64,000 bases of DNA, taken from IMG/VR virus record IMGVR_UViG_3300028048_000039, positions 128,001-192,000 of that record; one strand, written 5' to 3'. This document shows positions 1-64,000 of the stretch, piece by piece; position 1 is the first letter of the stretch, and the number at the start of each line of letters is the position of its first letter. The position numbers and the translations under genes were made by a program. Below the pieces are notes generated by a model that was given only the letters and a program-made list of their open reading frames with translations, was not told the origin of the DNA and made no database searches. The stretch comes from a virus. Taxonomy: Duplodnaviria > Caudoviricetes.

Positions 1-561
1 CCTCTACGTGGCAAGACAGCATGGGATAAACTCCAGAAGAGCGGAAAACCTAGAATTGCAGTAAGAATGCTCATTGGTCTTTCCGGTTCCGGTAAATCAA
101 CCTATGCAAAGAGATTTAGTGATAGTGCTTATGCAAATAACTTTGAGAATTGTGTTGTAATAAGCCGTGACTCTATTCGTGAGGAACTTGGTTTCTGTAA
201 TGAGGGTGATAAGGTCATCCTTGATGCAAGCCAGGAGAAGAAAGTATCTGATGTATTCAATTTAAGGCTGGTTCAAGCAGCAAAGGAAGGGAAGGACATT
301 GTAATCGACAATCTTAATCTTAAGAGAAAGTATCGTGACGCTTATAAGAACCTCTTGAAGGACTTCAATGTTGATTGGTACTATTATTATATATATGCTG
401 ACAATATATCAATCAATCTTGAAAGAAGGGATGGTGTGATGACGGAAGAGATATTGAAGAATATGATTATGAACTTTGACTGGCCAACACCAGATGAATA
501 TGATTACTTTGAAATGTATAACTCAAGCAAAAATGATAATGTAAATGAAAGCAAAGATTAA
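1..561 (+). CDS. Polynucleotide kinase-like P-loop protein (AAA_33 type); 5'-truncated by window edge
   Basis: Walker A GLSGSGKS, 'SRDSIR', 'VIDNLNL..KYR' as in PNK kinase domains; frame is open from base 1 (PLRGKTAWDK...), so the true start lies upstream. Confidence 0.75.
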   Translation, partial: PLRGKTAWDKLQKSGKPRIAVRMLIGLSGSGKSTYAKRFSDSAYANNFENCVVISRDSIREELGFCNEGDKVILDASQEKKVSDVFNLRLVQAAKEGKDIVIDNLNLKRKYRDAYKNLLKDFNVDWYYYYIYADNISINLERRDGVMTEEILKNMIMNFDWPTPDEYDYFEMYNSSKNDNVNESKD

Positions 562-707
562 AGAAACTGGTGAGGTTGTTGAAGGCGTTCTCTGTGAGGG
601 AAAGTACTTTGACAAGAAGATAAACAGAGCTGCTTGGAGGCGTTATCCCATCGACCAAGTGGAAATTTTAGGGGAAAATGAAGAAAATGATGAAAAAAAT
701 TGTTAAA
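546..707 (+). CDS. Small hypothetical protein (MKAKIKETGEVVEG...)
   Basis: 53-codon ORF overlapping the kinase stop; below ORF-track cutoff. Confidence 0.55.
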
Positions 708-710
708 AAT

Positions 711-741
711 TTTGTTTTTTAAAAAATCCTTTGTATATTTG
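711..741 (+). promoter_or_regulatory. Bacteroidetes sigmaA-type (-33/-7) early promoter; representative of ~20 copies
   Basis: TTTG(711)-N19-TATATTTG(734). Same -7 element at 2530, 5256, 5321, 12393, 16918, 19219, 21013, 26390, 30927, 36239, 42572, 45943(-), 46012, 46638, 48808, 52353, 63046(-). Confidence 0.85.
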
Positions 742-782
742 CACTGTTAAAATGATTTATTAACCTTAAAACACTTGAAAAT

Positions 783-2414
783 ATGAACGATTTCGTAAAG
801 ACAAACACAATGGACGCAGGCGTAAACGGCGCAATGACTGAGAATGGTGCAGTCTCTTATTCAACAATTGGAACAACACTCCTTGACCAGTTTGGCAAGG
901 CTGGTGCTTTCCGTGGTCGTAGCATCAATGAGGTGTGGAATGACCAGTTGAAGCTTTGGGCTGAGGACCCTGAGATGGCATTGAAGTTCCCATTCTACCT
1001 TAGAATGATTACCCGCCAGACTAATGTTATGGGTAAGGGTAAGACTGAGAAGGTACAGAAGGGCCAGGGCGCACGTGATGAAGCATTCAAGAGGCTCCTT
1101 TGGGTTGCGAAATACCACCCGGTAGAGTTCTACCGTAACTTGTGGTTGCTCCCAATCATTGGTTCTTGGAAGGACCTGTGGGTTCTCTTGTCTTTCGAGG
1201 GTGCTGACGAGTATCTTAAGAAAGAGGAATTCTTTAAGGTTATCGCTGAGGGCATCGGCGATGCCGATAACAAAGACCTCGTTAAGAAGTACCTCCCTAG
1301 AATTCGTTCTAACAGCAAGTGTAAGACAGAGTGGGCGAAGAAGACCAATACCCTTGCAAAGGAATTTGCTAACAGGGTTGGTTGGGATTATAAGGAGTAC
1401 CGTTTCTTTAAGACTACGGGAAGAGCCCATAAATTCCAGACGTACATTTGTCAGGGTCTCTATTCAAAGATTGAGTGGGGACACATTCCAGGCAAGGCCC
1501 TCCTGAACCTTGTTACCGGAAAGTTCCTTGATAGACACAACCTCACTGAGGATTATATCAAGTGGCTTGAAGAGCAACCAGTTGCGAAGTTCAATGGTTA
1601 TCCATTTGAGCTTGGCGCTAAGGTTGGCTGGAATCACGAGATTTCATTGGCACAGAAGATTACCATCGACAAGCAGTTCAAGAATCTCATTGAAACCGCA
1701 AAGAAGGATGGTACTCCTATGAACGGAAACGTTCTCTGTGCCCTCGATACGTCTGGAAGTATGGCATCACCTATTTCATTTGACACCAACATTTCTGCAT
1801 ACGATGTATGCGTATCTCTGGGAGTTTATTTTTCTGAACTTAATCAGGGGGCATTCCATAATGTCGTTGCAATGTTTGATGACACTTCTGAACTTCTTAC
1901 ATTGAAGGGCGACTCATTCTGCGATAAACTTATGCAGATTAGGAGAGCTAGGACCGCATGGGGTAGTACAAATTTCCAGAGCATAATTGATATGCTGGTT
2001 CTCACACGCAAGATGCACCCAGAAATTGCACTTGAAGATTATCCAGAGACAATCTTGGTAGTATCTGACATGCAGTTCAACCCAACTGATAGTTGGGGCC
2101 ACAAAGGTAACGTCATTGCTGAGCAGTCAAATTATGAGGCTGCCATGAGCAAACTCCGCATGGTATTCCCGGAGGAGTACGTTAAGAAAGTGAAGATTAT
2201 ATGGTGGTTCTGCACTGGTCGTCACACAGCAGATTTCCCATCTACTATGGATGATGCTGGAACCTATGTAATTTCAGGTTATGACGGAGCAATCGTTAGC
2301 GCAATCCTCGGAGGTGAGGTTAAGGTTAATGAGAAGGGTGAGGTCATTCAGCCTACAATGCAGGACATTGTGAATGCTGCATTGAATCAGGAAGTACTCT
2401 CGTTGGTTTCCTAA
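783..2414 (+). CDS. DUF2828-family protein with C-terminal vWA domain (TROVE/Ro60-related architecture)
   Basis: N-terminal 'TENGA.SYST', 'GSWKDL', MIDAS motif DTSGSM, 'WGSTNF', 'VSDMQFN'. Confidence 0.8.
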   Translation: MNDFVKTNTMDAGVNGAMTENGAVSYSTIGTTLLDQFGKAGAFRGRSINEVWNDQLKLWAEDPEMALKFPFYLRMITRQTNVMGKGKTEKVQKGQGARDEAFKRLLWVAKYHPVEFYRNLWLLPIIGSWKDLWVLLSFEGADEYLKKEEFFKVIAEGIGDADNKDLVKKYLPRIRSNSKCKTEWAKKTNTLAKEFANRVGWDYKEYRFFKTTGRAHKFQTYICQGLYSKIEWGHIPGKALLNLVTGKFLDRHNLTEDYIKWLEEQPVAKFNGYPFELGAKVGWNHEISLAQKITIDKQFKNLIETAKKDGTPMNGNVLCALDTSGSMASPISFDTNISAYDVCVSLGVYFSELNQGAFHNVVAMFDDTSELLTLKGDSFCDKLMQIRRARTAWGSTNFQSIIDMLVLTRKMHPEIALEDYPETILVVSDMQFNPTDSWGHKGNVIAEQSNYEAAMSKLRMVFPEEYVKKVKIIWWFCTGRHTADFPSTMDDAGTYVISGYDGAIVSAILGGEVKVNEKGEVIQPTMQDIVNAALNQEVLSLVS

Positions 2415-2433
2415 TTGGAAACTGTAGTGAATG

Positions 2434-2470
2434 AAAATGGCGAGTCGTTTGACCCGCCATTTTTGTTTTT
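2434..2470 (+). terminator. Rho-independent terminator
   Basis: aaaatggcg..cgccatttt hairpin plus T-tract after the DUF2828 stop. Confidence 0.75.
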
Positions 2471-2553
2471 TTTTTTCATAATTAATCTATTTTTTTATAA
2501 AAAGTTTTGTATTTTTTATAAAAATTATATATATTTACAGAAAAAAAAAAAAA

Positions 2554-2958
2554 ATGGATAAACAAGCAAAAGAAAAAATCAAGAACCTTATTGGAGAGGG
2601 TAAATTGTATGAAGTAGAGCTTTATAATGATGAAGCCGCCTTATATACAAACGAAAAAGATTTTAATTTTAGCTCTGACCTCATTCGTCTTACTTATTTT
2701 GATGAGGTGACTAATACTGAATCTCCTATTGTTAATCATATTAAAGAGTTTTTTGGGGATAATGAAGTTAGAATCATTGCCTATTCAGACCATTATAGTA
2801 ATATAGATGCGCACAAAACCCACTTCATGTTTAAGCGTTTTAATAAAATGTCATGTGTACCAGATACTGATTGCTATTATATCGTCTCAACACCGAACAA
2901 AAAAGGGAAGATTAAAAACTTTAACCTTCCCGATAGTATGTTCGTTCAAATTTTTTAA
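2554..2958 (+). CDS. Hypothetical protein
   Basis: 134-aa ORF behind the promoter at 2506-2537. Confidence 0.65.
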   Translation: MDKQAKEKIKNLIGEGKLYEVELYNDEAALYTNEKDFNFSSDLIRLTYFDEVTNTESPIVNHIKEFFGDNEVRIIAYSDHYSNIDAHKTHFMFKRFNKMSCVPDTDCYYIVSTPNKKGKIKNFNLPDSMFVQIF

Positions 2959-5204
2959 TTCTTATATTTAAAATTAGTGTTATATACCCCCTTTTCTCCA
3001 GACTTAGATGTTGGTAGTAAAATCGGTATTGCACCTAGTGTTACTTTCTTTGACATCTGTCCGAATGTAATCGGTATAAGATTTTCAATACCATTTTCTT
3101 TAGCAAGATAACATATATCTGAAAGTGTTGCTCCACCGGAAATATTGTCGTCAAATATAATAAAAATACTGTCTTTTATATTATCTGCTTCTTCGTCAAA
3201 TTTCTCGTCGTTCTTGCTATAATATCCAAGAAGACCCATCCTAACATTGTCAGGAAGTTTTTTGATTTCAAATTTTTTTGGTTCCCATCTTGCAAGGTCT
3301 ATTTGCTTGAATGGCTTTCCGTTAATATCTTTCATACCTTTTAAATATGGCTCCACTGTTTCCCAAGTGTCCTTGGAGCGGCTTTTAATAGACGGACCCT
3401 TTGAATATTTAATTGCAGACAAGAGTTTTTCGTCTTTTTGATGACTAATTTTACCAGTTTCGTAGTTATAATACTCACCTAATTCCAAAACGGCTTGATA
3501 AGTATTGTAATAATCCATATATAATTTTGCAAGCTTTTCTTCGTATGTTTCTACCTTTATTGCATTACGTCTATTTCTCAGGGCAATTATCTCCTCTGCT
3601 ATATCTGAAAGTTTTTCAATATATTCTTTTGCGTCATTAAATGCTTGAAATTTAGATAGCGCAGTATCTAACATTTGATTACTTGTTGCACTCACACCCT
3701 CTTTCTTTTTTGTGTAAGCAATAGAGTCATAATACTCCTGGTTTTTCTTAATAAAGGTCTTATCAAGTCTTAAGTTTGCTAAATCTTTATTGAAAATTTC
3801 TGGATTTATAACAGTTATGCCCTTTTTAAAGCCACCTATCGGCACCATTTTTTCTTTAAGTTCTTTTGCCATTTCTATATTAAAATTACTTGAAGAAGGC
3901 ACAGGATAAATAGCAACTCCCCTAAATTTAGCTGTAGGGTTTTTTTGTTTGATTTTCCCAATATGATAATTAACAACGGCGTTAACTTTTGCAGAAAATG
4001 TGTTAAGGAAATCGTTGAATTCTTGTTCTTTCATTCTCAATTCATATTCTTCTTCATGACCCATTTTGTCTTTTAGCGTAACATTAGTCTTTTTCTTGTT
4101 GTCAAAATAATTTTTGAAAAAGTGCATTACTCCAGTACCGTTTATTGATGTGATATTATACGACATAATGCCGCCTTTTAATGGCACTTCATATGTGTCA
4201 GCCCCAGAGGTATTATCCATCTTATCTGTTCGCAAAAAATCATTACCGGCATTTTTTAAACGTTTTCCCCAGGCTTTGCCTTTTTCATAATTAATTTGCA
4301 AAGTTTTATGCTTGCTATCCTGTGAGCCAATATAAGCATCTTCTTTCAATGCCTTTCTGGCGGCGTAGCCAGTTTTTGGGTGATTGATTAACCTGTCATA
4401 AAACCATTGTTTATTCGTGTCGTCCTTGGCCTTACTCCAGCCCTCAACCTCGCCCATCTTAGACATTACATTTTTGTGTGGATATTTTGGCTGGCCCTTA
4501 GTTGACATTCCTATATTAATTTGACTCTTCTCGTCATCTAAATCATACTCCCCTAAGAAATCATCAGTAAATTGATTTATCTTATTTGCAATATAACACC
4601 CGATAGCACCAGACCTCGATTTACCCTGATGGCAATGAACAATGAATTTGACATTTTCGCCGAATGTCAGGTTATTATCAACAAAAGTTTTCAACTCATT
4701 AGCCATTTCATTGGTGAAGTCCTTGCCGCCTTGATAATAGAAGGTCATTGACTTTCCAAATCGATTTTCACCTGGAGACAACTTTACAGCCGTTGCTGGC
4801 GTTTTTCCGTCAAAACCATCACCTTTAGGCATTTTGTTATCAAACTTCTGGTTGTCATCAAATTCAAGCTTGAGAACATTCTTATGATTTTGCTTAAAGA
4901 AATATTGTTTATTCGCATAATAATCATCAATGTCATCATCATTTCTCAATGGTAGTTCGGCTTTGACCCTATTGTAGGAATCACCAACCTCAATAAAACA
5001 ATACTGACCGGCAACTTTTTCAACATTACTGTCATTAACATTTAAACTTTTACATATTTCCCAAAAGTCTTCCAACGAACAAATAGTAACATTAGACTTC
5101 GTTGCCAACGTCTTAATTTCGTTGGTTTTTGACTCCATAAGATTTTCGATAACACTAGCCACCAATTTTCTTATATCGCTTTCGCTTATAATAACCTTTT
5201 TCAT
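2955..5204 (-). CDS. Leader-bearing fusion: Cys-based (PTP/DSP-type) phosphatase + type I phosphoribosyltransferase-like domain
   Basis: N-terminal 'IISESDIRKLVASVIENLMES' leader; 'VHCHQGKSRS' = HCxxGxxRS; 'YPVPSSSNFN' and 'IIFDDNISGGATL' PRPP-binding loop. Confidence 0.75.
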   Translation of the reverse strand: MKKVIISESDIRKLVASVIENLMESKTNEIKTLATKSNVTICSLEDFWEICKSLNVNDSNVEKVAGQYCFIEVGDSYNRVKAELPLRNDDDIDDYYANKQYFFKQNHKNVLKLEFDDNQKFDNKMPKGDGFDGKTPATAVKLSPGENRFGKSMTFYYQGGKDFTNEMANELKTFVDNNLTFGENVKFIVHCHQGKSRSGAIGCYIANKINQFTDDFLGEYDLDDEKSQINIGMSTKGQPKYPHKNVMSKMGEVEGWSKAKDDTNKQWFYDRLINHPKTGYAARKALKEDAYIGSQDSKHKTLQINYEKGKAWGKRLKNAGNDFLRTDKMDNTSGADTYEVPLKGGIMSYNITSINGTGVMHFFKNYFDNKKKTNVTLKDKMGHEEEYELRMKEQEFNDFLNTFSAKVNAVVNYHIGKIKQKNPTAKFRGVAIYPVPSSSNFNIEMAKELKEKMVPIGGFKKGITVINPEIFNKDLANLRLDKTFIKKNQEYYDSIAYTKKKEGVSATSNQMLDTALSKFQAFNDAKEYIEKLSDIAEEIIALRNRRNAIKVETYEEKLAKLYMDYYNTYQAVLELGEYYNYETGKISHQKDEKLLSAIKYSKGPSIKSRSKDTWETVEPYLKGMKDINGKPFKQIDLARWEPKKFEIKKLPDNVRMGLLGYYSKNDEKFDEEADNIKDSIFIIFDDNISGGATLSDICYLAKENGIENLIPITFGQMSKKVTLGAIPILLPTSKSGEKGVYNTNFKYKN

Positions 5205-5225
5205 AAAATTCTACATTTATTAACT

Positions 5226-5233
5226 ATAAATAG
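5226..5233 (-). promoter_or_regulatory. CTATTTAT motif, putative phage late promoter; representative of 8 intergenic copies
   Basis: Also at 8005(+), 53760(+), 56383(+), 57917(+), 59176(-), 59219(+), 60229(+); each ~16-50 nt upstream of a start codon. Confidence 0.7.
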
Positions 5234-5337
5234 TTAATTTTTCCCAAATTTTTTGTATATTTGCGTAAGAAGATGGAATAATCCATCTAGAAATCGTTTT
5301 GTATTTTAAGATAATTTTTGTATATTTGCAAAAAAAT

Positions 5338-5655
5338 ATGATGAAGAATATTGAAGAAATTAGGTTAGAAGCTGCCCTCACCTGTATTCAAGGGATACTT
5401 GAGGCCAAGGGTGGTATCATTGGTGAGGTAGACCCAGACATTGCGGTTAAGGAGGCATTTAGAATTGCAGATGCCTTCGTAAAGCATTATCAGGAGAAGT
5501 ACGTCCAACCAAAAGCAAACGAGGAAGCTGAGAAGCTGAGTAAGATTGCACAAGCTTGGTCTAAGGATTGGACTTCGGTAACAGTAAATGCAGAGGGATT
5601 AACTTATACAATAAACAACCCAGACAGAGAGAAAAATAAAGATAACATTATATGA
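5338..5655 (+). CDS. Hypothetical protein
   Basis: ORF-track start 5299 lies inside the promoter; ATG at 5338/5341 is more plausible. Confidence 0.65.
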   Translation: MMKNIEEIRLEAALTCIQGILEAKGGIIGEVDPDIAVKEAFRIADAFVKHYQEKYVQPKANEEAEKLSKIAQAWSKDWTSVTVNAEGLTYTINNPDREKNKDNII

Positions 5656-5903
5656 GAAAAGTAGTTAAAGAAGTTCCTGGTGACCCGTTCTATCAGGAGG
5701 AAAGTAAAAGTTATGTTGCCAAGTCTCATAGACCTTGGGAAACTTGTTATGTTGTAATTGCCAATGCTCATGGGGATTACCCTGAGATGTGTGGCGGAAT
5801 GTATGATACCATGGAGGAAGCCGAACAATCCCTTGCCTTTGAACCCTATGGCGGAAGGATTGAGGTGACCACTTGGGGAGAAATGACTGAAAGGAGCATA
5901 TAG
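5652..5903 (+). CDS. Hypothetical protein
   Basis: ATGA-coupled ORF in operon. Confidence 0.65.
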   Translation: MRKVVKEVPGDPFYQEESKSYVAKSHRPWETCYVVIANAHGDYPEMCGGMYDTMEEAEQSLAFEPYGGRIEVTTWGEMTERSI

Positions 5904-5905
5904 AT

Positions 5906-6178
5906 ATGAAAGAAGAAATTAAACCATTTGAAAATTGCAAATTTGCTGATGGCGAGATTTGCGTTGATACAGTAAGTGTGCAATACACACAGAATGGAGA
6001 CTGCACAGAATCAGAAGATGATGCACAGGAAATAACCATTTCTTCAAGGAATAACGGAATGGCGAGATTTATAAACATCAAGACGGGAGAAAACGGCTGG
6101 TCCATTGATGACATTTCCAGTTTAGCAAAGATTATTGATGATTTTAAAAAGAGAGCAGATATAAAAGATGAAAAATAA
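5906..6178 (+). CDS. Hypothetical protein
   Basis: Tightly packed in operon. Confidence 0.65.
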   Translation: MKEEIKPFENCKFADGEICVDTVSVQYTQNGDCTESEDDAQEITISSRNNGMARFINIKTGENGWSIDDISSLAKIIDDFKKRADIKDEK

Positions 6179-6953
6179 TATGAAATATTTGATTATAGGG
6201 GACGTCCATGGACGTGATTTTTGGAGAGAGCCCGTTAAAGAAACACTAAATAATAGTGATTTTGAAATAATTTTTTTGGGCGACTTTTTGGATTGTTACC
6301 CATTTGAATGGGACAAAGGGTTTGATTATGAAACCCATGCCCTTGAAAATTTTAAAGAGATAATTCAACTCAAGAAAGACAACCCAGACAGGATAATTCT
6401 TCTTCTAGGAAATCATGATTGTACATATGCTATCGGTACTCACATTTGTGATTGTCGTAGGGATAAAGCTCACTATGAGGAAATTGCAAATCTTTTTAAG
6501 AACAACAGAAATCTTCTCCAACTAGCAAAGGAAGACACCATCAACGGAAAGCATTTTATCTTTAGTCACGCTGGTATCCTGAAGGGTTGGGTAGAAAGAG
6601 TTTTTGGTGATGAAATGAACGAGGATGGCTTCAATGTGGTAAATGAACTAAACAAAGCGTGGGAGACAGACCACTACGGTATTTTGAACGCACTCGGTAT
6701 CTACGATAGTTTTCGTGGTTGGGGCGGTGGAAGATATGGCTCACCAGTATGGGCTGATATAAGAAGCTGGGCCGACAAGAGAGAGGGTGATACCTATGGT
6801 TATAACATTGTAGGGCATACTTATCTTAGGCAGGATGCTGTTGTGCTTCCAGTAATTGCTTGTCTTGATAGCCAGAAGGCATTTTACTTGGATGATGAAG
6901 GAAACATCAGGAAATACGATGATAATAAAATAATTGACATACCAAAAATTTAG
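6168..6953 (+). CDS. Calcineurin-like metallophosphoesterase
   Basis: GDVHG, GDFLD, GNHD, SHAG, GHT motifs. Confidence 0.9.
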   Translation: MKNNMKYLIIGDVHGRDFWREPVKETLNNSDFEIIFLGDFLDCYPFEWDKGFDYETHALENFKEIIQLKKDNPDRIILLLGNHDCTYAIGTHICDCRRDKAHYEEIANLFKNNRNLLQLAKEDTINGKHFIFSHAGILKGWVERVFGDEMNEDGFNVVNELNKAWETDHYGILNALGIYDSFRGWGGGRYGSPVWADIRSWADKREGDTYGYNIVGHTYLRQDAVVLPVIACLDSQKAFYLDDEGNIRKYDDNKIIDIPKI

Positions 6954-6958
6954 TTTTT

Positions 6959-7912
6959 ATGTTTAACAACGGATTAGAAGAATTTGTACAGGAGAGTTCA
7001 ATGGACTCAAGGAAAGCAGACAGCGACTTAATCATTAAGACTGCATCACAGTGGTCCGATATGGACGGAAGAATAATTACGGTATCCAATACAATGCCGA
7101 GACTTGAAAGGGGATATTACTCTATCAATATAAGCAATGATATTGGAATGTACTTTGAGAAGCAGAAGGTGGAACTGAATAAACTTTACCGCCTTCCGAA
7201 TATTGCAACTGACATCATTATGAATGACATTTCAAAGTTTTGGACTCTTGAAGAAACTTACAAGAAGTATCAGCGTGTCTTTAGAAGAAACTATCTTCTC
7301 TATTCTGCGCCAGGCACAGGAAAGACTTCGCTTATAAACCTTATGTGTCAGGAACTTATAGAGAAGTATGATGGGCTTGTATTTTCTTTAAGCACGGCAA
7401 CAGATATTCAACTTTTCCCCGATGCAATCAGAAGGATAAGGAAGATTGAGCCAGACAGAAAGATTATTGCAATCATTGAGGACATTGATACTTTCACTAA
7501 GGAGAGCAGTAGTCTTAATACTCTTCTCCTTAATATCCTTGACGGAAACTTGAAGTTGAGTGGAATCGTTACCATTGCCACGACAAACCATATTGAATAT
7601 CTTGAAGCAAGATACACCAATCGTCCGTCACGATTTGACAGGGTGGTTGAGTTCCCGCTTCCAAATGCCGAGAGCAGAAGGATGTTCATTGAGAAGACAG
7701 TTCTTCCTGATGACCTCAAGAAGATTAACCTTGACGAGTGGGTTGAGAAGACAGAAGGATTTACTATTGACCACATTAACGAACTGATACTCTTGTTCTT
7801 TGTGTTTGGGCATACTGAAGAAGAATCATTCGATACATTGTATGGAATGACAAAGACCAAGGGCGCTCTCAAGAATAAGACGAGTGTGTCAGCAAGCAGT
7901 ATCGGCTTCTAA
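6959..7912 (+). CDS. AAA+ ATPase
   Basis: Walker A SAPGTGKT, Walker B IIEDID, 'ATTN', second region of homology RPSRFD. Confidence 0.9.
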   Translation: MFNNGLEEFVQESSMDSRKADSDLIIKTASQWSDMDGRIITVSNTMPRLERGYYSINISNDIGMYFEKQKVELNKLYRLPNIATDIIMNDISKFWTLEETYKKYQRVFRRNYLLYSAPGTGKTSLINLMCQELIEKYDGLVFSLSTATDIQLFPDAIRRIRKIEPDRKIIAIIEDIDTFTKESSSLNTLLLNILDGNLKLSGIVTIATTNHIEYLEARYTNRPSRFDRVVEFPLPNAESRRMFIEKTVLPDDLKKINLDEWVEKTEGFTIDHINELILLFFVFGHTEEESFDTLYGMTKTKGALKNKTSVSASSIGF

Positions 7913-7987
7913 GAAATGGTATTTTATACCGAAATTCAGTAAATCAGGTTGGAAAAATCGCAAAAACTTCCAACCTGATTTTGTTTT
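7911..7987 (+). repeat. Dispersed ~77-bp hairpin element (terminator-like), copy 1
   Basis: 13-bp stem AATCAGGTTGGAA/TTCCAACCTGATT; related copies at 42479-42555 and 30870-30910. Confidence 0.75.
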
Positions 7988-8028
7988 TTTTTCTTTAAAT
8001 ATTACTATTTATGGAAAAAATAATTCTA

Positions 8029-9180
8029 ATGGCAAGAGCAAAGGTTAAATTAAGGTATACATTTGACACGAATAAGGTGCCTGAACCTGATATCATGGAA
8101 TTTGGAGAAATATACATCAATGCCAATTCAGGAACAGGAGCCTCTTTTCTCAGTGTAAAAAAAGAAAACAATACTATTGCTCAGTTTATGGAAAAAGATT
8201 ATGCTGATTCACAATATGCAGATAAATCTTTAGTTAATACCATTAATTTTAACTATATTAGTGGTGCTGTTATGAGCACAACTGCAGTTGTTCCAAGCGT
8301 GTCTAATAACATACTGACAATACCAACAATTGATTCAAGTGAGATTGATAATAAAATTAACACTTCATTATCACAACTTGACGGTAATGCGACAATAGCA
8401 AGCAAAAACGGAAAAACAGTAACTTTAAAGGCTTCTGTTTCTGAGACTGATGGTATAATATCCAATGGAACGCAAACGGACATTGTTCTTTCTGACGTAG
8501 CATCTACCGGTGAAGCATCTGATGTATCAGCAACATACCAAGATGCCACAGAAGACGTACAGAGTGTTATAACAAGTATTGACCATAGGGTAAAGACATT
8601 AGAGACTAATTCTACATTAAATACAATTGTTTGCGCAGCAAATGCATCAGAAATACCTGCAGGGGCAGTTTATAATGATGGTACAACAACAATCACTGGT
8701 ACCTTGGCTGCTTCACAGACAACGATGGGCGACATATATCTTGTTAAGAACGCTAATACCTATTATGAGTATATTACCACAAGAACAGGCCAAGAAGGTT
8801 CATATAATTATTCTTGGATAAATCTTGGTTCAACTTCAGTTGACTTATCTGGTTATATCAATAGTATTATAGTAAATGGGAAAACTTATACTGCAACAGG
8901 TAATGGAAATAGTGTAACATTGGATGATGTGCTAACAAATGTTGTAGGAGAAACTGAAGTTGCAAATGGAAATGCCGATTTTGTATCCGTAACGGCTACC
9001 AATGGGACAGCATCTTCAGGAAGTAAATCTTCAACGCTTCTTTCCAAAGTAAAAATACAAAGTGTTAGTGGAGCAACTTCTACTAATAATGGCCTTGCAT
9101 CATCTAATGACATTAGGGAATATGTTCAGGCGAATCTCACGACAATAAAAACTTGGACAGAATCTGATATAACAAATTAG
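8029..9180 (+). CDS. Putative virion structural / tail-fibre-like protein
   Basis: T/S/N/G-rich; N-terminal 'FGEIYIN' and 'YYEYI...W..LGSTSVDLSGY' motifs seen in phage fibres; follows CTATTTAT (track start 8011 is inside that motif). Confidence 0.6.
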   Translation: MARAKVKLRYTFDTNKVPEPDIMEFGEIYINANSGTGASFLSVKKENNTIAQFMEKDYADSQYADKSLVNTINFNYISGAVMSTTAVVPSVSNNILTIPTIDSSEIDNKINTSLSQLDGNATIASKNGKTVTLKASVSETDGIISNGTQTDIVLSDVASTGEASDVSATYQDATEDVQSVITSIDHRVKTLETNSTLNTIVCAANASEIPAGAVYNDGTTTITGTLAASQTTMGDIYLVKNANTYYEYITTRTGQEGSYNYSWINLGSTSVDLSGYINSIIVNGKTYTATGNGNSVTLDDVLTNVVGETEVANGNADFVSVTATNGTASSGSKSSTLLSKVKIQSVSGATSTNNGLASSNDIREYVQANLTTIKTWTESDITN

Positions 9181-9194
9181 AAAATAGTAAAGAA

Positions 9195-9509
9195 ATGAGT
9201 TTATATTTAGGACATACAAAAATAAAACAAATTTTCGCAGTATTCAATGATGGGGTTGACACTGATGTAACTGAATCCAATATCAGGGACGGTGTTAGAA
9301 TACTTGGTGTGGTCGGAAAGTTTACAGCAGACGGCACACAAACACCAGGAAATGATATTGCAACATCTTCTGATATAGTAGAAGGAAAATCTGCATGGTG
9401 TGACGGTGCTGAGGTGCAAGGTAATCTTATTGTACAACATTTCTACACGGGAAGTGACACTCCTGATTCTTCAATTGGTAATAATGGAGATATATTTTTA
9501 AAAGTTTAG
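9195..9509 (+). CDS. Putative tail-associated small protein
   Basis: 'NIRDGVRILGVVG', 'ATSSDIVEGKSAW', 'P.SSIGNNGDIFL' fibre-type motifs. Confidence 0.6.
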   Translation: MSLYLGHTKIKQIFAVFNDGVDTDVTESNIRDGVRILGVVGKFTADGTQTPGNDIATSSDIVEGKSAWCDGAEVQGNLIVQHFYTGSDTPDSSIGNNGDIFLKV

Positions 9510-9516
9510 TTAAGCT

Positions 9517-10236
9517 ATGATAAAAGACATTAAAAAAGCAATAGAAGCGGAAAAAAGATATCTTGTTGAAAAGATGAACGGAACTCAACCAAATATCTAT
9601 GATTATTTGGTTCCTTGTGGGTATGATAATCTTATTGAGTTTAATGCAGATAAAAAGGTTTATCTTTTAAAACAAATGAACCTTCCAATGGAACGAATTT
9701 TCATCACAAAGGAAAGTCTTGCAAGATGGGTAATACGTGCTACAGAGGGAAAAAGTTTCTTTGCTTCATCCGATACAGAAGATAGTTCATTGGGTACAGT
9801 CGCCATCGTAGGAAAGACGTTTGATGATGAAGAAAGATTTCTTGCTCATGGTGTTTATCCTGTTATATTTGATTACTTTAAAGGATGTATTATTACTGGT
9901 ATTAAAGATTTTAATTTTTGTTTTTGTGTTCCACGTAATTTGAATATAGAGACAACTGATGTGCTGTCATGGCTTAAGGCCTTTATTGAAAAAAAGAATG
10001 ATAATGTTGAAATAGACGGCAATGACATTTTGATTGACGGTAAGAAAGTTGTTGGAATGACAGGTATTAAAAACGACACGATGACATGCTACATTGTACA
10101 TGTTTCGCTTACTGATTATAATGATTTAATTTATGAACTTTGCCCGCCACATGGAGGAAAAGAACCAGGATATATTAAAAATATAACAAAGAAAGAATTT
10201 GAAGAAGAAGTACAATCATGGCTACAAAACAAGTAA
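9517..10236 (+). CDS. Lipoate-protein ligase (BPL/LplA/LipB fold)-like protein
   Basis: 'GNDILIDGKKVVG' matches LplA 'RNDILVDGKKISG'; 'GCIITGIKDFNFCF' aligns with 'GGAVYHD.GNLNFSF'. Confidence 0.6.
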   Translation: MIKDIKKAIEAEKRYLVEKMNGTQPNIYDYLVPCGYDNLIEFNADKKVYLLKQMNLPMERIFITKESLARWVIRATEGKSFFASSDTEDSSLGTVAIVGKTFDDEERFLAHGVYPVIFDYFKGCIITGIKDFNFCFCVPRNLNIETTDVLSWLKAFIEKKNDNVEIDGNDILIDGKKVVGMTGIKNDTMTCYIVHVSLTDYNDLIYELCPPHGGKEPGYIKNITKKEFEEEVQSWLQNK

Positions 10237-11336
10237 TATTATATCCAATAAGTGATGTAAATTTATCGCACACATGTTCTAATGGCAATGTGGGCTATAG
10301 CCTTATTAATGACCCAGCATCAACGCCTGATGACGGTTCTTCTTATATATACGCAAGTGTCGGCAGAGGAAGTTCTGAAAACACAACATCAACATTTAAA
10401 GTAAGCGAGTCAAGTATTGATAAAAAATTTGTTTTGTCCGCATTGACTACAACAGTAAGAGCAATGGTATCTAACACCAATTTAAGTGGCTCAGTTCGGA
10501 CTACACTCTCTATTAACGGCGGAACAACAGCAAGTAGTACTCGTTCTAGTAGAATGACTACAAGTTATGCAAACAGTACATATACCTTCACATCGGTTGT
10601 TGGATACAACATGGAGTATAACAACTTTGCCGATGCTAACATTGTTTTGGGGGTGAACTCGAATTCAGTAAATAAGGCTGACAAGGATAATACTTATCAG
10701 TTTCGTATCACACAGGCATATGTAACTGCTACATATATTCCAATACATACATGTAATGCTGTTAATGCGGAAGGATGCACGTCAGTATCGGTTTCTTCAA
10801 ATGAAGTACGAGATGGAAATACATGTACGTTTAATGCAACATTTCCGAATAATTACACCTTCATTGGATGGTACTCTGATTTTGAATGTACAAATCTTGT
10901 TTCAGAAAACGCATCATATACAGCGACAATTACGGGGGATACACAGTTATATGCAAGAGCGGCTATCACTTATGAAATGGTTGCTTATGGGGATGAATAT
11001 TGTACAGTAGAAATATATCCCCATCACGAAGAAATTGGAAAAACAGTAACAGCCACTTGTACTTTGAATGATGACATGAAAGAGTTTGTGGGATGGTATT
11101 CTAACCCTGAAAGGACAAATTTAGTCTCATTGGCAAACCCATATTCCTTTACTGTAACAGGAGCGACAACGTTATATGCTAAATGTCGTCCAAAATATCA
11201 GATGTATCTTAAAATTAACGGAGCGTGGGTGGAATGCTCTGAAGTATATAAGAAAGTAGATGGCGTTTGGGTACTGCAGACAGAATTAGAAGGCTTATTC
11301 GACACAACAAAAAATTATATTAAAAATGACGTTTAA
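10218..11336 (+). CDS. Putative structural/receptor-binding protein with two InlB-B-repeat (Listeria-Bacteroides repeat)-like domains
   Basis: Two 'F.GWYS...TNLVS....Y..T.TG.T.LYA' repeats; C-terminal 'YLKINGAW...YKKVDGVW'. Confidence 0.65.
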   Translation: MATKQVILYPISDVNLSHTCSNGNVGYSLINDPASTPDDGSSYIYASVGRGSSENTTSTFKVSESSIDKKFVLSALTTTVRAMVSNTNLSGSVRTTLSINGGTTASSTRSSRMTTSYANSTYTFTSVVGYNMEYNNFADANIVLGVNSNSVNKADKDNTYQFRITQAYVTATYIPIHTCNAVNAEGCTSVSVSSNEVRDGNTCTFNATFPNNYTFIGWYSDFECTNLVSENASYTATITGDTQLYARAAITYEMVAYGDEYCTVEIYPHHEEIGKTVTATCTLNDDMKEFVGWYSNPERTNLVSLANPYSFTVTGATTLYAKCRPKYQMYLKINGAWVECSEVYKKVDGVWVLQTELEGLFDTTKNYIKNDV

Positions 11337-11338
11337 TT

Positions 11339-12310
11339 ATGGATTCAATACAAACACCTTTAGTTATTAACAAATTGCAAAGTAAAGCAGTTTATGATTG
11401 GTTGGCGAGCCAAGGAATGGTTGGCGTGAATGAGTTATATCTGATTGAGCACGATGATAGCGAAGATGTAACAAGTGTAGAATATGACTCATCAAGAAAA
11501 GTAATAACATATACTGATGAAGGCGGAACCAAGACTGACGTGGTTAGTGTTGCTGCATTAAAAAATGCAATGCAGTTTGCAATTGTTGCATCCGATGGTT
11601 CTTATGACAGTCTTTCTGATAAGCCACAGATAAATGGAGTAACATTGTCGGGAAATAAAGCATCTTCAACATTAGGCATTAGTTATAATGACCTCTCAAA
11701 CCAACCGACAATACCAACAATAACATCTAACTATTCTTCCGAAGATACTGTTAATGGTATAAGTGGAAAGGGCGTTGCAACTGCATTGACTAATTATGTG
11801 CCGACATCAAGACAAGTGACTGGCAGTGGTGCTCTTAATGGTGGTGGCGCATTAAACAGTAATGTTATTATTACACATAAGGACGCCCCTACTGGTTTGT
11901 CACCTGCTGCAGTGAAAATTGCAACTGATAGATATGGCCATGTACAGATAGGTGGCGGTATTAGTGCAAATGACGTAAATGCCGTTTCGAATACTTATAC
12001 AGTTACTGCAACTGCATCTGAGATAGACGGCTCATATGGAAGTGTAATTATATTAGGGCAACAAAGCGAGACTATGGCATTTTCAACCCAACCGATAGAA
12101 GGAACTATTTTAAGAGTATATTGTGTAAATACAACAAACAACAATATTACGTTAACAATCCCGTCTAACCTTGCAACAAATGTCTATTCAAACGGGAGTA
12201 AATTATCTGCTAATGAAAATATTGCCATAGAGGGAAATAAATATAAAGAAATGCGAATTTCAAAATTTATGTATAACGGACAGGCTTATTTGTTTATCAA
12301 TCATAATTAA
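11339..12310 (+). CDS. Putative tail-fibre-like protein
   Basis: 'GSYDSLSDKPQINGVTLSGNK', 'YNDLSNQPTIP', 'TDRYGHV' fibre repeats. Confidence 0.65.
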   Translation: MDSIQTPLVINKLQSKAVYDWLASQGMVGVNELYLIEHDDSEDVTSVEYDSSRKVITYTDEGGTKTDVVSVAALKNAMQFAIVASDGSYDSLSDKPQINGVTLSGNKASSTLGISYNDLSNQPTIPTITSNYSSEDTVNGISGKGVATALTNYVPTSRQVTGSGALNGGGALNSNVIITHKDAPTGLSPAAVKIATDRYGHVQIGGGISANDVNAVSNTYTVTATASEIDGSYGSVIILGQQSETMAFSTQPIEGTILRVYCVNTTNNNITLTIPSNLATNVYSNGSKLSANENIAIEGNKYKEMRISKFMYNGQAYLFINHN

Positions 12311-12340
12311 AATAATTAAACAAACAGTATACTATATTAG

Positions 12341-12371
12341 AAGCCACAGATTTTTCTGTGGTTTTTTTTTT
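12341..12371 (+). terminator. Rho-independent terminator ending the structural operon
   Basis: aagccacaga/tctgtggtt hairpin plus T-tract abutting the next promoter. Confidence 0.75.
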
Positions 12372-12412
12372 GCTTTTTTTCGAAAAAAAATGTATATTTG
12401 CAGAAAAAAGTT

Positions 12413-12709
12413 ATGGAATACATGTTAACTGGAAGTTTTATCTGCAACAGATGCAGAAATTTATGCAAAGGGCCATGTGACAAGCATATTCAGGAAGTGA
12501 TTGCAGGGAATATTACTGATGAGAATAAGGACTTGGTTGGAAGAAAACAAAGGATTATCTGTCTTGGAAAATGGTGCGACAATCCTTGCAGCGAACAGGA
12601 CCTTACACAATATGCCGATGTAGATTTAACGCCGTTTCTTAATCTCATAAAGTATCTTGGGAATAAGTGTAATGAGTTACTTGAAGAAAAGTATGCCAAT
12701 AAAACCTGA
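12413..12709 (+). CDS. Cys-rich hypothetical protein, paralog 1 (see 50725)
   Basis: CNRCRNLCKGPC...CLGKWCDNPC; near-identical to 50725..51015. Confidence 0.75.
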   Translation: MEYMLTGSFICNRCRNLCKGPCDKHIQEVIAGNITDENKDLVGRKQRIICLGKWCDNPCSEQDLTQYADVDLTPFLNLIKYLGNKCNELLEEKYANKT

Positions 12710-13010
12710 AAATAAGGCTCGTTATCCGAAGAACTGGAAAGAAATCAGAGCATCTATCTTGCAAAGAGCAAACAACAAGTGCGAGTTTTGCGGGATAGAG
12801 AACTATTCTATCAGAGAAAATGGAAGCAAAGTTGTGCTGACGATTGCTCATCTTGACCATACACCTGAGAACTGCGACCCAGAAAATCTTAGAGCATTAT
12901 GTCAGAAATGCCACAATACCTATGATGCAGAGCATAGAAAGGAGACGAGACGGAAAAGTCGTAATGTAGATGAGCCATTTGAAGCAGAAATAACTATTAG
13001 AAGTAAATAA
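12693..13010 (+). CDS. HNH endonuclease
   Basis: CEFC, 'LTIAHLDH.PENC...NLRALCQKCHN.YD'. Confidence 0.85.
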   Translation: MPIKPENKARYPKNWKEIRASILQRANNKCEFCGIENYSIRENGSKVVLTIAHLDHTPENCDPENLRALCQKCHNTYDAEHRKETRRKSRNVDEPFEAEITIRSK

Positions 13011-13011
13011 A

Positions 13012-13386
13012 ATGAAAACACGTACACTAAAATCTCTTTTTGATAAGGAAGACGATACTGCCTATGTCCTTGAAACACTCGAAGATTGGGATGAATATGA
13101 GAAATACCTTAATGATTTAGACCCAGACTATATCAAAAAGTACAATCCTAACTTCTATCAGTTCAAGGAAGATTTTAAGAAATATATTGGTAAAATTTGG
13201 CAAGATAGGTCACAGATAAGATATCTTTTCAACGGAGTTCCTGTCTATGTAGAGTATAGGATAATCGCTCTTGAAGATAATAATCCTTTTTTGGATTGGT
13301 ACTGGGTTGTTCAGAATGTGAATGACGACAAGGATACTAGACGCATTCTTGCCTTGCTGGATATAAAAGATGATATTAAGGAATAA
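13012..13386 (+). CDS. Hypothetical protein
   Basis: Packed operon ORF. Confidence 0.65.
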   Translation: MKTRTLKSLFDKEDDTAYVLETLEDWDEYEKYLNDLDPDYIKKYNPNFYQFKEDFKKYIGKIWQDRSQIRYLFNGVPVYVEYRIIALEDNNPFLDWYWVVQNVNDDKDTRRILALLDIKDDIKE

Positions 13387-13388
13387 TT

Positions 13389-13805
13389 ATGACACAGGAA
13401 GATAAGCAATTATTACTCAAAGACCTTTGTGCAAGGTTGCCTTATAGGACTAAAATACATATTATAGGAGGAGGCGGAGAAGAAATAGATGCTGACTTAA
13501 CTACCTCTGCTATTGTCTATTTTGAGAGTTGGACTGTTCAACCATATCTCCGCCCAATGTCTTCTATGACTGAGAATGAACGGAAAGAGTTCATTAAATG
13601 TGCGGGGTATGAAATTGAAGAATCCGTCAATGGGAGACATCATGAATACTTTCTAAAAGACTTTTGTGGCACACCAGACAATCCATCTGTCAATGCAGAA
13701 GGGGTTGATTGGCTTAACTCCCATCATTTTGATTTTAGAGATTTAATTGAAAAAGGACTTGCACTGGAATTACCAAAAGATATGTATAAGGAGGAATGGT
13801 TATGA
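13389..13805 (+). CDS. Family A (LLLKDLCARLPY / PYLRPMSSMT / HHFDxRGLI) paralog 1
   Basis: Three conserved blocks shared with 22750, 31355, 32076, 32909, 36592. Confidence 0.8.
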   Translation: MTQEDKQLLLKDLCARLPYRTKIHIIGGGGEEIDADLTTSAIVYFESWTVQPYLRPMSSMTENERKEFIKCAGYEIEESVNGRHHEYFLKDFCGTPDNPSVNAEGVDWLNSHHFDFRDLIEKGLALELPKDMYKEEWL

Positions 13806-14122
13806 AATACATTAATGCAGATAAACTGAAAGTCGAGATAGAAAGACGAATGAATAAACATTGGGAAGAACTTCCAGATGCTGATTCGCCAGAAGACGAT
13901 TGGACACATAATGAACTATGTGAATTAGGCGCATACAAAGAGTTGGAACATATTGAGGATTTCATCGACTCTCTCCAGCAGGAGGGAAAAAGTGTTGCTG
14001 AAAGATTCGCAAGAATAGTTCGTGGGAATCTAATCGGAATAGACAAAGAGGTGCAACAAAAGTTTGAGCAACTTTATTTTGAAGTTACAGGAAATAAAAT
14101 GTATGGAGGGTACAATGACTAA
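13802..14122 (+). CDS. Family E (YIDADKL..IDSLQQE) paralog
   Basis: Shared N-terminus and IDSLQQE block. Confidence 0.7.
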   Translation: MKYINADKLKVEIERRMNKHWEELPDADSPEDDWTHNELCELGAYKELEHIEDFIDSLQQEGKSVAERFARIVRGNLIGIDKEVQQKFEQLYFEVTGNKMYGGYND

Positions 14123-14717
14123 CTATATTGACACAGATAAACTGAAATCTATACTTAGAGAAAGGTATAACACCAACAAATTAGGGCAACATAGTCCTTT
14201 CCGACATGGGAAAGTCGAAGCATTGAAAGAGGTTATCGAACTTATCAACTCTCTCCAGCAGGAACAGCCAGAGCCATCAAATAATTTGGTAGATGTCGAT
14301 GCAGTGAGAGAAGACTTTATAACGGAAATCTATCGTGTACTTGATGCTGATTCTACAAACGATAGAGCGAATGCGATAATTGACGCATTTGATTCTTTGC
14401 CAACAGTTTCTCAGGAGCAGCCGGAGGCTGAGTTGTATAATAATGGCTGGATAGATTGCACAAAGCAAATGCCAAAAGAAACAAAACAATGGTCGGATAC
14501 AATGCAAGGACATAAAGAGTGGACTGAAAGTGATAGGGTTCTTGTGTGGGATTCAATGTATGGATGTGGAGTAGATGCTACAAAGAATGGTAAGTGGATA
14601 TCGGAACAGAGAAACGGTTATACTGGGCAAGTTGTTCATGGCATCATAGCCTGGAGACCAATACCAGAGTTTAATGAAGAACTTTTGTTTAATGAAAGAA
14701 AAGAGAAAAGAAAGTAA
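14115..14717 (+). CDS. Family E paralog with C-terminal DUF551-like module
   Basis: 'INSLQQEQPE'; 'WIDC...MP' ... 'IAWRPIPE'. Confidence 0.7.
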   Translation: MTNYIDTDKLKSILRERYNTNKLGQHSPFRHGKVEALKEVIELINSLQQEQPEPSNNLVDVDAVREDFITEIYRVLDADSTNDRANAIIDAFDSLPTVSQEQPEAELYNNGWIDCTKQMPKETKQWSDTMQGHKEWTESDRVLVWDSMYGCGVDATKNGKWISEQRNGYTGQVVHGIIAWRPIPEFNEELLFNERKEKRK

Positions 14718-14719
14718 CT

Positions 14720-15166
14720 ATGAAAATTGACACTATTGATGAGATTCGCACCGAGATTGAACGAAGATTCTCGGAGTACAACCATAACTCAAACCATCAT
14801 ATCCAAGCAGCAGAGTGTGCAAGTATTCTTGACTTCATCGACTTTCTCCAGCAGGAACAGCCAGAGGAAATATGTTCCAAATGCATCCATCATAGAAAAA
14901 ATGATGATTGTTATTATCCATATGGCGGAATGCAGAGGCGGATAAATGAAAATGGAGTATATGAATGTACAGGGTTTTGTGAGAAAGAACAGGAGCAGTC
15001 AGAAGTGGATTTGGAGAAGGAAATAGATATGTTTGTTGATGGGTGGAGTATTGACGAAGACCTTGGACTTGTAAATGATGAAGGTTGGTCTGTAACTGTT
15101 GGAGACATTAAAAAGGTCGCCCGTCACTTCTACGAACTTGGGCTTAAAGCAAGAAAGGGGGAATAA
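14720..15166 (+). CDS. Family E paralog
   Basis: 'IDFLQQEQPE', 'VDLEKE', 'ARHFYELG'. Confidence 0.7.
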   Translation: MKIDTIDEIRTEIERRFSEYNHNSNHHIQAAECASILDFIDFLQQEQPEEICSKCIHHRKNDDCYYPYGGMQRRINENGVYECTGFCEKEQEQSEVDLEKEIDMFVDGWSIDEDLGLVNDEGWSVTVGDIKKVARHFYELGLKARKGE

Positions 15167-15168
15167 TT

Positions 15169-15564
15169 ATGGGATATATTGATGCAGAAGAACTGAAAGA
15201 AAGAGTAACAGAACTTATTGCAAGTACCAGACAAAAGGATTGGCCGATTGCAGAATATTACTTGAAAAGCGTAATTGACATTATAGATTCTCTCCATCAG
15301 GAGCAAACGGAGGTGGACTTGGAGAAGGAAGTTGAAAAATTTTGTCTTGAATATGATTCAAGAAAAGAAGTGTGGTTTGATATGACTCCAAGGGACAAGA
15401 AAATGTTGAGTATTCCAACATGGAGTAATTTTGCTGCAAATATCGCCCGTCACTTCTACGAACTTGGTAAAAAAGGAAATAAAGAACTAAATAAGAAATC
15501 TAAGGGTTCTAATGATTCCGATATGGGAAGCCCTTGGAGAAATCGCATAATAGAAGAATTGTGA
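15169..15564 (+). CDS. Family E paralog
   Basis: 'IDSLHQEQ', 'VDLEKE', 'ARHFYELG'. Confidence 0.7.
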   Translation: MGYIDAEELKERVTELIASTRQKDWPIAEYYLKSVIDIIDSLHQEQTEVDLEKEVEKFCLEYDSRKEVWFDMTPRDKKMLSIPTWSNFAANIARHFYELGKKGNKELNKKSKGSNDSDMGSPWRNRIIEEL

Positions 15565-15566
15565 AT

Positions 15567-15959
15567 ATGAGTAAATTGAGAGAAAAAGTGGCGGGCTTGT
15601 TATTGAACCTCGCCAGGAAAGTTGATGACAAGACTGTTGAAAGTAAATGCACCTATCCTGCCGCACAGTTACATTTTCTGGACAGTCCACCAATCATAAC
15701 ATATGACAAGTATCATGTAGAGAAGATTCATGCCCAATATAAGATGAGTGATGCAGTATTAAATGCACATAGACATAATTTTAGCTATAATATTGATGAC
15801 ACAATAAGACGTGAACTTATTGATGAAATAAGCAAAATGATTTATGACAGTCATAAAGATGATGTGAAAGAAACATTACAAGCTGATAGTCCTTATAATC
15901 CATCTACATTATTTACATTGGATGTATATATTTGCAAACCACAGAAAAAAGAGAGGTAG
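15567..15959 (+). CDS. Hypothetical protein
   Basis: ATG at 15567 follows the previous stop. Confidence 0.6.
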   Translation: MSKLREKVAGLLLNLARKVDDKTVESKCTYPAAQLHFLDSPPIITYDKYHVEKIHAQYKMSDAVLNAHRHNFSYNIDDTIRRELIDEISKMIYDSHKDDVKETLQADSPYNPSTLFTLDVYICKPQKKER

Positions 15960-15962
15960 GGT

Positions 15963-16145
15963 ATGATTTGGCTAATAATTTATTTAATCGGTGTATTAGT
16001 TGTATTGCTGATGTGTGGAAAATCAATAATTACAACACCTTTCAAGACTTGGGTCCCGAAATTAGTGGCAAAGATGATTTGCTTTATCTTACTTTCTTGG
16101 GTGTTCGTTACAATCTTTGCAATAAAAATGGCTTGGGAAAATTAA
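15963..16145 (+). CDS. Small two-TM membrane protein
   Basis: Two hydrophobic segments. Confidence 0.55.
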   Translation: MIWLIIYLIGVLVVLLMCGKSIITTPFKTWVPKLVAKMICFILLSWVFVTIFAIKMAWEN

Positions 16146-16158
16146 AAGGAGGAAGTAA

Positions 16159-16353
16159 ATGAAAGTAATAAGAATACCTCAACCGAAAGATAGTTGGGAA
16201 GACAATCCTTGTTATGACTGCTGTTTTGGAGTAGATGGAGAATGTAATGCTCCACAAGAAATAATAGACTCTGATGAAGAATGTGGTTTTTCTTGGAATA
16301 AGCCAAATTATGTATATAAACAGGTAGAAGATGGAAAAGGAGGTAGCAAATGA
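16159..16353 (+). CDS. Small Cys-rich hypothetical protein
   Basis: CYDCC..C..C; GGAGG SD; ends GGSK with ATGA overlap. Confidence 0.6.
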   Translation: MKVIRIPQPKDSWEDNPCYDCCFGVDGECNAPQEIIDSDEECGFSWNKPNYVYKQVEDGKGGSK

Positions 16354-16499
16354 AAACGGCAAGAATAAAGGATTATAGTCTTTTTATAGGCAGAAATCTT
16401 GTGACAGAACGAAAGTTACCAGAACCTTGGGGATTGCTTTTATATCTTTCTTGGTTTCAACTTGATTTTAATGATTATATTAAGGATAAGGAGGAATAA
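16350..16499 (+). CDS. Small hypothetical protein (MKTARIKDY...)
   Basis: 49-codon ORF with SD, fills the gap. Confidence 0.55.
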   Translation: MKTARIKDYSLFIGRNLVTERKLPEPWGLLLYLSWFQLDFNDYIKDKEE

Positions 16500-16501
16500 T
16501 T

Positions 16502-16873
16502 ATGGAAAATAAAGAATATATTACTAAAACTGCAATCTGCATAACCATTCCTAAATCAATTAAATGGGATGATTATAAGAAAGAAATTGATACTGTTGCC
16601 GATTGGAGTCAGGAGATGAATTTCAAGGTGAATAACCTACCCACGAAAGTAAAACCAGGCGATAGATGCTATCTCTGCTATGATGGGAATATCATTGGTT
16701 GGATGACAATATCTTCTCTTGGAGAGAAACAATTTCAATGTACTACGACAGGCAAAGATTGGGAGAAAGGGAATTATATTTCACGCAGTGGCCCTTTCCA
16801 TAAGATTAATCCTGTTCCTTGTAAGGGCTTTAGGGGATTCAAATATATTACCTACAAGGTAAAGAACAAATAA
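16502..16873 (+). CDS. ASCH/EVE (PUA-like) domain protein
   Basis: 'KPGDRCYLCY.G.IIG' and C-terminal 'P.PCKGFRGFKY'. Confidence 0.55.
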   Translation: MENKEYITKTAICITIPKSIKWDDYKKEIDTVADWSQEMNFKVNNLPTKVKPGDRCYLCYDGNIIGWMTISSLGEKQFQCTTTGKDWEKGNYISRSGPFHKINPVPCKGFRGFKYITYKVKNK

Positions 16874-16967
16874 TTTGGATATTCTGTCAAAAGTTTGTTA
16901 CTTTGAAAAACTTTTTATATATTTGCAGAAAAGAATTGTTGTTGTTAAATTAAAAAGAAAAAAAATT

Positions 16968-17405
16968 ATGTGCTTAAAGATTAGAAAGAATGCAAAGGTA
17001 AAGACTGCAGAGAAAGATATCGTTTGCTATAAGGTTGTAGAGAAACTGGCTAAATCCGGGTATGTAACTCCGTTCTTTAATATGCCTATTTCTATTGGAG
17101 AAGAATATGGGGATGTAAGTTTGGAGAAAAAAGGTAATATATATGAAGTTGTTGTAGAAGAAGGGTATCATTCCTTAAAAACATTTGAAGATGCTGCGAA
17201 TTATGCAGCGATGTTGATGCTTGTTCGTCATGTTTCCTTTACCATTATTAAATGTGTTATTCCAAAAGGAGCAAAATACTATGATGGGATGACTCCAATA
17301 TTTGGCTACAAACTTTATAATAGTTATGCTTCAGATAAAATAAGATATACTGATGTAGTTTATGAGGATAGGGAAAAAGATTATAGTATAATTAAATATG
17401 TATAA
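16968..17405 (+). CDS. Family B (MCL..A.EDI.CYKV / GFHSF / KC.IPKG) paralog
   Basis: Shared motifs with 8 other copies. Confidence 0.8.
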   Translation: MCLKIRKNAKVKTAEKDIVCYKVVEKLAKSGYVTPFFNMPISIGEEYGDVSLEKKGNIYEVVVEEGYHSLKTFEDAANYAAMLMLVRHVSFTIIKCVIPKGAKYYDGMTPIFGYKLYNSYASDKIRYTDVVYEDREKDYSIIKYV

Positions 17406-17407
17406 AT

Positions 17408-19189
17408 ATGGCAAATGTATTTACAAAATCAGAAGAGTTTAAGTCAGAATACTCTTGCGCAGTAGTGAAGGTAGGAGAACTTACACCTATTGAAGGTTCT
17501 GACTTTCTTGCTAAGACACTCGTCCTTGGAACACAAATAGTGGTAAGGCGTGATTTTATTAAACCTGGTGACACAATGATATATTGTGCAAACGAGACAC
17601 AGTTGAATGAGAGATTCCTTTCTGTTAATAATCTTTTTGAGATTAGTTGCAGGGAGAAGAACGCTAATGCTGAAGAGGTTGCCAAGATTATGGAAGAATA
17701 TGCTCCAATTAAGGCAAAGGCTGATAAGATGCGTAATGAAGCGAAGAACATTAAAGGTGTTATGGAAAGCAAGACCAATTTTTCCAACAAACTTACAAAG
17801 AAAGCAGACAAGTTGGAAAAGAAACTGTCTGAAATGGAGTTAGGCACTGCAGAATATGAAACGCTCAAGGCAGACATTGCGGACAAAAGAAAATCTGCTG
17901 AGAAAGCCCTTTCCGAAGCGATGTCACTTACTACCAAATATACTAATCTTAAGAAGGACATTGAGGACCTTGTAAATTCAGGAAAGCATATTGTTGATGA
18001 AGCGAAGAAGCATTGCGGATTCTTTAACAAGTATGGCAGGGTGCGTTGTATTACACTGAAAGGAACCCCATCATTCGGTTTCTTGTTTTCCCCTGAAGAA
18101 CTCTTCAAGTTTGATAACACCGTCACTATGGAAGATATTGAGGATTGTATAGGCCAGGAGTTTGATACTATTAATGGAGAACTGTTTGTTAAGGTATTTA
18201 TTCCGCCAATGCCGAAAGAAAGCAGAAGAGACAATGCAAACAAGGCACAGAAGAAGATAAAGAGATTTGACAGGATGATTGATGGAGAATTCTTCTTCCA
18301 CTATGACACCACACAGTTGGAAAAGACTATTAATCAGTTCAAGCCAGAAGATGTCATTGATGTATCAATTAAGATTCACGGCACATCATCCATTTTTGCA
18401 AAGGTAAAAGTCAAGAAACCTATTCATTGGAAGACAATTCTCTTTAGTCCTTGGAACTTTGCCATGAGACTATTCCATCTTCCTATGGTTAAGACATATA
18501 AGGTTGAGTATGGCCCAGTTTATTCTTCAAGGACAGTAATCAAGAACCGCTATATTAATTCAAGCACAAATGGTGGCTATTATAATGCAGATATTTGGAC
18601 TGAATACGGAGATATTATCTATCCTTATCTTGATGAAGGTATGACTGTTTATGGTGAAATTTTTGGGTATATCACAGAAAGTGATAAACCAATACAGAAG
18701 ACTTATGATTACGGGTGCGACAAGGGTGAAAACAAAATTATGTTCTACCGAGTGACCAAAGATGAAGATGGCAATAAAAGAGAATGGGAAGTTCAGGAAG
18801 TATTTGAATGGACAAAAGATTTGATTGAAAGGATGAAAGCCAACAATGATGAAAATTGGAAGAAAATACACCCGATTGATATCCTTTATCATGGTACATT
18901 GGAAGACCTCTACCCGGACATTGATACTGAAAATCATTGGCACGAGAATGTCCTTGAGAAATTGAAAAATGACAAGGAACATTTTGGAATGGAAGAAGAT
19001 GAACCGCTTTGTATTTATCATCAGGTTCCGAGGGAAGGAATATGTGTAAGAAAATATGCTGACCCAATTAGAGAATGCTATAAGTTGAAGACAATAAGCT
19101 TTAAGTTAGGGGAAGCGATTCGCTATGACTCCAATGATGTGGATATAGAAGCAGTAGAAGGTTATTCAGAAGACCCTAACGAAAGTTAG
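17408..19189 (+). CDS. ATP-dependent RNA ligase (Rnl2/DRB0094-like) with coiled-coil insertion
   Basis: N-terminal 'LTPIEGSDFL', motif I KIHGTS, 'YGEIFG', 'REGIC', 'YKLK'. Confidence 0.8.
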   Translation: MANVFTKSEEFKSEYSCAVVKVGELTPIEGSDFLAKTLVLGTQIVVRRDFIKPGDTMIYCANETQLNERFLSVNNLFEISCREKNANAEEVAKIMEEYAPIKAKADKMRNEAKNIKGVMESKTNFSNKLTKKADKLEKKLSEMELGTAEYETLKADIADKRKSAEKALSEAMSLTTKYTNLKKDIEDLVNSGKHIVDEAKKHCGFFNKYGRVRCITLKGTPSFGFLFSPEELFKFDNTVTMEDIEDCIGQEFDTINGELFVKVFIPPMPKESRRDNANKAQKKIKRFDRMIDGEFFFHYDTTQLEKTINQFKPEDVIDVSIKIHGTSSIFAKVKVKKPIHWKTILFSPWNFAMRLFHLPMVKTYKVEYGPVYSSRTVIKNRYINSSTNGGYYNADIWTEYGDIIYPYLDEGMTVYGEIFGYITESDKPIQKTYDYGCDKGENKIMFYRVTKDEDGNKREWEVQEVFEWTKDLIERMKANNDENWKKIHPIDILYHGTLEDLYPDIDTENHWHENVLEKLKNDKEHFGMEEDEPLCIYHQVPREGICVRKYADPIRECYKLKTISFKLGEAIRYDSNDVDIEAVEGYSEDPNES

Positions 19190-19257
19190 GGTTTTTTGTT
19201 TTTTAGAAAAAGTTTTTGTATATTTGCACTAGAAATTAATATAAGGAGGAACATAAG

Positions 19258-19368
19258 ATGTGGAATGTACTTTGGAATGAAGAAATCGAAAAATTTATCG
19301 ATGAAACCATCAAGGATGGCGCTGAAATTCATATTACAATAAGTAGAAAAGAGGAAAAAAAAAAATAA
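19258..19368 (+). CDS. Small hypothetical protein
   Basis: 36 codons; AAGGAGG SD after the promoter at 19219. Confidence 0.5.
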   Translation: MWNVLWNEEIEKFIDETIKDGAEIHITISRKEEKKK

Positions 19369-19407
19369 AAATAATGTTTAACTTTTAAATTTAAGGAGGA
19401 ATAGTTT

Positions 19408-19737
19408 ATGATTACATTTCTTATTTTCGTAGCCATCTTTTTTAGTATTGTTGGTGGCTTCTTTCTCGGTAACTTTATTGAGTGCCTATTGGATGCATTG
19501 GAGGGGAGGGCTGTAATGTATAACATTGCCGGGATAATAATTGCTCTCATTGGTTTATCATCCTGTGCATTTTTAATCTGTGGTAGTGTAAAGGCAATTA
19601 ATAAGGTTGAGGAACAGAAGAAGGAAAGCATTAAGATTGAAACAGGGGTAGCTCCTCAGGTGGATACCACCATTAATATCAAGGATGGTCTTAAGGACAC
19701 AATTTATGTTTATCACTTTAAAGAAGTGGAGGACTAA
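19408..19737 (+). CDS. Two-TM membrane protein (trio member 1)
   Basis: 2 TM; C-terminal 'DTIYVY'. Confidence 0.7.
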   Translation: MITFLIFVAIFFSIVGGFFLGNFIECLLDALEGRAVMYNIAGIIIALIGLSSCAFLICGSVKAINKVEEQKKESIKIETGVAPQVDTTINIKDGLKDTIYVYHFKEVED

Positions 19738-19739
19738 CT

Positions 19740-20111
19740 ATGGAATGTATTATTAGTGGAATTATTCTTTTAATCTTGGCAATTTTCTTTGTCTTCTGTT
19801 TCTTTTGGCTGATTGGACCTATCGTTGATGGGGTGCATGACAAAGACCATGACAAGGCATTTGCAGGAATTATGGCGATGATTGGCGCCTGTGTTACCTT
19901 CATCCTCTTGGTACATCTTGGGAGCAGTTTAATAAAGAAAGGAACTGCTGAAGAGAACGCAACAAAGGAACCAAAGGTGGAACTGAACAGAACTGTTGAA
20001 TATTATCGTGCTGTGGTTGATACGGTTATCAACACTACAACCAATGACACGACATTTGTAGAACATTTGGAGAAAATAAATGATTTAAATTATCAAAAAA
20101 ATATCGACTAA
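19740..20111 (+). CDS. Two-TM membrane protein (trio member 2)
   Basis: 2 TM; 'VDTVI...DTTFV'. Confidence 0.7.
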   Translation: MECIISGIILLILAIFFVFCFFWLIGPIVDGVHDKDHDKAFAGIMAMIGACVTFILLVHLGSSLIKKGTAEENATKEPKVELNRTVEYYRAVVDTVINTTTNDTTFVEHLEKINDLNYQKNID

Positions 20112-20113
20112 TT

Positions 20114-20452
20114 ATGTGGATGGTATTTGGAATTTTATTAGCCCTTTTAGGATTTGTTATCTGCTTTGTCTTTCTGACAATGCTCTTTAACGACAGATTT
20201 TCTTGGGTGAAGAGATGGAGCAAGATACTTGGGGGACTATGCTTTGGGCTTGGTTTCCTTATCGGATTTACAATGATTAACTTTGGCTGTGCTATGATGA
20301 CACACTCCATTGAGAAATCAATGAGGGAGAATCCGAAGTATTATGAGTTTGAATTCAAGACAAGTGAGCCCCTTCAGCCAACCTTGCAGATAAGTGAGGC
20401 TGATGGTGTTAGTGATACTGTCTATGTCTATCCTGTGAAGATGAAAATGTAA
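20114..20452 (+). CDS. Two-TM membrane protein (trio member 3)
   Basis: 2 TM; 'DTVYVY'. Confidence 0.7.
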   Translation: MWMVFGILLALLGFVICFVFLTMLFNDRFSWVKRWSKILGGLCFGLGFLIGFTMINFGCAMMTHSIEKSMRENPKYYEFEFKTSEPLQPTLQISEADGVSDTVYVYPVKMKM

Positions 20453-20457
20453 GGGTT

Positions 20458-20955
20458 ATGCAAGAGATAATCTACTTTTCGGTAAATAACTGGTTCAGCG
20501 GTAGAGATTATCCGCCACTTGAATGTTTCCATAAGTGGTTGGGGGATGACTTGAACCAAACCTTCATGGATGATAAGTGGGCAAAGGAAAACAAACTCTG
20601 CATCTACTATGGAACTGTGGATATGAGTTGGAATTACACGGTTGCTGCACCTATATCTTGGGTAGAGAAGAATTGTCCTGAACTCCTTTACGATGAAGAA
20701 TATACCTATACCACAAGAATTAGTGTTCCAAGAAAAAAGTTCTGGCTCTTTGGAAAGAGCATATGGGTATGGCAGGACAAGATTGAGAGAAAGAAATATT
20801 CCGATTTTGTCTATACCGCCCAAGATGTAGAAGAAGGTATATGTGATGATGTTGGGAATATGCCTTTCCCTGAATACAAGGAAGAGAACTTTGGTTCCCA
20901 TTACTACGAAACTGATTATTGGGGGGAAGATGAAGAAGAAGATGATGAAGAATAG
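20458..20955 (+). CDS. Hypothetical protein
   Basis: 165-aa ORF with acidic tail. Confidence 0.7.
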   Translation: MQEIIYFSVNNWFSGRDYPPLECFHKWLGDDLNQTFMDDKWAKENKLCIYYGTVDMSWNYTVAAPISWVEKNCPELLYDEEYTYTTRISVPRKKFWLFGKSIWVWQDKIERKKYSDFVYTAQDVEEGICDDVGNMPFPEYKEENFGSHYYETDYWGEDEEEDDEE

Positions 20956-21047
20956 GACATTAAGATTTTGAAAATAATCCGTCAAAAATTTGTTACTTTG
21001 GCGGATTTTTTGTATATTTGCAGTGTTTAATTAAAATTTAAAGACTT

Positions 21048-21425
21048 ATGAAGATAATAGTTTGTTACACGAAAGAGGGAAATATCCGCCGCATTGATGA
21101 TATGCAGGTATTTCTTGACAAGGGAAGGACTGAAAAGGAAATCTTTGATGCTGCTGAAGAGCAGAACTCCAATCCCGAAAAATATGGTGGAGCAAGGTGG
21201 GAATTCATTGATGTTCCTGAAAACCTTGTTCAGCCACTTACATTCCTGCTTGGAAAGGATAAGTACAAGAAATGTTCTGACATTGATGATTTGCTTGGGC
21301 AACTTGACACGATTAAGGACATCTTGGAGGCAGTAAGCACAGATGTATATGACTGCTCCGATTATCTCCGTGAGATGATACAGGATGTGAAGAAAGTGGC
21401 AAAGGATGATGAAGATGATGAATAA
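21048..21425 (+). CDS. Hypothetical protein
   Basis: Follows promoter 21013. Confidence 0.7.
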   Translation: MKIIVCYTKEGNIRRIDDMQVFLDKGRTEKEIFDAAEEQNSNPEKYGGARWEFIDVPENLVQPLTFLLGKDKYKKCSDIDDLLGQLDTIKDILEAVSTDVYDCSDYLREMIQDVKKVAKDDEDDE

Positions 21426-21437
21426 AATTAAAGAGTT

Positions 21438-21926
21438 ATGAAGGCATTAGTTAACAAACATAATCATCAGATACGGATAACTGCACCAGAGATAACTATT
21501 GAAGATGCCCCTTATAACAATCATCAATATGTTTATTGGATACCTGCCATTAACCAAATATATAATCCAATAGACTGGACTCTCGTTGAGGAAGAAGAGA
21601 ATATCAGTTGGGCAGACAGACTGAAAGAAAGACTTTCCAAGATGTCACAGGAAGAAATTGACAAGGCATTTGAAGAAATGGGCGGAGACAATGACGAGTC
21701 TCCTACTCTTGAAGAATATCTTAAAGCAGCATATCATTCTCCAATTGAAACTGAACCAGTGGACTTAGAGAAAGCGGCAGAAAAATATGCAGACAAGCAC
21801 GGATTTAGAGTTCCTTATGATGGTTCTAACAACTTCTACGATGATGTAGATGTTAAAGCATCTTTAGAAGGTTTCAAGGCAGGAGCCAAGTGGATGGCGG
21901 AACAAATAAAAGGAGGTAGCAAATGA
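21438..21926 (+). CDS. Family F (NK...IRITAPEI...WTLVEEE) mosaic protein
   Basis: N-module shared with 39919, 40325, 52161; C-module identical to that in 40325. Confidence 0.75.
   Translation: MKALVNKHNHQIRITAPEITIEDAPYNNHQYVYWIPAINQIYNPIDWTLVEEEENISWADRLKERLSKMSQEEIDKAFEEMGGDNDESPTLEEYLKAAYHSPIETEPVDLEKAAEKYADKHGFRVPYDGSNNFYDDVDVKASLEGFKAGAKWMAEQIKGGSK
21762..21905 (+). repeat. 144-bp intragenic direct repeat (second copy at 40880-41023)
   Basis: 4 mismatches by manual comparison; encodes DLEKAAEKYADKHGF...GFKAGAKWM. Confidence 0.9.
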
Positions 21927-22549
21927 AGACAATGAAAACAATACCATTTGATATTGCTCTTAGAAGTGAAATACAGAGCAAAGAAAACAAGTATTTGGGA
22001 AGATACAAGGTTCAGACAAGGAGTGGAAAATCTGCGAGAATTATTTGCTGGGATAATAAAAATCCTGAATTTCCAATTGCGGGTCTTCCGATTGCTGCTC
22101 TTGTTGAGGACTCTTCTCATTCTAATGAAACCGCATTTTTGTTACTTTTGTTTCGCAAGGATGGAATGTGTTGTGGCACATCCGATAATGATTTATGTCT
22201 CATAGACACATGGGAACCGAAGTTCAAGGTGGGAGATACAATAAGAAATAAGGTTACTGATATTGTTCGTAAGATAGTAAAACTCAACGATACACATTAT
22301 AGCGCAATAGACCCTTTTGAACCAATTTCTTATAACCATAGTCATTCGTATTGTATTTCATATAAATGTCAGGATTTATATGAACTTATTTCAGAAGAAT
22401 CAGAACTGACAGATTTTGAAAAGGAGTTGGCAAATTGCCTCAGTAAATCTATTATTGTCCGTGACGTAGAAACATTGGCAAAAGAGTGTGCCCCTAAACT
22501 TCTTGAACTTGCTAAGAAAGAAATCATAGAAAAACTGAAGGAGGAATAA
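21923..22549 (+). CDS. Mosaic hypothetical protein
   Basis: 'TRSG..ARIICWD', 'EPKFKVGD', 'ELTDFEKEL' modules. Confidence 0.7.
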   Translation: MKTMKTIPFDIALRSEIQSKENKYLGRYKVQTRSGKSARIICWDNKNPEFPIAGLPIAALVEDSSHSNETAFLLLLFRKDGMCCGTSDNDLCLIDTWEPKFKVGDTIRNKVTDIVRKIVKLNDTHYSAIDPFEPISYNHSHSYCISYKCQDLYELISEESELTDFEKELANCLSKSIIVRDVETLAKECAPKLLELAKKEIIEKLKEE

Positions 22550-22550
22550 T

Positions 22551-22748
22551 ATGAAAGCACCAGATAAGATTTGGATAACCGCTGACCTCAATGGATATTA
22601 TATGTCAAATCATCCTCCTTGTGGGGAAGAATACCTCCGCAAAGACACCATTCTGGAATGGGCGAATAATATGAAAAGAATCTGTAAAGGAGCAGAGCCA
22701 ATAGAAAAGGCATATCAGACAATGATAGACAAACTAAATGAAATGTAA
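22551..22748 (+). CDS. Hypothetical protein
   Basis: SD GGAGG; packed. Confidence 0.6.
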   Translation: MKAPDKIWITADLNGYYMSNHPPCGEEYLRKDTILEWANNMKRICKGAEPIEKAYQTMIDKLNEM

Positions 22749-22749
22749 T

Positions 22750-23124
22750 ATGACAACAGAAGATAAACAACTATTATTAAAGGACCTCTGTGCAAGGTTG
22801 CCTTATAGGACTAAAATACATATTATAGGAGAAGGTGGGGAAGAAATAGATGCTGACTTAACCACCTCTACTATTGATTATTTTGAGAGTTGGACTGTTA
22901 AACCCTACCTCCGCCCAATGTCAAGTATGATTGAGGAGGAAGAGGAGGAATATAATAGGCTCTTAATGGATGTTGAGTATTATCCGGGGAAGTATTTTGT
23001 TGTTCCGGCAACATCTGTTGTTGATTGGCTTCTTGAACATCACTTTGATTTTAGAGGTCTCTTTAAAAAAGGTCTTGCATTGGAAGCAAAAGAAGATACA
23101 TATATTAAGACAAAGGAGGGATAA
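22750..23124 (+). CDS. Family A paralog 2
   Basis: First half near-identical to 13389, second variable segment unrelated. Confidence 0.8.
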   Translation: MTTEDKQLLLKDLCARLPYRTKIHIIGEGGEEIDADLTTSTIDYFESWTVKPYLRPMSSMIEEEEEEYNRLLMDVEYYPGKYFVVPATSVVDWLLEHHFDFRGLFKKGLALEAKEDTYIKTKEG

Positions 23125-23126
23125 CT

Positions 23127-23429
23127 ATGAGTGGAGGAATATTTGACTATTCGCAGTATAGATTACAGGAAATTACTGATAGAATACAGGAAGAAATAGA
23201 CAACAACAATACCAAACCTGAATGGTATAATGCCCAGTATTGGAATGGATATAGATGGACTGATGATACTATTGCAGAGTTCAAGAAAGGTATTGAGTTA
23301 ATACAGAAAGCCAAAATCTATATGCAAAGAATAGACTGGCTTCTCGCAGGAGATGACGGGGAAGATGATTTTCATAGAAGGCTAAAAGAAGACCTTAAAA
23401 AATTAGAGAAGAACAAATATGACAATTAA
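23127..23429 (+). CDS. Conserved phage hypothetical protein
   Basis: 'MSGG.FDY...RIDWLLAGDDGE' pattern. Confidence 0.7.
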   Translation: MSGGIFDYSQYRLQEITDRIQEEIDNNNTKPEWYNAQYWNGYRWTDDTIAEFKKGIELIQKAKIYMQRIDWLLAGDDGEDDFHRRLKEDLKKLEKNKYDN

Positions 23430-23565
23430 AGAACTATACGAAAATGCAGTAGAAGGTGGATATGAAAATCTACCTCTCTATGATAGAGTATATGAAGGAT
23501 ACTCAACAGATGATATAGAAATAGATTGTATACGAGTTGAGAATGACAAAGTAATTTTTATATGA
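23419..23565 (+). CDS. Small hypothetical protein (MTIKELYE...)
   Basis: 48 codons, ATGA-coupled to next gene. Confidence 0.5.
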   Translation: MTIKELYENAVEGGYENLPLYDRVYEGYSTDDIEIDCIRVENDKVIFI

Positions 23566-24002
23566 TAGACATTAAAGAACTAAGCATAGGAAACTATTTT
23601 CGTGTTGCTCACGAAGGTCTTTGTATAAAGAAGGGAACTATAATAAAGGTTAACGGAATTGATGCCGAGAACAAGCTTATGAAGAAAGGACTTGTTGGGG
23701 CCATATCCTGCCATCCTCTTGATGAAGACCAATTAGACGGAGGAATTTGGCTTGCATATCTTGAACCCATTGAAATCACTCCGGAAATACTGGAGAAGAA
23801 CGGATGGGAGGTAAACGTAAATAATATAAATCCTAAGAAGTGGATTGCCGTTTTAGTGGAAAATGCTGCAATTATCCATGGTGACGAGACATTCATTATT
23901 ATAACCACGGATGGCGGAGAAATAAGATTTCCATTTAGATATGTTCACCAACTTCAAAACATACTGACGCTTTGTGGAATAAATAAAGAAATTGAATTAT
24001 AA
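23562..24002 (+). CDS. YopX-like hypothetical protein
   Basis: 'EL.IGN', 'PIEITPEILEKNGW', 'YVHQLQN'. Confidence 0.55.
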   Translation: MIDIKELSIGNYFRVAHEGLCIKKGTIIKVNGIDAENKLMKKGLVGAISCHPLDEDQLDGGIWLAYLEPIEITPEILEKNGWEVNVNNINPKKWIAVLVENAAIIHGDETFIIITTDGGEIRFPFRYVHQLQNILTLCGINKEIEL

Positions 24003-24003
24003 T

Positions 24004-24345
24004 ATGTGTTTACTTAAAAGAAATAGATTCTTAAATACCGCCATTTTATCACAATGGCGTCATGATGCTCTCAAAAATCTGAATTTTGTCGGAGGTTGGG
24101 ACGGATATTGGGTAACAAGGATAGAAGGTGTTAAATATCGCAGTGAACGTGCTAGCGGGTTCAATGCAGTTGTCGGAGACTGTGGCACATTTATTCAAGA
24201 CGCTCTAATTGATAGGGCAAAAATTAAACGAAACCCCAAGAAATTCAGTAAAGAATTAGGTATATGCGCAAGTGGCGGGTGTCGTTATGTGAATTCTAAA
24301 GGAGAAGTGACGCAGTTTAATGGTTATGGGTGGCGAATATATTAA
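24004..24345 (+). CDS. Hypothetical protein
   Basis: Packed ORF. Confidence 0.55.
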   Translation: MCLLKRNRFLNTAILSQWRHDALKNLNFVGGWDGYWVTRIEGVKYRSERASGFNAVVGDCGTFIQDALIDRAKIKRNPKKFSKELGICASGGCRYVNSKGEVTQFNGYGWRIY

Positions 24346-24359
24346 AAAGAAATTAAACT

Positions 24360-24743
24360 ATGATGGAAGATTACATTAGTGAAGCAGAGGCATTGTCCGA
24401 AATTTATGATGGTTTTGAAGGTAATTTTGAACCATACTCAAAGAGTGACCGTCGTGACTATGTAGATGCAAAGTCAAGGACGTTCAAAAAGTCTGACATT
24501 GGCAAGTGGGTAGTAACGCAAAAGCCAAGGCGTAAGAAAGGTGTTGTGAGTACTTTGTATCTTGTAGACCGAAGTTTAACTAAGCGTTTCTGGTGGTCTC
24601 CATATTCATTCTATGCAATGGTTTTTGAGAAAGAAAGTGCCGCAAGAGTACAAGCCGCAAAATATCGCTTTAACAAAGCAAGCGCAATGCAGATTACTTC
24701 AAGCATGGCAGACAAGAAGTGGTTCTCACTATGTTATGAATAA
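24360..24743 (+). CDS. Hypothetical protein
   Basis: 127-aa ORF. Confidence 0.65.
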   Translation: MMEDYISEAEALSEIYDGFEGNFEPYSKSDRRDYVDAKSRTFKKSDIGKWVVTQKPRRKKGVVSTLYLVDRSLTKRFWWSPYSFYAMVFEKESAARVQAAKYRFNKASAMQITSSMADKKWFSLCYE

Positions 24744-24771
24744 TCAATAAATTACTAAAAATGTTGTGATT

Positions 24772-25140
24772 ATGACTTTTGGAGAATTTAAGCAACTTGG
24801 TTACGATAATGATTTACCTATGGAATATGCTCTTGTACAAAGTTTACTTGAAGGTAAGATAAATATCATTGAAATAAACAATGCGTATTCTATTGCACTG
24901 GAAAAGGAAAGAAGAATTAAAAATCTGAGGTTTGAAGAAGCCTGTGTAAACCTCGCACAACTTCTGTCTGGTAATTACAAAGAGGAAAACTTAAAAGAAG
25001 CTCAACAAAGAGCTGTACATACACTAAATATGTCAAGAACTCTACCGCATAATGTCTATAACAAGAAGTATTCTTATACAGAAGAAACTAAAAAGGAATG
25101 GGATGAGTTCTGTAAAACTATATATGGAGAAGAATTATGA
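24772..25140 (+). CDS. Hypothetical protein
   Basis: ATGA-coupled to next gene. Confidence 0.65.
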   Translation: MTFGEFKQLGYDNDLPMEYALVQSLLEGKINIIEINNAYSIALEKERRIKNLRFEEACVNLAQLLSGNYKEENLKEAQQRAVHTLNMSRTLPHNVYNKKYSYTEETKKEWDEFCKTIYGEEL

Positions 25141-25868
25141 TTACAGAAGATTATGTAAGTTTTGAAACTGCCAAACTCTTGAAGGAGAAAGGGTTTAAGG
25201 CGTGGTGCTATAAGTCCTATGGAACTGCTGTATATCATAAAGGTGTACCAATCAGTTTCGATGAAGAATGCGAACTGAAAGAAGAAGGACTTGAAGATGA
25301 AATTGAATATGTTGAAGGTGGATATCTTTATGATTTTGGGTATGACAACAGAAAGAAAGATGCAAAAGTATGGGCTGCTCCAACATTGTGGATGGCTATG
25401 AAATGGTTGAGAGAAGCACATAAGATTGATATCACAGTTGACCCGCACGAAGTCGGAAATAATTGGATATATCAATTTCATATCTGTCAAAATAAAGATT
25501 ATTTGTTTTCAAGAGACATTGATACGTCTTATGAAAATTGTGCAGAAGCAGCGATAAAATATTGTCTTAAGAATCTTATAAAAAATGAAAATGGGGAAGA
25601 AGAATCTAACATTTCAGTTCCTAAGACAGTTAATGAAGCAATCTCTACGCTTGAGAAAATACTTTCAGATGAGGACAAGGAATATCTTCTTAAAAATGGA
25701 GCAATTTCAATGCATAGTTCTCTTGGCAGATGGATTAGAAATGAATGGGGATTATGGACAGATTCAGAATTGAAAAATGAGTTGAAGAAAAAAGGGGTTG
25801 AACACCCTGATGATATGTCGAATTATATTATAGAAGAATTTATTAAATATTGGAATAATAAAATATGA
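25137..25868 (+). CDS. Family C (MITEDYVSFE.AKLL / MAMKWLRE / AIKYCL) paralog fused to a DUF6794-like C-terminal domain
   Basis: Family blocks, then 'HSSLGRWIRNEWGLW...HPDDMS.YII'. Confidence 0.75.
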   Translation: MITEDYVSFETAKLLKEKGFKAWCYKSYGTAVYHKGVPISFDEECELKEEGLEDEIEYVEGGYLYDFGYDNRKKDAKVWAAPTLWMAMKWLREAHKIDITVDPHEVGNNWIYQFHICQNKDYLFSRDIDTSYENCAEAAIKYCLKNLIKNENGEEESNISVPKTVNEAISTLEKILSDEDKEYLLKNGAISMHSSLGRWIRNEWGLWTDSELKNELKKKGVEHPDDMSNYIIEEFIKYWNNKI

Positions 25869-26245
25869 TTACAGAAGATTATGTAAGTTTTGAAACCGCT
25901 AAACTCTTGAAAGAGAATGGATTTAAGATTCCGTATGATTCTTTCAGGGGTGTGTACATAAATGGTATTTTTAAGAGACTTAATCCAGGAGATGGTTATG
26001 GATATAATACAGGGGATGAAATTGTGGAAGTGTGTTCTCTACAAATGGCAATGAAGTGGCTGAGAGAAGAGCATAAGATTGAAATATATCCATATCATCA
26101 AAATTCACCAACATGTGATAAGTGGTGGTTTGAGATTGTAAATTTCCCATCCCAAGTTAGCGAATATGAATCCAATACAATATATACCACTTACGAAGAA
26201 GCCTGTGAAGTGGCGATAAAGTATTGTTTAGAAAAATTAATTTAG
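25865..26245 (+). CDS. Family C paralog
   Basis: Same 5' 30 nt as 25137. Confidence 0.8.
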   Translation: MITEDYVSFETAKLLKENGFKIPYDSFRGVYINGIFKRLNPGDGYGYNTGDEIVEVCSLQMAMKWLREEHKIEIYPYHQNSPTCDKWWFEIVNFPSQVSEYESNTIYTTYEEACEVAIKYCLEKLI

Positions 26246-26318
26246 GGAATAATATAATTGTTGACTAACACCGCTTTCTATCTCAGCGATTCACAGGGTT
26301 CGTAACCTCTTTCCTCCA
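26245..26318 (+). pseudogene. Degenerate tRNA-like element
   Basis: 74 nt; GGTTCG T-loop-like segment, CGCT/AGCG stem, ends TTCCTCCA, followed by terminator 26324-26350; stems imperfect. Confidence 0.3.
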
Positions 26319-26424
26319 CACTATACAGCCGTTCCTCGGCTGTTTTTTTTATTTCTATGAAAAAGTTTGTTTTTATTTAGAATTTTTTGTATATTTGCAG
26401 TGTAAAAGAAAATTTGATTTAGTT

Positions 26425-26790
26425 ATGATTACAGAAGATTATGTAAGTTTTGAAGTTGCAAAACTATTGGAAGAGAAAGGGTTTAACGAAGCATGTTTTG
26501 CTTTTTATAATCCTGAGGGTATGCTTATACAAAGCGGTATAAGACTTAATAATATTCAAGTAGGTGTGGTAAAAGGTTCTTACTCTGCTCCAACCCTTCA
26601 AATGGCAATGAAGTGGTTGAGAGAAGTACACGGATTGCATGTGGATATTGACCCATTAGAAGGGAATTGGCGTACTAAAATTGTAGAATTGGAAGATTTG
26701 TGCGAGGTGGATAGAGGTATCTCATTATATGGTACATATGAAGAAGCCTGTGAAGCGGCTATAAAGTACTGTTTAGAAAATTTGATTTAG
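26425..26790 (+). CDS. Family C paralog
   Basis: Follows promoter 26390; family blocks. Confidence 0.8.
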   Translation: MITEDYVSFEVAKLLEEKGFNEACFAFYNPEGMLIQSGIRLNNIQVGVVKGSYSAPTLQMAMKWLREVHGLHVDIDPLEGNWRTKIVELEDLCEVDRGISLYGTYEEACEAAIKYCLENLI

Positions 26791-26792
26791 AT

Positions 26793-27026
26793 ATGAAAAA
26801 GATTTTGATAATTATTTTTACTGTGGTTTTGTTCACAGGTTGCACAAGTGGCATAAATTACCGCATGAGCGTTAAGAAAGGAGATATAAGAAAGACCTAC
26901 ACGAATGAGTATGTTCTTACAGAGATTTGTAATGGCTCCAATGGTTTTGGTACTCCAACTTGGGATAAGGTAGCGGTTGAAAAGATTGATTCGTTATCAT
27001 TAATAATGAAAAACAATTATAAATAA
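26793..27026 (+). CDS. Putative lipoprotein
   Basis: MKK + hydrophobic stretch + FTGC lipobox. Confidence 0.6.
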   Translation: MKKILIIIFTVVLFTGCTSGINYRMSVKKGDIRKTYTNEYVLTEICNGSNGFGTPTWDKVAVEKIDSLSLIMKNNYK

Positions 27027-27030
27027 AATT

Positions 27031-27315
27031 ATGAAATACGAAGATTTTAAGGAATTGTTTGAACTAAAGTTCTACTCAATGAAAGATAACCACATTGTTG
27101 AATGGCAAGTGGAGAAAGTGATATTGTGTAATTACAACAGAGATGAGTTTAATAATTTATGTCCAGTTTATAATGGAAATCTTGATGTGGAATATGAGTT
27201 GAAAAGGAAAGACAAAAATAATACATATCAGTATGTTACTATACACAAGAACATGATAGGAAAAACATTTTTTACTTCAATCACAGACTTGGTAAATCAC
27301 ATAATGCCTGAATAA
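27031..27315 (+). CDS. Hypothetical protein
   Basis: Packed ORF. Confidence 0.6.
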   Translation: MKYEDFKELFELKFYSMKDNHIVEWQVEKVILCNYNRDEFNNLCPVYNGNLDVEYELKRKDKNNTYQYVTIHKNMIGKTFFTSITDLVNHIMPE

Positions 27316-27335
27316 TTAAGATAAATAATTTAGTT

Positions 27336-28949
27336 ATGACAAGAGAAGAAGCAATAAATATATTAAGTGAAAGATATGGCAGTGCTTTATTTTCGGAGCG
27401 CACGGCCCTTGAAACACTTATCCCAGAACTCCGAGAGAATGAGGATGAGATGATAAGGAAATGGCTATATGACTATATAAGCAATTGTCCTAATAATAAC
27501 TTTGCCTTCTATGGTGGGGTCGGGAAAGATGCTGTCTTGAACTACCTTGAAAAGCAGAAAGAGCGTGGTGAAGCAAATTTTAGAGAAGGATATCTGCATG
27601 GATTTGAAGATGCACAAAAAGAGCAGAAACCCACAAATAATAGCACCAGGGAAAAAATCATTAGTAGAGCAACATCCGAAAAACAAGTGGTTCTTATTTC
27701 AGAATCAGGCGGTGAAGCAGAAATTGGTTGGGACACTCGTTCCTTGGAAGATGCAAAGAAGTTGTTAGAGTATGGACTTGCGTTTATCAATAAGAGCATC
27801 ACAAACCCTGCTGAAAAACAGAAAGATAACGCATCAAACAGTTTTGATGATGTATGGGATGAAGAGGACTGCGAAGAGATTATTGCCGAAGGGCAGAAAT
27901 TGACCCCAAGGTTTAAGGAATTGCTTAAAGAAGTCTGTCATGCTTGGTATGATAGAGGTGTTAAACTCGCAGAACAGAAAGCAGCAGAAACTCCACAATG
28001 GATGATTGATTTTCTGAATGATATACTCTCATCTTGTATCATATATGATGATTATGTTAGAAGACGAGAGTATCAAAGTAAAGTTCTTGGTATTATCAAG
28101 TGGCTTGAGAATCAGAAAACAAAAACTCCTCAATGGATGATTGATTTTCTGAAAGAGATACAGCCTTATTCTATAAATAAGGAAGAGTATGCAGGTTACG
28201 CCGGAAGGATAGAGTTTGAAAGTAAAATTCTTACCATCATAAAATGGCTTGAAGGTAACTTTATTCAGCAGAAAGAGCAGAAGCCAGTAGAGTGGACAAA
28301 ACTTACTTGGAAAGATGTTAATGATTTAGAAGAAATAATGAATGAAGTTCGTTCCGATTATCGTGGGGGAGGTATAGGACAAAAGAGTTTTGGCTTAGAG
28401 GTTCTTGAAAGATTCCGTTACATAAAAGGCGATGAACTTGATGTAAAAGAGCAGAAACCCACAGAGTGGAGCGAGGAAGGCAAGAATGCGATAGTAGATA
28501 TTCTACGAGGACTTCATAAAGGAATTTTATATAAAGAAGCAGAAGAAATAGCAGACGATATACTCAAATTCCTCAAACCCAAGCCAAAGAATGAGTGGAG
28601 TGAAGAGGATGAAAGAATGCTTTCTCGTTGTATTAAGTCTGTAGAATGTTCAAAACAATTTGCTGATTCGGAAACTTATAAGGCGGCAAAAGATGTAGAA
28701 ATGAATTGGCTCAAATCCCTCCGTTTCCAGCCACGACAGAACCCAGAAGTCAAACTCACAGGATGGGTGGCAAGAGATAGAAATGAAGACATATGTGTTT
28801 ACGAGGATTACCCTGAAAAAGATTCTAAAAGGCAGTTTTGGTTTGCATCTGGTCATATGTCTCTTGACGAAAAATCTTTCCCAGACATTAAGTGGGAAAA
28901 TGAGCCCGTAGAAGTTGAGATAACTATTAGAAAAAATGAGCATATCTAA
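27336..28949 (+). CDS. Family D long modular protein 1 (MTREEAI...LIPEL / EQKPxEWSEEDE)
   Basis: N- and C-modules shared with 29081; internal 'TPQWMIDFL...IIKWLE' duplication. Confidence 0.8.
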   Translation: MTREEAINILSERYGSALFSERTALETLIPELRENEDEMIRKWLYDYISNCPNNNFAFYGGVGKDAVLNYLEKQKERGEANFREGYLHGFEDAQKEQKPTNNSTREKIISRATSEKQVVLISESGGEAEIGWDTRSLEDAKKLLEYGLAFINKSITNPAEKQKDNASNSFDDVWDEEDCEEIIAEGQKLTPRFKELLKEVCHAWYDRGVKLAEQKAAETPQWMIDFLNDILSSCIIYDDYVRRREYQSKVLGIIKWLENQKTKTPQWMIDFLKEIQPYSINKEEYAGYAGRIEFESKILTIIKWLEGNFIQQKEQKPVEWTKLTWKDVNDLEEIMNEVRSDYRGGGIGQKSFGLEVLERFRYIKGDELDVKEQKPTEWSEEGKNAIVDILRGLHKGILYKEAEEIADDILKFLKPKPKNEWSEEDERMLSRCIKSVECSKQFADSETYKAAKDVEMNWLKSLRFQPRQNPEVKLTGWVARDRNEDICVYEDYPEKDSKRQFWFASGHMSLDEKSFPDIKWENEPVEVEITIRKNEHI

Positions 28950-28967
28950 AGTTACAAGGTTGGAAAA
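28751..28967 (+). repeat. 217-bp direct repeat (second copy at 30664-30880)
   Basis: Encodes KLTGWVARD...VEVEITIRKNE; similarity runs past the stop codon. Confidence 0.85.
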
Positions 28968-29080
28968 TGAAACAGAAGCAATAAACTATAATAAGATAGT
29001 GATTAATACTAATATTTGGATTTTAACTATAATTAATTACATATTACATTTTGGATTTAAAGTAAGAAAGGAGAAATAGT

Positions 29081-30862
29081 ATGACAAGAGAAGAAGCAAT
29101 AAGGATACTAAGTGAAAGATATAGTAGTGCCTTATTTTCAGAACGCACTGCACTGGAAACACTTATTCCTGAACTCAAAGAAAGTGAGGAAGAAAAAGCA
29201 AGAAAGTGGATATATGACTACATCCATAACTGTCCTAATGAGTCTTTTGAGTTCTATGGTGGGGTCGGGAAAGATGCTGTCTTGAACTACATCGAAAAGC
29301 AGAAATACGATAGGATGAAACCTATCTATGATGCAAGAGAATCCTTTGAATCCGCACTTGAAAAGGCTTGGAATGATTATCATAACGGATATGAAAATGT
29401 TGACAAGTTGGAAGATGACTATGTGGAATGCGCTCATGCCAAGGGATTCCGTGAAGGATACTTATTTGGCATCGAAAAGCAGAAAGAGGCAAGTAAAGCA
29501 ATAGAGGCTGTTGAAAACATTGACAAGTACCTTGATGAACATCTTGCCAATGCACACGATATGAAGGATTCCAATCCTGACAAAAAGTATTACCGTGGAT
29601 GGGACGATTATCCAGAACTGGCAGGAATACTACAGGATGTTTATTCCGAAGAAGAGCAGAAAGAGCCTGATGGGACATGGACAGAAGAAGATGAAGCGAC
29701 GGGAAAATATGCAAAAGAACACCCAGCTAACCTTGAAGAAGCAGCAGAAAAATATGCAAATAAAGAACATCCAGATGAGTCAAGTGTTGGACAATTTGGT
29801 ACAGGTGATTATGAGCCACCTATTGATAGAGAATACCCAAGAGAAATTGCAAAAGATGCTTTCAAAGCTGGTGCAGAATGGCAGCAGAAAAAGCAGAAAC
29901 CAGTAGAGGATTGGAGAGAAAAGAGAAAGGAAGAGTGTCCGTTTAGGAGAAACCTTGACAACAATCTTTATGGCTGTAAACGATATGCTGATGTAATTAG
30001 CGAATGTACTGGAGCCTGTTCTTGGGTTGTGGATTACCCGAAGATAAAAGAAATTCAAGATAGGCAAGAACAGAAGCCCGAATCTAAGGTAGAACCTAAG
30101 TTCAGGGTTGGTGACACTCTCCGTAAAAAGGGTAAGAGTTATACATTCACTGTAGACAGAATAATAGATGATTGCTATCTTACAGAAAGAAATAGTTTCT
30201 TCTACATTCAGGACCAAGACCAATGGGAACTTGTTTCCATCCCGATTGAGGGCGAATTTCCTTATACTGACTCCGCAGACACTTTGGATGGCGAGATAGA
30301 CAACATTTGGAGTAAATTAAGTTGCAACAACTGGTTTACAGCAGACAAATGCGGCTTTTATGAAGTAATCCACCATTTTGCAAACTGGATTGAAGAGCAT
30401 CAGCCTAAAGAGTGGAGCGAGGATGATGAGCACAGATGTAAGGATGCTATCTATTTTCTCGAAACGGCAAAAAAACATTATGCTTGTACTTCAGAGATTG
30501 AACTCACTATTAAATGGCTCAAATCACTCCGTCCACAATCTAAAGATGAAATACACAAAGAGAAAAATGAGAAACCTAAACACACGGAAGTATGGGTAGA
30601 AGGTAGGACAATCTTTGAGCAAGATGCAAATACTTTTGTTAACACCGAGGGAGAATTCGAAGCCAAACTCACAGGATGGGTGGCGAGAGATGAAAATAGA
30701 GAAATATGGGTTTATGGTAATTACCCTGAAAAAAATTCTGAAAAGCATATATGGACAGAAAGTAGTTGTATGCCTCTTGACCAAAAATCTTTTCCAGACC
30801 TCAAATGGGAAGACGAACCTGTAGAAGTTGAGATAACTATTAGAAAAAATGAGTATGTCTAA
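29081..30862 (+). CDS. Family D long modular protein 2
   Basis: Ends shared with 27336; internal module shared with 37544. Confidence 0.8.
   Translation: MTREEAIRILSERYSSALFSERTALETLIPELKESEEEKARKWIYDYIHNCPNESFEFYGGVGKDAVLNYIEKQKYDRMKPIYDARESFESALEKAWNDYHNGYENVDKLEDDYVECAHAKGFREGYLFGIEKQKEASKAIEAVENIDKYLDEHLANAHDMKDSNPDKKYYRGWDDYPELAGILQDVYSEEEQKEPDGTWTEEDEATGKYAKEHPANLEEAAEKYANKEHPDESSVGQFGTGDYEPPIDREYPREIAKDAFKAGAEWQQKKQKPVEDWREKRKEECPFRRNLDNNLYGCKRYADVISECTGACSWVVDYPKIKEIQDRQEQKPESKVEPKFRVGDTLRKKGKSYTFTVDRIIDDCYLTERNSFFYIQDQDQWELVSIPIEGEFPYTDSADTLDGEIDNIWSKLSCNNWFTADKCGFYEVIHHFANWIEEHQPKEWSEDDEHRCKDAIYFLETAKKHYACTSEIELTIKWLKSLRPQSKDEIHKEKNEKPKHTEVWVEGRTIFEQDANTFVNTEGEFEAKLTGWVARDENREIWVYGNYPEKNSEKHIWTESSCMPLDQKSFPDLKWEDEPVEVEITIRKNEYV
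30410..30525 (+). repeat. 116-bp intragenic repeat (second copy at 38873-38988)
   Basis: Encodes EWSE.D.HRCKDAIYFLETAKKHYA.TSEIELTI.WLKS. Confidence 0.85.
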
Positions 30863-30971
30863 AGTTACAAGGTTGGAAAAATTGCAAAAAATTCCAACCT
30901 GTTTTTGTTTTCTCATTTTCTTTTTGTATATTTGCAGAAAAGTATATAAGTAAAGATAAGGATGATTAATT

Positions 30972-31358
30972 ATGTGTTTAACATTGAATAACTATTCAAA
31001 AATAGTAATAGCAGAAGAAGACATCATCTGCTACAAGGTATTGCGTGTATTTTCCACAGGGGGTATAGAGGCTCCTTTTCGCAAATTCCAATATGAGGTA
31101 GGAGAAACATATCATACAGATAAAAGACTGAAGAAGATTTGGGACCATGCAAATGGTGTATATGTCATAAAAAAAGGATTCCATAGTTTTCCTCATCATA
31201 TAGATGCAGTTTCTTTCAATAAGAGAATTCTTCCATACACTTTGAATAGTAAGGTCTATAAGTGTATAATACCCAAAGGAACAAGGATGATTTTGGGACA
31301 TTTTTATGGGATGCCATCTATCGTTTCTGAAACAATTAAAATAATAGAAAGAGTATGA
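30972..31358 (+). CDS. Family B paralog
   Basis: CYKV / GFHSF / KCIIPKG. Confidence 0.8.
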   Translation: MCLTLNNYSKIVIAEEDIICYKVLRVFSTGGIEAPFRKFQYEVGETYHTDKRLKKIWDHANGVYVIKKGFHSFPHHIDAVSFNKRILPYTLNSKVYKCIIPKGTRMILGHFYGMPSIVSETIKIIERV

Positions 31359-31801
31359 CAACAGAAAATAAGCAGCTATTACTCAAAGACCTCTGTGCGA
31401 GGTTGCCTTATAGGGTAATAGCATATGCATCTGAAATCAATAAAAATGGAATCATAACAGACGTTAATGTACCATACAATATGGTCAATTTAACAGTTGA
31501 TAATGAGAGTGGAAAGTATGAATTAGTTCCTTTATTTGATATTAAACCTTATCTTCGTCCAATGTCAAGTATGACTGAGGAAGAAAAGAAGGTATTTGAT
31601 GATTTTGTTTGTATTGATGAGTTTGCTTGGAACGGTAATGCTGAAAAAGGATATCCAAACCAGGCAGCCATTATGTCAGATGGTATTGACTGGCTTCTTG
31701 AACATCATTTTGATTTCCGTGGTTTGATTAAGAAAGAATTAGCATTGGAGGCGCCGGAGGGAATGTATAAAAGGGGAGTAGCAAATGAGCAGCTTTGTTA
31801 A
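31355..31801 (+). CDS. Family A paralog 3
   Basis: Three conserved blocks. Confidence 0.8.
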   Translation: MTTENKQLLLKDLCARLPYRVIAYASEINKNGIITDVNVPYNMVNLTVDNESGKYELVPLFDIKPYLRPMSSMTEEEKKVFDDFVCIDEFAWNGNAEKGYPNQAAIMSDGIDWLLEHHFDFRGLIKKELALEAPEGMYKRGVANEQLC

Positions 31802-32063
31802 CAAATACAAAATTGTCTATGATGGCAATGATGGAATGACTTACGAAAAGTTTATTTATTGTAAGTTTGAGAATGTTTGGGATGGCCAATTATGGAGAAA
31901 TGAAGACGGTACGCCAGTAGACTTTGAATGCGTTACAGACAGCGAGGCTTATGTTACCGCAATGTGCATTGCAAATATTCCAACTGAGGATAAATACTTC
32001 TATTGGGAAAAAGTAGAAGAATTTGTGCTTCCAGAAGCAGTTGAAAAAGAGTTCTATAAATAA
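31785..32063 (+). CDS. Hypothetical protein
   Basis: Preceded by GGAGTAGCAAATG junction. Confidence 0.65.
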   Translation: MSSFVNKYKIVYDGNDGMTYEKFIYCKFENVWDGQLWRNEDGTPVDFECVTDSEAYVTAMCIANIPTEDKYFYWEKVEEFVLPEAVEKEFYK

Positions 32064-32075
32064 AGAAATTGAATT

Positions 32076-32525
32076 ATGACACAAGAAGAAAAACAACTAT
32101 TATTAAAGGACCTCAGTGCGAGGTTGCCTTATGGAGTTATAATGAACTATAAAGACTCTATAGTTGATTCTCATACTTGGAAACTCAGTACTCTATATGC
32201 TTTGTCATATAGTAAAGCGGGAATTCCAATAGATACAGATTGGGATGGAAATGTAGAATATGTAGAGTACCAGGGATGTAGTATGTCAACTGCTTCGAGA
32301 CCCATTTCTCTTGAAAAAAATCTTCCTTATCTCCGCCCAATGTCAAGTATGACAGAGGAAGAGAAAGAGGATTTTGGTGTCCCATTCACCTCGGAAGGAC
32401 TTGTTACACTTGCTGACACAGTGGAGTGTATGGATTGGCTCAACAAGCATCATTTTGACTATCGTAGTTTGATTGAAAAGGGTTTGGCTCTTGAAGCACC
32501 TGAAGGAATGTATAAAACTGAATAG
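32076..32525 (+). CDS. Family A paralog 4
   Basis: Three conserved blocks. Confidence 0.8.
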   Translation: MTQEEKQLLLKDLSARLPYGVIMNYKDSIVDSHTWKLSTLYALSYSKAGIPIDTDWDGNVEYVEYQGCSMSTASRPISLEKNLPYLRPMSSMTEEEKEDFGVPFTSEGLVTLADTVECMDWLNKHHFDYRSLIEKGLALEAPEGMYKTE

Positions 32526-32528
32526 ACT

Positions 32529-32912
32529 ATGACACAGGAAAATATACAGAAAATAAAAGATAAACGACGGGAAGAAAGAGAGAATTATATTGCAAAGACT
32601 GTCAAGTGGCTAGAGGAGCTTAAGCCTTTTACGGAGGAGTTCATACCAGAGCCGCCGATTCTTGACAAGGAGATGTACGACAAGTATGTAATCCCTAACT
32701 TTATCCGTTGCGGAGCCATTCCCAAGGACAAGTTAATCATTGGAGAGACCTACATTGGAAATTGCCGGAATGCAAGTGAAGCGGCGTGGAATGGCAAGGC
32801 GTTTACTTATAAGCGCACCAAGTTCGGCTGTACATATGATGAGGATATAAACCATTTCCAGGATGATGACGGTTATGATGTTTTCGTTCCTATAAAAATT
32901 AAAGAATTATGA
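32529..32912 (+). CDS. Conserved phage hypothetical protein
   Basis: 'GAIPK..L..G..Y.G.CRNA..A.W.G..F.Y.R.KFG' pattern. Confidence 0.7.
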   Translation: MTQENIQKIKDKRREERENYIAKTVKWLEELKPFTEEFIPEPPILDKEMYDKYVIPNFIRCGAIPKDKLIIGETYIGNCRNASEAAWNGKAFTYKRTKFGCTYDEDINHFQDDDGYDVFVPIKIKEL

Positions 32913-33322
32913 CACAAGAAGAAAAACAACTATTATTAAAGGACCTCTGTGCGAGGTTGCCGTATGGAGTAAGAATCAATCATATAATTTATGGTTGGGA
33001 GGGGAATGCGGTAAATTTCAATAAAAAATTAGAATCTTTCGCTATTGAAAAAGATAATGGACTTTCTTATGATGTGCCTGTAGAAGAGGTGCGCCCCTAT
33101 CTCCGCCCAATGTCAAGTATGACTGATGAAGAGGTAAAAGAATTTTATGATGTGGAATGTATGGATGCAGAAGTTGGATATATTAAACCTACTTGGAATT
33201 GGCATTTTACAATAAATGGAATTGATTGGCTCAATGAACATCATTTTGACTACAGAGGTTTAATCAACAAAAGATTAGCATTAGAGGCACCTGAAGGAAT
33301 GTATGAAAGTAAGAATAATTAG
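32909..33322 (+). CDS. Family A paralog 5
   Basis: Three conserved blocks. Confidence 0.8.
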   Translation: MTQEEKQLLLKDLCARLPYGVRINHIIYGWEGNAVNFNKKLESFAIEKDNGLSYDVPVEEVRPYLRPMSSMTDEEVKEFYDVECMDAEVGYIKPTWNWHFTINGIDWLNEHHFDYRGLINKRLALEAPEGMYESKNN

Positions 33323-33467
33323 AAATATTGGTCCTATTGGCTGTGTAACTAGTCCTTCTGTTGGAACTTATACAGTAGAGAAAGAGGTTACAACAGAAGA
33401 ATTATTATCTCTATTAAATAATCCAGAAGATTTAATAAAAATAGAAATATTGTATAAAGAGGAATAA
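33303..33467 (+). CDS. Small hypothetical protein (MKVRIIRNIG...)
   Basis: 54 codons filling the gap. Confidence 0.5.
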   Translation: MKVRIIRNIGPIGCVTSPSVGTYTVEKEVTTEELLSLLNNPEDLIKIEILYKEE

Positions 33468-33469
33468 AT

Positions 33470-33892
33470 ATGTGTTTGATTTTATTTGATACCGAAATAA
33501 GAGTAGCGAAGGAAGACATTATCTGCTACAAGGTATTTGAGAAACGGGGTGATGATTTAATATCTCCTTATCAGAATATGCACTATGAATATGGCAGAGC
33601 GTATGTGACAGAAACTCCTATAATAGTAAAATACGGAGTTGCAACGAGAGGATACATAGAAGAAGGGTTTCATTCTTTTCTTAAAAAAGAAGATGCACAA
33701 TACTTTGCATCAAATCTACAGACATGGTTTCTTCCTGTCAAACCTAGTATCCTCCAAGTTGGAATGGAGTTTATAACAGTAAAGTGTTTAATTCCTGCGG
33801 GAACAAGATATGCAGCGGGGTTTTTCTGTGAATTTGGAAAGAGTTTTGATAGTTTCTGCTCAGAACGAATAATAGCGGTGGAGGAAGTTTAG
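33470..33892 (+). CDS. Family B paralog (tandem 1/5)
   Basis: Family motifs. Confidence 0.8.
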   Translation: MCLILFDTEIRVAKEDIICYKVFEKRGDDLISPYQNMHYEYGRAYVTETPIIVKYGVATRGYIEEGFHSFLKKEDAQYFASNLQTWFLPVKPSILQVGMEFITVKCLIPAGTRYAAGFFCEFGKSFDSFCSERIIAVEEV

Positions 33893-33894
33893 TT

Positions 33895-34293
33895 ATGTGT
33901 CTTAAAGTAGGAAACAATACTAAAATTGAAACAGCACAAGAAGACATCATTTGTTACAAAGTCTTCAGAACAGAAACATATTCAGGGAGATTTGGACTTC
34001 TATCACCCTATCGAAAAATGAAATATATCCCCGATGTATTGTATACCTTAGAAAAGCCTTTGGAAATAGATAGCACCACATGGTTATACCCAATTGTTGA
34101 AAAAGGATTTCATTCCTTCGTATCTAGAGAATCAGCACACATGTTTTTGGACGACTACTATGTCAGAAAACCAGCAATACTCAAATGTAAGATACCAAAA
34201 GGAGCAAAGTTTGTACGAGGAATTTTTCGGTTTTATGGATTTGATTATGAAAGTATTTGCTCAGACCAAATAATTGTGTTAGAAAGTGTATAA
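33895..34293 (+). CDS. Family B paralog (tandem 2/5)
   Basis: Family motifs. Confidence 0.8.
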   Translation: MCLKVGNNTKIETAQEDIICYKVFRTETYSGRFGLLSPYRKMKYIPDVLYTLEKPLEIDSTTWLYPIVEKGFHSFVSRESAHMFLDDYYVRKPAILKCKIPKGAKFVRGIFRFYGFDYESICSDQIIVLESV

Positions 34294-34295
34294 AT

Positions 34296-34745
34296 ATGTG
34301 TTTGACTTTAACTGAAAATTCAAAATTAAAAGTAGCAGAAGAAGATATCGTTTGCTACAAAGTGGTACTGAGACAGTATTCCGGGGTCTACAGGTCAGAA
34401 TTTTACGCTTACCTATATGAAACAGGGGTCTTAAATAAGCACCCATTTGGTGACATTACAATTACTACCCTTCCACGTATTACTACCTATCGGAGTGCTA
34501 ACTTTAACCAACAGGTTATTGCCGGCTATGAGCAGGTTGTTGAAAGGGGATTTCATTCTTTTACATGTAAAAAAGATGCTTACAAGTATGCTGGGTGTGT
34601 TATCAATAGGATGTTTCACGGTATTAGCAAAGACGTAGTAGTAGTAAAATGTATTATTCCAAAGGGTGCTAACTATATTGAAGGTACATATAGCGAGTAT
34701 CCAAATTACGTATCTAATAAAATAATTTGTTTAGGAGAAATTTAG
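34296..34745 (+). CDS. Family B paralog (tandem 3/5)
   Basis: Family motifs; start MCL at 34296. Confidence 0.8.
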   Translation: MCLTLTENSKLKVAEEDIVCYKVVLRQYSGVYRSEFYAYLYETGVLNKHPFGDITITTLPRITTYRSANFNQQVIAGYEQVVERGFHSFTCKKDAYKYAGCVINRMFHGISKDVVVVKCIIPKGANYIEGTYSEYPNYVSNKIICLGEI

Positions 34746-34746
34746 T

Positions 34747-35199
34747 ATGTGTTTGTATGTAACGAGTAAAAAAGTACGGGTAGCAAAGGAAGATATGGTT
34801 TGCTATAAAGTTATGATGGAACATTATGGAGACAAAGGAGCGTGGGTGTCTCCTTATCAGGGTATGGCTTATAAGGAAGGATGCGCCTATGAATTGGAGA
34901 AGCAATTGCAATTGTTGGATTCCAAATTTGGAAACATCAAAGATTATCCTTACATAGTAGAAGAAGGGTTCCATTCTTTTGCAAACTTATCAGATGCTTT
35001 GCTTTTTCGAAATACCTGTGAAGTCAGGTATCCAACTGTGAGCCGGGGTGACGGTTGGCACACTTATATTATAGTAAAATGTATTATTCCTAAAGGGACA
35101 ACCTATGTAGAAGGATTATACGTTGATAATTGGGATAATAAGTTTCATAGTTTTTGCTCCGAGAAAATAATTTGTGAAGACGAAATTGAAATTGAGTAA
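34747..35199 (+). CDS. Family B paralog (tandem 4/5)
   Basis: Closest to 36927. Confidence 0.8.
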   Translation: MCLYVTSKKVRVAKEDMVCYKVMMEHYGDKGAWVSPYQGMAYKEGCAYELEKQLQLLDSKFGNIKDYPYIVEEGFHSFANLSDALLFRNTCEVRYPTVSRGDGWHTYIIVKCIIPKGTTYVEGLYVDNWDNKFHSFCSEKIICEDEIEIE

Positions 35200-35211
35200 T
35201 TAGGATAGAAT

Positions 35212-35613
35212 ATGTGTTTAATTGTAAATAGTGAACTAAAAGTAGCACAAGAAGATATAGTCTGCTACAAAGTCCTTAGGTATTGCGAGCCATTGAAATC
35301 ACCGTTTCGAGGAATGGCTTATCTTAAAAATCATCTCTATGAATTGGGGAAACCGTTGCAAGTGGATAGTCACCATCGTATAAATGAGGGTTTTCATTCC
35401 ATTATCAGAGCCGATGATGCTAAGAAACTATCAGATGATATAGGCTATTTTTACGAGCATTATTCCGAAAACAAACATTGCTGTATTGTAGCAAAGTGTA
35501 TAATACCAAAAGGAACTGTCTATGCGGAAGGACTGTTCAGTTATGGGAATAAGTATCACAGTTATTGCTCGGAAAAGATAAAAGTAATTGATATTGTAGA
35601 AGACGATAAATAA
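35212..35613 (+). CDS. Family B paralog (tandem 5/5)
   Basis: Family motifs. Confidence 0.8.
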   Translation: MCLIVNSELKVAQEDIVCYKVLRYCEPLKSPFRGMAYLKNHLYELGKPLQVDSHHRINEGFHSIIRADDAKKLSDDIGYFYEHYSENKHCCIVAKCIIPKGTVYAEGLFSYGNKYHSYCSEKIKVIDIVEDDK

Positions 35614-35634
35614 TTTGCGTAAAAGAGGTTTAGT

Positions 35635-35664
35635 ATGTGTTTGGATGTAATAAGTAAAGAATAA
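35635..35664 (+). pseudogene. 9-codon stub of a family B gene (MCLDVISKE*)
   Basis: TTTAGTATGTGTTTG.ATGTAA..AGTAAA matches the start of 34747. Confidence 0.55.
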
Positions 35665-35671
35665 ATGACTA

Positions 35672-36181
35672 ATGAAAACTACTAAGAATATGAAATATAA
35701 AGAATTTGTAAAGCAGATATGGGATGCTGTGGAAGAGTGTCCTGATAACTGGAGAAAAGGCCAAAAGGTGTTTAATGTGATGGAAACACTCTATGGGGAT
35801 GTGGCGAGACAAGTTCAATTCATCAACAAGGTGGATTGCTTCTATGATGATAAGCAAATAGAACCATTCATCGACCAGTGCTGGATAAGGGTTTTCTCTA
35901 AAGAACATCCAATTCCGCCAAGAGAAGAAGAGTCAGTGGATTTTGATGAAGCAGCAGCCAAGTACATAGAATCTCAAACTCCTGCTGACCAAGGGGAAGA
36001 AATGACTATCTATAATGCTTTCAAAGCAGGTGCAGAGTGGCATGCTCGGCAAGGACAGATATTTGAGTCTGTCGTATGGCAAGATAGTGATGACAAACTT
36101 TTTGTTGAAGCATTTGTTGATGAAAACAAGTTCAAAATGGCTGATGGTGTAGTCATCCAAGTTATAAGAAAGACAATATGA
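35672..36181 (+). CDS. Mosaic hypothetical protein
   Basis: 'WRKGQ..FN..DCFYDD' domain fused to the 'VDFDEAAAKY...AFKAGAEW' module. Confidence 0.7.
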   Translation: MKTTKNMKYKEFVKQIWDAVEECPDNWRKGQKVFNVMETLYGDVARQVQFINKVDCFYDDKQIEPFIDQCWIRVFSKEHPIPPREEESVDFDEAAAKYIESQTPADQGEEMTIYNAFKAGAEWHARQGQIFESVVWQDSDDKLFVEAFVDENKFKMADGVVIQVIRKTI

Positions 36182-36298
36182 GGAAACCAAATTTTGAAAG
36201 GGAAGCAATAGCGTTTTGTTTTTTTTAAAAAAGTTTTGTATATTTGCAATGTTGAAAAATTAACTAACATTTTATATTAACTTTTAAATTTTTAAAAT

Positions 36299-36424
36299 AT
36301 GAGTTGGAATTTTTACCCAGAAAATAGGTTTTCATCTTATGATGATTATGTAAAGTATCTTAAAGAAAGGGGCTTTGCCATGGAAGCACCAGAAGGGATG
36401 TATGAAAAAGGAAGTAAGATATGA
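36299..36424 (+). CDS. Short ORF ending in the family A C-terminal block (MEAPEGMY)
   Basis: 41 codons after promoter 36239; chimeric remnant. Confidence 0.55.
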   Translation: MSWNFYPENRFSSYDDYVKYLKERGFAMEAPEGMYEKGSKI

Positions 36425-36588
36425 ATATAGAAGATATATGGAACATTGATAATCTTTACCGAATGAACAGAACAACAAAAGAGGCATCTGATGAATTAAA
36501 ACTTCCAGAATCTGATGTTATTGCTGTTTATTTGAAAATAAGAGAACATGAGAAGAATTTAAGAAAAAGACCATTGTATAAAATATAA
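36421..36588 (+). CDS. Small hypothetical protein
   Basis: 55 codons, ATGA overlap. Confidence 0.5.
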   Translation: MNIEDIWNIDNLYRMNRTTKEASDELKLPESDVIAVYLKIREHEKNLRKRPLYKI

Positions 36589-36591
36589 ATT

Positions 36592-36924
36592 ATGACACAA
36601 GAAGAAAGACAACTACTACTAAAAGACCTCTGTGCAAGAATTCCTTATGAGGTTCAATGCGAAATTGGTGGGCTTCGATATGGACCATATACATTTACGG
36701 GTGATGATATTGAAGACTTAATTGCTGGGAGAATGTTCAAACCCTATCTTCGTCCAATGTCAAGTATGACTGAGGAAGAAGAAATATACTATAACACGAT
36801 ATATATTACTCTGAAATTTTATGAAAGGGAAGATTGGCTCAATGCTCATCACTTTGACTATCGTGGACTCATTGAAAAGGGTCTCGCCATTGAAGCACCT
36901 GAAGATATGTATAAGGAGGAATAA
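36592..36924 (+). CDS. Family A paralog 6
   Basis: Three conserved blocks. Confidence 0.8.
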   Translation: MTQEERQLLLKDLCARIPYEVQCEIGGLRYGPYTFTGDDIEDLIAGRMFKPYLRPMSSMTEEEEIYYNTIYITLKFYEREDWLNAHHFDYRGLIEKGLAIEAPEDMYKEE

Positions 36925-36926
36925 TT

Positions 36927-37373
36927 ATGTGTTTAGCATTACAAAAACCAGAGATTATTGTAGCAAAAGAAGATATAGTTTGCTATAAAGTTATGATTGA
37001 ATATCCTAGAAACAACGGTATATGGACATCTCCTTATATGGGTATGGCTTATAGGGAAGGACATTCATATGAATTAGGGAAGAAATTGAATTTGTTGGAT
37101 TCTTCTAAAACCATCAAAGAATACCGTTATAGGGTAGAAGAAGGTTTCCATTCTTTTACAAGTTTGTCAGAGGCTTTGTTTTTTCTAAATGCTTTTGAAG
37201 CAAGGTATCCATGCCTAAATCGGTGCTCGGATGCTAGTCGGTATGTTGTAGTGAAATGTATCATTCCTAAAGGGACCACCTATGCAGAAGGATTATTCTT
37301 TGATTGGGGTAATAAGTTTCTTAGTTTTTGTTCCGAGAAAATAATTTGTGAAGGTAAAATCGAAAATGAATAG
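36927..37373 (+). CDS. Family B paralog
   Basis: Family motifs. Confidence 0.8.
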   Translation: MCLALQKPEIIVAKEDIVCYKVMIEYPRNNGIWTSPYMGMAYREGHSYELGKKLNLLDSSKTIKEYRYRVEEGFHSFTSLSEALFFLNAFEARYPCLNRCSDASRYVVVKCIIPKGTTYAEGLFFDWGNKFLSFCSEKIICEGKIENE

Positions 37374-37543
37374 TTATGACCGCAAAAGATATTCAGATTA
37401 TAGACAGTCTTCTCACAGAAGTATCCAACTCTATTGCAGTAGGAGAGCTTGAAGAAATGGAGATAGGAGAATACTATCAGGAAGTGTTGAGGAGGTATAA
37501 CGAAATTAAAAAAGTACAAGAATAATTATTTTGATATGGTGAT

Positions 37544-39556
37544 ATGACAAGAGAAGAATCAATAAAAATTGTAAAAGAGTTCATAAATGGCACATGCCTT
37601 CATCTGGTGGACCAAGAGGCTCTTAAAACCCTTATTCCTGAACTCAAAGAGAGTAAGGGCGAGATACACGAGTGGATTTTAGAATACCTCTATGATGGCT
37701 TGCGGAAATCCGATGAGCAGTTCAAAGGACAGTTCAAGTCAGCAATAGATTGGCTCGAAAATCTAGGTAATATGGATATAGAAACTTATAAAAATGCAGA
37801 AAAAGAAAAATCTGATTTTGTTGGAGATGGTTTTATTAAATGTTATGCTAACTTTTTAGATTTCAAAGAAGGAGAAACTTATTGGCTTGAATATGTTGGC
37901 AAAGATAATTACAATGTAAGAAGTGACAATCTTCTTGGGAAAACATATCATATAACACCATACCAACTTTACCGTTTGTTTACTCAAGAACATTGTCCAA
38001 AAGAAGATAGTGCGAGTGAGGGAACAAATGCACCAACAGGATATGGTAAATATGTTGATGAATGTCTTAATAAAGCATCTAAACATTTCTTTTCAGAGGG
38101 AGAAGATAAGTATAGTGTCGCAGATTTGTTTTATGCTGGTGTAAGATGTGGAAAGTCTTGGCTTGAGAAGCAAGGTGAGCAGGAACTGAAGGATAAGTCT
38201 AAATTCAAAGAGAATAGTGAGTATGAGAGGGTAAGAAAGGCAATCGTTACACTTATCAAAGACCTTCAACACTACTCTACAAACTACGCTGGTGTTGACC
38301 CCGCAGATATGCTTGCTTGGCTTGAAAACCATAATCCGTCATTCAAGCAAATTAGTGATGGTATCAAATGGGATAGCGGACTCAGGACTGGTATTGAACT
38401 CGGAAAGAAAGAGCAGAAGCCAAGCATCAATATAGACCAATTGAAATCCATGATGCTCCAATACCTCCAAGAAGCAGCCAATGAAAAGGATGATTCGGCT
38501 ATAGAAGCGGATACTGATAAGTGGGCAAGAATGATACTTAGATATGACTTCGAGCAGAAACCCTCAGAGTGGGAATGGCCTAACCTATCAAACTGTATTA
38601 GGAACTGTAAGAAGTGCCACGGGAAATGTTTATATCGTAAAGAACCATATGAAGAGAAGCAGCCATTAGAGTGGAGCGAGGAGGATGTAAAAAGAATAAA
38701 GCAACTTATTTACGACACAGAAGCCATTCGTGCTGGATATGAAAGGAAAAAGGAGCAATTGGGTGAGTGCTTCAACGAATCGTTAATTAAAGATTGTGAC
38801 GAACAAGTTGCTTGGCTCAAATCCCTCAAAGATAGAGGGAATTTCCCAAAAAGTAACACTAATTCCCCAAGTGAGTGGAGTGAGGAAGATAAGCACAGAT
38901 GTAAGGATGCTATCTATTTTCTTGAAACAGCAAAAAAGCATTATGCTAGTACTTCAGAAATTGAACTCACTATTGAGTGGTTAAAATCTCTTCAACCGCA
39001 AGCAAGGCAGGAACAGAAAGAACAGACTACTTTAGAGTATCTTCCAAAGGAAAAAATTAATGACATTATATCTAAACTGACCAATCTTTCCTTTAGAAAA
39101 CTTATTCCATACAATAGTAAAGAATATAAAAAGATAAAGGAGATTAGAACTAATGTCCGTGACCTTCTTGACTATCCTATTGAACAGAAACCAGTAGAGT
39201 GGAGCGAGGAAGATGAGAAAATGCGAACAAAAATTCTTGAAGCTCTCGATGCTTATGCTGACCATGTGCAATATACGGGTTTTTGGGTTAATTCAGAACT
39301 TATACGAAAAGAACTAATGGGTTGGCTTAAATCCCTCCATCCCCAGCCCCATACTGTGAGTATAAAAAATGCCAATAAGTTTGCAGAACTTGAATATGAG
39401 CGTGGTGTAAAAGACGGATTAAATCACCATTGGAAACCCAGCGAGGAGCAGATGCAGGCGTTGAGCGAAACTATTGCAGTTACAGTTGACACATTTCCGC
39501 CAAAGTGTACACTCATAACATTACGAGATGATTTGAATAAACTGATGGAGGAATAA
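37544..39556 (+). CDS. Family D long modular protein 3
   Basis: MTREE...LIPELKES; multiple EQKP / EWSEED / WLKSL junctions; WKPSEEQM end module. Confidence 0.8.
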   Translation: MTREESIKIVKEFINGTCLHLVDQEALKTLIPELKESKGEIHEWILEYLYDGLRKSDEQFKGQFKSAIDWLENLGNMDIETYKNAEKEKSDFVGDGFIKCYANFLDFKEGETYWLEYVGKDNYNVRSDNLLGKTYHITPYQLYRLFTQEHCPKEDSASEGTNAPTGYGKYVDECLNKASKHFFSEGEDKYSVADLFYAGVRCGKSWLEKQGEQELKDKSKFKENSEYERVRKAIVTLIKDLQHYSTNYAGVDPADMLAWLENHNPSFKQISDGIKWDSGLRTGIELGKKEQKPSINIDQLKSMMLQYLQEAANEKDDSAIEADTDKWARMILRYDFEQKPSEWEWPNLSNCIRNCKKCHGKCLYRKEPYEEKQPLEWSEEDVKRIKQLIYDTEAIRAGYERKKEQLGECFNESLIKDCDEQVAWLKSLKDRGNFPKSNTNSPSEWSEEDKHRCKDAIYFLETAKKHYASTSEIELTIEWLKSLQPQARQEQKEQTTLEYLPKEKINDIISKLTNLSFRKLIPYNSKEYKKIKEIRTNVRDLLDYPIEQKPVEWSEEDEKMRTKILEALDAYADHVQYTGFWVNSELIRKELMGWLKSLHPQPHTVSIKNANKFAELEYERGVKDGLNHHWKPSEEQMQALSETIAVTVDTFPPKCTLITLRDDLNKLMEE

Positions 39557-39557
39557 T

Positions 39558-39746
39558 ATGAAAATGGCATTAGCAAAAAGAACTGTGGATGGAGTTTGTA
39601 GAGAAGGATTTGCATATAGTTTTAAGATAGACCCTACAACTCTATCAATAATAGTTCCAGCAGATAATGGTAGGGATGCTGTTTTTTTTAATTGGTTTGC
39701 AGATAGAGAAGAATTTAATAAAGTATTTGAAATAATTGAATTATAA
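39558..39746 (+). CDS. Hypothetical protein
   Basis: GGAGG SD. Confidence 0.6.
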   Translation: MKMALAKRTVDGVCREGFAYSFKIDPTTLSIIVPADNGRDAVFFNWFADREEFNKVFEIIEL

Positions 39747-39918
39747 TAGATGTTTACGAAATAAGATACATGCCAGAGAAAGACTGTAGGTATTGTGGTA
39801 AATCTGCCTGCAATTTGAAGCCAAAACACAGGAACTTGAACAAGTGTAAATGCTGTCAATATGGATGGTGGAGGTAACCTCTGTACCAAGTAGAAATAAT
39901 TGCAAAAAATTTATATCT

Positions 39919-40392
39919 ATGAAGATGCTAATAAACAAAGCAAATCCTGCAATCAGGATAACTGCACCAGAGATAGAGGAAGATAAGACCTGTTATTATG
40001 TCGCAGAACTTGCTATTGGTAAGTATAACTGGACTCTTGTTGAGGAAGAAGAAAATATTGATAATATGCCTATTTATTTCAAAATTCCAATAACTACAAG
40101 ATACAGTGATGATTTGTCTTACTTCGATATGAAATTTACTCATGTTGTGAAAACAAATAAATTTTGTGAAAGGGATATTTATGGGGATGAATGCTGTTGT
40201 TATTATGTATCTTCTATATATAAAGCGGTAAAAGATAAAGTTTGGCTTTTTAGCGAACTTGCAGAATGTGGATATGTACCAACTATAGAAGATTTTATAA
40301 GAGGATTATTTAAAGAAATGAAAGATGAAAACGCTGATAAACAAAGCAAATCCTGCAATCAGGATAACCGCACCAGAGATAGAGTCTTATAG
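39919..40392 (+). CDS. Family F paralog
   Basis: MKMLINKANPAIRITAPEI; ~50-bp repeat with the start of 40325. Confidence 0.7.
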   Translation: MKMLINKANPAIRITAPEIEEDKTCYYVAELAIGKYNWTLVEEEENIDNMPIYFKIPITTRYSDDLSYFDMKFTHVVKTNKFCERDIYGDECCCYYVSSIYKAVKDKVWLFSELAECGYVPTIEDFIRGLFKEMKDENADKQSKSCNQDNRTRDRVL

Positions 40393-41161
40393 AAAGTTTT
40401 ATACTTTACCAGATAAAGACTTTCATCATTTATTCAAAATGGAAACTTGGACTCTCGTTGAGGAAGAGCCAGAAATGACAAAGTACTTGAGATTTGGAGA
40501 CATTCCAGAAAACGGAAAATCAAAAATATGGAGAGGAGAAGAATGTGTTGGTGAGGAAGAAGGGGTTTCTGTATATGAAATAAGATTGGATAAAGACAAA
40601 CATATCTCTATATGTCTTCCGTTCCCTTTTCATAGAGATACATTAGACACACTATGTGTTTTGACTAAATATGATAATCGTCCTTGCTATACTGTTACAG
40701 GAGAATATGTCGGCAAAGGAACTGATGGCGAACCTCTTATCAGTAATGTACAAATAGAGGAAGAATTTCCTAAAATAATTTCTGATGAAAAGATGAAACA
40801 AATGGGAGAAGAAATTTCCAAAGCGGCAGTTGATAACATTAGAGAGCGGTTCAATAAGATAGTTGAACCTGAACTAGTTGACTTAGAGAAAGCGGCAGAA
40901 GAATATGCAGACAAGCACGGATTTAGAGTTCCTTATGATGGTTCTAACAACTTCTACGATGATGTAGATGTTAAAGCATCTTTAGAAGGTTTCAAGGCAG
41001 GCGCCAGGTGGATGGAGGAACAAGGAGAATCAAATAATTGGAAACCAACCAAAGAGCAGATAGAATATCTTTCAAAAGCAATCTTAACTCTTGGAGAAGA
41101 AGGGGATGGCAAGACTACTGCCGTATTAAATGGGTTAAGAAAAGATTTGAAAAATTTATAA
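40325..41161 (+). CDS. Family F mosaic protein
   Basis: F N-module + 'YLRFGDIPENGKS...EEGVSVY' domain + 144-bp repeat module + WKPTKEQ module. Confidence 0.75.
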   Translation: MKTLINKANPAIRITAPEIESYRKFYTLPDKDFHHLFKMETWTLVEEEPEMTKYLRFGDIPENGKSKIWRGEECVGEEEGVSVYEIRLDKDKHISICLPFPFHRDTLDTLCVLTKYDNRPCYTVTGEYVGKGTDGEPLISNVQIEEEFPKIISDEKMKQMGEEISKAAVDNIRERFNKIVEPELVDLEKAAEEYADKHGFRVPYDGSNNFYDDVDVKASLEGFKAGARWMEEQGESNNWKPTKEQIEYLSKAILTLGEEGDGKTTAVLNGLRKDLKNL

Positions 41162-41173
41162 GGAGATTGAGTT

Positions 41174-41371
41174 ATGACACGCAAAGAAGAAATCCAATTT
41201 AATGACGGTGTTTGGTTCGCTATCCAAACTATTGTTGTGGATTATGATGAGCCTACTATTGCGAGACACATCTTGTCTGAGCTAAAAATAGATAAAAAGG
41301 AAATGCGTAGATGCCAGAAAAAGTCAGGCTATTTAGATGAGATAATGAGGGAGTTTATTAATAACTGTTAG
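41174..41371 (+). CDS. Hypothetical protein
   Basis: AAGGAG SD. Confidence 0.6.
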   Translation: MTRKEEIQFNDGVWFAIQTIVVDYDEPTIARHILSELKIDKKEMRRCQKKSGYLDEIMREFINNC

Positions 41372-41421
41372 ACACTATGACAATGAGTTAATAAAAGATT
41401 TGAAGAAACTATAACAAAGAA

Positions 41422-41700
41422 ATGAAATTCAAACAGATAAGCAAAACATTTAGCGATGAAACGGCTTCCTTTGCCGTAAGTGACTACAAAGCCACCACGA
41501 TTGGTGAATTCGTGGATGAAGTCTTGAAGGAGAACCCAAAAGAATGGGGGAAGATAGAGGTGGTAGGCGGGTATGAGTGTGAATATAGATATGGCGAACT
41601 CCTATCCGAACTACCAGAAATGATAATGGGAAGGCATATCTCCGAAATAAAAGGACACGGAGGTTGGGGTATGATGAATTATATAATCTACTGTAAATAA
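41422..41700 (+). CDS. Hypothetical protein
   Basis: 92-aa ORF. Confidence 0.65.
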   Translation: MKFKQISKTFSDETASFAVSDYKATTIGEFVDEVLKENPKEWGKIEVVGGYECEYRYGELLSELPEMIMGRHISEIKGHGGWGMMNYIIYCK

Positions 41701-41703
41701 GTT

Positions 41704-42459
41704 ATGAAGATAGAAGATTTCCATAATAAGATTTTTAATGAAGACTGTCTTGTTGGTATGAAAGATATACCTGACAAGTCAGTCAATCTTATATTAGTTG
41801 ATTTGCCTTATGGCATTACAGCAGCAAAGTGGGATAATGTTATTCCTATGGACTTACTTTGGGAAGAATACAAGAGAATCATAACTGACAATGGTGTAAT
41901 TTTGATTTTTGGGCAGGAACCATTTTCTTCTAAAGTTAGGACAAGCAACCTTGAAATGTATAAGTATGACATTATATGGAAAAAGCAAAAGCCTAGTAAT
42001 TTTCAACTTATGGGATACCAAATGGGGAGGGTAACTGAAAACATAATGGTATTTTCTAAAGCAAAAGCATGTTATACAAAGAACGGAGTAGCAATGACAT
42101 ATAATCCGCAACTAACCAAGCGAGATAAAGTTAGAAGGGCAAATGCCAAGATATATGGAAAGGCGGAAATGTTGCACGCATATAAGACTAACGATAACTT
42201 TAAAGAGTATGAATATAAGCAACCTATTAATGTAGTTGAATTTAATACTGTGGTAAAAAATAAAAAGCATCCAACAGAGAAACCAGTAAAGTTGCTTGAA
42301 TATCTCATCAAAACTTTTTCAAATGAAGGCGATGTTGTCCTAGATAGTTGTATGGGTGTTGGAAGCACTTGTGTAGCAGCAAAGAATTGTGGCAGAAATT
42401 ACATTGGCTATGAAATTAATGAAGATTACTTTAATGAAGCCGTAAAAAGATTAATATAA
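41704..42459 (+). CDS. Orphan N6/N4 DNA methyltransferase (beta class)
   Basis: DLPY (motif IV) precedes HPTEKP and 'LDSCMGVGST' (motif I). Confidence 0.9.
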   Translation: MKIEDFHNKIFNEDCLVGMKDIPDKSVNLILVDLPYGITAAKWDNVIPMDLLWEEYKRIITDNGVILIFGQEPFSSKVRTSNLEMYKYDIIWKKQKPSNFQLMGYQMGRVTENIMVFSKAKACYTKNGVAMTYNPQLTKRDKVRRANAKIYGKAEMLHAYKTNDNFKEYEYKQPINVVEFNTVVKNKKHPTEKPVKLLEYLIKTFSNEGDVVLDSCMGVGSTCVAAKNCGRNYIGYEINEDYFNEAVKRLI

Positions 42460-42614
42460 TGAGTGTGAAGTATTTGGCAAGAAATAGTGTTTTATGCCAA
42501 AATTTAGTGAATCAGGTAGAAAAAATTGCAAAAACTTTCTACATGATTTTGTTTTATTTAGAAAGTTTTTGTATATTCGCACCAAAGGAACAACAAATAA
42601 AAATATATTATATT

Positions 42615-43481
42615 ATGTTTACGAAAGAAGATTATATGAAATTAGATAAGGAGAGATTGGCTGAACTCCTTGTTGAAAGGGATGCGGAAGATAAGAATAG
42701 GCAACCATTTGTCTTTCCTGAATTTCCTGCTACGCCACCAGTTAATCCTGTGAAGTATCCATATGGAACTCCACTTTGTCCGTATGGTGGTGCTTGTACC
42801 AATCCATTCCGTGATTGTGTGAATTGCCCAGGAGTGATTAGCACTGGTGGAGGTTATCAATGGCAGACTGACACAAAGACAACAAATGGTACTACATTTT
42901 CATGTTCCGTAAATGATGATGGAAATTTTAATTCATCAATGACAAGTCAGCCAAACAAGTACGGAACGATTACTCCTACTTCACAAGAAGAAGATTCCGA
43001 TAATGACACTTATGAGAAAGGTTATGAGAATGGTTGGGCAGATTGTCTTGAACAGGCAAAGGGCAATGTGAAAGATTGGATATACAATAAGGGGTTCCAT
43101 GATGGTGAGAAACAGGCAGAAGACAAGATGCAAGAACGCCTTGAAGAAGAATGGGCAAAAGGCAACGATGTCGGTTATGAAGATGGAGGAGATGATATGC
43201 TTATGCAGATGCCACATTGGAAGAAAGTTGATGAAGATTCAATTCTTGGAGAAGGCACAAGGGGTTGTATCAATGGCAATATCTATTGTGATGGTTGGTA
43301 TGTCACCCTCAATGAACTTGAGAAGAAACTGCCGAGAGATGAGGGAACTATCTATTGTGATAGTGTTCATATTGATTATATCAATGAAGAAGAAGGGCTT
43401 GAAGAAGATGATGAGAGCATTGCCGAAGGGTGTGATGAATGGAGCAAATTTTATAATAAATACAAGAACAAGAAGAAATGA
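42615..43481 (+). CDS. Hypothetical protein with Cys cluster and 'YEKGY' repeats
   Basis: Track start 42459 runs through the promoter; ATG 42615 lies downstream of it. Confidence 0.7.
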   Translation: MFTKEDYMKLDKERLAELLVERDAEDKNRQPFVFPEFPATPPVNPVKYPYGTPLCPYGGACTNPFRDCVNCPGVISTGGGYQWQTDTKTTNGTTFSCSVNDDGNFNSSMTSQPNKYGTITPTSQEEDSDNDTYEKGYENGWADCLEQAKGNVKDWIYNKGFHDGEKQAEDKMQERLEEEWAKGNDVGYEDGGDDMLMQMPHWKKVDEDSILGEGTRGCINGNIYCDGWYVTLNELEKKLPRDEGTIYCDSVHIDYINEEEGLEEDDESIAEGCDEWSKFYNKYKNKKK

Positions 43482-43696
43482 CAAAATTTATTTACATTAA
43501 GGATTTGGAAGGAGTGCATACCTATTGGGGTGCCGATGAACTCCTCATTGCAAAGGATGACATTGTAAGGGTTGAGAAAACCAAGAACAAGATTACCGTT
43601 GTCAATAAGAACGGCAGTGATATTACCTTGCATTCAGAAAACGAGGAAAAGATTAATGACCTGTGGGGAACTTTCCTGTGGGAGTTAGGAGATTAG
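43478..43696 (+). CDS. Hypothetical protein
   Basis: ATGA-coupled. Confidence 0.65.
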   Translation: MTKFIYIKDLEGVHTYWGADELLIAKDDIVRVEKTKNKITVVNKNGSDITLHSENEEKINDLWGTFLWELGD

Positions 43697-43700
43697 CGTT

Positions 43701-44321
43701 ATGACAATAGAAGAAGCAATAAGAGCAAGACTTGACAGGTTTAATAGACTGTGGCTTGCAGCAGAAGGGCATGCCTTTGAGGATGACCCAAGTGTAAAGA
43801 GAAAGAAATATGAGGAAGACATCAAGGAATGGAATGAGAAGATGCAGAAACGCTGTGAAGAACTCGGTTTCCATTCTGAAGATGACTATTATTGGTATAT
43901 GATTGATAAAAAGAATGACAATCCCGATTTCAAGATTGATGAGGAAATAACGAACCTTTGGCATACAAAACCAAACTACGATTCTCTTTATGACTACGAA
44001 ATACTCTGTATCAATGAGGGAAAAAAGATTGCTGAATTCGTTGCCAACCTTGATGGTGACACCCATAAGAATTGGGAAGAACTCTGTGGGGGAGAGAACC
44101 CATCCCTTTGGACTTTGGTGGAAAACATTAAGAAGAAAGGTTGTGATTTAGATGACGGGCATAGCGGAAACTCTATGGGAATGTCAGTTTTATTTGCCAA
44201 TTCATTGTTATTCAATAGAGATATATTTCCTTATTTACACGGAGCACTTGCACCTTTAGTTGGAGATAAGGGTTATCACGATGATAGGAAAGATATACCA
44301 AAGGAACTTATTAAGAAATGA
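43701..44321 (+). CDS. Hypothetical protein
   Basis: 'DDGHSGNS...HGALAPLVG'. Confidence 0.7.
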   Translation: MTIEEAIRARLDRFNRLWLAAEGHAFEDDPSVKRKKYEEDIKEWNEKMQKRCEELGFHSEDDYYWYMIDKKNDNPDFKIDEEITNLWHTKPNYDSLYDYEILCINEGKKIAEFVANLDGDTHKNWEELCGGENPSLWTLVENIKKKGCDLDDGHSGNSMGMSVLFANSLLFNRDIFPYLHGALAPLVGDKGYHDDRKDIPKELIKK

Positions 44322-44482
44322 AACCATACGGAAGAGAAAAAACGATTAAGGGGGATACTTGGAAAACTGACTGCCATCCACGGAAAGGTTGGGCTAATTG
44401 GTGGGAAAAGATTGCTGAATGCATCCCAAGAAGCACAATGAAACAAAGAATGAAGAAAGAAATAGAAAAGGAGGAAGAATAA
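44318..44482 (+). CDS. Small hypothetical protein (MKPYGREK...NWWE)
   Basis: 54 codons, ATGA-coupled. Confidence 0.6.
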   Translation: MKPYGREKTIKGDTWKTDCHPRKGWANWWEKIAECIPRSTMKQRMKKEIEKEEE

Positions 44483-44484
44483 AG

Positions 44485-44715
44485 ATGAAAGGATTTTTCA
44501 GAAATAAATGGTTAAATCTGGCATACATAATCATATGTATCTTGATTATCGTGGTATATTATTGCTCAATTATCTTTGGATGGCTGAAGAATGAGCCAAA
44601 GGAGAAGCCGATAGTTAAGACAGAACTGTCCGCAGAAGATTCTTTAAGGGCAAAGATTGTTTTTGAGGATATTTGGGATTGCAACCTTAACTTTAATAAT
44701 GATGAAGATATCTAG
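44485..44715 (+). CDS. Single-TM membrane protein
   Basis: AGGAGG SD; hydrophobic segment. Confidence 0.6.
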   Translation: MKGFFRNKWLNLAYIIICILIIVVYYCSIIFGWLKNEPKEKPIVKTELSAEDSLRAKIVFEDIWDCNLNFNNDEDI

Positions 44716-44718
44716 GAT

Positions 44719-44898
44719 ATGGAACTAGAATTGGAAACTACCGGCACAATAATTCACTCTGATGAGGGTGACGGAAAGCCATGGGAAAGGTTTTGTCTGG
44801 AGATGGATTTCAAAGATGGCAAGGAAGAGTGGGAAAAACTCAAGGAAGCCGGCTTCAAGGAAGGTGATAAGGTGAGGATAAAGATAGAAAAATCTTGA
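44719..44898 (+). CDS. Small hypothetical protein
   Basis: 59 codons. Confidence 0.55.
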   Translation: MELELETTGTIIHSDEGDGKPWERFCLEMDFKDGKEEWEKLKEAGFKEGDKVRIKIEKS

Positions 44899-44929
44899 CA
44901 AATTTTCAAGATTGGTTATATTTATAGAA

Positions 44930-45056
44930 AGAAGAACCCGCAGCCGTTATCTACGGGGGACTCGTGACGTTAAGGATAAAATGTCCTTAAGCCACTGATA
45001 AGTAAAAATTCATTAAAAATGGAAGCCGCAGGTTTTATTTCCTGCGGTTTTCTTTT
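44930..45056 (+). ncRNA. Candidate small structured RNA
   Basis: TTGACA-N16-TATATT(TATA) upstream; GC-rich hairpins; terminator GCCGCAGG/CCTGCGGT + T-tract; no ORF. Confidence 0.4.
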
Positions 45057-45109
45057 GAGGTTATTGGGGGCAACATGTATATAGTTCCCAAAAAATAAAA
45101 CCGTAGAAT

Positions 45110-45511
45110 TTAATCTACGGTTTTTTCGTATTTAATGACGTTTGAACAAATTCCGTCGCATTCTCGGAAGGTACCTTCAATTATTTCACTCCCCTCAGGT
45201 ATTAAGCAGGAAACAACGATGTACTTAAACTTCTCGTCCTTATTCTCCTTATTATACTTTTCAGCATTGGCTATTGCATCTTCCTTCTTCTTGAATGAAT
45301 GGAACGCATTTCCTCTAATAAGGAAGTCACCATTCTTGAGAACTTTCTTTTCCATTTCCTCTCCGGTATGATATTCCTTCCCCAGTGATACCAGCATCAT
45401 ATGAAACGGTGCTGAGTAGATTTTATCACCATGGTCCCGGAGCACCTTGTAACAGGTTATTTCCTTCTTTGCTTTCTTAAATCTCGTCTTTCCTTCAACT
45501 TTTAAACACAT
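45110..45511 (-). CDS. Family B paralog (minus strand)
   Basis: CYKV / AFHSF / CLIPEG. Confidence 0.8.
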   Translation of the reverse strand: MCLKVEGKTRFKKAKKEITCYKVLRDHGDKIYSAPFHMMLVSLGKEYHTGEEMEKKVLKNGDFLIRGNAFHSFKKKEDAIANAEKYNKENKDEKFKYIVVSCLIPEGSEIIEGTFRECDGICSNVIKYEKTVD

Positions 45512-45936
45512 AGTTTTTTTCCTTCATGAATTATTTTGTAAATTTGTTTCCCGACATGAATTGCTGCCATTTGTTTGGCTGATTTAGGGGAAAAGTCTTT
45601 TTCAACACGATTATAAAGATATTCTTTTTCCAATTCGGGAATTATATATTCTATGAATTTCTCTGGATTCTGTAATTTTGCATACTGAACGTTATATTGG
45701 TTCTCTGAATTGAAAAGAACCAAAAGAACTTCAAAAGCCGCAGCCACATATTTTTCATTGCCTTCCATAAGCGACTTATCCACAATTTCTTTCTCGATAA
45801 GATAATTACCGACGACAAGGCAGTTATATGATAAGACTTTAAAGTCTTCAGTCGTATAGTCATTTGTAAGGTACGCCCCATACTTGTCTTCCCATATTTT
45901 AGCCACTTTGTCTATATCTTCTTTAATATTATCCAT
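45502..45936 (-). CDS. Family G hypothetical protein
   Basis: 'EGN...FEVL..L...L.NPEKFIEY...KEYL' shared with 57467 and 57093. Confidence 0.7.
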   Translation of the reverse strand: MDNIKEDIDKVAKIWEDKYGAYLTNDYTTEDFKVLSYNCLVVGNYLIEKEIVDKSLMEGNEKYVAAAFEVLLVLFNSENQYNVQYAKLQNPEKFIEYIIPELEKEYLYNRVEKDFSPKSAKQMAAIHVGKQIYKIIHEGKKLCV

Positions 45937-46033
45937 ACATCGCAAATATACAAAAATTTCTTGAAATTAAAAAGTTATTCCCGTTTTTTTTGTTTTCTCG
46001 TTTCTTTTTTGTATATTTGCATTAATCAAATAA

Positions 46034-46615
46034 ATGCATATGATAGACGTAATTAAGACTGACATTGAAGATGTTGTAATAATTGAACCAAAAGTATTTG
46101 GCGATGAGAGGGGTTACTTCCTCGAAAGCTGGAATGAGAGTGACTTCAATAAGTTCGTAAGGTCAGTAAATTTCGTACAGGATAATGAGAGCAAGAGTTG
46201 TTATGGCGTGTTAAGGGGCCTTCATTTTCAGAAAGGTAATTCAGCACAGAGCAAGCTCGTTAGGGTTATTCGTGGAAAGGTAATTGATGTTGCGGTTGAC
46301 ATTAGGAGAGGTTCCCCAACATTTGGAAAGCACGTAGCCGTTGAATTGACGGAAGATAATCACAGGCAGTTATTCATTCCTCGTGGATTTGCTCATGGTT
46401 TTGTCGTCCTAAGCGATGAAGCAGTATTCCAATATAAGTGTGACCGCCTTTACAATCCATGGGCTGAAGGCGCAATTGCCTGGAATGACCCGGCATTGGA
46501 AATTGACTGGAAGATACCGGCTGAGGATGTCATTCTCTCAGAGAAGGATAAGAAACATCCATTACTCTCAGAGGCACCAGAATTGTTTGATTACAACATT
46601 GATTACTATGCTTAG
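46034..46615 (+). CDS. rfbC: dTDP-4-dehydrorhamnose 3,5-epimerase
   Basis: 'FGDERGYF.ES', 'QDNES.S', 'LRGLHFQ', 'DVAVDIR.GSPTFG', 'GFAHGF', 'YKCD', 'LSEKD'. Confidence 0.95.
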   Translation: MHMIDVIKTDIEDVVIIEPKVFGDERGYFLESWNESDFNKFVRSVNFVQDNESKSCYGVLRGLHFQKGNSAQSKLVRVIRGKVIDVAVDIRRGSPTFGKHVAVELTEDNHRQLFIPRGFAHGFVVLSDEAVFQYKCDRLYNPWAEGAIAWNDPALEIDWKIPAEDVILSEKDKKHPLLSEAPELFDYNIDYYA

Positions 46616-46650
46616 TGATTTATTGAGAATTTTTTTGTATATTTGACAAT

Positions 46651-46944
46651 ATGAAACGAATAATCTTTTGGAATTGCAGTGACTATGAATATGTTATCCT
46701 TGATGATGATTGTGATATGCTCTATGGGCAGAAAGACAACTTCGTTAGGACTGATATTAAGGTAGGACTGACAGATGCTGACATTGAAAAAGTTAAGGAA
46801 ATTCTCAAGATAGAAAATAAAGAGAAAGTGGATTTTGAAGAAGGTGCAAAGGCACTTGTTGATTTTGAAAGGAAACTTCGGGAGTCACAGATAGATGATG
46901 GTCTGCATCTTTCCGAAGAAGATTTATGGGAACTATTAGATTAA
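46651..46944 (+). pseudogene. C-terminal fragment of a HAD 'Swiss-army-knife RNA repair'-type domain
   Basis: 'YVILDD..DML..Q..NFVRTD...GLT' without the N-terminal DxD motif. Confidence 0.5.
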
Positions 46945-46950
46945 GATATT

Positions 46951-47268
46951 ATGAAAGTTAAGATTACACTAATCAATACAACAAAAGACAAGCAAGGCAT
47001 CAAGGAACTTAAAGAGTGCAAGACATCAATTGAAAGTGGTGAGTTCTTTGACTATATAGAGGATTATTTTAATGCCAACGCCACTTATGAAGAGATTGGT
47101 AATGAAAGACAATTCAAGACAAGGATTACGATTATTGCCGAAACAGATACACCCGAAGGCATTGAAAAACTGATGGAGATAAAGAACAGCATCCTGTCAG
47201 GAGAAGTGCAGAGAAAGAACGATTGGAAGATAAAAACAAAGGCAACATTTGAATATATTAAAAAGTAA
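46951..47268 (+). CDS. Hypothetical protein with internal duplication
   Basis: 'KITL...GIKELKE.K.SI.SGE' occurs twice. Confidence 0.65.
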   Translation: MKVKITLINTTKDKQGIKELKECKTSIESGEFFDYIEDYFNANATYEEIGNERQFKTRITIIAETDTPEGIEKLMEIKNSILSGEVQRKNDWKIKTKATFEYIKK

Positions 47269-47279
47269 AAAGATATACT

Positions 47280-47852
47280 ATGGATTTAATTGAAACATCA
47301 TTTGGAAAAAAAGACAGTGAACTCCAAAATTGGACTTACAATATCCCCGAAGGATATGAAGCAATTATTGAAGGGAATAAGGTAATCGTTAGGAAGAAAG
47401 GCCCTATATTCACTCCTTTTGAACAGAAGTTGAAGGAGATTGTGGATTCTTATAATGATGGTGGTGCGATAACTGATAAAGGTGTTGTTTATTATGCTAA
47501 TCAACTCCTTGCCATCGCAAAAAAAGAATTTGAGGAAGAATTAAAGGATAAGCAGGAGTTGAGTTCAGAAGTCATCAAGAAAGTGGAGAAAGATGCAGAA
47601 GAAAAATTCTTGAAAGACAATATTACCGAAGATATGATTTCAGAAGAAGTTGCTTCCCGACTCCAAAAGTGCGGATGGTATGTGAGAGAAAGAAATGATT
47701 TTCCTATTTGGAAGAAGATACCATTGGGATTCGTCAGTTATCAGCATCATATGGAACCAACCCTTGTCGGACTTGATGAGATTGTCTATAAGGGTTATAT
47801 ACTTGACAAGAATGAGTTTAGCAAACTGAAGAATTTACCTTTTGATTATTAA
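47280..47852 (+). CDS. Hypothetical protein
   Basis: 'IPEGYEA.IEG..V', 'FTPFEQKL' modules. Confidence 0.65.
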   Translation: MDLIETSFGKKDSELQNWTYNIPEGYEAIIEGNKVIVRKKGPIFTPFEQKLKEIVDSYNDGGAITDKGVVYYANQLLAIAKKEFEEELKDKQELSSEVIKKVEKDAEEKFLKDNITEDMISEEVASRLQKCGWYVRERNDFPIWKKIPLGFVSYQHHMEPTLVGLDEIVYKGYILDKNEFSKLKNLPFDY

Positions 47853-47856
47853 GAAT

Positions 47857-48021
47857 ATGATTGAAGTTATAAAACACGGAAAATATGTTACAGGGTTAGA
47901 ATGCTCTTATTGTGGTTGCATGTTTACCTATAATAGAAATGGTGATGATACGGAGTTGGATGATGAAAGTAATGAATTTCTCTATTGTCCTGAATGCCAC
48001 AAGAAGATAATTGTGAGATAA
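47857..48021 (+). CDS. Small zinc-ribbon protein
   Basis: CSYCGC...CPEC, 54 codons. Confidence 0.65.
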   Translation: MIEVIKHGKYVTGLECSYCGCMFTYNRNGDDTELDDESNEFLYCPECHKKIIVR

Positions 48022-48027
48022 GTAAAT

Positions 48028-48795
48028 ATGGCAACAATAGGCAAGAAAGACAAGTTCAAGTTCACTGAAGAGTTTATTCAGAAAGCCCTGTCAAGGTGGT
48101 ACTTTTCTCCAAACAGTGTGAAGTACGACATTGACGGGCTCTATGTCTTTAATGATTGGGAGAGTGACAAGATACTTGAAACAAAGTCTGGATACATCTA
48201 TGAGTTTGAGATAAAGGTTTCAAGGGCAGATTTCAAGAATGACTTCAAGCATAAGAAAGAGAAGTATGACAAGTTCAACTTAATCCTTGAAGGGAAAGAA
48301 GATGTCCTTGCCCCAAACTATTTCTCCTATGCCTGCCCAGAGAACTTAATCAGTGAGGAAGAAATACCATCATATGCAGGACTTGTCTATGTCACCGAAG
48401 GCGGAACAATAAAGTATATTAAGAGTCCTACTCTTCTCCATAAGAAGAAGATACTGGATGCTGAACTCAACCTAACGGAGAAGTTCTACTACAACATGGT
48501 TAATTGGAAGAAAAAGGCGCATGACAACCACGAACTCTTGTTAGAGGAAGTAGGATTAAGGGAAGAAAGAAAGAAGATTCCTTATGCCGTTTTAAAGGCA
48601 GAGAATGAAGAGTTGAAAAAGAAATATGAAAGCATCTTTACTGCATATACGATGGTCAATCAGAACTCAATAGAGAACCATCGTTATAATATGCGGTTTG
48701 AGAATCGGTTGTGGGAGAAGTTGAAAGAGGTGTGCCCAGACTTTGACTTGCAGAAGTTTAGGAAAGAATTTGATGATGAGTTTTTTGGAGATTAA
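48028..48795 (+). CDS. PD-(D/E)XK (MmcB-like) nuclease-fold protein
   Basis: 'WESD...YEFEIKVSRADF..DF.', 'PNYFSYACP', 'P.YAGL'. Confidence 0.7.
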   Translation: MATIGKKDKFKFTEEFIQKALSRWYFSPNSVKYDIDGLYVFNDWESDKILETKSGYIYEFEIKVSRADFKNDFKHKKEKYDKFNLILEGKEDVLAPNYFSYACPENLISEEEIPSYAGLVYVTEGGTIKYIKSPTLLHKKKILDAELNLTEKFYYNMVNWKKKAHDNHELLLEEVGLREERKKIPYAVLKAENEELKKKYESIFTAYTMVNQNSIENHRYNMRFENRLWEKLKEVCPDFDLQKFRKEFDDEFFGD

Positions 48796-48831
48796 GAAGA
48801 AAATTTGTATATTTGTAGAAAATTAGGTGTT

Positions 48832-49551
48832 ATGAAGAAATATAAGAATACGGATTCGGATTACAGTTTATTTCCAAACTTGGATGCAGAACAAAAATCT
48901 AATAAGGTTGAAGAAGCATTAGAAGTAATTCGGAAAAAATTAGAAGGAAAACAAACTAAAATGCAGATTAATGATATTAACGATGGGAGGATAAAAAGTT
49001 CTTTTTTAGAGAAAAAGATTCTTCCATTTGTTAAAGAAATTTGTGAGGGAAATAATCTTCCTTATGAAGAAGCAAAAGATAGAGACTTCTGTGATTTTTA
49101 TCTTTATGGTAAACCAGTGAATCTTAAAGTTTCGGCATTGGACGGTGCTGACAATGTTTGTGGGTTGGCGGGCATAGCGTATGCTTTCACTGGCATAAAA
49201 TGCAAAAAGGAAAGTGAAGCAATTAAAATACTTAGTGATTTTGTCGAAAACAATAAAGAAGGTAATCCTGAGAGTGATTATTATTTTTTAATAGTGGCGA
49301 AAGAAAACTTTTTAGGAGATATTTATCCAATACGAGATGTTTTTTATACCTCAGTAAAGCAATTAGCAAATGTTACGCCAAATCCTAGTAATCCACCATT
49401 TCAATGCCATTGGAATAAGAATCGTAATCGAGTAAGACGGACATTTGAAGAGGCAAGAAAATTTATATTTCCAAAAATATCAGAAAGTTATGCCAAGGGT
49501 ATAGCCAAAAAAATAAACATTAAAGAGTTAATGGACGAATGCGGAAAATAA
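48832..49551 (+). CDS. Putative type II restriction endonuclease (HindII/Hpy166II-like)
   Basis: 'DFYL...PVNLKVS', 'DYYFL', 'PNPSNPPFQCHW'; overlaps the downstream MTase. Confidence 0.6.
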   Translation: MKKYKNTDSDYSLFPNLDAEQKSNKVEEALEVIRKKLEGKQTKMQINDINDGRIKSSFLEKKILPFVKEICEGNNLPYEEAKDRDFCDFYLYGKPVNLKVSALDGADNVCGLAGIAYAFTGIKCKKESEAIKILSDFVENNKEGNPESDYYFLIVAKENFLGDIYPIRDVFYTSVKQLANVTPNPSNPPFQCHWNKNRNRVRRTFEEARKFIFPKISESYAKGIAKKINIKELMDECGK

Positions 49552-50711
49552 AAGAATTGGGACAGGTTTTTACGGATGCAGCAATCGTAGATGAAATGCT
49601 CTCCTTGAGACAAAATCAAGGAAGGATACTAGAGCCATCGTGTGGTGATGGTGCATTCTTCAATAAAATACCGAATTGTGTTGGGATAGAACTTGATAGT
49701 GAGATATGTCCTAAGGGGGCAATTTGTATGGATTTTTTTGATTATCCATTAGATGAGAAGTTTGACACGATTATTGGTAATCCTCCATATGTACAGCATA
49801 AATATATTGGACAAGAAACAAAAAGCAAACTTGATATGACATTGTTCAATGAAAAAACGAATTTGTACTTGTTCTTTATTAAAAAATGCGTTGACCATCT
49901 TAATCCGAATGGAGAACTTATTTTTATAGTTCCAAGAGAATTACAAAAAGCAACTTCTGCAACGAAGTTGAACCATTTTCTTTTCGATAATGGTTCATTT
50001 ACATATTTTAGAGAAACTGGTGACGATAAGATTTTTAAAGATGCTTGTCTTAATTGTGTGATATTTAGGTATGTGAAGGGAGACCTATCCCACAAACTTG
50101 ATGACGGAAGAATTTTCAATATAGTTGGTGGTAATATTGTGTTTTCTAAACAAATTGAAAGCGGTATTACCTTACAGGATGTGGCGACAGTAAAGGTTGG
50201 GGAAGTAAGTGGTTGTGATGAGATTTTTGTAAATAATGAATATGGAAATAAGGAATTTGTGTGGTCACAAACAAGGGTTAATGGTACAACAAGGCGAATG
50301 ATATATGAACTACAAATTCCATATCTTAATCAGTTTAAAGATAAACTATTGTCACGAAAGGCAAAAGTTTATACTGAAGATAATTGGTGGACTTGGGTAA
50401 GAACAAATAAGATAGGAAATGAACCTCGTGTATATGTCAATAACAAAACCAGGGTTTCTAAACCATTTTTTACTCATCCTTGTAATAATTTTGATGGTTC
50501 TGTGCTTGGTATATTCCCTAAAAATACATTAATAGACTTAGAGGAATTTAAGGACATGCTTAATGATATTGACTGGGAAAAAATAGGATTTAAGGCTGGA
50601 GAGAGATACCTTTTTTCCCAAAAGAGTTTATCTAACGCACCGCTACCTAATTCGTTTAAAAAATTTTTGCCAAAGGAGAAGGAACTATCGCAACTATCAT
50701 TTGATTTTTAA
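49539..50711 (+). CDS. N6-adenine DNA methyltransferase (gamma class, M.HindII-like)
   Basis: 'LGQVFT', 'LEPSCGDG.F', 'GNPPY', 'NLYLFFI'; resembles, from memory, Helicobacter HindII-type MTases. Confidence 0.9.
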   Translation: MRKIKELGQVFTDAAIVDEMLSLRQNQGRILEPSCGDGAFFNKIPNCVGIELDSEICPKGAICMDFFDYPLDEKFDTIIGNPPYVQHKYIGQETKSKLDMTLFNEKTNLYLFFIKKCVDHLNPNGELIFIVPRELQKATSATKLNHFLFDNGSFTYFRETGDDKIFKDACLNCVIFRYVKGDLSHKLDDGRIFNIVGGNIVFSKQIESGITLQDVATVKVGEVSGCDEIFVNNEYGNKEFVWSQTRVNGTTRRMIYELQIPYLNQFKDKLLSRKAKVYTEDNWWTWVRTNKIGNEPRVYVNNKTRVSKPFFTHPCNNFDGSVLGIFPKNTLIDLEEFKDMLNDIDWEKIGFKAGERYLFSQKSLSNAPLPNSFKKFLPKEKELSQLSFDF

Positions 50712-50724
50712 AATTAAGTATATT

Positions 50725-51015
50725 ATGGATTATAGTTTGAATGAGAGTTTTATCTGTAATAGATGCAGAAATCTCTGTAAGGGTCCTTGTGATGGGCTGG
50801 TCCAGGAAATAATGGAAGGTCACATTACAGCAGAGAACCAGGATTTGGTTGGAAGAAAACAGAGGATTGTATGTCTTGGAAAATACTGCGAGAACCCTTG
50901 CAGCGAGCAGGACCTTACACAATATTCTGAAGTAGATTTAACACCGTTCCTCAACCTTATAAAATACTTAGGAAACAAGTGTAATGAATTAATAGAAGAA
51001 AAAAACAAGAAATAG
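50725..51015 (+). CDS. Cys-rich hypothetical protein, paralog 2 (see 12413)
   Basis: Near-identical to 12413. Confidence 0.75.
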   Translation: MDYSLNESFICNRCRNLCKGPCDGLVQEIMEGHITAENQDLVGRKQRIVCLGKYCENPCSEQDLTQYSEVDLTPFLNLIKYLGNKCNELIEEKNKK

Positions 51016-51017
51016 TT

Positions 51018-51743
51018 ATGAGTGTAAGTTTATATTGTTATTTGGAAGTAAAGGACAAGAAAGGAAAGTGGCACCTCGTTAAGACATTTGGGAATAAGAA
51101 GTTCGATGACTCGCCGAAGGATGAGAATGAACAGGAAGTGTCAGTTGGCGGAGAAGAATATAGAACAACCAATGAATGGTCCCCAGGACTTGCTTGGAGA
51201 GATGAATTGTATCACGGTGTGTATCACGGTGAGTTCGGAACCAAGGGTCTTCCCGGTGACATCAGTCCAGAATTGTTTGAACTGATTGAAGGCGAGAGAC
51301 TTTCAGCGCTTGAGAATTGGAAGAAGAGTAAGGAAGAAGGAAAGATATGGGGTAGCGAAAGTTGGTATGAGCAGGAAAACTATCATGGGAGATATGCATA
51401 TGCCATTCTTAAGGACATGTTTGCCATATGTGAGGAAAAGGAGAAGGAATGGAGAAAGACTACGATTGATAGAATTAAGAAATTGAGAGAAGACGGCATC
51501 ACGAAAAAGCTCGACTGGATTATCGAGAAACTTTCCAATCCTGAGAAGAAACAGAAGGCAATTAACGAAGAAAAAGAGGAAGGAGACTACGAAGAAACAC
51601 TTAACTACTATTTAGATGAATGGTTATGGGAAGTAATTTCACTCTACAGAGAGACCTGGATGCTTAAAGACCTTGCTGAAGCATACACAGGTGACGATTG
51701 GTTTGATAGTAAAAATGTGAGAGTGATTTACCATACCTATTAA
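51018..51743 (+). CDS. Hypothetical protein
   Basis: 'KGLP.DISPE' phage-type motif. Confidence 0.7.
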   Translation: MSVSLYCYLEVKDKKGKWHLVKTFGNKKFDDSPKDENEQEVSVGGEEYRTTNEWSPGLAWRDELYHGVYHGEFGTKGLPGDISPELFELIEGERLSALENWKKSKEEGKIWGSESWYEQENYHGRYAYAILKDMFAICEEKEKEWRKTTIDRIKKLREDGITKKLDWIIEKLSNPEKKQKAINEEKEEGDYEETLNYYLDEWLWEVISLYRETWMLKDLAEAYTGDDWFDSKNVRVIYHTY

Positions 51744-51773
51744 TAATAATAAATAAAAAAAGGAATAATTGAC

Positions 51774-52154
51774 ATGGAAAACATATTTGAGGAAGCGAGA
51801 AGGATTATTTCAAAACTGATAGATGAGAAGAAAGTTTCCGGGGATGAAGCACTCATCCTTATGGAAGCCCTCATCTGTAATGGTGGCGAATGTACTTGGG
51901 GCGAGAAAGAACATGTGGAGAAGGCTTCAACTGAAGTTACCGAGGAGAAGAGACCAGAGAAAATTCCGGAAACCTTTGACGAGTGGAAGAATTACCCAAA
52001 TGGTTACACAGTCATTGATGATAGAGGTGTCTACACTGACCCAATTACCGGAAAGTCTTATCCACAGCACAGTTACAAGTACATACAGAACCCATACAAC
52101 CCTATCAGGACCTATCTCGATGGGAAAAAGATAACAGAGAATTCGCATAATTAA
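51774..52154 (+). CDS. Hypothetical protein
   Basis: 126-aa ORF. Confidence 0.65.
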   Translation: MENIFEEARRIISKLIDEKKVSGDEALILMEALICNGGECTWGEKEHVEKASTEVTEEKRPEKIPETFDEWKNYPNGYTVIDDRGVYTDPITGKSYPQHSYKYIQNPYNPIRTYLDGKKITENSHN

Positions 52155-52160
52155 GAAATT

Positions 52161-52313
52161 ATGACATTAATTAACAAAGAAGACAAAAGGATTAAGGTAA
52201 TTGTACCAAAGGATAAGATTACAATTAAGAAACGATACGCCAGGGTGGTCGATATCTTCGACGTATTCAGATTTGATGAATGGGACCTGGTGGAAGATGA
52301 AGAGAATTCCTGA
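52161..52313 (+). CDS. Stand-alone family F N-module (MTLINK...WDLVED)
   Basis: 50 codons resembling the F N-terminus. Confidence 0.5.
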   Translation: MTLINKEDKRIKVIVPKDKITIKKRYARVVDIFDVFRFDEWDLVEDEENS

Positions 52314-52397
52314 CGAAATTGTCGGGAATTTTTGTTTTTAAGAAAATTTTTGTATATTTACAGTGTAAATTTGATTATTAATTTAAAACATTATTTT

Positions 52398-53276
52398 ATG
52401 AGTACAATGATTAGTTTTAGAGATAACAATATCTCCGAGAAATTTCTTACGAATGACGAAGTTAAGCGGCTTTGCCCATCAGCATTTAAGACTGCTCCTA
52501 CAAATCCAGATGTTTCTGAAAAATATACCTATGCGAACACAGCTACGGTAATCAATGACCTTGAGAAACTTGGTTGGAGGCCGGTACAGGCAAAGCAGTG
52601 TAGAAAGAAGGAAGGCTCTAAGGGAATTAGAAGCTTCCATATGATTGCACTGCAAAACGAGAATGTGAAAATAGTAGACAGAGATAAGGATGGTGGGGAA
52701 ACCATCGATTCATACCCAAGAATAATACTCACCAACAGTCACGATGGTTTTAACTCGTTCATGTTCAGGGTTGGATTGATACGTTTATGCTGCAGTAATG
52801 GACTTTGTGTTGGTGATAGTATGTTGTCAGAATTTTCAATTCGTCACATAAATTATACATTTGAACGACTTAGGGAAGTGGTTAGTAAGGTTATTGAAAA
52901 TATACCGAACATTGTTAATACAATGAACCGCATGAAAAAAGTAATCCTTAATGACGAACAAAAGCATAATATTGCAAAAGAAATGATTAAAATTAGGAAA
53001 GGTATTGGCCTTAATGCAAAGGTCGATGTTGATGACGACACTATTTCTGATATTCTAACCCCACTTAGACCTGAAGATGATGGCAATAGCCTCTGGAACG
53101 TTTTTAATGTTTGTCAGGAAAAGATGACTAAGGGGTTGTTTTCTCTTCCAGGAAAAAATAATAAGTACCGCAAACAACGAAGGATAACGTCAATTAAGAG
53201 GGATATAGACTACAATTCAAGATTATGGGATGTAGCGGCCAAATATCTTCCTGAATATGTAACCGTAGATGCGTAA
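52398..53276 (+). CDS. DUF932/DUF945 family protein
   Basis: 'S.KY....T..VI..L...GW', 'LTNSHDG..SF.F..G..RL.CSNGL', 'LWNVFN..QE'. Confidence 0.8.
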   Translation: MSTMISFRDNNISEKFLTNDEVKRLCPSAFKTAPTNPDVSEKYTYANTATVINDLEKLGWRPVQAKQCRKKEGSKGIRSFHMIALQNENVKIVDRDKDGGETIDSYPRIILTNSHDGFNSFMFRVGLIRLCCSNGLCVGDSMLSEFSIRHINYTFERLREVVSKVIENIPNIVNTMNRMKKVILNDEQKHNIAKEMIKIRKGIGLNAKVDVDDDTISDILTPLRPEDDGNSLWNVFNVCQEKMTKGLFSLPGKNNKYRKQRRITSIKRDIDYNSRLWDVAAKYLPEYVTVDA

Positions 53277-53688
53277 TGGTATGGAAGAGTTGCTGTTATT
53301 CCCCAACGAGGAAAACGATGAATGGATTAATAGGTACAATGAACTTGTAGTTGAAGTAAAGGCAAAGGAAGCCGAGAACAAGGCCCTCAAGGAGGCCCAA
53401 CCAAAGAGGAATGATAAGGAACCATCCATTTGGTCTGGTGAAAGCATTGGCATCCATCACATCATTCCAAAGAAAATTCGTCCAGACCTTGTAAAGGATA
53501 AGAACAACTTACTCTATGTATCGATTGCAGACCATTGTCGTCTTCATTACTATCTATGGAAGTCAAATCCAATTTACGCCAAGCACTTCTGGTTCATCCT
53601 GATTGCTGCAAGGAAATGGGGCTGGTGGGACTTGCCAGGTGGTGATGAAGAATATGAAATGATTAAAAATGACTTAAAGAAGAAATAA
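53269..53688 (+). CDS. HNH-type nuclease domain protein
   Basis: 'HHIIPK...NNL..V...DH...H..L'. Confidence 0.6.
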   Translation: MRNGMEELLLFPNEENDEWINRYNELVVEVKAKEAENKALKEAQPKRNDKEPSIWSGESIGIHHIIPKKIRPDLVKDKNNLLYVSIADHCRLHYYLWKSNPIYAKHFWFILIAARKWGWWDLPGGDEEYEMIKNDLKKK

Positions 53689-53796
53689 ATCTTATGCGGG
53701 TAGTCGCCTATGGGTAGGAAATCCTCACTAATTTAGTGGGGTTTTTCTTTTATTAACTACTATTTATTATATAATAAAAGAGTATTTTAGTTAGGG

Positions 53797-55932
53797 ATGA
53801 AAACTTATATTACAGAGAGCGATATAAAGAACATGGTTTCTGAGTGTGTGAGGCTTCTTACTGAGGATGCCGAGAGCAAGAATATGAATCGTGCAAGGAA
53901 GTATCTTGAGGCAAATGGTGTTGAGACACATGAAGAAAGGCATAAGATAATTACAGATGTTCGTGAAGAAGTCCCTAATGCAAGGCTCTTAAATTGTAAA
54001 TTCCTCTTGGGCGTCACTAGGATGTACTTCGAAAATCAACTTACCCCAAAGGTCACTGCAATGCTTAACAAAGCTCTCGAAGTCATTGTAACACAAGGGC
54101 ATGAAGGAGAATTTGACTTTAATCTCAATGGCGAAACTGCTGTTTCACTTGTTAATAAATTCAAAGATGAAATACAGAGACTGCTCGATGCTGATAAGGA
54201 GAGAGCAGATGGAACGAAGAGGAAGAGAAATGAAGATTACACGATAATACCAATAAACAGCACCCGTGAGGCTTCGAGATACAGCAGATACACAAGTTGG
54301 TGTGTTACCACAAGTCAGGATATGTATAATAGGTACACAAATGAAGGGCTCGGAAGGTTCTATTTCTGCCTCAGGAAGGGATTTGAGACTGAAACTAGGA
54401 TTCATGGCGATGGTTGTCCTCTTGATAGCTATGGATTATCAATGATTGCAGTCTCAATTAATATGGATGGTTCTGTAAATACCGTAACATGTAGATGGAA
54501 CCATGACAATGGTGGAAATGACCATATTATGACCGTTGAACAGCTTGAAGACCTCCTTGGTGTTAATTTCTATCAAACATTCCTTCCATATACAAAGGAA
54601 GAACTTCATGCAAAGGGCGCCATCTCATTTGAAGATATTCAAGAAATGTTGGACAAGAAAGACCCTGCCATATGGAAAAATGTTCATGATTACATTGGGG
54701 ATTATAAGATAATAACTTTCCAAAGGAAGAGAAACTTCATTAATCCAGAGGGTAAGTTAATGATGCCGATTTGGGCTAATGCGACCGAAGAGGAGGGCCT
54801 TATGACTAGACAAGAGAAGACAATTGATAGACCAATTGTTATTTGGGTTGGTGAAAAGAGAAATTTCTTCTCGCTGAAAAAGGGAAGGTTAATATATGGT
54901 AACTTTGCTAACATTGATGGTTGGTTTACCTATACTGGTGTTTTCCGGGAAGTTAATGGTGTTGCTGAGGTAAGGAAGAACGGCAAGAGCAACTTATTAA
55001 CCACAGTTGGTACATTCCTCTCCGATGTTTGGTTTGATAGGATTATAGATGTTAGGAAAACTGCTGCCGTTATAGGGATAGGTGAACATAAAAATATATT
55101 CTACTTTAAAGATAAGAGTGTATTATTTGGTTCCATAGATAACCCAGAAGCATGGCCACGTGATGTTTCCATAACTGATAATGGTTCAATTATAGTGGTT
55201 AATGCTGAGGGAAAACAGAACATCTATGACCCAGAGAAGAAGAGATTCATTTCTGAAGTATGGGCTGACTCTGTTTATGAAATTGGAGAAGGTCATTATA
55301 AGGTGACTGACAGGACGGAAACGGAAAATGGCAATTACAGGTACGTTTCAAACATCGTTAACGGAACGACAGGAGAATTAATGTACGGAAGAAGTGATAA
55401 TCCTAATACCTGGCTTGACCTTGTTCATAAGTTTGTTGATGGTCTCTGTGTCATTAAGAAGGGAGGAAAGTCTAATTATATTAATAGAGACGGTAAGGTA
55501 GTCTTTGGTGAGAAAGATGACCCTAGGACTTGGTTTGACCATGCATTTAATCTTGAGGACGATGGCCAATCTGGAAGTTGCGCTGCCGTCTTTAAGGATA
55601 ATATGTTCAACATCATTGATAATAAAGGACGATTATTCTTTGGTAATCCTAATGATACAAGCACCTGGCTTGATGATGTATCATATGATATGATTAACTT
55701 TGGCGTCTTGGTTGTAAGCAAAAATAACATGTTTAACTTTATGTTGAACAAATATCCAGGAGAAGTTCTCTTTGGTGAAAAGGAGAATATAGGTACCTGG
55801 TTTGATAATGCATATTATGGCAGCCATAATGATACCCTCCAAGCATTGGGAAAGACAGTAAATGGTAATGTTGAATGGTATACAGTCAATAATGGCGGAT
55901 TACTAAGAAAAATCAGTTTGTATATAAGTTAG
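53797..55932 (+). CDS. Leader-bearing protein with 'WC' domain and C-terminal WG-like beta repeats
   Basis: 'ITESDIKNMVSECVRLLTE' leader; 'TSWCV..MYNRY'; repeated 'N.I...G...FG...TWFD'. Confidence 0.7.
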   Translation: MKTYITESDIKNMVSECVRLLTEDAESKNMNRARKYLEANGVETHEERHKIITDVREEVPNARLLNCKFLLGVTRMYFENQLTPKVTAMLNKALEVIVTQGHEGEFDFNLNGETAVSLVNKFKDEIQRLLDADKERADGTKRKRNEDYTIIPINSTREASRYSRYTSWCVTTSQDMYNRYTNEGLGRFYFCLRKGFETETRIHGDGCPLDSYGLSMIAVSINMDGSVNTVTCRWNHDNGGNDHIMTVEQLEDLLGVNFYQTFLPYTKEELHAKGAISFEDIQEMLDKKDPAIWKNVHDYIGDYKIITFQRKRNFINPEGKLMMPIWANATEEEGLMTRQEKTIDRPIVIWVGEKRNFFSLKKGRLIYGNFANIDGWFTYTGVFREVNGVAEVRKNGKSNLLTTVGTFLSDVWFDRIIDVRKTAAVIGIGEHKNIFYFKDKSVLFGSIDNPEAWPRDVSITDNGSIIVVNAEGKQNIYDPEKKRFISEVWADSVYEIGEGHYKVTDRTETENGNYRYVSNIVNGTTGELMYGRSDNPNTWLDLVHKFVDGLCVIKKGGKSNYINRDGKVVFGEKDDPRTWFDHAFNLEDDGQSGSCAAVFKDNMFNIIDNKGRLFFGNPNDTSTWLDDVSYDMINFGVLVVSKNNMFNFMLNKYPGEVLFGEKENIGTWFDNAYYGSHNDTLQALGKTVNGNVEWYTVNNGGLLRKISLYIS

Positions 55933-55989
55933 CAAGAAAAATAATTGGTTCAAAGATTACACCTGGCTCAATAAGAAGAAATAACCCAT

Positions 55990-56380
55990 TAGCCCACCAA
56001 TTTCGGTGGTTTTTTATTGAAAAATACCTCAATTTTTGCCCAAAATTTACCATTTTTTACCATAACCAGTTTCCTGAGTGATTTTCAGGAAATTAACTGC
56101 GCAAAATCATTGCGTTCTCTATAAGACCTCAATTCCGGGACAAGACAATCCCCTTCTGAACCCCGTAAAACCCGGTTTTTCCCTACGTAATTCCATTGCG
56201 CACAACATTCTCATTGCGTAGATACGTAATTAATGTGCGTAAAAACCCCTTAAAATGGTCATTTTTGCGTGTGAAGCATTTTCTGAAGTGAAAAAAGAGG
56301 GCCCCTCATTGCATTTCCCGGATTTAACCAGCAACAGGAATAAATCTTGACGGGTTTTTCTTAACTTTCTTCACCTTGCA
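55990..56380 (+). repeat. Non-coding tract with TTGCG and CCGG motif clusters
   Basis: CATTGCG at ~56108, 56194, 56212; CCGG-containing words; no ORF. Confidence 0.5.
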
Positions 56381-56433
56381 TACTATTTATAAGATGTAAT
56401 TACAAAATAATAAAAATAATAAAACGTTAACGT

Positions 56434-56955
56434 ATGACAAAGAAAATAATGATAAATGAGGCGACATTAAAGAAGATTGTTGCTGAATCAGTAAGAAGAG
56501 TCCTCAAGGAGCACGATGACTGGATGATTGGTGACGTTGAAGATGAAGAAACCGATGTCCCATTTGGAGAAGTTAGAAGAAATGTTATCAATGGAAAAAT
56601 CGAACAGCCAAAGGAAATAAAGTATTACCTCAGCATCGTCTACAGAGATATTGTAAAGGACAGAAACTTTAATCGTTGGTATGGTCAGGGATACAATGAT
56701 GACCTGAAGGTTATTAAGGACCTTGCACTTAGCTATGTTAGTGGCTGGAAGAGACAGGCATACATCTACGCTTACAAGAAGATGATAGACTTTAAGAAGA
56801 TTGTAAATGCCGCTGCTGAGGAACAGGGTGTTACAAAAGTTCCAATTGACAAGGGCGAAGCAAAACCTGACATCAGAGAGTCAAGAAAGGCCAAGAAGTC
56901 AAGAAAGAAGGTTAATGAGGGCCTTAAGAAGAGAATGATGAAAAATCGCAAGTAA
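56434..56955 (+). CDS. Leader-bearing small protein
   Basis: 'INEATLKKIVAESVRRVLKE'; CTATTTAT upstream; own terminator 57001-57036. Confidence 0.75.
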   Translation: MTKKIMINEATLKKIVAESVRRVLKEHDDWMIGDVEDEETDVPFGEVRRNVINGKIEQPKEIKYYLSIVYRDIVKDRNFNRWYGQGYNDDLKVIKDLALSYVSGWKRQAYIYAYKKMIDFKKIVNAAAEEQGVTKVPIDKGEAKPDIRESRKAKKSRKKVNEGLKKRMMKNRK

Positions 56956-57092
56956 TCATCCAATGAGACTAAAAGAGACATTGTTTAAACATAGAGAGAG
57001 TCCCACCAGGAATTTCCTGATGGGATTTTCTTTTTTAACTTATTTTTTGTATATTAAGAGCAAAATCAAATAATGATGATGAATGAAAGATT

Positions 57093-57470
57093 ATGACAAG
57101 GGAGGAGGCGAGACAATATTATAACAACACCGAACTAGGATGGATTAGGGAAGGTAACTTTTCAAATAAGGCAGAGAATATCATTGACGTGGTGCTTTAC
57201 CTTAATGAACAGGGGAGGTTGGATGAGATGATGCCTGAGGTGGAAGGAAGAAGCGGTTTCTTGACAATGCTCAGTCAGGTAATTGTTAACTTAAATAATG
57301 AAATGCCAAGGATAAAAGACATGGAAAAGTTCATCACTTATGTCAGGGAAAGGGCTAAGGAAAGCTATCCAAAGTATGTTGGTATTCCAAATGATTGTGC
57401 TTTAACAGCATTTGACATTAGCAGGGAGTTACGCAAGATAATAAGGAATGATAAGGATGAACAGTTATGA
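57093..57470 (+). CDS. Family G hypothetical protein
   Basis: 'IKDMEKFITY...AKESY'. Confidence 0.65.
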   Translation: MTREEARQYYNNTELGWIREGNFSNKAENIIDVVLYLNEQGRLDEMMPEVEGRSGFLTMLSQVIVNLNNEMPRIKDMEKFITYVRERAKESYPKYVGIPNDCALTAFDISRELRKIIRNDKDEQL

Positions 57471-57850
57471 TGAATGCAAGGGAACTGCTTGACATGTACA
57501 AAGACAAAACCTGTCCAAAAAGTGTATATAATGATAACCTTCAGAATGTGTATGATGCCTTGGAGGAAAATGGGCTTCTTGAAAAGAGAATCTTCGAGGG
57601 AAATCGCACCTTGGCGAAGTTTCTCTTTGAAGTCCTCTGCTGTCTTCAATTTTCTGAAAAGAACTATGGTAAAAAATCATTCCGACTGAAAGACCCAAGG
57701 AAGTTCATAGAATGGGCAACGTCTTTTGCAAAGGAAGAATATCTCTCTCGCATCAATAAAGGACAAGAGTGGGAAGATGCATTGGTTGTCGCCACAGCGG
57801 AGACAATAAAGAAACTATACAATACGCTTCACAATAAGAATAATGATTAA
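57467..57850 (+). CDS. Family G hypothetical protein
   Basis: 'LKDPRKFIEW...AKEEYL'. Confidence 0.7.
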   Translation: MMNARELLDMYKDKTCPKSVYNDNLQNVYDALEENGLLEKRIFEGNRTLAKFLFEVLCCLQFSEKNYGKKSFRLKDPRKFIEWATSFAKEEYLSRINKGQEWEDALVVATAETIKKLYNTLHNKNND

Positions 57851-57956
57851 AGAACCATAGGAAAGAGATAATTGCCCGTTGGATTATTCTCTAACGGGTT
57901 TTTTTGTCTCTGACTGCTATTTATATTAAAAATAATAGATAAAAGATAAAAGAGAC

Positions 57957-58367
57957 ATGACAAAGGTTAAGAAAATAAAGATAAATGAAGCAACATTGAA
58001 CAAGATTGTTGCTGAAAGCGTAAAGAAGGTTTTATCAGAAGTAACAGACTATGGAAATAATATATTTGGTAGTGGCAATATGAATCCAACATATAAAGAA
58101 AACCATGGGGTTGATAGAGATGAATATTATGAGTTACGTTTTTTAAGAAAAAACATTATTGAAAAATTTGCTAATCCTGAAGACGAGAATCTAAATTATG
58201 CAAAAGATGGAATTAATATCTATTTGTATGGTGATATTGAAGAAAGACAAGATGATTTGCAAAAGATAGAAAAGTATTGTAGTGAGAAGGGGGTTATGTG
58301 TGATTTTAAGAATGTAAAGTATGGGATTAATAATTCTCCTGTTGTGAAAATAACATTTAAGAAATAA
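57957..58367 (+). CDS. Leader-bearing small protein
   Basis: 'INEATLNKIVAESVKKVLSE'; CTATTTAT upstream; terminator 58395-58424. Confidence 0.75.
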   Translation: MTKVKKIKINEATLNKIVAESVKKVLSEVTDYGNNIFGSGNMNPTYKENHGVDRDEYYELRFLRKNIIEKFANPEDENLNYAKDGINIYLYGDIEERQDDLQKIEKYCSEKGVMCDFKNVKYGINNSPVVKITFKK

Positions 58368-58749
58368 TAGGGGGGATATATTAATTGATAATAGAAACGC
58401 ATCCTATTGGGATGCGTTTTTTTATTATAAATGGATTTTTGATGATTTTTAGGGGTGAATTATTGATGGTGAGAAGGGGCTAAAAACCCGTTTCAAACTG
58501 TGTCGTATCTCAATTTTCTTACAAAAAATTTTTTAATTTTCCAAATTTTTTACCCACTTTTTTTACTACAATTATAAATATTTCCCTCCCCATTTCTTCG
58601 CCAATCTTACAGTTTTCAGAAAACACCCCTATCGATGCTAATATTCATCAATCTATTTTTTACCCAACAATTACAATTTCTCATCAAAAGTTTTATTTTC
58701 CTTACAATTCTTAATTTTGCTAAGTGGCAACTTTTCGGCAAATGACATT

Positions 58750-58845
58750 ATTTCCCTAACCATCGTCCCCGGAGTAGTACCATTTTCCTAATCACCATTC
58801 CCGGAAAAACTATTACTTCGCCAAACGTCACCATTCCCGGAACAA
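58750..58845 (+). repeat. Degenerate ~33-36-bp tandem repeat (x3)
   Basis: TCACCATTCCCGGAA at 58792 and 58828; related CCATCGTCCCCGGA at 58760. Confidence 0.6.
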
Positions 58846-58922
58846 TGCCATGAATGAAAGAGAAATGGGCCAGGAGAACTTCCTGACCCAAGCCAATCTT
58901 AATTAATTAAGAAATTTTTTCA

Positions 58923-59153
58923 TTAATTCCCTTCTGGTTCATCCTTATCGGACTCAGTGTTTCCAGAATATTTCCCATATCCATAGGTTTTATCAAGCCT
59001 ACCGCAACCCTGAATGAGGAAAAATATTGCGATTATGAACAAAGCAATGTTCGCAAAACTTGTAATAAAGGTAACTGTGGTTGCCAAGTAGAAACAGCCA
59101 CAGGAGAGGAGAAATACTCCCAAGGTAATTAATTTTTCTAAGAATTGCATCAT
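58923..59153 (-). CDS. Small two-TM membrane protein
   Basis: CTATTTAT upstream (59176-59183); two hydrophobic helices. Confidence 0.6.
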   Translation of the reverse strand: MMQFLEKLITLGVFLLSCGCFYLATTVTFITSFANIALFIIAIFFLIQGCGRLDKTYGYGKYSGNTESDKDEPEGN

Positions 59154-59276
59154 AAAGTATTAAGTTTTAGTGTATATAAATAGTTTAAAGAAGCGGAAAG
59201 GTTTTTGGCGAATAGTTGCTATTTATAATACACACTAGTGTTAAAAATAACGTTTTTATAAAAGCTTTTATTAATT

Positions 59277-59723
59277 ATGAAAAAGATAAGATTGAATGAA
59301 ACGACGCTTAAGAAAATCGTTGCTGAAAGTGTTGTGAAAGCAATGAAGATGCTTAATGAGATGGACCAGGATGTCTACAACAGGGCTGCTGACAAGGCAA
59401 AGGAACTTGGACAGCATCAGAGAGCAATGAGGTTTAATAATCATGCAGCAAGTATTGCCAGGCGTAGGGCTACTGACTATGTTGCTGATGTTAACAGGAA
59501 TTATATCACTTACAAGACCGTTACAGGAAAGGAATGGACTATTAACGCCAAAGTAAGAACTGATGAGAGAAATTATATTTATAATGTAAATGACCTTGCA
59601 GAGAATGGTGTTCCTGCTTCTCTCCGTACAACTGATGTTCGCACTGCCAAGTATGTTGCTGACTGGTGCAACAGGTATTCAACCAACAAGAAAGATTTCA
59701 CGAAGAATGACTTCATTGCGTAG
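59277..59723 (+). CDS. Leader-bearing small protein
   Basis: 'LNETTLKKIVAESVVKAMKMLNE'; CTATTTAT upstream; terminator 59747-59785. Confidence 0.75.
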   Translation: MKKIRLNETTLKKIVAESVVKAMKMLNEMDQDVYNRAADKAKELGQHQRAMRFNNHAASIARRRATDYVADVNRNYITYKTVTGKEWTINAKVRTDERNYIYNVNDLAENGVPASLRTTDVRTAKYVADWCNRYSTNKKDFTKNDFIA

Positions 59724-60029
59724 ACTTCTTCTCTCTTTAATTGGATATGGGTGGCAAAGAAATTTTGCTGCCCATTTTCTTTTTCTTCCTTAATGTGACA
59801 TCATTTTCTCTAAATGATTATTTTTCAACTACTTATAAGTATTGTGCAAACCATTTGCGTAGATAAATGATTGTAATGATTATAATTATAGCTACGCAAA
59901 CCCTTTGCGTAGTGGGCAGGTGCGCAATGTGGTTGCGTAGGGTGGGATGTGGGTGTGACGGAGACTATATAATTCATTAGTCGAGACATGTTGGAGAAAG
60001 CATAATCCATTAGTCCCATTGACTCCTGA

Positions 60030-60176
60030 CGCCATTTTTTTTGGCTTCCCCCTGTACTGCAGGTGGGCTATTTAAAAAATTTTAAGCTAAGTCATCCATT
60101 TTTAAGTTTTAGTGGCGGGGTCCAGAACCTTCCGCTGGTTAAACAATCTAGTTACCGGAGGGGATTACCCTCCACA
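60030..60176 (-). ncRNA. Candidate structured RNA / leader
   Basis: Three consecutive hairpins downstream of a minus-strand promoter (60181-60201); no convincing ORF. Confidence 0.35.
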
Positions 60177-60263
60177 TTATTAATATACAAAAACCATGCC
60201 ACAATTCCAAATTTTTTGGGAAAAGATACTATTTATCTAACAGAATGAAAAAAGTGGATGTAT

Positions 60264-60497
60264 ATGAAAATTAGAGAGTTATTTAAAAACCATTATACGG
60301 TAGCGTTCTTCTCAACGCTGGTAATATCGATTGGACTAATGATAACGTCCTTCTTCATGCCCCCTAAGGGAGTTATTGACTCAAGTGTACTTAAGGCTTC
60401 TGCTGAAATGTTCTTATGGCCAACACTTGCATTTGGTGTAAAGGCTGTTTATGAATGTAAGAATAGAAAGGCTGCTGAGGAAGAGGAGAAGAAATAG
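60264..60497 (+). CDS. Small membrane protein (holin-like size and topology)
   Basis: CTATTTAT upstream; 2 hydrophobic segments, charged tail. Confidence 0.55.
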   Translation: MKIRELFKNHYTVAFFSTLVISIGLMITSFFMPPKGVIDSSVLKASAEMFLWPTLAFGVKAVYECKNRKAAEEEEKK

Positions 60498-60622
60498 GGG
60501 TCCGCAACTGCGTACTACACATGCCGTGAAACCGGGTTTTCGTCGTTCCGGGGAAAAAATTAGGGCACACCAGGATTTGGTATGCCCATTTTCTTTATGA
60601 AAGATATTAATGAAAAGCTCTC

Positions 60623-61579
60623 TTATGATAAATGTCCTTCCAGTTCTTTTGCCTTATCAAGATACCATTGTTCTTTTCTAATATCCTGTTCAGCACTTTC
60701 CCCTGGCTTTGTTCCTGCTCTCATTCTATACTTGAAAGCATTTAGCTTACAGAAGGAAATTGTCTCATGCACACCAAACAACCTTGTCATCATATCAATT
60801 ACTTCCATGTCGTAGTTGTTGTAGTGCTTTGGGTGATTAACAAACTCGTACTTAGGAAGCTCATCACTTTCAGTAGCTATTGGCTCTTTCGCTATAGGCT
60901 CAGAAGCTTCTGGTGGACATGTATTATCCCAGGCCATTGCTGGACGGTTCTTCTTTGTGTAGAAATTGGACAGGTCTTCAGGAATATCATCCACACCGAC
61001 GATAGCCTTCGTTGCATTATCCAGGGCTGTCTTTGCCTGATATATATCATGTATATCTTCTATCTCACTGCCAGCGGAAGACTTGCATTCATTTCTATGC
61101 TTATTTATTTCTTCAGCCATCTTCCTGGAATTCTCGTATATCTTTGTTGGGACATTCTTAAAGTTCTCCTTAGCGATATTTATTCTGCTTTCACGAACCC
61201 CATCTATTCCGGAGGCTGGGTTCTCCTTATTAACAGCTTCCCTGGATTCACGTACATCATCTGGGTTATAACCACCGACAAACGGCGTTGGTTTTGGCTT
61301 ACTATCCATAGAATCCTTAATACTGTCCTGACGCAAGTCACACGGACTGTTCCTCCTCATATCGTCAATCATACCGGTCTCAGCGAAAACCCTAACCTTA
61401 CGGCCATCCTCGTCGAAGTAAGCTACCTCTTCAAGGTCTTCCTTAGGAAGTTCATTCTTTATGTTCTGAAGAACCTCAGGGGTTGTATGAATCTTGCAGG
61501 AACTAACTTTATCAGCAAGGTTTTCTTTTTTGAATGCATTCTTTGCTTTCTCTTCCAAATCTTTAATCTTAATCTTCAT
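60623..61579 (-). CDS. Protein with C-terminal DUF3310 (T7 gp1.7/SaV-like nucleotide kinase) domain
   Basis: 'VNHPKHYN...IDMM...FCKLNAFKYR.RAG.K....QDI.K..WYL'. Confidence 0.75.
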   Translation of the reverse strand: MKIKIKDLEEKAKNAFKKENLADKVSSCKIHTTPEVLQNIKNELPKEDLEEVAYFDEDGRKVRVFAETGMIDDMRRNSPCDLRQDSIKDSMDSKPKPTPFVGGYNPDDVRESREAVNKENPASGIDGVRESRINIAKENFKNVPTKIYENSRKMAEEINKHRNECKSSAGSEIEDIHDIYQAKTALDNATKAIVGVDDIPEDLSNFYTKKNRPAMAWDNTCPPEASEPIAKEPIATESDELPKYEFVNHPKHYNNYDMEVIDMMTRLFGVHETISFCKLNAFKYRMRAGTKPGESAEQDIRKEQWYLDKAKELEGHLS

Positions 61580-61618
61580 CTCTTTATCTGTTTTATTAAT
61601 AACGTTATTATATTCTAG

Positions 61619-62470
61619 TTATGCCTTAACAGTGGAAAGAGCCACTTTAAGTTTCTCCTCCGCCTTCTTTCTTATCTGGCGAATTCTCTCAGATGTATAA
61701 TCCATCTTCTCACCAATCTCATAATCCTTGTACTGTCTATCAACACCAATTCCATATGCTAAACAGAGTATTTCCCTCTCCTTGGTAGATAATGTCAGCA
61801 TTGCCTTTCTCATATTGTCAGATATCTCATCTCTCTCGCTAGCCTCTTCAAAGGCATTCATGGAAGAGGTCCTGAGGTTAAACTCTTCATCCTGGACCTC
61901 ACGATTATCGTCGTCATTGTATGTCTCCTGGATATAGCTCAGGTCTACACCGTACAGGTCTGAACGGCTCTTAATCTTAATACCATAAAGTTCCTGGATG
62001 TAATTTATTAGCTCATCCTCTGTGGCTTCACGCTCGTGTTCCTGGAAAAACCTAGCCTTAGCCTTTTTAATCTTTGGCTGCATGGTATAGTTAGCTGGAA
62101 CCACGAGTGGAGCGGTTCTGGTGAGATAGAGGTTCACCCTCTGATGAATATAATGCCTTGCGAGTGTCCAGAATCTGGTACCTGTGGTAGCGTCATACTC
62201 TTCGAGTGCATCCTCGATACCAAGAATTGATTCCTGGAAAAGGTCATCGAAATCATTTCCGGTTCCTGCGAAGTCCTTAACGAGCTTGATAATGTATCTG
62301 AGGTTACCGGTGATAAGCTTATTCCTGGCTGTCACCTTCTCTTCCTCACTGGACTTCTCATCCTTATAGATGTTGATAAGCATCATTTCCTCCTCTACGG
62401 AGATTGTGTCATTTGCATTTGCTGCCTTAAAAATGGCATTCACAGTGTTTGTTCTCTCAATAAAATTCAT
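61619..62470 (-). CDS. Phage-encoded sigma70-family factor (Bacteroidetes RpoD-like size, no region 1.1)
   Basis: Region 2 'NLRYII...DLFQE..LGI..A.E.YD...G.RF'; region 4 'LS.KERE.L...YGI...EIG.....T.ERIRQI'. Confidence 0.9.
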   Translation of the reverse strand: MNFIERTNTVNAIFKAANANDTISVEEEMMLINIYKDEKSSEEEKVTARNKLITGNLRYIIKLVKDFAGTGNDFDDLFQESILGIEDALEEYDATTGTRFWTLARHYIHQRVNLYLTRTAPLVVPANYTMQPKIKKAKARFFQEHEREATEDELINYIQELYGIKIKSRSDLYGVDLSYIQETYNDDDNREVQDEEFNLRTSSMNAFEEASERDEISDNMRKAMLTLSTKEREILCLAYGIGVDRQYKDYEIGEKMDYTSERIRQIRKKAEEKLKVALSTVKA

Positions 62471-62550
62471 ATCCTTCTCAAATTTTAAAATGTTAAATTA
62501 TTTCTTTCTTCACTTGTATATACTCCACCTATCACAAAATCTCACATATT

Positions 62551-62579
62551 AATATACAAAAATTTTATTGATATGTCAA
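62551..62579 (-). promoter_or_regulatory. Canonical sigma70-type promoter upstream of the sigma gene
   Basis: TTGACA-N17-TATATT on the minus strand. Confidence 0.6.
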
Positions 62580-62600
62580 GTCTTTTTCATAAAGATTACT

Positions 62601-62685
62601 ATCAAATCCTGTGCCAGACTATTCTTTCTGCCAAAGTTTTTTTTCGGTAACCCTTACATTAATATATATTGCAAATCCCGTGCCA
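62601..62685 (-). promoter_or_regulatory. Two sigma54 (-24/-12)-type promoters
   Basis: TGGCACGGGATTTGCA (62670-62685, perfect consensus) and TGGCACAGGATTTGAT (62601-62616). Confidence 0.6.
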
Positions 62686-62754
62686 AACTATCATTTCCTG
62701 GAAAAGATTTTTCATTGCGCAACGAAATTGCGTAGCTAACTAGCTCTGTTATAA

Positions 62755-63040
62755 TAAAAAAACCCCGGAAACCACGAGAAGCTTCCGGGGAGGCACGATG
62801 TAAGTAAGGTAAACAGGAAACGTTCTCTGCCATTTTTGACCAAGAGGGCCGGGACTAGCAAAACCCATTGATGTTAGTAATTGTTAAACGTATTAAAACA
62901 ATTGCTGCACGTTTCCTTAACTTTGGTCCCAGAACCAGTTTCACCCAACTCTGGGACAATGAGTAGAGGACAGCAAAACCGGGTTGCCCGGCAAAAAGGA
63001 GGTGTTTGGGAGGTTGCCGTCCTCAGAATACCTTTAAGTA
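62755..63040 (-). ncRNA. Candidate ~285-nt multi-domain ncRNA with an anti-SD-like loop
   Basis: Own -33/-7 promoter (63046-63076) and terminator (62755-62790); three helical domains whose G-U pairs only work on the minus strand. Confidence 0.65.
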
Positions 63041-63077
63041 CAATGTAAATATACAAAAACTTTTTTAAAAAACAAAA

Positions 63078-63995
63078 TTAATCTTCATTTTCTTCTTCAA
63101 AATCTACATATCTGTCCAGCTTAATGAATTTAGGGGGGATATTATCTGTGGTATAGAACCCACACTTCGGCATATTCGGGTCAGTTTCGAAGTGGATGTT
63201 TTCAGGGAGCTTTTCTGTATTCACCTTAAGTACGGCATATATTCCTTCGTTCCTTGGATTCACTTGTGAGTTTGTCCAGTAGATTGGCTTTGCCCACCCA
63301 TCCATTTCATTTTTATCTATTCCACCCATGAAGTAAATCCTCTCAGGGTAATTGAACAGTTTATTCTTACTACCTGGCACTAGTCCAATTTTCATTATCT
63401 TCTTAAGGTTATACCTAGGAGTGTAATGGTAGAGGACCTTAGGAAGCTTATCCTTCTTCAGCTTATCTGTAAATTTACGCTCGCACTGTATGCGAACCCA
63501 CTGGTCATTCATGAACATGAAAGGAAAACCTTGGGCAAGATTAATCACACCGGGGTACCAGCCACAGTAATCTAGTGCACGTAGAACCAGCTTAATGTTA
63601 TCCCCAATGTTTGGAATCATCAGGAAAAATCTGTTCGGGTCATCCTCAAATGTCCCAAGCTGGAAATCCTCTAGCTGGAAATGTTTCTTGATGTAGTCCA
63701 TGGTTTTCTCAATTGGATAAGTCTTAATGAGGCCTTCGTCGAGTACTCCAGCCATCATCAGGGACAGTGGATTTGACATTGTTGGAGTACCGCTGGTTAA
63801 TGCATAGAGCTTTACTGCCTTATTAGGGTCACCCTTGCATTCACGAAACCATTCCTTTGGTGCTGGCTTCCTCTTCTTCCAATCAGCATATGCTTTATCA
63901 ATAGCTTTCTTAGCCTCAGCTACAATATCTACATTATTTATTTTCTTCTTCAGCATCTTCAATTCTTTTATATATTTTATTAAAGACTTCTTCAA
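63078..63995 (-). CDS. ADP-ribosyltransferase-fold (Tpt1/KptA-like) C-terminal domain protein; start may lie beyond the window
   Basis: 'LYHYT...NL.KI.K.GL.P', 'RIYF', 'DPN....FYT.DNIPP..I'. Confidence 0.6.
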   Translation of the reverse strand: MKKSLIKYIKELKMLKKKINNVDIVAEAKKAIDKAYADWKKRKPAPKEWFRECKGDPNKAVKLYALTSGTPTMSNPLSLMMAGVLDEGLIKTYPIEKTMDYIKKHFQLEDFQLGTFEDDPNRFFLMIPNIGDNIKLVLRALDYCGWYPGVINLAQGFPFMFMNDQWVRIQCERKFTDKLKKDKLPKVLYHYTPRYNLKKIMKIGLVPGSKNKLFNYPERIYFMGGIDKNEMDGWAKPIYWTNSQVNPRNEGIYAVLKVNTEKLPENIHFETDPNMPKCGFYTTDNIPPKFIKLDRYVDFEEENED

Positions 63996-64000
63996 TCGAC

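Follow-up and report, generated by a model that had tools for sequence, protein, structure and literature searches.

The N-terminal leader that opens five proteins encoded in the window (the whole stretch of 64,000 nucleotides that was analysed) is most likely an address label by which some 19 mostly unrelated proteins would be loaded into the capsid of the source phage, a 344,580-bp uncultured T4-like jumbo phage from the bovine gut (rumen). On the strength of the sequence features described below, we regard it as fairly probable that this element is a head-targeting, protease-removed leader and linker comparable to the capsid-targeting sequence (CTS) of bacteriophage T4. In the model we propose, the leader genes would be transcribed late from ACTATTTAT, along with the structural genes, and the leader would join each protein to the scaffolding core during the building of the prohead. 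The gp21-family (S77) prohead protease would cut after the [LIV]-x-E triplets, the last of the three marking the border with the protein body, and the mature proteins, freed inside the head, would leave it along with the DNA when a cell is infected. This module would double as a cleavable linker at C-termini or between domains, leading to the cutting of polyproteins into separate enzymes.

The initial annotation had described five unrelated proteins with a common N-terminal leader. The five open reading frames translate as claimed, and a motif of about 25-26 amino acids opens all of them: (I/L)-(S/T/N)-E is followed by hydrophobic residues at i/i+3/i+4 positions, by (V/I)-x-E-S-(V/I) and by (L/I)-x-E at residues 20-28, the whole being predicted to form an amphipathic helix. 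The description as unrelated stands for the five bodies, which show no mutual BLASTP similarity once the leader is removed, but the protein encoded at 53797 has six paralogs elsewhere in the genome. Each leader contains three [LIV]-x-E triplets. In the leader profile (n=315), the copies have L or I at position 7 (95%) and E at position 9 (99%), V or I at position 16 (98%) and E at position 18 (86%), and L or I at position 24 (92%) and E at position 26 (97%); the residues beyond position 26 are variable, and the last triplet, [LIVM]-x-E, is kept in 314 of the 315 copies.

Leader protein 1 (2955..5204, minus strand; 749 aa) begins with a leader encoded by about the first 24 codons (5133..5204, minus strand), which ends in L-M-E and scores 27 bits with the leader HMM. 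There follow a dual-specificity-phosphatase-like domain, with an HC-x5-R motif and a weak DSPc Pfam match, a disordered linker ending in L-K-E at residue 288, and a PRTase-like body. The AF2 model of this protein (mean pLDDT 87) contains a helix at residues 8-36, within which the last triplet of the leader falls, and a disordered stretch at residues 279-287, directly after which stands the internal candidate cut site. Foldseek returned weak matches only (MKP5, PTEN and OPRTase) and none at E<=0.001, a phmmer search of the PDB sequences gave no match, and the PHROGs matched were families of unknown function only; in homologues, the first domain is replaced by InPase or cREC_REC. The promoter core CTATTTAT of this gene lies at 5226..5233 (minus strand), 29 nt from motif start to ATG, and a terminator-like hairpin with a 12-bp stem and a T run lies at 2905..2931 (minus strand), 24 nt past the stop codon.

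The four other genes are on the plus strand. Protein 2 (53797..55932; 711 aa), whose leader ends in L-T-E at residue 23, combines a conserved domain common to six paralogs, which include a 1999-aa form, with WG beta-repeats behind it; it is preceded by CTATTTAT at 53760..53767 and followed by a terminator-like hairpin at 55994..56009. Protein 3 (56434..56955; 173 aa; leader ending in L-K-E at residue 26 and scoring 54 bits with the HMM; promoter core at 56383..56390) has a basic body (pI 9.6) for which no known family was matched. No terminator-like hairpin was found after this gene before 57874, and the one at 57874-57899 stands just upstream of the promoter core of protein 4 (57917..57924). 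The leaders of protein 4 (57957..58367; 136 aa) and of protein 5 (59277..59723; 148 aa; promoter core at 59219..59226; basic body, pI 9.5) end at residue 28, in L-S-E and L-N-E respectively, and both genes are followed by a terminator-like hairpin, at 58393..58421 and 59747..59775. Such hairpins are therefore present behind four of the five genes, in agreement with the statement that several have their own terminator. Proteins 2-5 gave no match to the PHROGs. The leader-protein bodies vary in isoelectric point, whereas T4 IPII and IPIII are uniformly basic, and body pI is for that reason uninformative as a test of likeness to the T4 internal proteins.

A six-frame scan of the 344,580 bp with the leader HMM yielded 16 matches at E<1e-4 and three marginal ones, the next standing only at E~1. 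Of five related jumbo phages, four have 8-19 copies by the leader profile, and one close relative (345 kb) has none at E<=0.01; in public data comprising 1.84 billion proteins, the profile matched 8,324 protein clusters at E<=0.001. It gave no match in a search of T4 and three cultured T4-like phages, nor any at E<=0.01 in the T4 genome. No cultured carrier of the leader is known, since the comparisons with GenBank phages, by megablast with positions 53000-60000 of the window and by tblastn with the PRTase-like body of protein 1, were both empty. A homologue search with residues 1-40 of protein 3 returned the query alone, the word index being too coarse for so short a motif. Among the phages examined, the leader is found only in those with T4-type heads.

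The leader behaves as a module. The bodies of the 51 leader proteins form 40 clusters, and the module ends exactly where the conserved bodies begin. In the family of the PRTase-like body, [LIVM]-x-E stands exactly before the conserved body start in about 46 of 53 one-domain forms and in 35 of 36 two-domain forms, and this junction triplet is kept whatever stands upstream: a variable leader, a phosphatase, InPase or cREC_REC. The module is not strictly N-terminal, as had first been described: in one paralog family, four members carry it at the N-terminus and three at the C-terminus, it occurs internally at domain junctions, and many small proteins contain two or three copies each. The leader-tagged cargo includes a glucosaminidase with a hydrophobic segment; PRTase and InPase modules and glucosaminidase-type proteins belong to the kinds already predicted to be packaged in virions (PMC5512222).

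The phage also encodes a gp21-family (S77) prohead protease, which lies at 253408-254139 of the genome, matches Peptidase_S77 (PF03420, E 3.8e-29), is 31% identical to T4 gp21 and retains the GELNHP and GVSSRG blocks, together with a gp23-family capsid protein (PF07068) and a gp20-family portal (phrog_213 match). The gene order (small core protein, protease, acidic scaffold, capsid protein) is that of T4 genes 67/68-21-22-23. In the capsid protein, L-R-E|A aligns with the T4 gp23 maturation site L-T-E|A, and the triplet [LIM]-x-E of this site is invariant in 44 of 44 aligned relatives. From the homology of the capsid maturation site, the specificity of the protease would be (L/I)-x-E. The N-terminus of the scaffold and the acidic head proteins contain helices loosely similar to the leader; the predicted complex of scaffold protein and leader had a score of 0.02 against a mark of 0.32, which is not evidence either way.

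As had been claimed, CTATTTAT lies upstream of each of the five leader genes; we measured 29-58 nt from motif start to ATG. Its count within the window is not significant (10 observed vs 5.4 expected, with at least 10 in 6 of 100 shuffles); of the 78 copies in the genome, 59 lie between genes, and nearly all of these are 20-60 nt 5' of a same-strand start. The extended form of the consensus, ACTATTTAT, is found upstream of the terminase, portal, tail sheath and collagen-like fibre genes, and ACTATTTAT/CTATTTAT appears to be a general late promoter of about 55 genes and not a signature of leader genes. The association of leader and motif proposed in the initial annotation was examined genome-wide and holds as an enrichment, ACTATTTAT being present on 9 of 19 leader genes vs 52 of 417 genes overall (p 1.3e-4), but it is not leader-specific, the structural genes carrying the motif too. 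The remaining leader genes, about half, are without their own copy and sit in late operons, and three leader genes lie directly 3' of the portal gene. In the relatives, the variant ATATTTAT precedes 20 of 32 leader genes vs a background of 31% (p 2.5e-4). The "tail-fibre-like operon", which begins at 8011, could not be shown to deserve that name: it gave no PHROG matches, and one of its genes has a Listeria-Bacteroides repeat. A scan for sigma-70-type promoters cannot show the absence of early promoters, because sigma-70-like matches occur at chance level.

In rumen RNA runs, each of four leader genes is covered by a contig of its own, which starts 20-30 nt past the motif and stops at the stop codon or the terminator. 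The contig of the protein 2 gene begins at 53799, and those of the genes for proteins 3, 4 and 5 extend over 56420-56977, 57970-58368 and 59252-59780; in a DNA run over the same region, the contig is continuous. These contigs offer a weak hint that the leader genes form transcripts of their own. The lack of an RNA-run contig over 57117-57718 is a gap that proves nothing.

How else could such a module be explained? It might be only a protease-cleavable propeptide or linker that keeps enzymes inactive or joined until head maturation, or a scaffold-like filler, and not itself the address label, packaging being achieved via other features of each protein. The regular spacing of the three triplets, the presence of the module at internal junctions and C-termini and the loosely similar helices of the scaffold N-terminus and acidic head proteins all suit this explanation, and the repeats inside small proteins exceed the need of targeting alone. 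We nevertheless judge it unlikely, since a pure linker leaves unexplained both the whole 26-residue helix at the extreme N-terminus of single-domain proteins in 40 unrelated families and the equal conservation of positions outside the triplets (12 L, 15-16 I/V, 19-20 S-V). Slightly less likely still is that the helix has nothing to do with the capsid and is a general module for interaction or oligomerisation, which might for instance bind a membrane, a chaperone or a hub protein of phage or host; it would then never be cleaved, and [LIV]-x-E would be a by-product of an acidic amphipathic helix. The predicted amphipathic helix, the lack of similarity to the T4 CTS and the occurrence at either end of proteins are compatible with it, and part of the motif could indeed reflect helix chemistry, because Glu-rich amphipathic helices often contain [LIV]-x-E. 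Such a module would not account for the Glu residues at two positions, which are 97-99% invariant and never replaced by Asp or Gln, for the exact stop at the border of the conserved body, for the enrichment on late genes and the proximity to head genes, or for the restriction to T4-type heads among the phages examined.

A DNA-level or chance origin of the similarity (recombination cassette, translation-initiation element or low complexity) could be suspected from the A+T-rich genome and from leaders that open with Lys-rich codons. This explanation is effectively refuted and retains hardly any probability. At identical leader residues, the same codon is used in 46.5% of pairs vs 42.3% expected from codon usage, on which ground a DNA-level repeat or recombination cassette was rejected; no off-frame HMM match better than E~1 was found among 358,000 six-frame residues, and the 8,324 clusters also stand against it. 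The conservation of the leader is thus at the protein level and not at the DNA level.

The head-targeting, cleavable leader remains the explanation we favour. Points that weigh against it are the lack of similarity to the T4 CTS, the close relative of 345 kb without a copy at E<=0.01, the mixed pI of the bodies, the repeats of the module within small proteins and the location of the last leader triplet of protein 1 in a predicted helix. The proposal of a capsid-targeting tag cut at LxE draws on the S77 protease, the capsid L-R-E|A site, the near-invariant terminal [LIVM]-x-E, the diversity of the bodies and the late promoter of structural genes; the accompanying idea that any cargo could be loaded and injected was overstated. 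Binding to the core, cleavage of the leader, presence in the virion and injection are what we infer. In a broader version, which we find possible and would put forward only tentatively, the module would serve a very large group of T4-like jumbo phages, none of them cultured, as a universal code to "load, then cut". The three-site 26-residue helix, at the N-terminus, at the C-terminus or between domains, would bring any protein to the prohead core and also set the points at which polyproteins are cut, and the thousands of families matched by the profile would constitute a sequence-readable catalogue of injected effectors.

If our model is correct, a simple sequence rule would list the proteins carried in the heads of uncultured rumen and environmental jumbo phages and delivered with their DNA. 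Counter-defence enzymes are probably frequent in this set, which can otherwise be seen only by virion proteomics. The CTS principle of T4 would be extended from 4-5 proteins to about 20 per genome, with cleavable polyproteins in addition, and a second, longer tag would become available for packaging foreign proteins into the T4-like capsids of laboratory phages.

Several known systems resemble the one proposed here. The cargo-loading peptides of encapsulins are short and portable, and at either terminus they address unrelated enzymes into an HK97-fold shell, as the leader would do; in contrast, they attach directly to the shell and are retained, they serve non-viral compartments, and their sequence is unrelated. 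Polyvalent proteins are likewise multidomain effectors predicted to travel with the DNA, and PRTase, InPase, peptidoglycan-hydrolase and metallopeptidase modules are a further point in common; homologues of protein 1 carry InPase or cREC_REC domains. The definition of this class (2-15 disparate effector domains in a phage with portal and terminase) covers multidomain members such as protein 1 only, proteins 3-5 being single-domain like most of the tagged proteins, and the junctions described here bear a prohead-protease motif. Processing by embedded zincin peptidases was proposed for polyvalent proteins by Iyer et al. (2017), in whose text, as far as a search by term reaches, the word "leader" is not used and none is described (PMC5512222).

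In the giant phages phiKZ, 201phi2-1 and SPN3US, the propeptides of head and ejection proteins are cut by gp175/gp245 (family S80) at (S/A/G)-x-E (PMC5694885, PMC10052503). These, too, are jumbo phages whose heads take up many proteins; their gp21-related protease cuts after Glu, a propeptide may have more than one site, and the cargo includes paralog families. The cut motif and the protease family are different, however, their cargo lacks a single leader consensus, and their capsid module differs from the gp23/gp20 module of T4 type described here.

The closest parallel is T4, in which internal proteins enter the core via a CTS removed by gp21, Alt is processed at both ends and propeptides may hold several cut sites (PMC3012670, PMC5694885); in the passage of PMC5694885 that cites Mullaney and Black (1996), IPI, IPII, IPIII and Alt are the carriers of this gp21-removed sequence. 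Both systems have a short leader that ends in (L/I)-x-E and is common to otherwise unrelated proteins, late ones in T4 and probably here, a gp21-family protease with gp23/gp20-type head genes in a T4-like order, and cargo among which some enzymes probably counter host defences or modify the host; T4 Alt and giant phages provide known cases of a protein processed at both ends and of a propeptide with several sites. Sequence similarity between the two leaders is not detectable, so that the module is an analogue rather than a detectable homologue of the CTS. The module, known from sequence alone, is also C-terminal, internal or repeated two or three times in one protein; it has about 26 residues and three triplets, whereas the T4 CTS is some 2.5 times shorter (about 10 residues) with one site, and about 19 proteins are tagged per genome vs 4-5 in T4. 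The tagging principle is already known from T4, and the system described here is an expanded version of it.

The leader, a common amphipathic helix of about 26 residues that ends in (L/I)-x-E, was read in the initial annotation as a tag that would direct proteins into the phage head and be removed by a protease, an interpretation for which the computational evidence is coherent and which that evidence bears out in part only. The description of the motif itself holds: the translations of the five leader genes of the window (2955-5204 on the minus strand, and 53797, 56434, 57957 and 59277 on the plus strand; proteins 1 to 5) all open with it, and their bodies, the protein parts other than the leader, have no mutual relation. 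A six-frame scan of the whole genome with the leader profile gave 16 matches at E<1e-4 and three marginal ones, the rest being no better than E~1, and because of this clean gap we consider the motif specific and carried by about 19 proteins. Most copies are N-terminal, two proteins carry the leader internally, and three tandem paralogs of about 815 residues (genome 216424-223856; L009:6424-13856 in the numbering of that piece) bear it at the extreme C-terminus; a single late promoter lies upstream of these paralogs, whose N-termini are each a minimal M-x-L-N-E. One body domain is common to seven leader proteins, including that at 53797, and since four of these family members have the module at the N-terminus and three at the C-terminus, the module is portable. 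Identical leader residues use the same codon in 46.5% of cases versus 42.3% predicted from codon usage; codon sharing being in effect no higher than this prediction, selection acts on the peptide and not on the DNA.

The profile built on 315 copies from the best 150 proteins contains three [LIV]-x-E triplets, at positions 7/9 (L or I in 95%, E in 99%), 16/18 (V or I in 98%, E in 86%) and 24/26 (L or I in 92%, E in 97%); conservation ends past position 26, and 314 of the 315 copies finish on [LIVM]-x-E. T4 gp23 is cleaved at L-T-E↓A; the phage capsid protein has L-R-E|A aligned at this site, a putative cut site whose triplet, as [LIM]-x-E, is retained in 44 of 44 relatives aligned. An independent, sequence-level test of the reading of the triplets as putative protease sites is given by the body of protein 1, as homologues of its PRTase-like part (residues 289-749) number in the hundreds. 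The conserved body start is directly preceded by [LIVM]-x-E in about 46 of the 53 PRTase-like homologues with one domain and in 35 of the 36 with two, and upstream of this border stands a variable leader, a phosphatase-like domain, an InPase (PF18823) or a cREC_REC domain (PF20274). The AF2 model of protein 1 has a mean pLDDT of 87; in it, the leader helix occupies residues 8-36 and the L-K-E at residue 288 comes after the sole disordered stretch (residues 279-287).

The virus record, a single sequence of 344,580 bp (window at 128001-192000) with 37% G+C and an estimated completeness of about 93%, encodes a Peptidase_S77 prohead protease sharing 31% identity with T4 gp21, a gp23-family capsid protein, and further T4-type head and tail genes (gp20-family portal, large terminase, tail sheath and collagen-like fibre). 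The head genes are arranged as in T4 (genes 67/68-21-22-23), with a small core protein first, then the protease, the acidic scaffold and the capsid protein. No close cultured phage was found, the top capsid identity being 44% over half of the protein; near-identical DNA is present in bovine and sheep gut metagenomes. The capsid protein (genome 256180-258204; L011:8180-10201) has 674 residues versus 521 in T4 gp23, with a large insertion at roughly residues 110-400 that has no counterpart in T4. The scaffold (L011:6269-8143) and a second head-module protein (L011:733-2448) contain long Asp/Glu-rich repeat runs, and loosely leader-like helices occur near the N-terminus of the former and the C-terminus of the latter.

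Counted over the window only, CTATTTAT shows no significant enrichment. Genome-wide, 59 of its 78 copies are intergenic, though intergenic DNA makes up roughly 7% of the sequence, and these copies almost always lie 20-60 nt 5' of a start on the same strand, with the extended consensus ACTATTTAT; the genes so preceded include those for terminase, portal, sheath, fibre, an adaptor-like protein and two homing endonucleases. CTATTTAT is the late promoter of the phage and no mark of leader genes: its association with them survives as an enrichment (9 of 19 leader genes versus 52 of all 417 genes, p 1.3e-4), but only as a general late-gene link. Correcting the start of the gene at 216424 adds a tenth leader gene with the motif, and the remaining ones are mostly inside late operons, downstream of portal or fibre genes. 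The relatives have ATATTTAT in place of CTATTTAT, and 20 of their 32 leader genes are preceded by it, compared with a background of 31%. At window 8005-8012 and genome 103654, the late motif overlaps the called ATG (CTATTTATG), and the real start codons of these two genes are probably further downstream. A frequent extended form, TATTTATA (e.g. window 56383-56391), read on the coding strand, is the reverse complement of TATAAATA, the late promoter of T4; this is probably a coincidence.

Terminator-like hairpins follow four of the five window genes. Two RNA runs of a single rumen sample have the genes at 53797, 56434, 57957 and 59277 on separate contigs, which start 20-30 nt past the motif and stop at the stop codon or terminator, and a DNA run is unbroken across the same region; as contigs cannot prove transcript ends, this gives a weak hint that leader genes are transcribed as stand-alone units. 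A very hydrophobic 76-residue protein with two segments is encoded at window 58923-59153 (minus strand; own late-promoter core at 59176-59183, minus strand), and the RNA-run contigs over its gene reach a far greater depth than any others in the region (285 in one run). It is possibly a membrane protein, small and made late, for example a holin-like factor.

As for the cargoes, the predicted phosphatase-PRTase identity of protein 1 is reasonable and not firm, since it combines an HC-x5-R signature and a PRPP-loop-like motif with a fold that weakly matches dual-specificity phosphatases and OPRTase. Protein 2 has WG repeats and a conserved domain of no known function, and in a leader protein encoded beside the portal gene a glucosaminidase domain comes after a hydrophobic segment. 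Directly upstream of the head module, a 1999-residue protein (genome 242640-248639; L010:13640-19636), with at least seven WG repeats and an N-terminal region homologous to protein 2, is likely a polyprotein cargo. Elsewhere in the window, the two copies of a 100-bp exact direct repeat (21784-21883 and 40902-41001) fall within genes that do not resemble each other elsewhere (21438-21926 and 40325-41161).

Among 80 related loci collected via the capsid protein, 18 carry the leader, in 37 copies, 32 of them at most 40 residues from where the frame begins. Searched as whole records, five related phages of 345-412 kb gave 16, 19, 8, 0 and 13 copies and an uncultured 484-kb phage gave 12, and no copy was present in T4, Microcystis phage Mel-JY01, a Flavobacterium immutovirus or Ralstonia phage RsoM2USA. 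The bodies of 51 leader proteins form 40 clusters. When the profile was run exhaustively against 1.84 billion cluster representatives, 8,324 proteins matched at E<=0.001 (372 at E<=1e-10); every one of the best 150 has two or three leader copies, and their 315 copies are N-terminal (133), internal (158) or C-terminal (24).

The T4 internal proteins and Alt enter the scaffolding core by means of a capsid targeting sequence (CTS) that gp21 later cuts off, and apart from the CTS the internal proteins are highly diverse and defence-related (PMC3012670; PMC5694885); both termini of Alt undergo processing, and several cut sites are possible per propeptide, so that small fragments can exit the head (PMC5694885). 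PRTase, InPase and peptidoglycan-hydrolase modules of polyvalent proteins are predicted to be packaged in virions (PMC5512222), and term searches of that paper return neither the word "leader" nor a description of one. By analogy, the leader would work in the same way as the CTS, but it has no detectable homology to it, is longer, is about fourfold more numerous per genome, and is position-independent, serving also as an inter-domain linker.

Follow-up and report, generated by a model that had tools for sequence, protein, structure and literature searches.

In pilE/pilS systems, conserved stretches guide RecA-dependent gene conversion of pilin minicassettes among many paralogous copies. Systems of this type have one expression site and silent partial copies, and switch at high frequency within a lineage. 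The phage gene family described here likewise has conserved stretches between variable minicassettes, but each copy is a complete ORF, no redundancy is seen among the copies of a genome, and exchange appears to be episodic. The gp38 adhesins of T-even phages have conserved glycine-rich motifs between their hypervariable segments (Trojet et al. 2011, PMC3157838), a segment design also credited to Tetart et al. 1998, as cited in PMC3157838. The present family resembles gp38 in having strictly conserved short motifs as a structural core, a fixed order and a limited palette of interchangeable segments, and in phage-phage exchanges at or near the conserved parts, here three blocks termed N, M and C. 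No relation to gp38 in sequence or fold is apparent: the family has no sequence match in Pfam or PDB, and its fold matches are weak. gp38, an adhesin of the virion, is encoded in a single copy and has four short loops; members of this family are small acidic predicted dimers with two longer cassettes, present in 1–45 copies per genome, and a virion role is not indicated.

Constant blocks, variable segments and spread of the family

The window analyzed is a 64,000-nt stretch of one 344,580-bp (345-kb) phage record from rumen or gut. The initial annotation, made from the sequence alone, had proposed six paralogs in which three blocks surround two variable segments. All six were found as complete ORFs on the + strand, encoding proteins of 110–149 aa with the layout N block, V1, M block, V2, C block. 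Two block 20-mers quoted in the annotation have 6 matches each at up to 3 mismatches, versus 0.00–0.01 expected; a third string, quoted elliptically, has no match as written, and the block itself is evident in alignments. Neither a six-frame scan nor a profile search of the complete record yielded any member beyond these six.

The first member (13389..13805, 138 aa) has its N block at 13389–13445, V1 at 13446–13538, M block at 13539–13580, V2 at 13581–13706 and C block at 13707–13787; its V2 type is found again in loci L083 and L007. The second (22750..23124, 124 aa counted from the ATG at 22750, with a further ATG upstream at 22738) consists of N block 22750–22806, V1 22807–22899, M block 22900–22941, V2 22942–23022 and C block 23023–23103. 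In the third (31355..31801, 148 aa) the corresponding parts are 31355–31411, 31412–31543, 31544–31585, 31586–31687 and 31688–31768. The fourth (32076..32525, 149 aa; M block 32322–32363, C block 32433–32513) has the longest V1 of the six (63 aa), of a type also present in L084, and a V2 type that is paired with other V1 types in P0031/L085, P0059, P0068 and P0089. The C block of the fifth (32909..33322, 137 aa; M block 33092–33133, C block 33224–33304) is found again in L083 together with its 18-nt tail (18/18). The sixth and shortest (36592..36924, 110 aa; M block 36739–36780, C block 36832–36912) has V1 and V2 types that are both unique among sampled members. A reading of the N block as a capsid-targeting leader was dropped, as the block lacks a hydrophobic-x-E ending.

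A mini-ORF at 36299..36424 (+ strand, 41 aa) had been taken for a foreign 5′ end spliced onto the 3′ block. It does end in RGFAMEAPEGMYEK, corresponding to no more than the tail of the C block (..YVKYLKERGFAMEAPEGMYEK), but it is not a one-off: homologues with 56–71% identity are present in L013, L022 (two copies) and L023. Those in L013 and L022 adjoin family members, and in L023 the peptide is fused to an N block. These phages thus have the mini-ORF as a conserved small gene. The 36182–36298 spacer upstream of it contains a TAtaTTTG motif, a candidate promoter of the Bacteroidota −7 type; a scan for sigma-70 promoters and terminators revealed no enrichment.

The family comprises at least 8000 clusters at 90% identity. 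With clustering at 50%, 6312 representatives are found at E≤1e-3 and 3623 at E≤1e-10. All six proteins match PHROG 10841 (E 1.3e-6 to 2.1e-11), mainly through the N/M or C blocks, which the profile chiefly covers; this PHROG carries no annotation. There was no match for the family in Pfam, NCBIfam or PADLOC, and BLAST of window positions 30900–37400 and of one member against 50,697 GenBank phage records also gave no match. The family is phage-only and very large; its carriers are jumbo-phage contigs and rumen MAG bins, with no isolate genome among them. CheckV-complete genomes contain 45, 15, 9, 1 and 6 copies, and the present record also has 6; in the 45-copy genome (413 kb) the family accounts for ~5% of the genome. 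The proteins are small and acidic (median net charge −9, negative in 98% of members). Neighboring genes belong only to PHROGs of no known function and none is informative. Fusions are heterogeneous (DUF6794, DHFR, a weak UDG-like match) and are interpreted as chance products of dense gene packing rather than as clues to function. A literature search on the family, on DUF6794 and on such arrays in rumen jumbo phages returned nothing relevant.

Cassette exchange within and between genomes

The members at 13389 and 22750, which lie 9 kb apart on one 345-kb contig, had been noted as alike in V1 and unlike past the M block, and the alignment bears this out. Their V1 segments are identical at 86/93 nt (92%) and their N blocks at 48/57, while identity over the ten codons past the M block is only 11/30. 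The 22750 member is itself a mosaic: N-block nucleotides 1–39 resemble 32909/32076, and from nucleotide 45 up to the M block the sequence resembles 13389. Up to nucleotide 39, 7/8 informative sites follow 32909; later ones, and V1, follow 13389.

Exchange between genomes was also detected. Locus L084, orthologous to that of the 31355 member, was compared with window positions 30923–31770. It is 97% identical to 30923–31420, which covers the upstream gene and N block, but has a different V1, 90% identical to that of 32076; it switches back within the M block (nucleotides 15–33), and is then 89% identical to 31355 in V2, with another switch in the C block. For breakpoints picked after inspection, p in Fisher tests was about 0.002 per switch. 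L028 and L073 are 95–100% identical in their flanks, N block, V1 and C block, with V2 replaced (129 vs 72 nt). Conversely, M block and V2 are 98–100% identical in otherwise unrelated genes of L007/L083, of L012/L072 and of an intragenomic pair in L039, and the ends of these tracts lie within the M and C blocks. L083 and L084, two especially clear mosaics, are short contigs from Logan, in which assembly chimeras at repeats are possible; contigs of 42–345 kb provide the other examples. The fetched loci, none of them from a closely related genome, share only 150–400 bp patches at 80–91% identity, so whole-locus orthology is usable for L084 and L028/L073 only. The variable segments thus reassort, as the initial annotation had proposed, and they do so among the members of this genome as well as from one genome to another. 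The borders of single exchange tracts fall in the N, M and C blocks. Cassettes are replaced in place, with one cassette distinguishing orthologous loci.

Blocks were located by position-weight scans in a sample of 412 distinct members, in which the 120 best matches favor cassette types of this window; no such bias affects the 150 cluster representatives or the IMG/VR loci. The sample contains 274 V1 and 272 V2 types; identity is bimodal and types recur. Cassette length ranges from 21 to 69 aa for V1 and from 14 to 60 aa for V2, and secondary structure can differ by type. V2 is unrelated in 472/499 pairs that share V1, and V1 is unrelated in 256/279 pairs that share V2. Three four-gamete squares were found among the V1/V2 combinations, and in data from different samples and assemblers one V2 type occurs with as many as 10 V1 types. 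V1 and V2 are therefore almost unlinked and near freely reassorted across the rumen/gut phage population. Each genome's set of 1–45 copies is non-redundant; 126 members from multi-copy loci represent 126 V1 types and 125 V2 types.

Selection on blocks and cassettes and the predicted dimer

The blocks had been interpreted as DNA-conserved recombination handles, and near-saturated synonymous sites had been named beforehand as evidence against this. The 60 block residues are identical at a median of 80% across the family, with uncorrected pS of 0.65–0.75, close to saturation, and pN of 0.14–0.20. In unrelated members, codon identity at identical block residues is 0.49–0.56, versus ~0.42 expected from codon usage, and is random (0.19–0.28) for six-codon residues such as Leu. 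The longest exact block DNA run in random member pairs has a median of 10–11 nt and reaches 20 nt or more in 4–13% of pairs. We conclude that strong selection at the protein level, not at the DNA level, maintains the three blocks. With near-saturated synonymous sites and exact runs this short, the blocks are best seen as a scaffold that also supplies short homology rather than as DNA-level signals; the homology between random members is so short that each exchange must be rare or the recombinase permissive.

The variable segments are no hypervariable loops. They are discrete types, mutually unalignable, each under purifying selection: pN/pS between cassettes of the same type is 0.27 for V1 and 0.19 for V2, and differences within one type are mostly synonymous.

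An AF2 model of the 31355 protein (pLDDT 86) contains a helix at residues 3–19 and five strands. In that of 36592 (pLDDT 87), V1 forms two strands and a helix and not a four-strand sheet. Prediction of a 31355 homodimer gave a score of 0.86, compared with 0.36 for the best of 3 controls. The mark for a homodimer was reached by 20/30 proteins solved as one-chain pairs and by 1/23 single-chain proteins, counts that hold only roughly here, where a self-made alignment was used. The runs share 87% or more of the contacts, with a partner pLDDT of 81 or higher. The predicted interface is formed by the N block (C14 against C14), M block, V2 helix and start of the C block; V2 residues 81–111 lie inside it and V1 only partly. 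No solved relative exists that the prediction could reproduce: a sequence profile search of the PDB gave no match even at E 10. In the predicted symmetric homodimer, the blocks supply the core and some of the interface.

Fold searches returned weak matches. The best E was 0.058 with Foldseek against the PDB and 0.08 in BFVD, and in a VIA-wide search Z did not exceed 4.9 for 31355 or 2.3 for 36592. Named clusters of the Atlas gave no match, and a structure search of the Atlas retrieved only family members and one DUF6794 fusion. The best, though weak, rows for 31355 were a NusG KOW domain (Z 4.9, 52 aligned, rmsd 1.6) and Hfq (Z 4.0); such Tudor/KOW/Sm-like rows (Z 4–5) concern one V1 type only. 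The 36592 model is without two of the strands, so the barrel characterizes a single cassette type rather than the family as a whole. The models suggest dimers of no known fold.

Alternative explanations and biological meaning

Could the mosaics be produced without true reassortment, by assembly chimeras at repeated blocks together with very rapid divergence of a single segment? The sequences were assembled from metagenomes, the blocks are repeated within genomes, and two of the mosaics come from the short contigs L083 and L084. Yet the 13389/22750 pair lies on a single long contig and its V1 copies are 92% and not 100% identical, exact block repeats are mostly below assembler k-mer length, the same V2 type recurs with many V1 types in different samples and assemblers, and the long orthologous contigs L028 and L073 differ in V2 only. 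Fast divergence, for its part, cannot rebuild the same cassette in unrelated backgrounds. We regard such an origin as highly improbable. A diversity-generating retroelement or an invertase shufflon as the driver has a next to negligible probability. The family shares with retroelement targets the general look of localized variability in phage accessory or binding proteins, and nothing more. The initial annotation had supposed that no RT or invertase is involved, and none is present: the 344,580-bp record has no RVT_1 match (control genomes did match), and no resolvase, tyrosine recombinase, integrase or invertase was found in it. No inverted repeats flank the members, region 12500–37500 holding only two weak, unrelated inverted pairs. 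Neither was there a pair of template and variable repeats with adenine-biased differences; the cassettes are unrelated sequences, not adenine-targeted variants of a template, and all copies are complete ORFs on the same strand.

Another view is that the blocks are evolved recombination signals, whose DNA is selected for high-frequency shuffling of cassettes by a dedicated or programmed system. Every mapped crossover falls in blocks; crossovers between unrelated cassettes are visible only there, so this position is expected anyway. The blocks of this window are closer in DNA than the family baseline (codon identity 0.71 for N, 0.61 for M), and some paralogs in the window share exact runs of 29–43 nt. 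Against such signals stand the near-saturated synonymous sites with random Leu-type codon identity, the lack of RT, invertase and integrase, and the finding that blocks of same-locus paralogs are no closer than those of members from different loci, which makes exchange episodic and not continuous; we consider evolved signals quite improbable. It is also unlikely that one function resides in the scaffold and that cassette variety serves evasion of host sensors, or V2 insulation against mixed dimers among up to 45 paralogs. Scaffold conservation far above that of usual phage accessory proteins, the location of V2 in the predicted interface and the different V2 type of every copy in a genome agree with this reading. 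However, pure evasion leaves up to 45 different copies per genome unexplained, selection on the cassettes is purifying and not diversifying, and V1 lies in the predicted interface only in part.

The explanation that we consider probable, taken as a whole, is that these are fixed-scaffold proteins whose cassettes are swapped by recombination in the blocks and which may act as variable-target binders. Ordinary recombination, homologous or over short homology, together with gene conversion, would exchange cassettes between paralogs of a genome and between co-infecting phages, probably with the phage's own recombinase of the RecA/UvsX type; a RecA/UvsX-like ORF is found at G000 337861. The blocks would serve primarily as a scaffold and incidentally as recombination sites, offering 10–40 nt of matching DNA only because their protein sequence is fixed, and the result would be a varied, non-redundant repertoire in each genome. 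The cassettes would most likely bind different host or rival proteins, e.g. in counter-defense. The interpretation of the initial annotation is partly supported, and the anti-defense or host-binding role it suggested would agree with indirect traits of the family only, its members being acidic, small, expanded in number and non-redundant within a genome. In a bolder and less likely reading, V1 would set the target and V2, in the dimer interface, the choice of partner, which would make a two-site combinatorial binder on a fixed dimer scaffold, with thousands of cassette types shuffled across the phage population of the rumen and up to 45 versions per genome. If true, this would be a repertoire-type arsenal for counter-defense or host takeover with no described viral equivalent.

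The family is among the larger uncharacterized protein families of rumen/gut jumbo phages. It presents an unusually clean case of natural modular protein evolution, with two cassette positions near linkage equilibrium, exchange tracts mapped to the nucleotide and conserved parts that are demonstrably protein-constrained and not DNA-constrained. If the cassettes are binding modules, the family would constitute a repertoire system in the conflict of Bacteroidota with their phages and a small scaffold for binder design. Otherwise, it would be a useful marker family and would indicate that constant/variable layouts of phage genes need no special machinery.

A very large phage family with two cassettes per gene

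Two 20-mers singled out in the initial annotation each occur six times at up to 3 mismatches (0.00-0.01 expected) and mark six plus-strand ORFs: 13389-13805, 22750-23124, 31355-31801, 32076-32525, 32909-33322 and 36592-36924, hereafter named by start coordinate. Protein and DNA alignments of these paralogs revealed the proposed arrangement of three conserved blocks around two variable segments, or cassettes. The N block (MTQEEKQLLLKDLCARLPY), M block (KPYLRPMSSMTEEE) and C block (DWLNxHHFDYRGLIEKGLALEAPEGMY) span 19, 14 and 27 aa, respectively. V1 (31-64 aa) and V2 (17-42 aa) are unalignable between most of the six copies. Members 13389 and 22750 indeed have a common V1 (86/93 nt identical) and diverge after the M block (11/30 in the next ten codons). 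Beyond these six, neither profile searching nor six-frame motif scanning turned up members in the full 344,580-bp record (GC ~36%, completeness 93% by CheckV estimate), of which the window is bases 128001-192000. Between 6 and 60 kb of the window, the plus strand carries nearly all genes, which are mostly small.

The family is very large. The sole match of the six proteins is PHROG 10841 (unknown function). Among 5.8 billion clustered proteins at least 8000 matches were obtained, those listed having no informative name, and when 1.84 billion 50%-identity representatives were searched exhaustively with HMMER, 6312 matched at E≤1e-3, of which 3623 had E≤1e-10. Copy number in jumbo-phage genomes that are complete or nearly so is 45 (in 413 kb), 15, 9, 1 and 6, the studied record has six, and 24 members lie within one 20-kb locus. 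Relatives come from IMG/VR jumbo-phage contigs and rumen MAG bins, with labels mostly Prevotella or Bacteroidales; no isolate genome was found among the relatives recovered by database searches. These sources agree with a gut or rumen origin of the phage and a probable host in Bacteroidota. Two records filed as bacterial MAGs, CACYXI010000001.1 (286,648 bp, 'Bacteroidales RUG12352', loci L088/L091/L092) and ONIZ01000001.1 (410,106 bp, 'Firmicutes RUG343', L095/L096), each are or include one very long contig with several copies of this phage-only family, and look like jumbo-phage genomes deposited as bacteria.

Composite ORFs were also encountered. Tandem double units place two complete N-V1-M-V2-C sets in single ORFs of 272-293 aa (locus L070, 5398-6216; database proteins P0121, P0122, P0123 and P0126), and fusion ORFs involving family units are present in L039 (7150-8052) and L016 (10974-11762). 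A partial unit (M and C blocks) shares one reading frame with a complete dihydrofolate reductase (E 9e-47), and a full unit lies downstream of a weak UDG-like N-terminal part; these last two fusions are probably read-through of tightly packed genes.

Interleaved with the N-V1-M-V2-C family is a second one, whose ten paralogs follow the pattern MCL..AEEDIVCYKV..SPF..GFHSF..KCIIPKG..CSEKI; 3/6 members of the first family directly adjoin a copy of the second. Its paralogs lie at window positions 16968-17405, 30972-31358, 33470-33892, 33895-34293, 34296-34745, 34747-35199, 35212-35613, 36927-37373 and 45110-45511 (minus strand), and at 223933-224367 of the whole record. It matches PHROG 13450 and, weakly, DUF7666; Cys2 and further Cys, His and Ser residues are invariant, which could point to an enzyme. 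In a three-member family (25137-25868, 25865-26245 and 26425-26790) the first copy continues into a DUF6794 domain (E 3e-24), which is also fused to an N-V1-M-V2-C member in another phage (P0190).

Reassortment of cassettes and positions of crossovers

Blocks were located by position-weight scans, and V1 and V2 were compared separately in 412 distinct members. Pairwise cassette identity is bimodal, with values under about 30% or over about 50%, so that each segment exists in discrete types, 274 in V1 and 272 in V2; median identity of block residues is 80%. With sharing defined as identity ≥60% and unrelated as <30%, V2 is unrelated in 472/499 V1-sharing pairs, and V1 in 256/279 V2-sharing pairs. 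At the extremes, a 26-member V1 type is combined with 25 V2 types and a 17-member V2 type with 10 V1 types; three four-gamete squares were found. Fast divergence of one segment as the cause of this discordance is ruled out, because the same cassette recurs in unrelated backgrounds. Copies within a multi-copy locus are non-redundant, 126 members of such loci having 126 V1 types and 125 V2 types.

Crossovers were mapped from the DNA available for 185 members. L084 is a short contig (1.6 kb) from a different sample. Over window 30923-31420, which comprises the N block of 31355 and the gene upstream of it, L084 has 97% identity. In V1 it is unrelated to 31355 and 90% identical to the adjoining paralog 32076. 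Informative sites return to 31355 within the M block (nt 15-33), V2 is 89% identical to 31355, and another switch is placed at about nt 35-43 of the C block (Fisher p about 0.002 for each switch, with breakpoints picked after inspection). Two long IMG/VR contigs from different samples, L028 and L073, agree in the upstream flank (98%), N (100%), V1 (98%), M (93%) and C (95%), and have V2 replaced (129 vs 72 nt). In the pairs L007/L083 and L012/L072, M and V2 are 98-100% identical, V1 and the flanks of those genes are unrelated, and the identical tract stops 13 to 32 nt inside the C block. Two L039 paralogs 6 kb apart have 98/99 nt of V2 identical, in a tract extending from about M-block nt 16 to the vicinity of C-block nt 47-56. 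Finally, the N block of 22750 is of the 32909/32076 type at 7/8 informative sites up to nt 39 and of the 13389 type afterwards, through V1. These tracts therefore bear out the core of the initial proposal, exchange with breakpoints in the blocks.

The record encodes no reverse transcriptase, resolvase or tyrosine recombinase, and no inverted repeats flank the members. A DGR or shufflon was therefore rejected, in line with the proposed independence from a reverse transcriptase or invertase. RecT and ERF were not found in the record; a 411-aa RecA/UvsX-like ORF (337861-338058 of the whole record, outside the window) was the only general recombinase found with the Pfam models tried. The simplest reading of the exchange is general recombination on short homology, for which we infer the enzyme. 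Isolated patches of 150-400 bp with 82-91% identity to the otherwise unrelated phage contigs L007, L024 and L040 were observed at window 13946-14147, 15272-15457, 15448-15850 and 29727-29877, which suggests general exchange of module-sized pieces in this accessory arm.

A plus-strand mini-ORF at 36299-36424 (41 aa), ending in the C-block tail RGFAMEAPEGMYEK, had been taken for a splice of a foreign 5' end onto the 3' block. Homologues with 56-71% identity sit immediately downstream of family members in L013 and, in two copies, in L022; in L023 a 51-aa ORF has the peptide after an N block. By these comparisons it is a conserved short C-block derivative and not a recent splice product. The spacer upstream contains a TAtaTTTG motif that would be of the Bacteroidota -7 type.

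Selection on blocks and cassettes

Between unrelated members from different loci, codon agreement at identical residues is 56% in N, 50% in M and 49% in C, against about 42% expected from codon usage of the studied genome; at leucine positions in the blocks the value is 19-28%, i.e. random for six codons. Without correction, synonymous difference reaches saturation in the blocks (0.65-0.75), with non-synonymous difference of 0.14-0.20. Block DNA of random members is 70-76% identical; the longest stretch of exact identity is 10-11 nt at the median, and only 4-13% of pairs have one that reaches 20 nt. Blocks of same-locus paralogs are no more alike than blocks across loci. On these values, the blocks are kept by protein-level selection and not as DNA-conserved handles. 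Blocks of the window members are somewhat closer in DNA (codon identity 0.71 for N, 0.61 for M and 0.53 for C; exact runs up to 43 nt), which fits a few recent exchanges and not a DNA-level signal.

Between cassettes of the same type, pN/pS is 0.27 (V1) and 0.19 (V2); the segments are not hypermutating loops. Overall, the gene layout and cassette reassortment by block recombination without a reverse transcriptase or invertase stand, and dedicated DNA handles are to be dropped. The blocks form a protein scaffold, the fixed sequence of which supplies the short homology.

Predicted structure and possible role

In the AlphaFold2 model of 31355 (pLDDT 86), an N-block helix spans residues 3-19, V1 contributes four strands and the beginning of the M block a fifth, and helices follow from M, V2 and the first part of C, whose tail turns back onto the domain. 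The barrel weakly resembles KOW, Tudor and Sm domains (best NusG, Z 4.9 over 52 residues, rmsd 1.6; Hfq, Z 4.0). In the model of the short member 36592 (pLDDT 87) the scaffold is kept, V1 forms two strands and a helix, and no structural neighbour exceeds Z 2.3. As its V1 is unlike that of 31355, the models indicate that cassette types can differ in structure.

Homodimer prediction scored 0.86, compared to 0.36 for the best of 3 controls. In a benchmark this mark was reached by 20/30 proteins solved as one-chain pairs and 1/23 solved as single chains, counts that apply only roughly here because a custom alignment was used. Runs showed at least 87% contact agreement and partner pLDDT of at least 81. 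Since no solved relative exists, the result does not reproduce a known structure; a homodimer is supported by modeling. In the predicted interface the N-block helices meet (C14 against C14), and the M block, V2 helix and beginning of the C block also take part. Net charge has a median of -9 and is negative in 98% of members; the pI of the six window members is 4.6-4.9.

In bacteria, minicassette conversion of the pilin type is a parallel. Among described designs the closest is that of the T-even phage adhesin gp38, where glycine-rich conserved motifs form the core and lie between hypervariable segments of a restricted palette, and inter-phage exchanges swap specificity (PMC3157838). The present family differs from the gp38 and pilin systems in being unrelated in sequence and fold, in being multi-copy with every copy complete, and in having two long cassettes that act as independent loci at population scale.

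Genes adjoining the six members encode unknown proteins; in a smaller phage contig of 59 kb, the early arm contains a member together with genes for SSB, PcfK/PcfJ and an ArdC-like polyvalent protein. The proteins are small, acidic, predicted to dimerize, phage-only, strongly expanded and non-redundant per genome, with a near-invariant scaffold and swappable modules. Alternatively to a binding role, cassette variety could reflect escape from host sensors, or V2, part of the predicted interface, could keep many co-expressed paralogs from forming mixed dimers. On the listed traits we tentatively suggest, at clearly less than even likelihood, that the family may be a repertoire of protein binders against variable host or rival targets, for example counter-defence factors.

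What the first reader, a model, noticed from the sequence alone, without database searches (positions are those of the whole stretch)
27336..41161. 'Lego' polyproteins (families D/E/F) assembled from a shared pool of short modules
Seen: 27336 and 29081 share the first ~75 aa and the last 217 bp but have different middles. 29081 and 37544 share a 116-bp internal module. 21438 and 40325 share a 144-bp module with 4 mismatches. Recurrent junction words (EKQKE, EQKP, EWSEEDE, WLKSL.PQ, VDLEK, AFKAGAEW, EPKF.VGD, WKP..EQ, IDSLQQEQPE) come from recurrent DNA words such as GAGCAGAA(A/G)CC and GAGTGGAG(C/T)GAGGA, and the same modules recur in small genes (14720, 15169, 21923, 35672). Inference: in-frame microhomology junctions allow domain-level shuffling, giving a combinatorial protein repertoire over ~28 kb.
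Basis: partly seen in the sequence, partly recalled or inferred. Interest (0 to 1): 0.8.

Follow-up and report, generated by a model that had tools for sequence, protein, structure and literature searches.

The report
Phage proteins shuffled at conserved junctions
Several probably early genes of a 345-kb rumen phage encode strings of small helical modules joined by short linkers whose DNA is kept almost letter-for-letter in many different phage contigs, and other phages show modules swapped, inserted or lost exactly at these linkers, so the linkers behave as in-frame recombination handles, although what the proteins do is still unknown.

Summary
Genes 27336, 29081, 37544, 40325, 21438 and several small genes share short modules with razor-sharp identity borders, for example 161 nt at 96% between genes 19 kb apart.

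1. Module order is not fixed. A gene on another viral contig (L008) is an in-frame chimera of three window genes. Its breakpoints lie inside KEQKP(A)EWS and WLKSLRPQ, and one extra module is flanked by a 15-nt direct repeat of the KEQKP word.
2. The junction words are conserved at silent sites far beyond codon usage. GAG before Trp is 42/44 against 42% background, and the pattern holds in contigs of 30-57% GC. Module interiors are unrelated.

AlphaFold2 models show beads on a string: two-helix hairpins whose first and last turns, plus the disordered linker, are the junction words.

Best reading: short-homology recombination at DNA-conserved in-frame words trades modules among rumen Bacteroidales phages. 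Nothing supports the "polyprotein" label, and function is unknown. The closest known case is motif-mediated exchange in T-even tail-fibre adhesins.

This scan has reported similar DNA-fixed in-frame linkers before on other DNA (e1-5375722, e1-5938877, e1-1932379, e1-5162065).

The parts
27336..28949 (+). Mosaic gene 1 (537 aa, P0001). It contains an N module, three EQKP words, an internal tandem module pair, one EWSEED..WLKSL hairpin and a C module.
   Evidence: no Pfam, PHROG or NCBIfam family
27336..27560 (+). N module (aa 1-75), shared with 29081-29305 at 82%. Identity stops right after the word GAAAAGCAGAAAGA (EKQK).
27621..27632 (+). EQKP junction word (GAGCAGAAACCC). In L008 a 150-nt extra module sits here, flanked by a 15-nt direct repeat of AAAGAGCAGAAACCC.
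27985..28252 (+). Tandem pair of TPQWMIDFL...IIKWLE modules (27985-28108 and 28120-28252, 71% DNA identity), a module duplication inside the gene.
28275..28286 (+). EQKP word. This is the crossover zone where the L008 gene switches from gene-27336-like to gene-37544-like sequence.
28449..28460 (+). The third EQKP word of gene 27336.
28593..28721 (+). EWSEED..WLKSL two-helix hairpin module of gene 27336.
28746..28949 (+). C module (KLTGWVARD...), shared with 30659-30862 at 82%.
29081..30862 (+). Mosaic gene 2 (593 aa, P0002). Order of parts: N module, FKAGAEW-type module (about 29648-29899), EQKP at 30068-30079, PKFRVGD at 30095-30115, EWSEDD..WLKSL hairpin, C module.
30410..30538 (+). Hairpin module shared with 38873-39001 (87%). 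The WLKSLRPQ word at its 3' end is the crossover zone where L008 switches to gene-29081-like sequence.
37544..39556 (+). Mosaic gene 3 (670 aa, P0003). The AlphaFold2 model is a string of about eight small folded units separated by linkers with pLDDT below 50.
38411..38422 (+). EQKP word inside the predicted disordered linker aa 275-293.
38552..38563 (+). EQKP word at the start of the predicted disordered, Cys-rich linker aa 337-375.
38669..38827 (+). The first EWSEED..WLKSL hairpin of gene 37544 (aa 376-428).
38873..38992 (+). The second hairpin (aa 444-483), which shares its interior with gene 29081.
39182..39345 (+). EQKP word plus the third hairpin (aa 547-601). The same module (91.5% DNA identity) sits in the L008 chimera between gene-27336-like and gene-29081-like parts.
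39431..39556 (+). WKPSEEQ C-terminal hairpin module. It is the commonest module shared with other viral contigs.
39919..40392 (+). Tandem partial paralogue. Its N module 39919-40007 is 80% identical to 40325-40413, and its 3' end overlaps the start of gene 40325.
40325..41161 (+). Mosaic gene 4 (278 aa, P0004). Order of parts: N module, middle part, VDLEK..FKAGARW module, WKPTKEQ module (41039-41158).
40863..41023 (+). VDLEK..FKAGA.W module, 95.7% identical to 21745-21905 with unalignable flanks. This looks like a recent ectopic exchange within the genome.
21438..21926 (+). Small member (162 aa) that carries the N module and the VDLEK..FKAGAKW module (21745-21905).
35918..36052 (+). FKAGAEW-type module inside small gene 35672-36181 (34.5% aa identity to gene 21438).
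14990..15483 (+). VDLEK modules of small genes 14720 and 15169 (40% aa identity over 65 aa). The upstream QQEQPE word is identical DNA in genes 14103 and 14720.
22217..22237 (+). PKFKVGD word in gene 21923. It is a motif-level match only to gene 29081.
26366..26398 (+). Bacteroidota-type promoter (TTTG..TATATTTGC) at the head of the operon that contains genes 27336 and 29081. A terminator hairpin follows at about 30862-30900.
36215..36247 (+). Bacteroidota-type promoter at the head of the operon that contains genes 37544 and 40325.

Best explanation
These are multi-module proteins of a T4-related rumen phage and are not known to be polyproteins. They are probably early-expressed and cytoplasmic.

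Each protein is a string of small, independently folding units, mostly two-helix hairpins of 45-65 aa plus an SH3-like unit. The junction words are the constant last turn of one unit (W-L-[EK]-[KS]-[LQ]), a flexible linker (G-EQKP or RPQP) and the constant N-cap of the next unit (x-E-W-S-E-E-D-E, or W-K-P-S-E-E-Q).

Every unit therefore begins and ends with the same 15-30 nt of DNA in the same reading phase. Recombination between any two words, whether in paralogues of one genome or in co-infecting phages, gives an in-frame protein with whole modules swapped, added or deleted. Repeated exchange, and probably selection for staying exchangeable, keeps the words uniform even at silent sites, while the interiors between them are replaced wholesale.

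The result is a pool of modules shared among many rumen Bacteroidales/Prevotellaceae phages.

Shown here: the modules, the position of the words at module borders, silent-site conservation, breakpoints inside the words, variable module order, and a phage RecA/UvsX-like gene.

Inferred: that the exchange depends on short homology, that it is carried out by phage or host recombination enzymes, and that the variable hairpin interiors are binding surfaces under diversifying pressure. This last point is speculative.
For: 1. Sharp mosaic borders within the genome.

2. The L008 gene (528 aa, on another IMG/VR contig) is built from window 27440-27632 (99%), 27618-28296 (98.4%), 39182-39345 (91.5%) and 30515-30694 (94.4%). 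The crossover zones are AAAGAGCAGAAACCAGCAGAGTGGAG and TGGCTCAAATCCCTCCGTCCACAA. One 150-nt module is flanked by a 15-nt direct repeat of the KEQKP word. The rest of that contig matches window 21200-41190 only in short blocks.

3. L025/L068 show the same kind of module indel at EKQKEQK. L014/L019, L018/L092 and L029/L065 are single-module patches bounded by words.

4. The ends of short patches of at least 88% identity between different contigs lie within 12 nt of a word in 25 of 64 cases. Random positions in the same ORFs give 6.1 +/- 2.3, and 0 of 2000 permutations reach 25.

5. Silent-site conservation:
- In 40 other loci EQKP is written GAG CAG AAG CCC (43/45, 42/45, 41/45, 28/45, against backgrounds of 43/46/41/24%). 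WLKSL is written TGG CTC AAA TCC CTC.
- A codon-blind scan for KPxEWSEEDE found 45 viral stretches. GAG before W is 42/44 and AAG is 39/44, while the last Glu of the motif is at background.
- The pattern holds in low-, mid- and high-GC loci.
- It is not a codon-context effect: Glu before Trp outside the motif is GAG in 44% of cases, against 89% inside it.
- Junction versus interior codon identity at identical residues: Lys 0.81 vs 0.50, Asp 0.85 vs 0.54, Leu 0.51 vs 0.22, Ser 0.46 vs 0.25.
- An unrelated Erysipelothrix protein that has the same peptide by chance uses other codons.

6. The interiors between constant ends are unrelated: 28 distinct interiors among 31 aligned modules.

7. AlphaFold2 places EQKP in linkers with pLDDT below 50, EWSEED at the helix N-cap and WLKSL at the helix end.

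8. The phage has a RecA/UvsX-like gene and a T4 Gp23 capsid protein.
Against:
- All comparisons rest on metagenome assemblies, which can mis-join at repeats. Against this, the L008 pieces are 91-99% identical to the window copies, not 100%. The identical zones are also only 15-27 nt long.
- 39 of 64 patch ends are not at the six word classes I scored. Some are at other words such as LIPELKESEDE or at gene ends.
- Silent-site conservation could have another cause, such as an RNA-level or translational signal, that I could not test.
- The direction and rate of the events are unknown.
- The instances are not phylogenetically independent, so the binomial p-values are nominal.
- No function is known, so 'repertoire' is an inference.
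Confidence: 0.78

Rival explanations
1. Random illegitimate recombination followed by selection. Breaks occur anywhere, but only in-frame joins in linkers survive. On this view the junction words are conserved for protein-structural reasons alone and play no part in the DNA exchange.
For: The words do coincide with helix caps and linkers, so selection at the amino-acid level is expected. 39 of 64 patch ends are not at the scored words. Ser is AGY in 44/44 cases, which amino-acid selection alone can explain.
Against: Silent two-fold sites are fixed: GAG 42/44, AAG 39/44, CAG 42/45. This holds in backgrounds of 30-57% GC and decays to background within a few codons. Module indels are flanked by direct repeats of the word. 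The crossover zones are 15-27 nt of near-identity.
Confidence: 0.1
2. The junction words are cleavage signals of a protease-processed polyprotein, and their conservation reflects the protease's specificity.
For: Earlier notes of this scan on the same genome propose head-protease-cut cargo polyproteins elsewhere (e1-5656717, not tested for these genes). The words lie in predicted flexible linkers.
Against: Only 1 of 7 EQKP sites has the T4-type [LIVM]-x-E context (sequences). The genes sit behind host-type, probably early, promoters far from the head genes. A protease signal would not fix silent sites. This reading is not exclusive of the recombination reading.
Confidence: 0.04
3. An enzyme-driven programmed system, in which a word-specific nuclease or site-specific recombinase actively shuffles modules during infection.
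For: The words are long enough (up to about 30 nt) to be a recognition site. The genome has GIY-YIG and HNH genes.
Against: No such gene lies inside or next to the clusters. The words occur as direct repeats only: 5 forward in these genes and one unrelated reverse hit 90 kb away, so it is not a shufflon. Nearby retroelements were not searched for.
Confidence: 0.05
4. An artefact, in which the mosaic pattern comes from chimeric metagenome assembly at repeated words.
For: All the sequences are assemblies, and the words are repeats.
Against: The same modules occur in different contexts in hundreds of proteins assembled independently by ENA, JGI, Logan and NCBI. The L008 pieces differ by 1-9% from the window copies. 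The identical zones of 15-27 nt are short. All the joins are in frame.
Confidence: 0.03

Closest known systems
Tail-fibre adhesin loci of T-even phages (gp37/gp38): hypervariable segments separated by conserved motifs, with exchanges in or near the motifs (Trojet et al. 2011, PMC3157838, citing Tetart et al. 1996, 1998)
   Same: Both are in T4-type phages. [quoted passage not shown] The outcome in both is a new combination of recognition determinants.
   Different: There is no homology to gp37/gp38. The proteins here are not in the virion module but behind host-type promoters. The units are whole helical-hairpin domains on flexible linkers, not loops of one folded domain. The motifs are conserved at silent sites across contigs of 30-57% GC. 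The pool includes GNAT, WDGH and dockerin domains in relatives.
PeSL (promoter-early stem-loop) cassettes of T4-type hyperplastic regions (Arbiol et al. 2010, PMC2839356)
   Same: Short repeated DNA elements in a hyperplastic, accessory-gene region of a T4-type genome serve as recombination points for modular shuffling. The window also has 13 repeated promoters, several preceded by a terminator hairpin.
   Different: PeSLs are intergenic regulatory cassettes that move whole genes. The words here are coding and in phase, and they move sub-gene protein modules.
Botstein's modular theory with conserved linkers, and relaxed homologous recombination by phage recombinases (Martinsohn et al. 2008, PMC2327257; De Paepe et al. 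2014, PMC3945230)
   Same: In both, mosaicism is created by recombination at short or diverged homologous stretches rather than at random.
   Different: Those studies concern gene-level mosaics of temperate phages and Rad52-like or Red recombinases (abstracts only). Here the exchange is in frame inside genes of a T4-related phage with a RecA/UvsX-like gene.
Polyvalent proteins of phages and conjugative elements
   Same: Both are long phage proteins made of many separable domains in variable order.
   Different: Polyvalent proteins are defined by enzymatic and anti-defence domains. The window proteins have no recognised domain, and a DNA-conserved linker is not part of that definition.

Membership tests
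T-even gp37/gp38-type mosaic adhesins | Variable segments separated by short conserved motifs | tested here: met
   Alignment A4 has constant EWSEED and WLKSL ends around 28 distinct interiors among 31 modules.
T-even gp37/gp38-type mosaic adhesins | Exchange points lie within or near the conserved motifs | tested here: met
   L008 breakpoints. 25 of 64 patch ends lie at words, against 6.1 expected.
T-even gp37/gp38-type mosaic adhesins | Sequence homology to gp37/gp38 and location in the tail-fibre module | tested here: not met
   No Pfam or PHROG hit. The genes lie in accessory operons behind host-type promoters.
PeSL cassettes | An intergenic unit of a strong sigma-70-like promoter plus a terminator stem-loop | tested here: not met
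   The junction words are coding and in frame. Separate promoter (and sometimes hairpin) repeats do exist between operons.
Protease-processed polyprotein (T4 prohead-protease type) | The cleavage signal [LIVM]-x-E at module junctions | tested here: not met
   Only 1 of 7 EQKP junctions has a hydrophobic residue at P3 (V-K-E in gene 27336; sequences).
Protease-processed polyprotein (T4 prohead-protease type) | Actual cleavage or packaging of the products | not testable with these tools
   This needs proteomics.
Polyvalent proteins | Several recognisable enzymatic or anti-defence domains in one chain | tested here: not met
   No family for P0001-P0004 in Pfam, PHROGs or NCBIfam. Some relatives carry GNAT, WDGH or dockerin domains.
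Shufflon / invertible-segment systems | Inverted repeats of the crossover site and a linked site-specific recombinase | tested here: not met
   The words occur as direct repeats only. No recombinase was found among the ORFs scanned. Not every ORF was scanned.
Diversity-generating retroelement | A reverse transcriptase with a template/variable repeat pair and adenine-specific changes | not tested
   The interiors differ in length and are unalignable, which is unlike point mutagenesis. No reverse-transcriptase search was run.

The most novel reading that the evidence does not exclude
The junction words are a selected, community-wide 'assembly standard'. Phage contigs that differ widely in size and GC content, probably from many lineages of rumen Bacteroidales phages (8 to 412 kb, 30-57% GC), keep the same in-frame DNA handles so that they can trade helical-hairpin binding modules and occasional enzyme domains. 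This would be an evolvability device at the sub-gene level. It would show Botstein-type linkers operating inside genes, possibly helped by an enzyme that acts on the words.
Probability: 0.3. Interest if true: 0.8.

Novelty: new variant of a known kind. Interest (0 to 1): 0.62.

Why it matters
Whether phage mosaicism arises at special conserved linkers or by random breakage followed by selection is an old, unsettled question. Clear cases of linkers are few and mostly concern tail fibres.

Here the linkers are inside genes, in phase and fixed at silent positions across contigs of 30-57% GC. They coincide with observed swap, insertion and deletion points. This makes the linker idea directly testable: recode the words and measure recombinants.

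The finding also defines a large, unannotated family of modular proteins in rumen phages (511 relatives in one search). The hypervariable hairpins of this family are candidates for host-interaction or anti-defence binders. The words suggest a natural template for in-frame module exchange in protein engineering.

Tried and rejected
- Family searches (Pfam, PHROGs, NCBIfam) on all members gave nothing above threshold.
- PDB sequence search gave nothing.
- Foldseek against the PDB with the P0003 model gave no match at E <= 0.001, only weak SH3-like rows for aa ~97-148.
- The VIA wide search gave only generic helical hairpins, Z <= 7.3, which is within the noise for helical models.
- ESM Atlas, searched with the whole protein and with aa 1-215, gave no usable hit.
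- blastn of 27336-30862 against GenBank phages gave no match.
- Five other large phage records, G001-G005: four share only single modules in proteins of other lengths, and one (G005) has no match. No orthologous gene was available for a strict order comparison.
- A P0004 scan of viral contigs found no relative.
- The idea that rare codons at domain borders serve as translational pauses was considered and rejected. The same word is used whether its codons are rare (30-40% GC contigs) or common (47-57% GC).
- Codon-context bias was rejected.
- The homing-endonuclease idea has no support. GIY-YIG and HNH genes exist, but not in the clusters.
Full report
**Context.** The window is bases 128001-192000 of a 344,580-bp IMG/VR virus record. 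The phage has a T4-type Gp23 capsid protein and a RecA/UvsX-like gene. The region is a block of small plus-strand genes. It is punctuated by 13 copies of a Bacteroidota-type promoter, TTTG..TATATTTGC, against 0.11 expected by chance, and several copies follow a terminator hairpin. The genes in question lie in operons that start at 20989, 26366 and 36215. Early expression from host-type promoters is therefore likely but not shown.

- Genes 27336 and 29081 share the first 226 nt (82%) and the last 222 nt (82%), with unrelated middles.
- Genes 29081 and 37544 share 129 nt at 87%.
- Genes 21438 and 40325 share 161 nt at 95.7%.
- Codon-register alignments show that identity switches on and off within a few bases. 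It ends right after EKQK at the N module. It runs from GAGTGGAG (EWSE) to WLKSL in the 129-nt module, and from just before VDLEK to W-M-x-E-Q in the 161-nt module.
- The junction peptides are rare in the genome and almost confined to these genes. A further member lies just outside the window at genome 194073-194915 (minus strand).
- GAGCAGAARCC occurs 6 times in the genome against 0 for the reversed control.

**What the modules are.**
- No sequence family matches.
- An AlphaFold2 model of the 670-aa protein, built with 119 homologues, has mean pLDDT 67.8. It is a string of folded units: aa 1-153, 166-209, 223-274, 294-336, 376-434, 443-485, 550-602 and 629-670. These are separated by stretches with pLDDT below 50.
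- EQKP lies in three of those linkers.
- EWSEED is the N-cap of a first helix and WLKSL is the end of a second helix.
- A single module modelled with 30 relatives is a two-helix hairpin (helices 11-34 and 38-54, pLDDT 78).
- In 31 aligned modules the two ends are constant, which is partly by construction of the search. The interiors differ in length and are unalignable, giving 28 distinct interiors.
- Fold searches gave only generic helical hairpins and a weak SH3-like unit. Function therefore remains unknown.

**Test 1: is module order fixed?**
- One protein search found 511 relatives. Most cover only 20-33% of the query at 50-70% identity.
- Among the best 120, 44 pairs share two or more separate modules. 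Nine pairs are non-collinear, 35 differ in spacing and none are the same.
- Single modules recur at 83-97% amino-acid identity at different positions in otherwise different proteins, some of which carry GNAT, WDGH or dockerin domains.
- The clearest case is a 528-aa gene on contig IMGVR_UViG_3300026549_000143 (locus L008). It matches window 27440-27632 at 99%, 27618-28296 at 98.4%, 39182-39345 at 91.5% and 30515-30694 at 94.4%. It is thus an in-frame chimera of three window genes.
- That contig otherwise matches window 21200-41190 only in short blocks.
- Base-by-base, the first switch falls in AAAGAGCAGAAACCAGCAGAGTGGAG (KEQKPAEWS) and the second in TGGCTCAAATCCCTCCGTCCACAA (WLKSLRPQ).
- A 150-nt module that is absent from the window is flanked on both sides by AAAGAGCAGAAACCC.
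- L025/L068 show the same kind of module indel at EKQKEQK. Several other contig pairs share single modules at 90-99% identity bounded by words.
- Over all such short high-identity patches between different contigs, 25 of 64 ends lie within 12 nt of one of six word classes. Random positions in the same ORFs give 6.1 +/- 2.3, and 0 of 2000 permutations reach 25.

**Test 2: are the words more conserved as DNA than codon usage predicts?** Yes.
- In this genome EQKP uses CCC in 4 of 7 cases, although CCC is 4% of Pro codons.
- In 40 other viral loci EQKP is GAG CAG AAG CCC in 43, 42, 41 and 28 of 45 cases, against backgrounds of 43, 46, 41 and 24%. WLKSL is mostly TGG CTC AAA TCC CTC.
- I also ran a codon-blind scan of IMG/VR for KPxEWSEEDE. 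It found 45 stretches on contigs of 8-412 kb and 30.5-56.6% GC.
- In that scan, GAG before Trp is 42/44 and AAG is 39/44, while the last Glu of the motif is at background (18/44). Nominal p-values range from 5e-14 to 0.6.
- The bias holds in low-, mid- and high-GC loci.
- It is not a codon-pair effect. Glu before Trp outside the motif is GAG in 44% of cases, against 89% inside it.
- In module pairs whose interiors are below 30% identical, identical residues share the codon far more often at junctions than in interiors: Lys 0.81 vs 0.50, Asp 0.85 vs 0.54, Leu 0.51 vs 0.22, Ser 0.46 vs 0.25.
- The same scan of 185,579 species genomes found seven stretches. Six are in rumen Bacteroidales/Prevotellaceae genomes assembled from metagenomes and carry the canonical word. 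One is an unrelated Erysipelothrix protein that has the peptide by chance and is written with different codons (AAA CCA ATT GAA TGG TCG). It serves as a natural control.

**Interpretation.**
- The words are both structural borders of protein modules and the places where DNA is exchanged.
- Constant DNA at both ends of unrelated interiors, direct-repeat-flanked indels and crossover zones of 15-27 nt fit recombination that depends on short homology. The partners could be paralogues (the 96% patch 19 kb apart, the tandem pairs at 27985/28120 and 39919/40325) or co-infecting phages.
- Continual exchange, and probably selection to stay exchangeable, would keep the words uniform.
- Purely random breakage with selection explains the location of the joins but not the fixed silent sites.
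- The polyprotein label has no support. Only one of seven EQKP sites fits the T4-type protease signal, and a protease signal would not fix silent sites.
- There are no inverted copies and no nuclease gene inside the clusters, which argues against a programmed switch.

**Limits.**
- Every sequence is a metagenome assembly.
- The instances are not independent in descent.
- The role of the proteins is unknown. Calling the hairpin interiors binding surfaces under diversifying pressure is a guess.

**Comparison with what is known.**
- The nearest described case is the T-even tail-fibre adhesin locus. [quoted passage not shown]
- PeSL cassettes do the same between genes (PMC2839356).
- The present case differs in four ways. 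It is a non-structural, domain-on-linker family. It shows silent-site conservation across contigs that differ widely in size and GC content. It has ecosystem-wide spread. Its pool includes enzyme domains.
- Earlier follow-ups in this scan reported comparable DNA-fixed in-frame linkers on other DNA (e1-5375722, e1-5938877, e1-1932379, e1-5162065). The phenomenon therefore seems to recur, and this is a further, well-documented instance.

Noticed in passing
window 711-63076 (13 sites, e.g. 19175-19237, 30835-30945, 42479-42590): The Bacteroidota-type promoter TTTG..TATATTTGC is repeated 13 times (0.11 expected). Several copies are directly preceded by a G+C-rich terminator hairpin. This is a layout like the PeSL cassettes of T4-type hyperplastic regions.
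   Followed up: partly
window 13389-13805, 22738-23124, 31355-31801, 32076-32525, 32909-33322, 36592-36924: A six-copy small-gene family (starting MTQEEKQQLLLKDLCARLPYG). Its first ~70 nt and last ~90 nt are 80-90% identical as DNA to many other viral contigs, while the middles differ. This is the same constant-ends, variable-middle pattern at whole-gene scale.
   Followed up: partly
window 16968-17405, 30972-31358, 33470-35613, 36927-37373: An eight-copy family of ~130-150-aa genes (MCL...AEEDI.CYKV...EGFHS...KCIIPKGT), with no function assigned (repeat families D8, D9, D11, D17).
   Followed up: no
window 25137-26790: Three genes with near-identical 67-nt starts (88-91%). The same start block occurs at 80-90% identity in more than 10 other contigs.
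   Followed up: no
window 14103-14866: The QQEQPE word is written with identical DNA (CAGCAGGAACAGCCAGAG) in two adjacent genes. Blocks 13962-14146 and 14244-14420 are 87-88% identical to other contigs (L032/L033, L034). This is probably a second family shuffled in the same way.
   Followed up: partly
window 17408-19189: A 593-aa protein with a PHA02142-type OB fold at the N-terminus and an RNA-ligase PHROG match (phrog_968, E 3e-34).
   Followed up: no
window 38552-38668 and 29930-30020: Cys-rich stretches (C-x3-C-x2-C-x3-C in gene 37544; C-x12-C-x10-C-x3-C in gene 29081) sit in regions the model leaves disordered. They may be small zinc-binding modules.
   Followed up: no
G000:C1:194073-194915 (minus strand, 2 kb beyond the window end): A further family member (about 280 aa) with EKQK, two (E/V)WSEED words and WLKSLKPQ.
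   Followed up: no
L068, P0068 and P0076/P0080/P0087/P0115 (relatives): Relatives of the family carry a type I dockerin, GNAT acetyltransferase or WDGH (PF25311) domain among the hairpin modules. A dockerin hints that some members act outside the cell or on the virion.
   Followed up: no

Follow-up and report, generated by a model that had tools for sequence, protein, structure and literature searches.

The jumbo phage record IMGVR_UViG_3300028048_000039 encodes a real structured RNA of approximately 285 nt, probably abundant, which lies between a promoter and a terminator of its own and exposes a C/U-rich loop complementary to the Shine-Dalgarno (SD) leader common to one block of phage genes. 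The best-supported mechanism is that this RNA probably serves as a translational switch for the whole block of approximately 25–50 genes. At close to an even chance, we read it as a trans-acting antisense sRNA, encoded by the phage and built from a seed plus a scaffold, a reading that we favour over a decoy of the 16S rRNA.

The record comprises 344,580 bp (93% complete according to IMG/VR), of which bases 128001–192000 form the window, the stretch of 64,000 nucleotides analysed here; positions given below are window positions unless stated otherwise. Near-identical DNA comes mainly from bovine, sheep and goat gut (rumen-type) metagenomes, and a Prevotella or Segatella of the rumen is the probable host. 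The promoters of the phage are of the Bacteroidota type, with TTTG located approximately 19 nt before TAtaTTTG (logo of 73 genome-wide TTGTATAT sites), and most of its genes have no SD site. We also tried to time this promoter class through the functions of the genes behind TTGTATAT promoters, which was dropped as the PHROG matches were uninformative. In Bacteroidota SD sites are rarely used and the anti-SD is occluded by bS21, bS18 and bS6, rpsU and rpsR being documented as SD-led host genes (PMC7797042). Because SD sites are so seldom used in these bacteria, an antisense RNA directed against them would have few off-targets among host mRNAs. Neither a bS21 gene nor an RpoN gene was found in the phage genome.

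An RNA gene with its own promoter and terminator

The features of the RNA gene are the following, in the order in which they are transcribed.

63046..63076, minus strand: promoter, TTTG (63076–63073), 19 nt, then TATATTTA (63053–63046), with TTTTTG ahead of it; TTTG / TAnnTTTG type
62756..63040, minus strand: whole ncRNA, ~285 nt, as indicated by fold z-score, metatranscriptome contig and second-lineage homologue; the 5' end is an estimate (63035–63041)
63034–63029 with 62811–62806, minus strand: long-range helix closing the three domains (MFE fold)
62966..63024, minus strand: domain 1, 11-bp stem (63024–63014/62976–62966) around a loop and an inner hairpin
62993..63013, minus strand: anti-SD loop of 21 nt, with CCUCC at 63013–63009 and 63002–62998, AACACCUCCUUU at 63006–62995 and ACCUCCUUUUU at 63003–62993
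62992–62978, minus strand: inner hairpin GCCGGG/CCCGGU, inside domain 1
62926..62957, minus strand: domain 2, 13-bp hairpin including four G-U pairs, followed by CAAAG
62815..62917, minus strand: domain 3, multibranch, helix AGGAAACGU/ACGUUUCCU (62917–62909/62823–62815) and GCAGCAA junction (62908–62902)
62789..62796, minus strand: third anti-SD element GUGCCUCC, with CCUCC at 62793–62789, partly overlapping the terminator stem
62756..62790, minus strand: intrinsic terminator, 11-bp stem (62790–62763), 6-nt loop and U7 run

A first reading of this DNA from the sequence only had proposed a non-coding RNA running from promoter to terminator, and this was borne out, since a Bacteroidota-type promoter and an intrinsic terminator flank the region. 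Sites resembling TTTTTGTATAT with one mismatch allowed number 22 in the window, against 5.2 expected, and 15 of these 22 are exact. The terminator is likewise present at the equivalent place in L041, a contig of a second phage lineage described below. The Rfam search which had been suggested matched no known family: Rfam 15 gave no gathering-level match in the window, the best match on the ncRNA under permissive settings (E up to 10) reached 25.7 bits against a threshold of 85, which is noise, and the homologues in L041, L042, L090, L092, L096 and L003 returned only the neighbouring tRNAs.

Transcription is suggested by the bovine metatranscriptome X5, in which a contig with a depth of 94 matches positions 62799–63035 and nothing else at the locus. 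Contigs on the sigma gene and on the upstream gene have depths of 3–8 in the same metatranscriptome, making the ncRNA contig about 10–30 times deeper; these depths are per contig and not from reads, DNA carry-over is possible, and the difference is therefore a hint and not proof. The X5 contig carries a single difference, an A-to-G change at 62914 also found in the DNA variant L039, by which an A-U pair in the closing helix of domain 3 becomes G-U. A further 152 unrelated letters are joined to this contig at 63035, and may represent a chimera that marks the 5' end, which is a guess. In a second RNA run, X4, contigs cover both flanking genes and none covers the ncRNA, a contig gap that carries no weight either way.

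The minimum free energy (MFE) fold of the RNA has −96.1 kcal/mol (z = −4.25; none of 200 shuffles folds as well). Every helix that had been described is present on the minus strand and is reproduced by this fold, to which we add the long-range helix closing the three domains and the third CCUCC-containing element. Two further features were considered and rejected: a tRNA-like ACCA end after domain 2, as a second copy in the genome has UUCAAAG at this place, and an alternative helix between CAGCAA and the 3' side of the domain 1 stem, which is not conserved in L041. A variant in the DNA run X3 carries a 26-nt insertion at 62892, inside domain 3, which repeats the adjacent sequence and looks like a tandem duplication.

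Domains 2 and 3 belong to a family of phage RNAs

Homologues of the RNA were obtained through protein-cluster look-ups of the two neighbouring genes. Other routes did not lead to relatives: blastn of the region against the INPHARED phages gave no match, and single-protein locus searches in IMG/VR with both neighbouring genes gave none. The pattern CCTCC-N2-8-AACACCTCCTTT had 26 matches in IMG/VR, all apparently chance or the antisense of Gly-rich coding sequence, an exact domain 3 21-mer found nothing in IMG/VR or JGI metagenomes, and a gapped domain 3 pattern found only unrelated sequences in both, near-identical records seeming to be masked in the collections scanned by sequence pattern.

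The closest relatives are near-identical variants (L035–L039), which differ at few positions, all compatible with the fold. In a partial variant, L040, the hairpin of domain 2 is rewritten, with two pairs changed on both sides, three carrying compatible one-sided changes and two left open. Further comparisons came from a second lineage (L041–L043 and L099–L104, including one contig of approximately 350 kb), the sigma factor of which is 49% identical to that of the focal phage. Its gene order is identical, with the upstream gene or tRNAs followed by promoter, RNA, terminator, palindrome, two sigma54-type promoters, sigma gene and DUF3310 gene, and its RNA adopts the same three-domain fold (z = −5.3). 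As MAFFT and RNAalifold misaligned domains 1 and 2 when applied to the whole RNA, these domains were compared by eye and by separate folds. A covariance model (R1) was built on domain 3 of both lineages.

Model R1 detected a second copy of domain 3 in the genome of the focal phage itself, at approximately 83.55 kb (39.6 bits, E 1.8e-6), and weak matches in syntenic places in three further lineages, represented by L092/L095 (E 0.005), L096 (E 0.015) and L003 (E 0.02). It missed an element in L090 that was chosen by eye and carries a long insert. The covariation that had been looked for among homologues was present in the closing helix of domain 3, in addition to the compensatory changes in the hairpin of domain 2: in an alignment fitted to model R1, all 88 cells of the closing helix are paired (100%) and two-sided changes occur at five of the eight pairs, a result that none of 500 shuffles matches. 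The NNCAGCAA junction lies 3' of the 5' strand of this helix in every family member. Domain 3 RNAs adjoin tRNA clusters or sit within them, and the L090 element directly follows a tRNA. Judging from these comparisons, domain 3, with its closing helix and CAGCAA junction, is the conserved core of a modular and unnamed RNA family, in which the conserved scaffold is joined to differing 5' domains; at least five phage lineages are represented. Since domain 3 occurs in other phages without an anti-SD, and again in the second copy, the ancestral job of this RNA would have been something else.

The second copy (L229:4092-4420; genome 83,292–83,620, plus strand, outside the window) lies inside a tRNA cluster behind a consensus promoter, with a fold z-score of −3.5. 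It comprises a structured, GC-richer stretch of approximately 250 nt that matches nothing in Rfam, a hairpin of 13 bp followed by CAAAG, and the domain 3 copy, which ends in a U run abutting the next tRNA. In the second lineage, domain 2 (L041:4241-4300 and L042:1570-1653) resembles an acceptor-type stem plus T-arm, and in L041 it carries a T-arm-like GCAGG-UUGAACU-CCUGC close to that of the neighbouring tRNA. At 14 of 16 positions (compared by eye) this T-arm is identical to the one in the adjacent phage tRNA, which suggests descent from a tRNA gene. In the distant relative L003 (6840–7990), a promoter and a closely packed series of tRNAs and tRNA-like RNAs come after the upstream-gene homologue; this array, with the weak domain 3-like match (E 0.02) in it, stands in the place of a domain 1 RNA.

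Domain 1 exposes an anti-SD loop

Domain 1 is found only in the focal phage and in the second lineage and, as judged from this distribution, its CCUCC loop is a lineage-specific add-on. The predicted mean probability of the loop being unpaired is 0.95 in the focal phage and 0.99 in the second lineage. In the latter a different closing stem, of 6 bp, encloses AACUCCUUUUU, followed by the inner hairpin and a U/A-rich strand. This inner hairpin differs at four of six positions with pairing kept throughout, and lies directly 3' of CUCCUUUUU, so that both lineages share a single-stranded CUCCUUUUU-G immediately 5' of a covarying hairpin. CUCCUUUUU is invariant within each of the two lineages, including among 95%-identical second-lineage variants which differ at 19 other positions. 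Conservation of the loop thus held in part: CUCCUUUUU is kept unpaired in two lineages, whereas the first and third CCUCC, and the ACC of the second, are specific to the focal phage, the third element having lost a U in L040 and being absent in L041.

The number of CCUCC motifs has little meaning in itself. Three CCTCC within 286 nt are not rare, as 15 such clusters exist genome-wide, and the clustering was dropped as a statistic for this reason; the weight is therefore placed on accessibility, conservation and complementarity and not on motif count.

The loop is complementary to the leaders of one gene island

The sequence-only reading had suggested that the CCUCC elements could pair with GGAGG sites of the phage's own genes, and duplex energies and an 11-nt leader match both agree with this predicted pairing. 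Sites of the form GGAGG-N4-9-ATG are concentrated on the minus strand at genome positions 190–210 kb, directly upstream of the ncRNA, which holds 53 of the 130 in the genome. The genes of this island lie behind sigma54-type promoters and have a common leader ending in TTAAAAAAGGAGGTACATTATG. ACCUCCUUUUU of the loop is complementary to AAAAAGGAGGU in this leader over 11 contiguous base pairs, and the third element GUGCCUCC is complementary to GGAGGUAC, also in the leader, where it pairs in a cofold with a representative leader. On the basis of a crude gene call, a predicted duplex energy of −12 kcal/mol or better with the loop is reached by 17 of 26 genes in the island and by 13 of 339 outside it. 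Compared with a typical 16S tail, the loop gains 1.4 kcal/mol on average, since its U5 tract, where the 16S has UUUCU, fits the A-run of the leader.

Perfect SD sites are confined to this island and to one smaller cluster (17 sites, 13.8–23.1 kb of the window, plus strand), and the homologous islands of related phages have weak SD sites or none. The sigma54 islands are homologous in three lineages, which share a TGTYTAAC...TTAAAA leader; for most island leaders of the second lineage, pairing with the loop is poor, with energies of about −3 to −8 kcal/mol.

Several other observations concern the sigma54-type promoters. Two such −24/−12 promoters lie before the sigma70-family gene of the phage (62602–62685, minus strand), and in three related lineages of jumbo phages promoters of this type stand at the head of an island of small genes spanning 20 kb (L099:428-9815; G001:132.8–152.3 kb). 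A 918-aa protein encoded at genome positions 237–239 kb contains two weak Sigma54_activat-like AAA+ stretches. The palindrome TACGCAAT...TTGCGCA (62716–62735) lies between the terminator and the sigma54 promoters, a place conserved in the second lineage, and TACGCAGTTGCG boxes resembling it occur in the island. Other genes of the window encode a DUF2828 (TROVE-related) protein (783–2414), an RNA ligase homologue (17408–19189) and, downstream of the sigma gene, a DUF3310 / nucleotide-kinase-like protein (60623–61579).

Anti-SD content follows SD strength

Comparison of the three lineages showed the following combinations of island leaders and RNA.

G001 (361 kb, complete): island without SD, AAGGAGG-N-ATG 6 against 8 in the control; RNA with domain 3 only
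L099 type: AAAGAGA leaders, two perfect AAAAAGGAG sites in 20 kb; RNA with one CUCCUUUUU
Focal phage: perfect SD sites; RNA with two to three CCUCC

The anti-SD content of the RNA rises with the strength of the SD sites over the three lineages, as expected if seed and SD sites cooperate, although three points are not a statistic. This parallel gain fits both an antisense RNA and a decoy.

As an antisense sRNA, the molecule would work as follows. Domains 2 and 3, that is, the hairpin followed by the multibranch domain with its covarying closing helix and CAGCAA junction, would form the scaffold, part of a family that recurs, mostly next to tRNA genes, in related jumbo phages. A permanently single-stranded, C/U-rich seed would be displayed by the 5' domain. 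This putative seed, ACCUCCUUUUU, aided by the second and perhaps by the third CCUCC, would pair in vivo with AAAAAGGAGGU(AC) of the near-identical island leaders, and such pairing would cover the SD site. Covering the SD would in turn block or time translation of the whole gene class, possibly triggering its decay; we infer both the direction of this effect, repression, and its timing, and it may be either a shut-off or a delay. Several points speak against the antisense reading: domain 1 is present in two lineages only, so that its conservation is shallow in depth; the first and third CCUCC are not conserved; most second-lineage leaders pair poorly with the loop; the core occurs elsewhere without an anti-SD; and the AAC identity to the 16S rRNA is superfluous for antisense pairing.

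Alternative functions

The main competing explanation, which we consider less likely but worth weighing, is that the function resides in the domain 2–3 core and is unrelated to SD sites, with a processing, stability or protein-binding element associated with tRNA operons as candidates. In that case, the C/U-rich loop would be incidental or would serve as a site for a pyrimidine-preferring protein such as S1. This is consistent with the presence of domain 3 without domain 1 in the tRNA-abutting second copy, with its occurrence in L092/L095, L096 and L003 and directly after a tRNA in L090, with the near identity of the T-arm-like element of L041 to that of the neighbouring tRNA, and with CCTCC clusters being no rarity in the genome. 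However, this explanation does not account for a loop that remains unpaired and does not vary within either lineage, for its 11-nt match to the island leader, or for the increase of anti-SD content with SD strength across three lineages.

The RNA could instead mimic the 3' tail of 16S rRNA, which we regard as improbable. According to this explanation AACACCUCCUUU would titrate bS21, bS18, bS6 or another tail-binding factor, as a consequence of which the anti-SD would be exposed on new ribosomes, to the advantage of the SD-led phage island; in a variant with the same result, the seed would silence the few SD-led host genes, such as rpsR or rpsU. The identity itself, which the sequence-only reading had pointed out, is real: the 12-mer AACACCTCCTTT occurs once in the 345-kb genome and matches the end of Bacteroidota 16S genes at 12 of 12 positions, and a scan with GCGGCTGGAACACCTCCTTT returned overwhelmingly Bacteroidota records, Segatella among them. 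Moreover, both lineages keep the 5' AAC, which antisense pairing does not need, and this is the single feature that argues for mimicry. Occlusion by bS21, bS18 and bS6 is documented, as are rpsU and rpsR as SD-led genes (PMC7797042), and a phage without a bS21 of its own, with an island of perfect SD sites in such a host, needs these to be read somehow. Against this, L041, L099 and L102 carry AAC-UCCUUUUU only, with the ACC of the core lost. The structural setting differs as well: the 16S tail is free at its 3' end and comes after helix 45, but the motif sits approximately 240 nt short of the 3' end of the RNA, in an internal loop that precedes a hairpin. By eye, the sequence flanking the 12-mer on both sides showed no additional 16S likeness, and U5 replaces UUUCU exactly where the island leader has extra A's. 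The related proposal of a decoy for anti-SD-binding proteins is weakened by the same loss of the tail sequence in the second lineage and by the same difference in structural context.

It had further been suggested that the RNA could be a Y-RNA-like partner of the DUF2828/vWA (TROVE-like) protein of the phage, since such a protein is encoded and the RNA of one lineage has a tRNA-like element, as do bacterial YrlA RNAs. We found no support for this idea and consider it very unlikely, as the DUF2828 gene is located approximately 60 kb away, the conserved synteny is with the sigma gene and tRNAs and not with DUF2828, and neither the RNA nor its homologues matched YrlA or Y RNAs under permissive thresholds, the sole YrlA hint (E 0.39) lying elsewhere in L003.

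Least credible of all, and barely worth retaining, is that there is no independent RNA here and that the region serves the upstream gene as 3' UTR, serves the sigma gene as leader, or encodes a small protein. An open frame of 60 codons (62874–63056) does overlap it. However, this frame starts with a TTG within the promoter motif, has no ATG, is not kept as an ORF in L041 and lies where substitutions are compensatory at the RNA level. The ncRNA also has a consensus promoter of its own, past the stop codon of the upstream gene, and its strong terminator lies ahead of the sigma54 promoters of the sigma gene.

Implications

Bacteroidota are the textbook example of bacteria which retain the anti-SD without using SD sites. 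Here, a phage of such an SD-ignoring host has placed perfect SD sites on one promoter class, and encodes a probably abundant RNA which displays the matching anti-SD. The RNA may be half of an SD/anti-SD circuit made by the phage, acting either as an antisense master switch or as a decoy or silencer which strips bS21/bS18-type occlusion, a broader proposal to which we give somewhat less than even chances. If true, the phage would steer translation through a channel barely used by its host. The system offers a handle on two questions, namely whether ribosomes of Bacteroidota can be induced to read SD sites, and when, and how jumbo phages switch classes of genes post-transcriptionally. What would be new is the setting, that is, a phage-encoded RNA with a predicted regulon of one block sharing one leader, in a host phylum which occludes its own anti-SD (PMC7797042), together with the modular RNA family, which had no name. 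Recognition of this family also helps to annotate unexplained intergenic regions near phage tRNA clusters.

Comparison with known systems

The RNAs called species 1 and 2 of phage T4 are stable, have no known role and are encoded within or next to phage tRNA clusters. The family described here is like them, by description alone, in being encoded within or beside phage tRNA clusters, and differs from them in its defined domain 3 core and, for the focal copy, in having its own promoter and terminator. As a family it shows a covarying closing helix and a NNCAGCAA junction in syntenic places in several lineages, the distant matches having E-values of only 0.005–0.02. Modularity and, in one lineage, a tRNA-like element are also features of YrlA (Rfam RF02553); unlike in YrlA, there is no model match, no adjacent Ro/TROVE gene and no Ro-binding stem identified.

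With the 3' tail of Bacteroidota 16S rRNA the focal RNA shares the 12 consecutive bases of AACACCUCCUUU. In the tail these are not internal and do not precede a hairpin, and in the second lineage the identity shrinks to AAC-UCCUUU, so that neither the tail sequence among homologues nor the structural context is that of a 16S mimic.

The closest analogy, one of function only, is the RegB endoribonuclease of phage T4, which cuts GGAG in the SD of early mRNAs (PMC1702504). Class-wide post-transcriptional silencing through the SD sequence is the outcome that we propose here as well; RegB, however, is a protein nuclease helped by S1, while the recogniser in the present case would be an antisense RNA.

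In terms of mechanism, the proposed antisense RNA is best compared with RsaE / RoxS and the RNAIII-type sRNAs of S. aureus, in which C-rich single-stranded motifs pair with G-rich SD regions (PMC6158497, PMC8216469). Like these, it carries several exposed C/U-rich motifs on a structured RNA that ends in a terminator; in RsaE, RoxS and RNAIII such motifs pair with the ribosome binding sites of many mRNAs and Hfq is not needed. The phage RNA matches them neither in sequence nor in structure and is not a member of their family. It also differs in being encoded by a phage, in a system of the Bacteroidota type that makes no other use of SD sites, in having a predicted regulon of one phage gene block with a single leader, and in a scaffold common to other phage RNAs. 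With these sRNAs in mind, the features expected of an anti-SD sRNA were found in the phage RNA: a promoter and a terminator of its own, a single-stranded C-rich seed conserved in two lineages, and complementarity to the ribosome binding sites of a defined set of genes.
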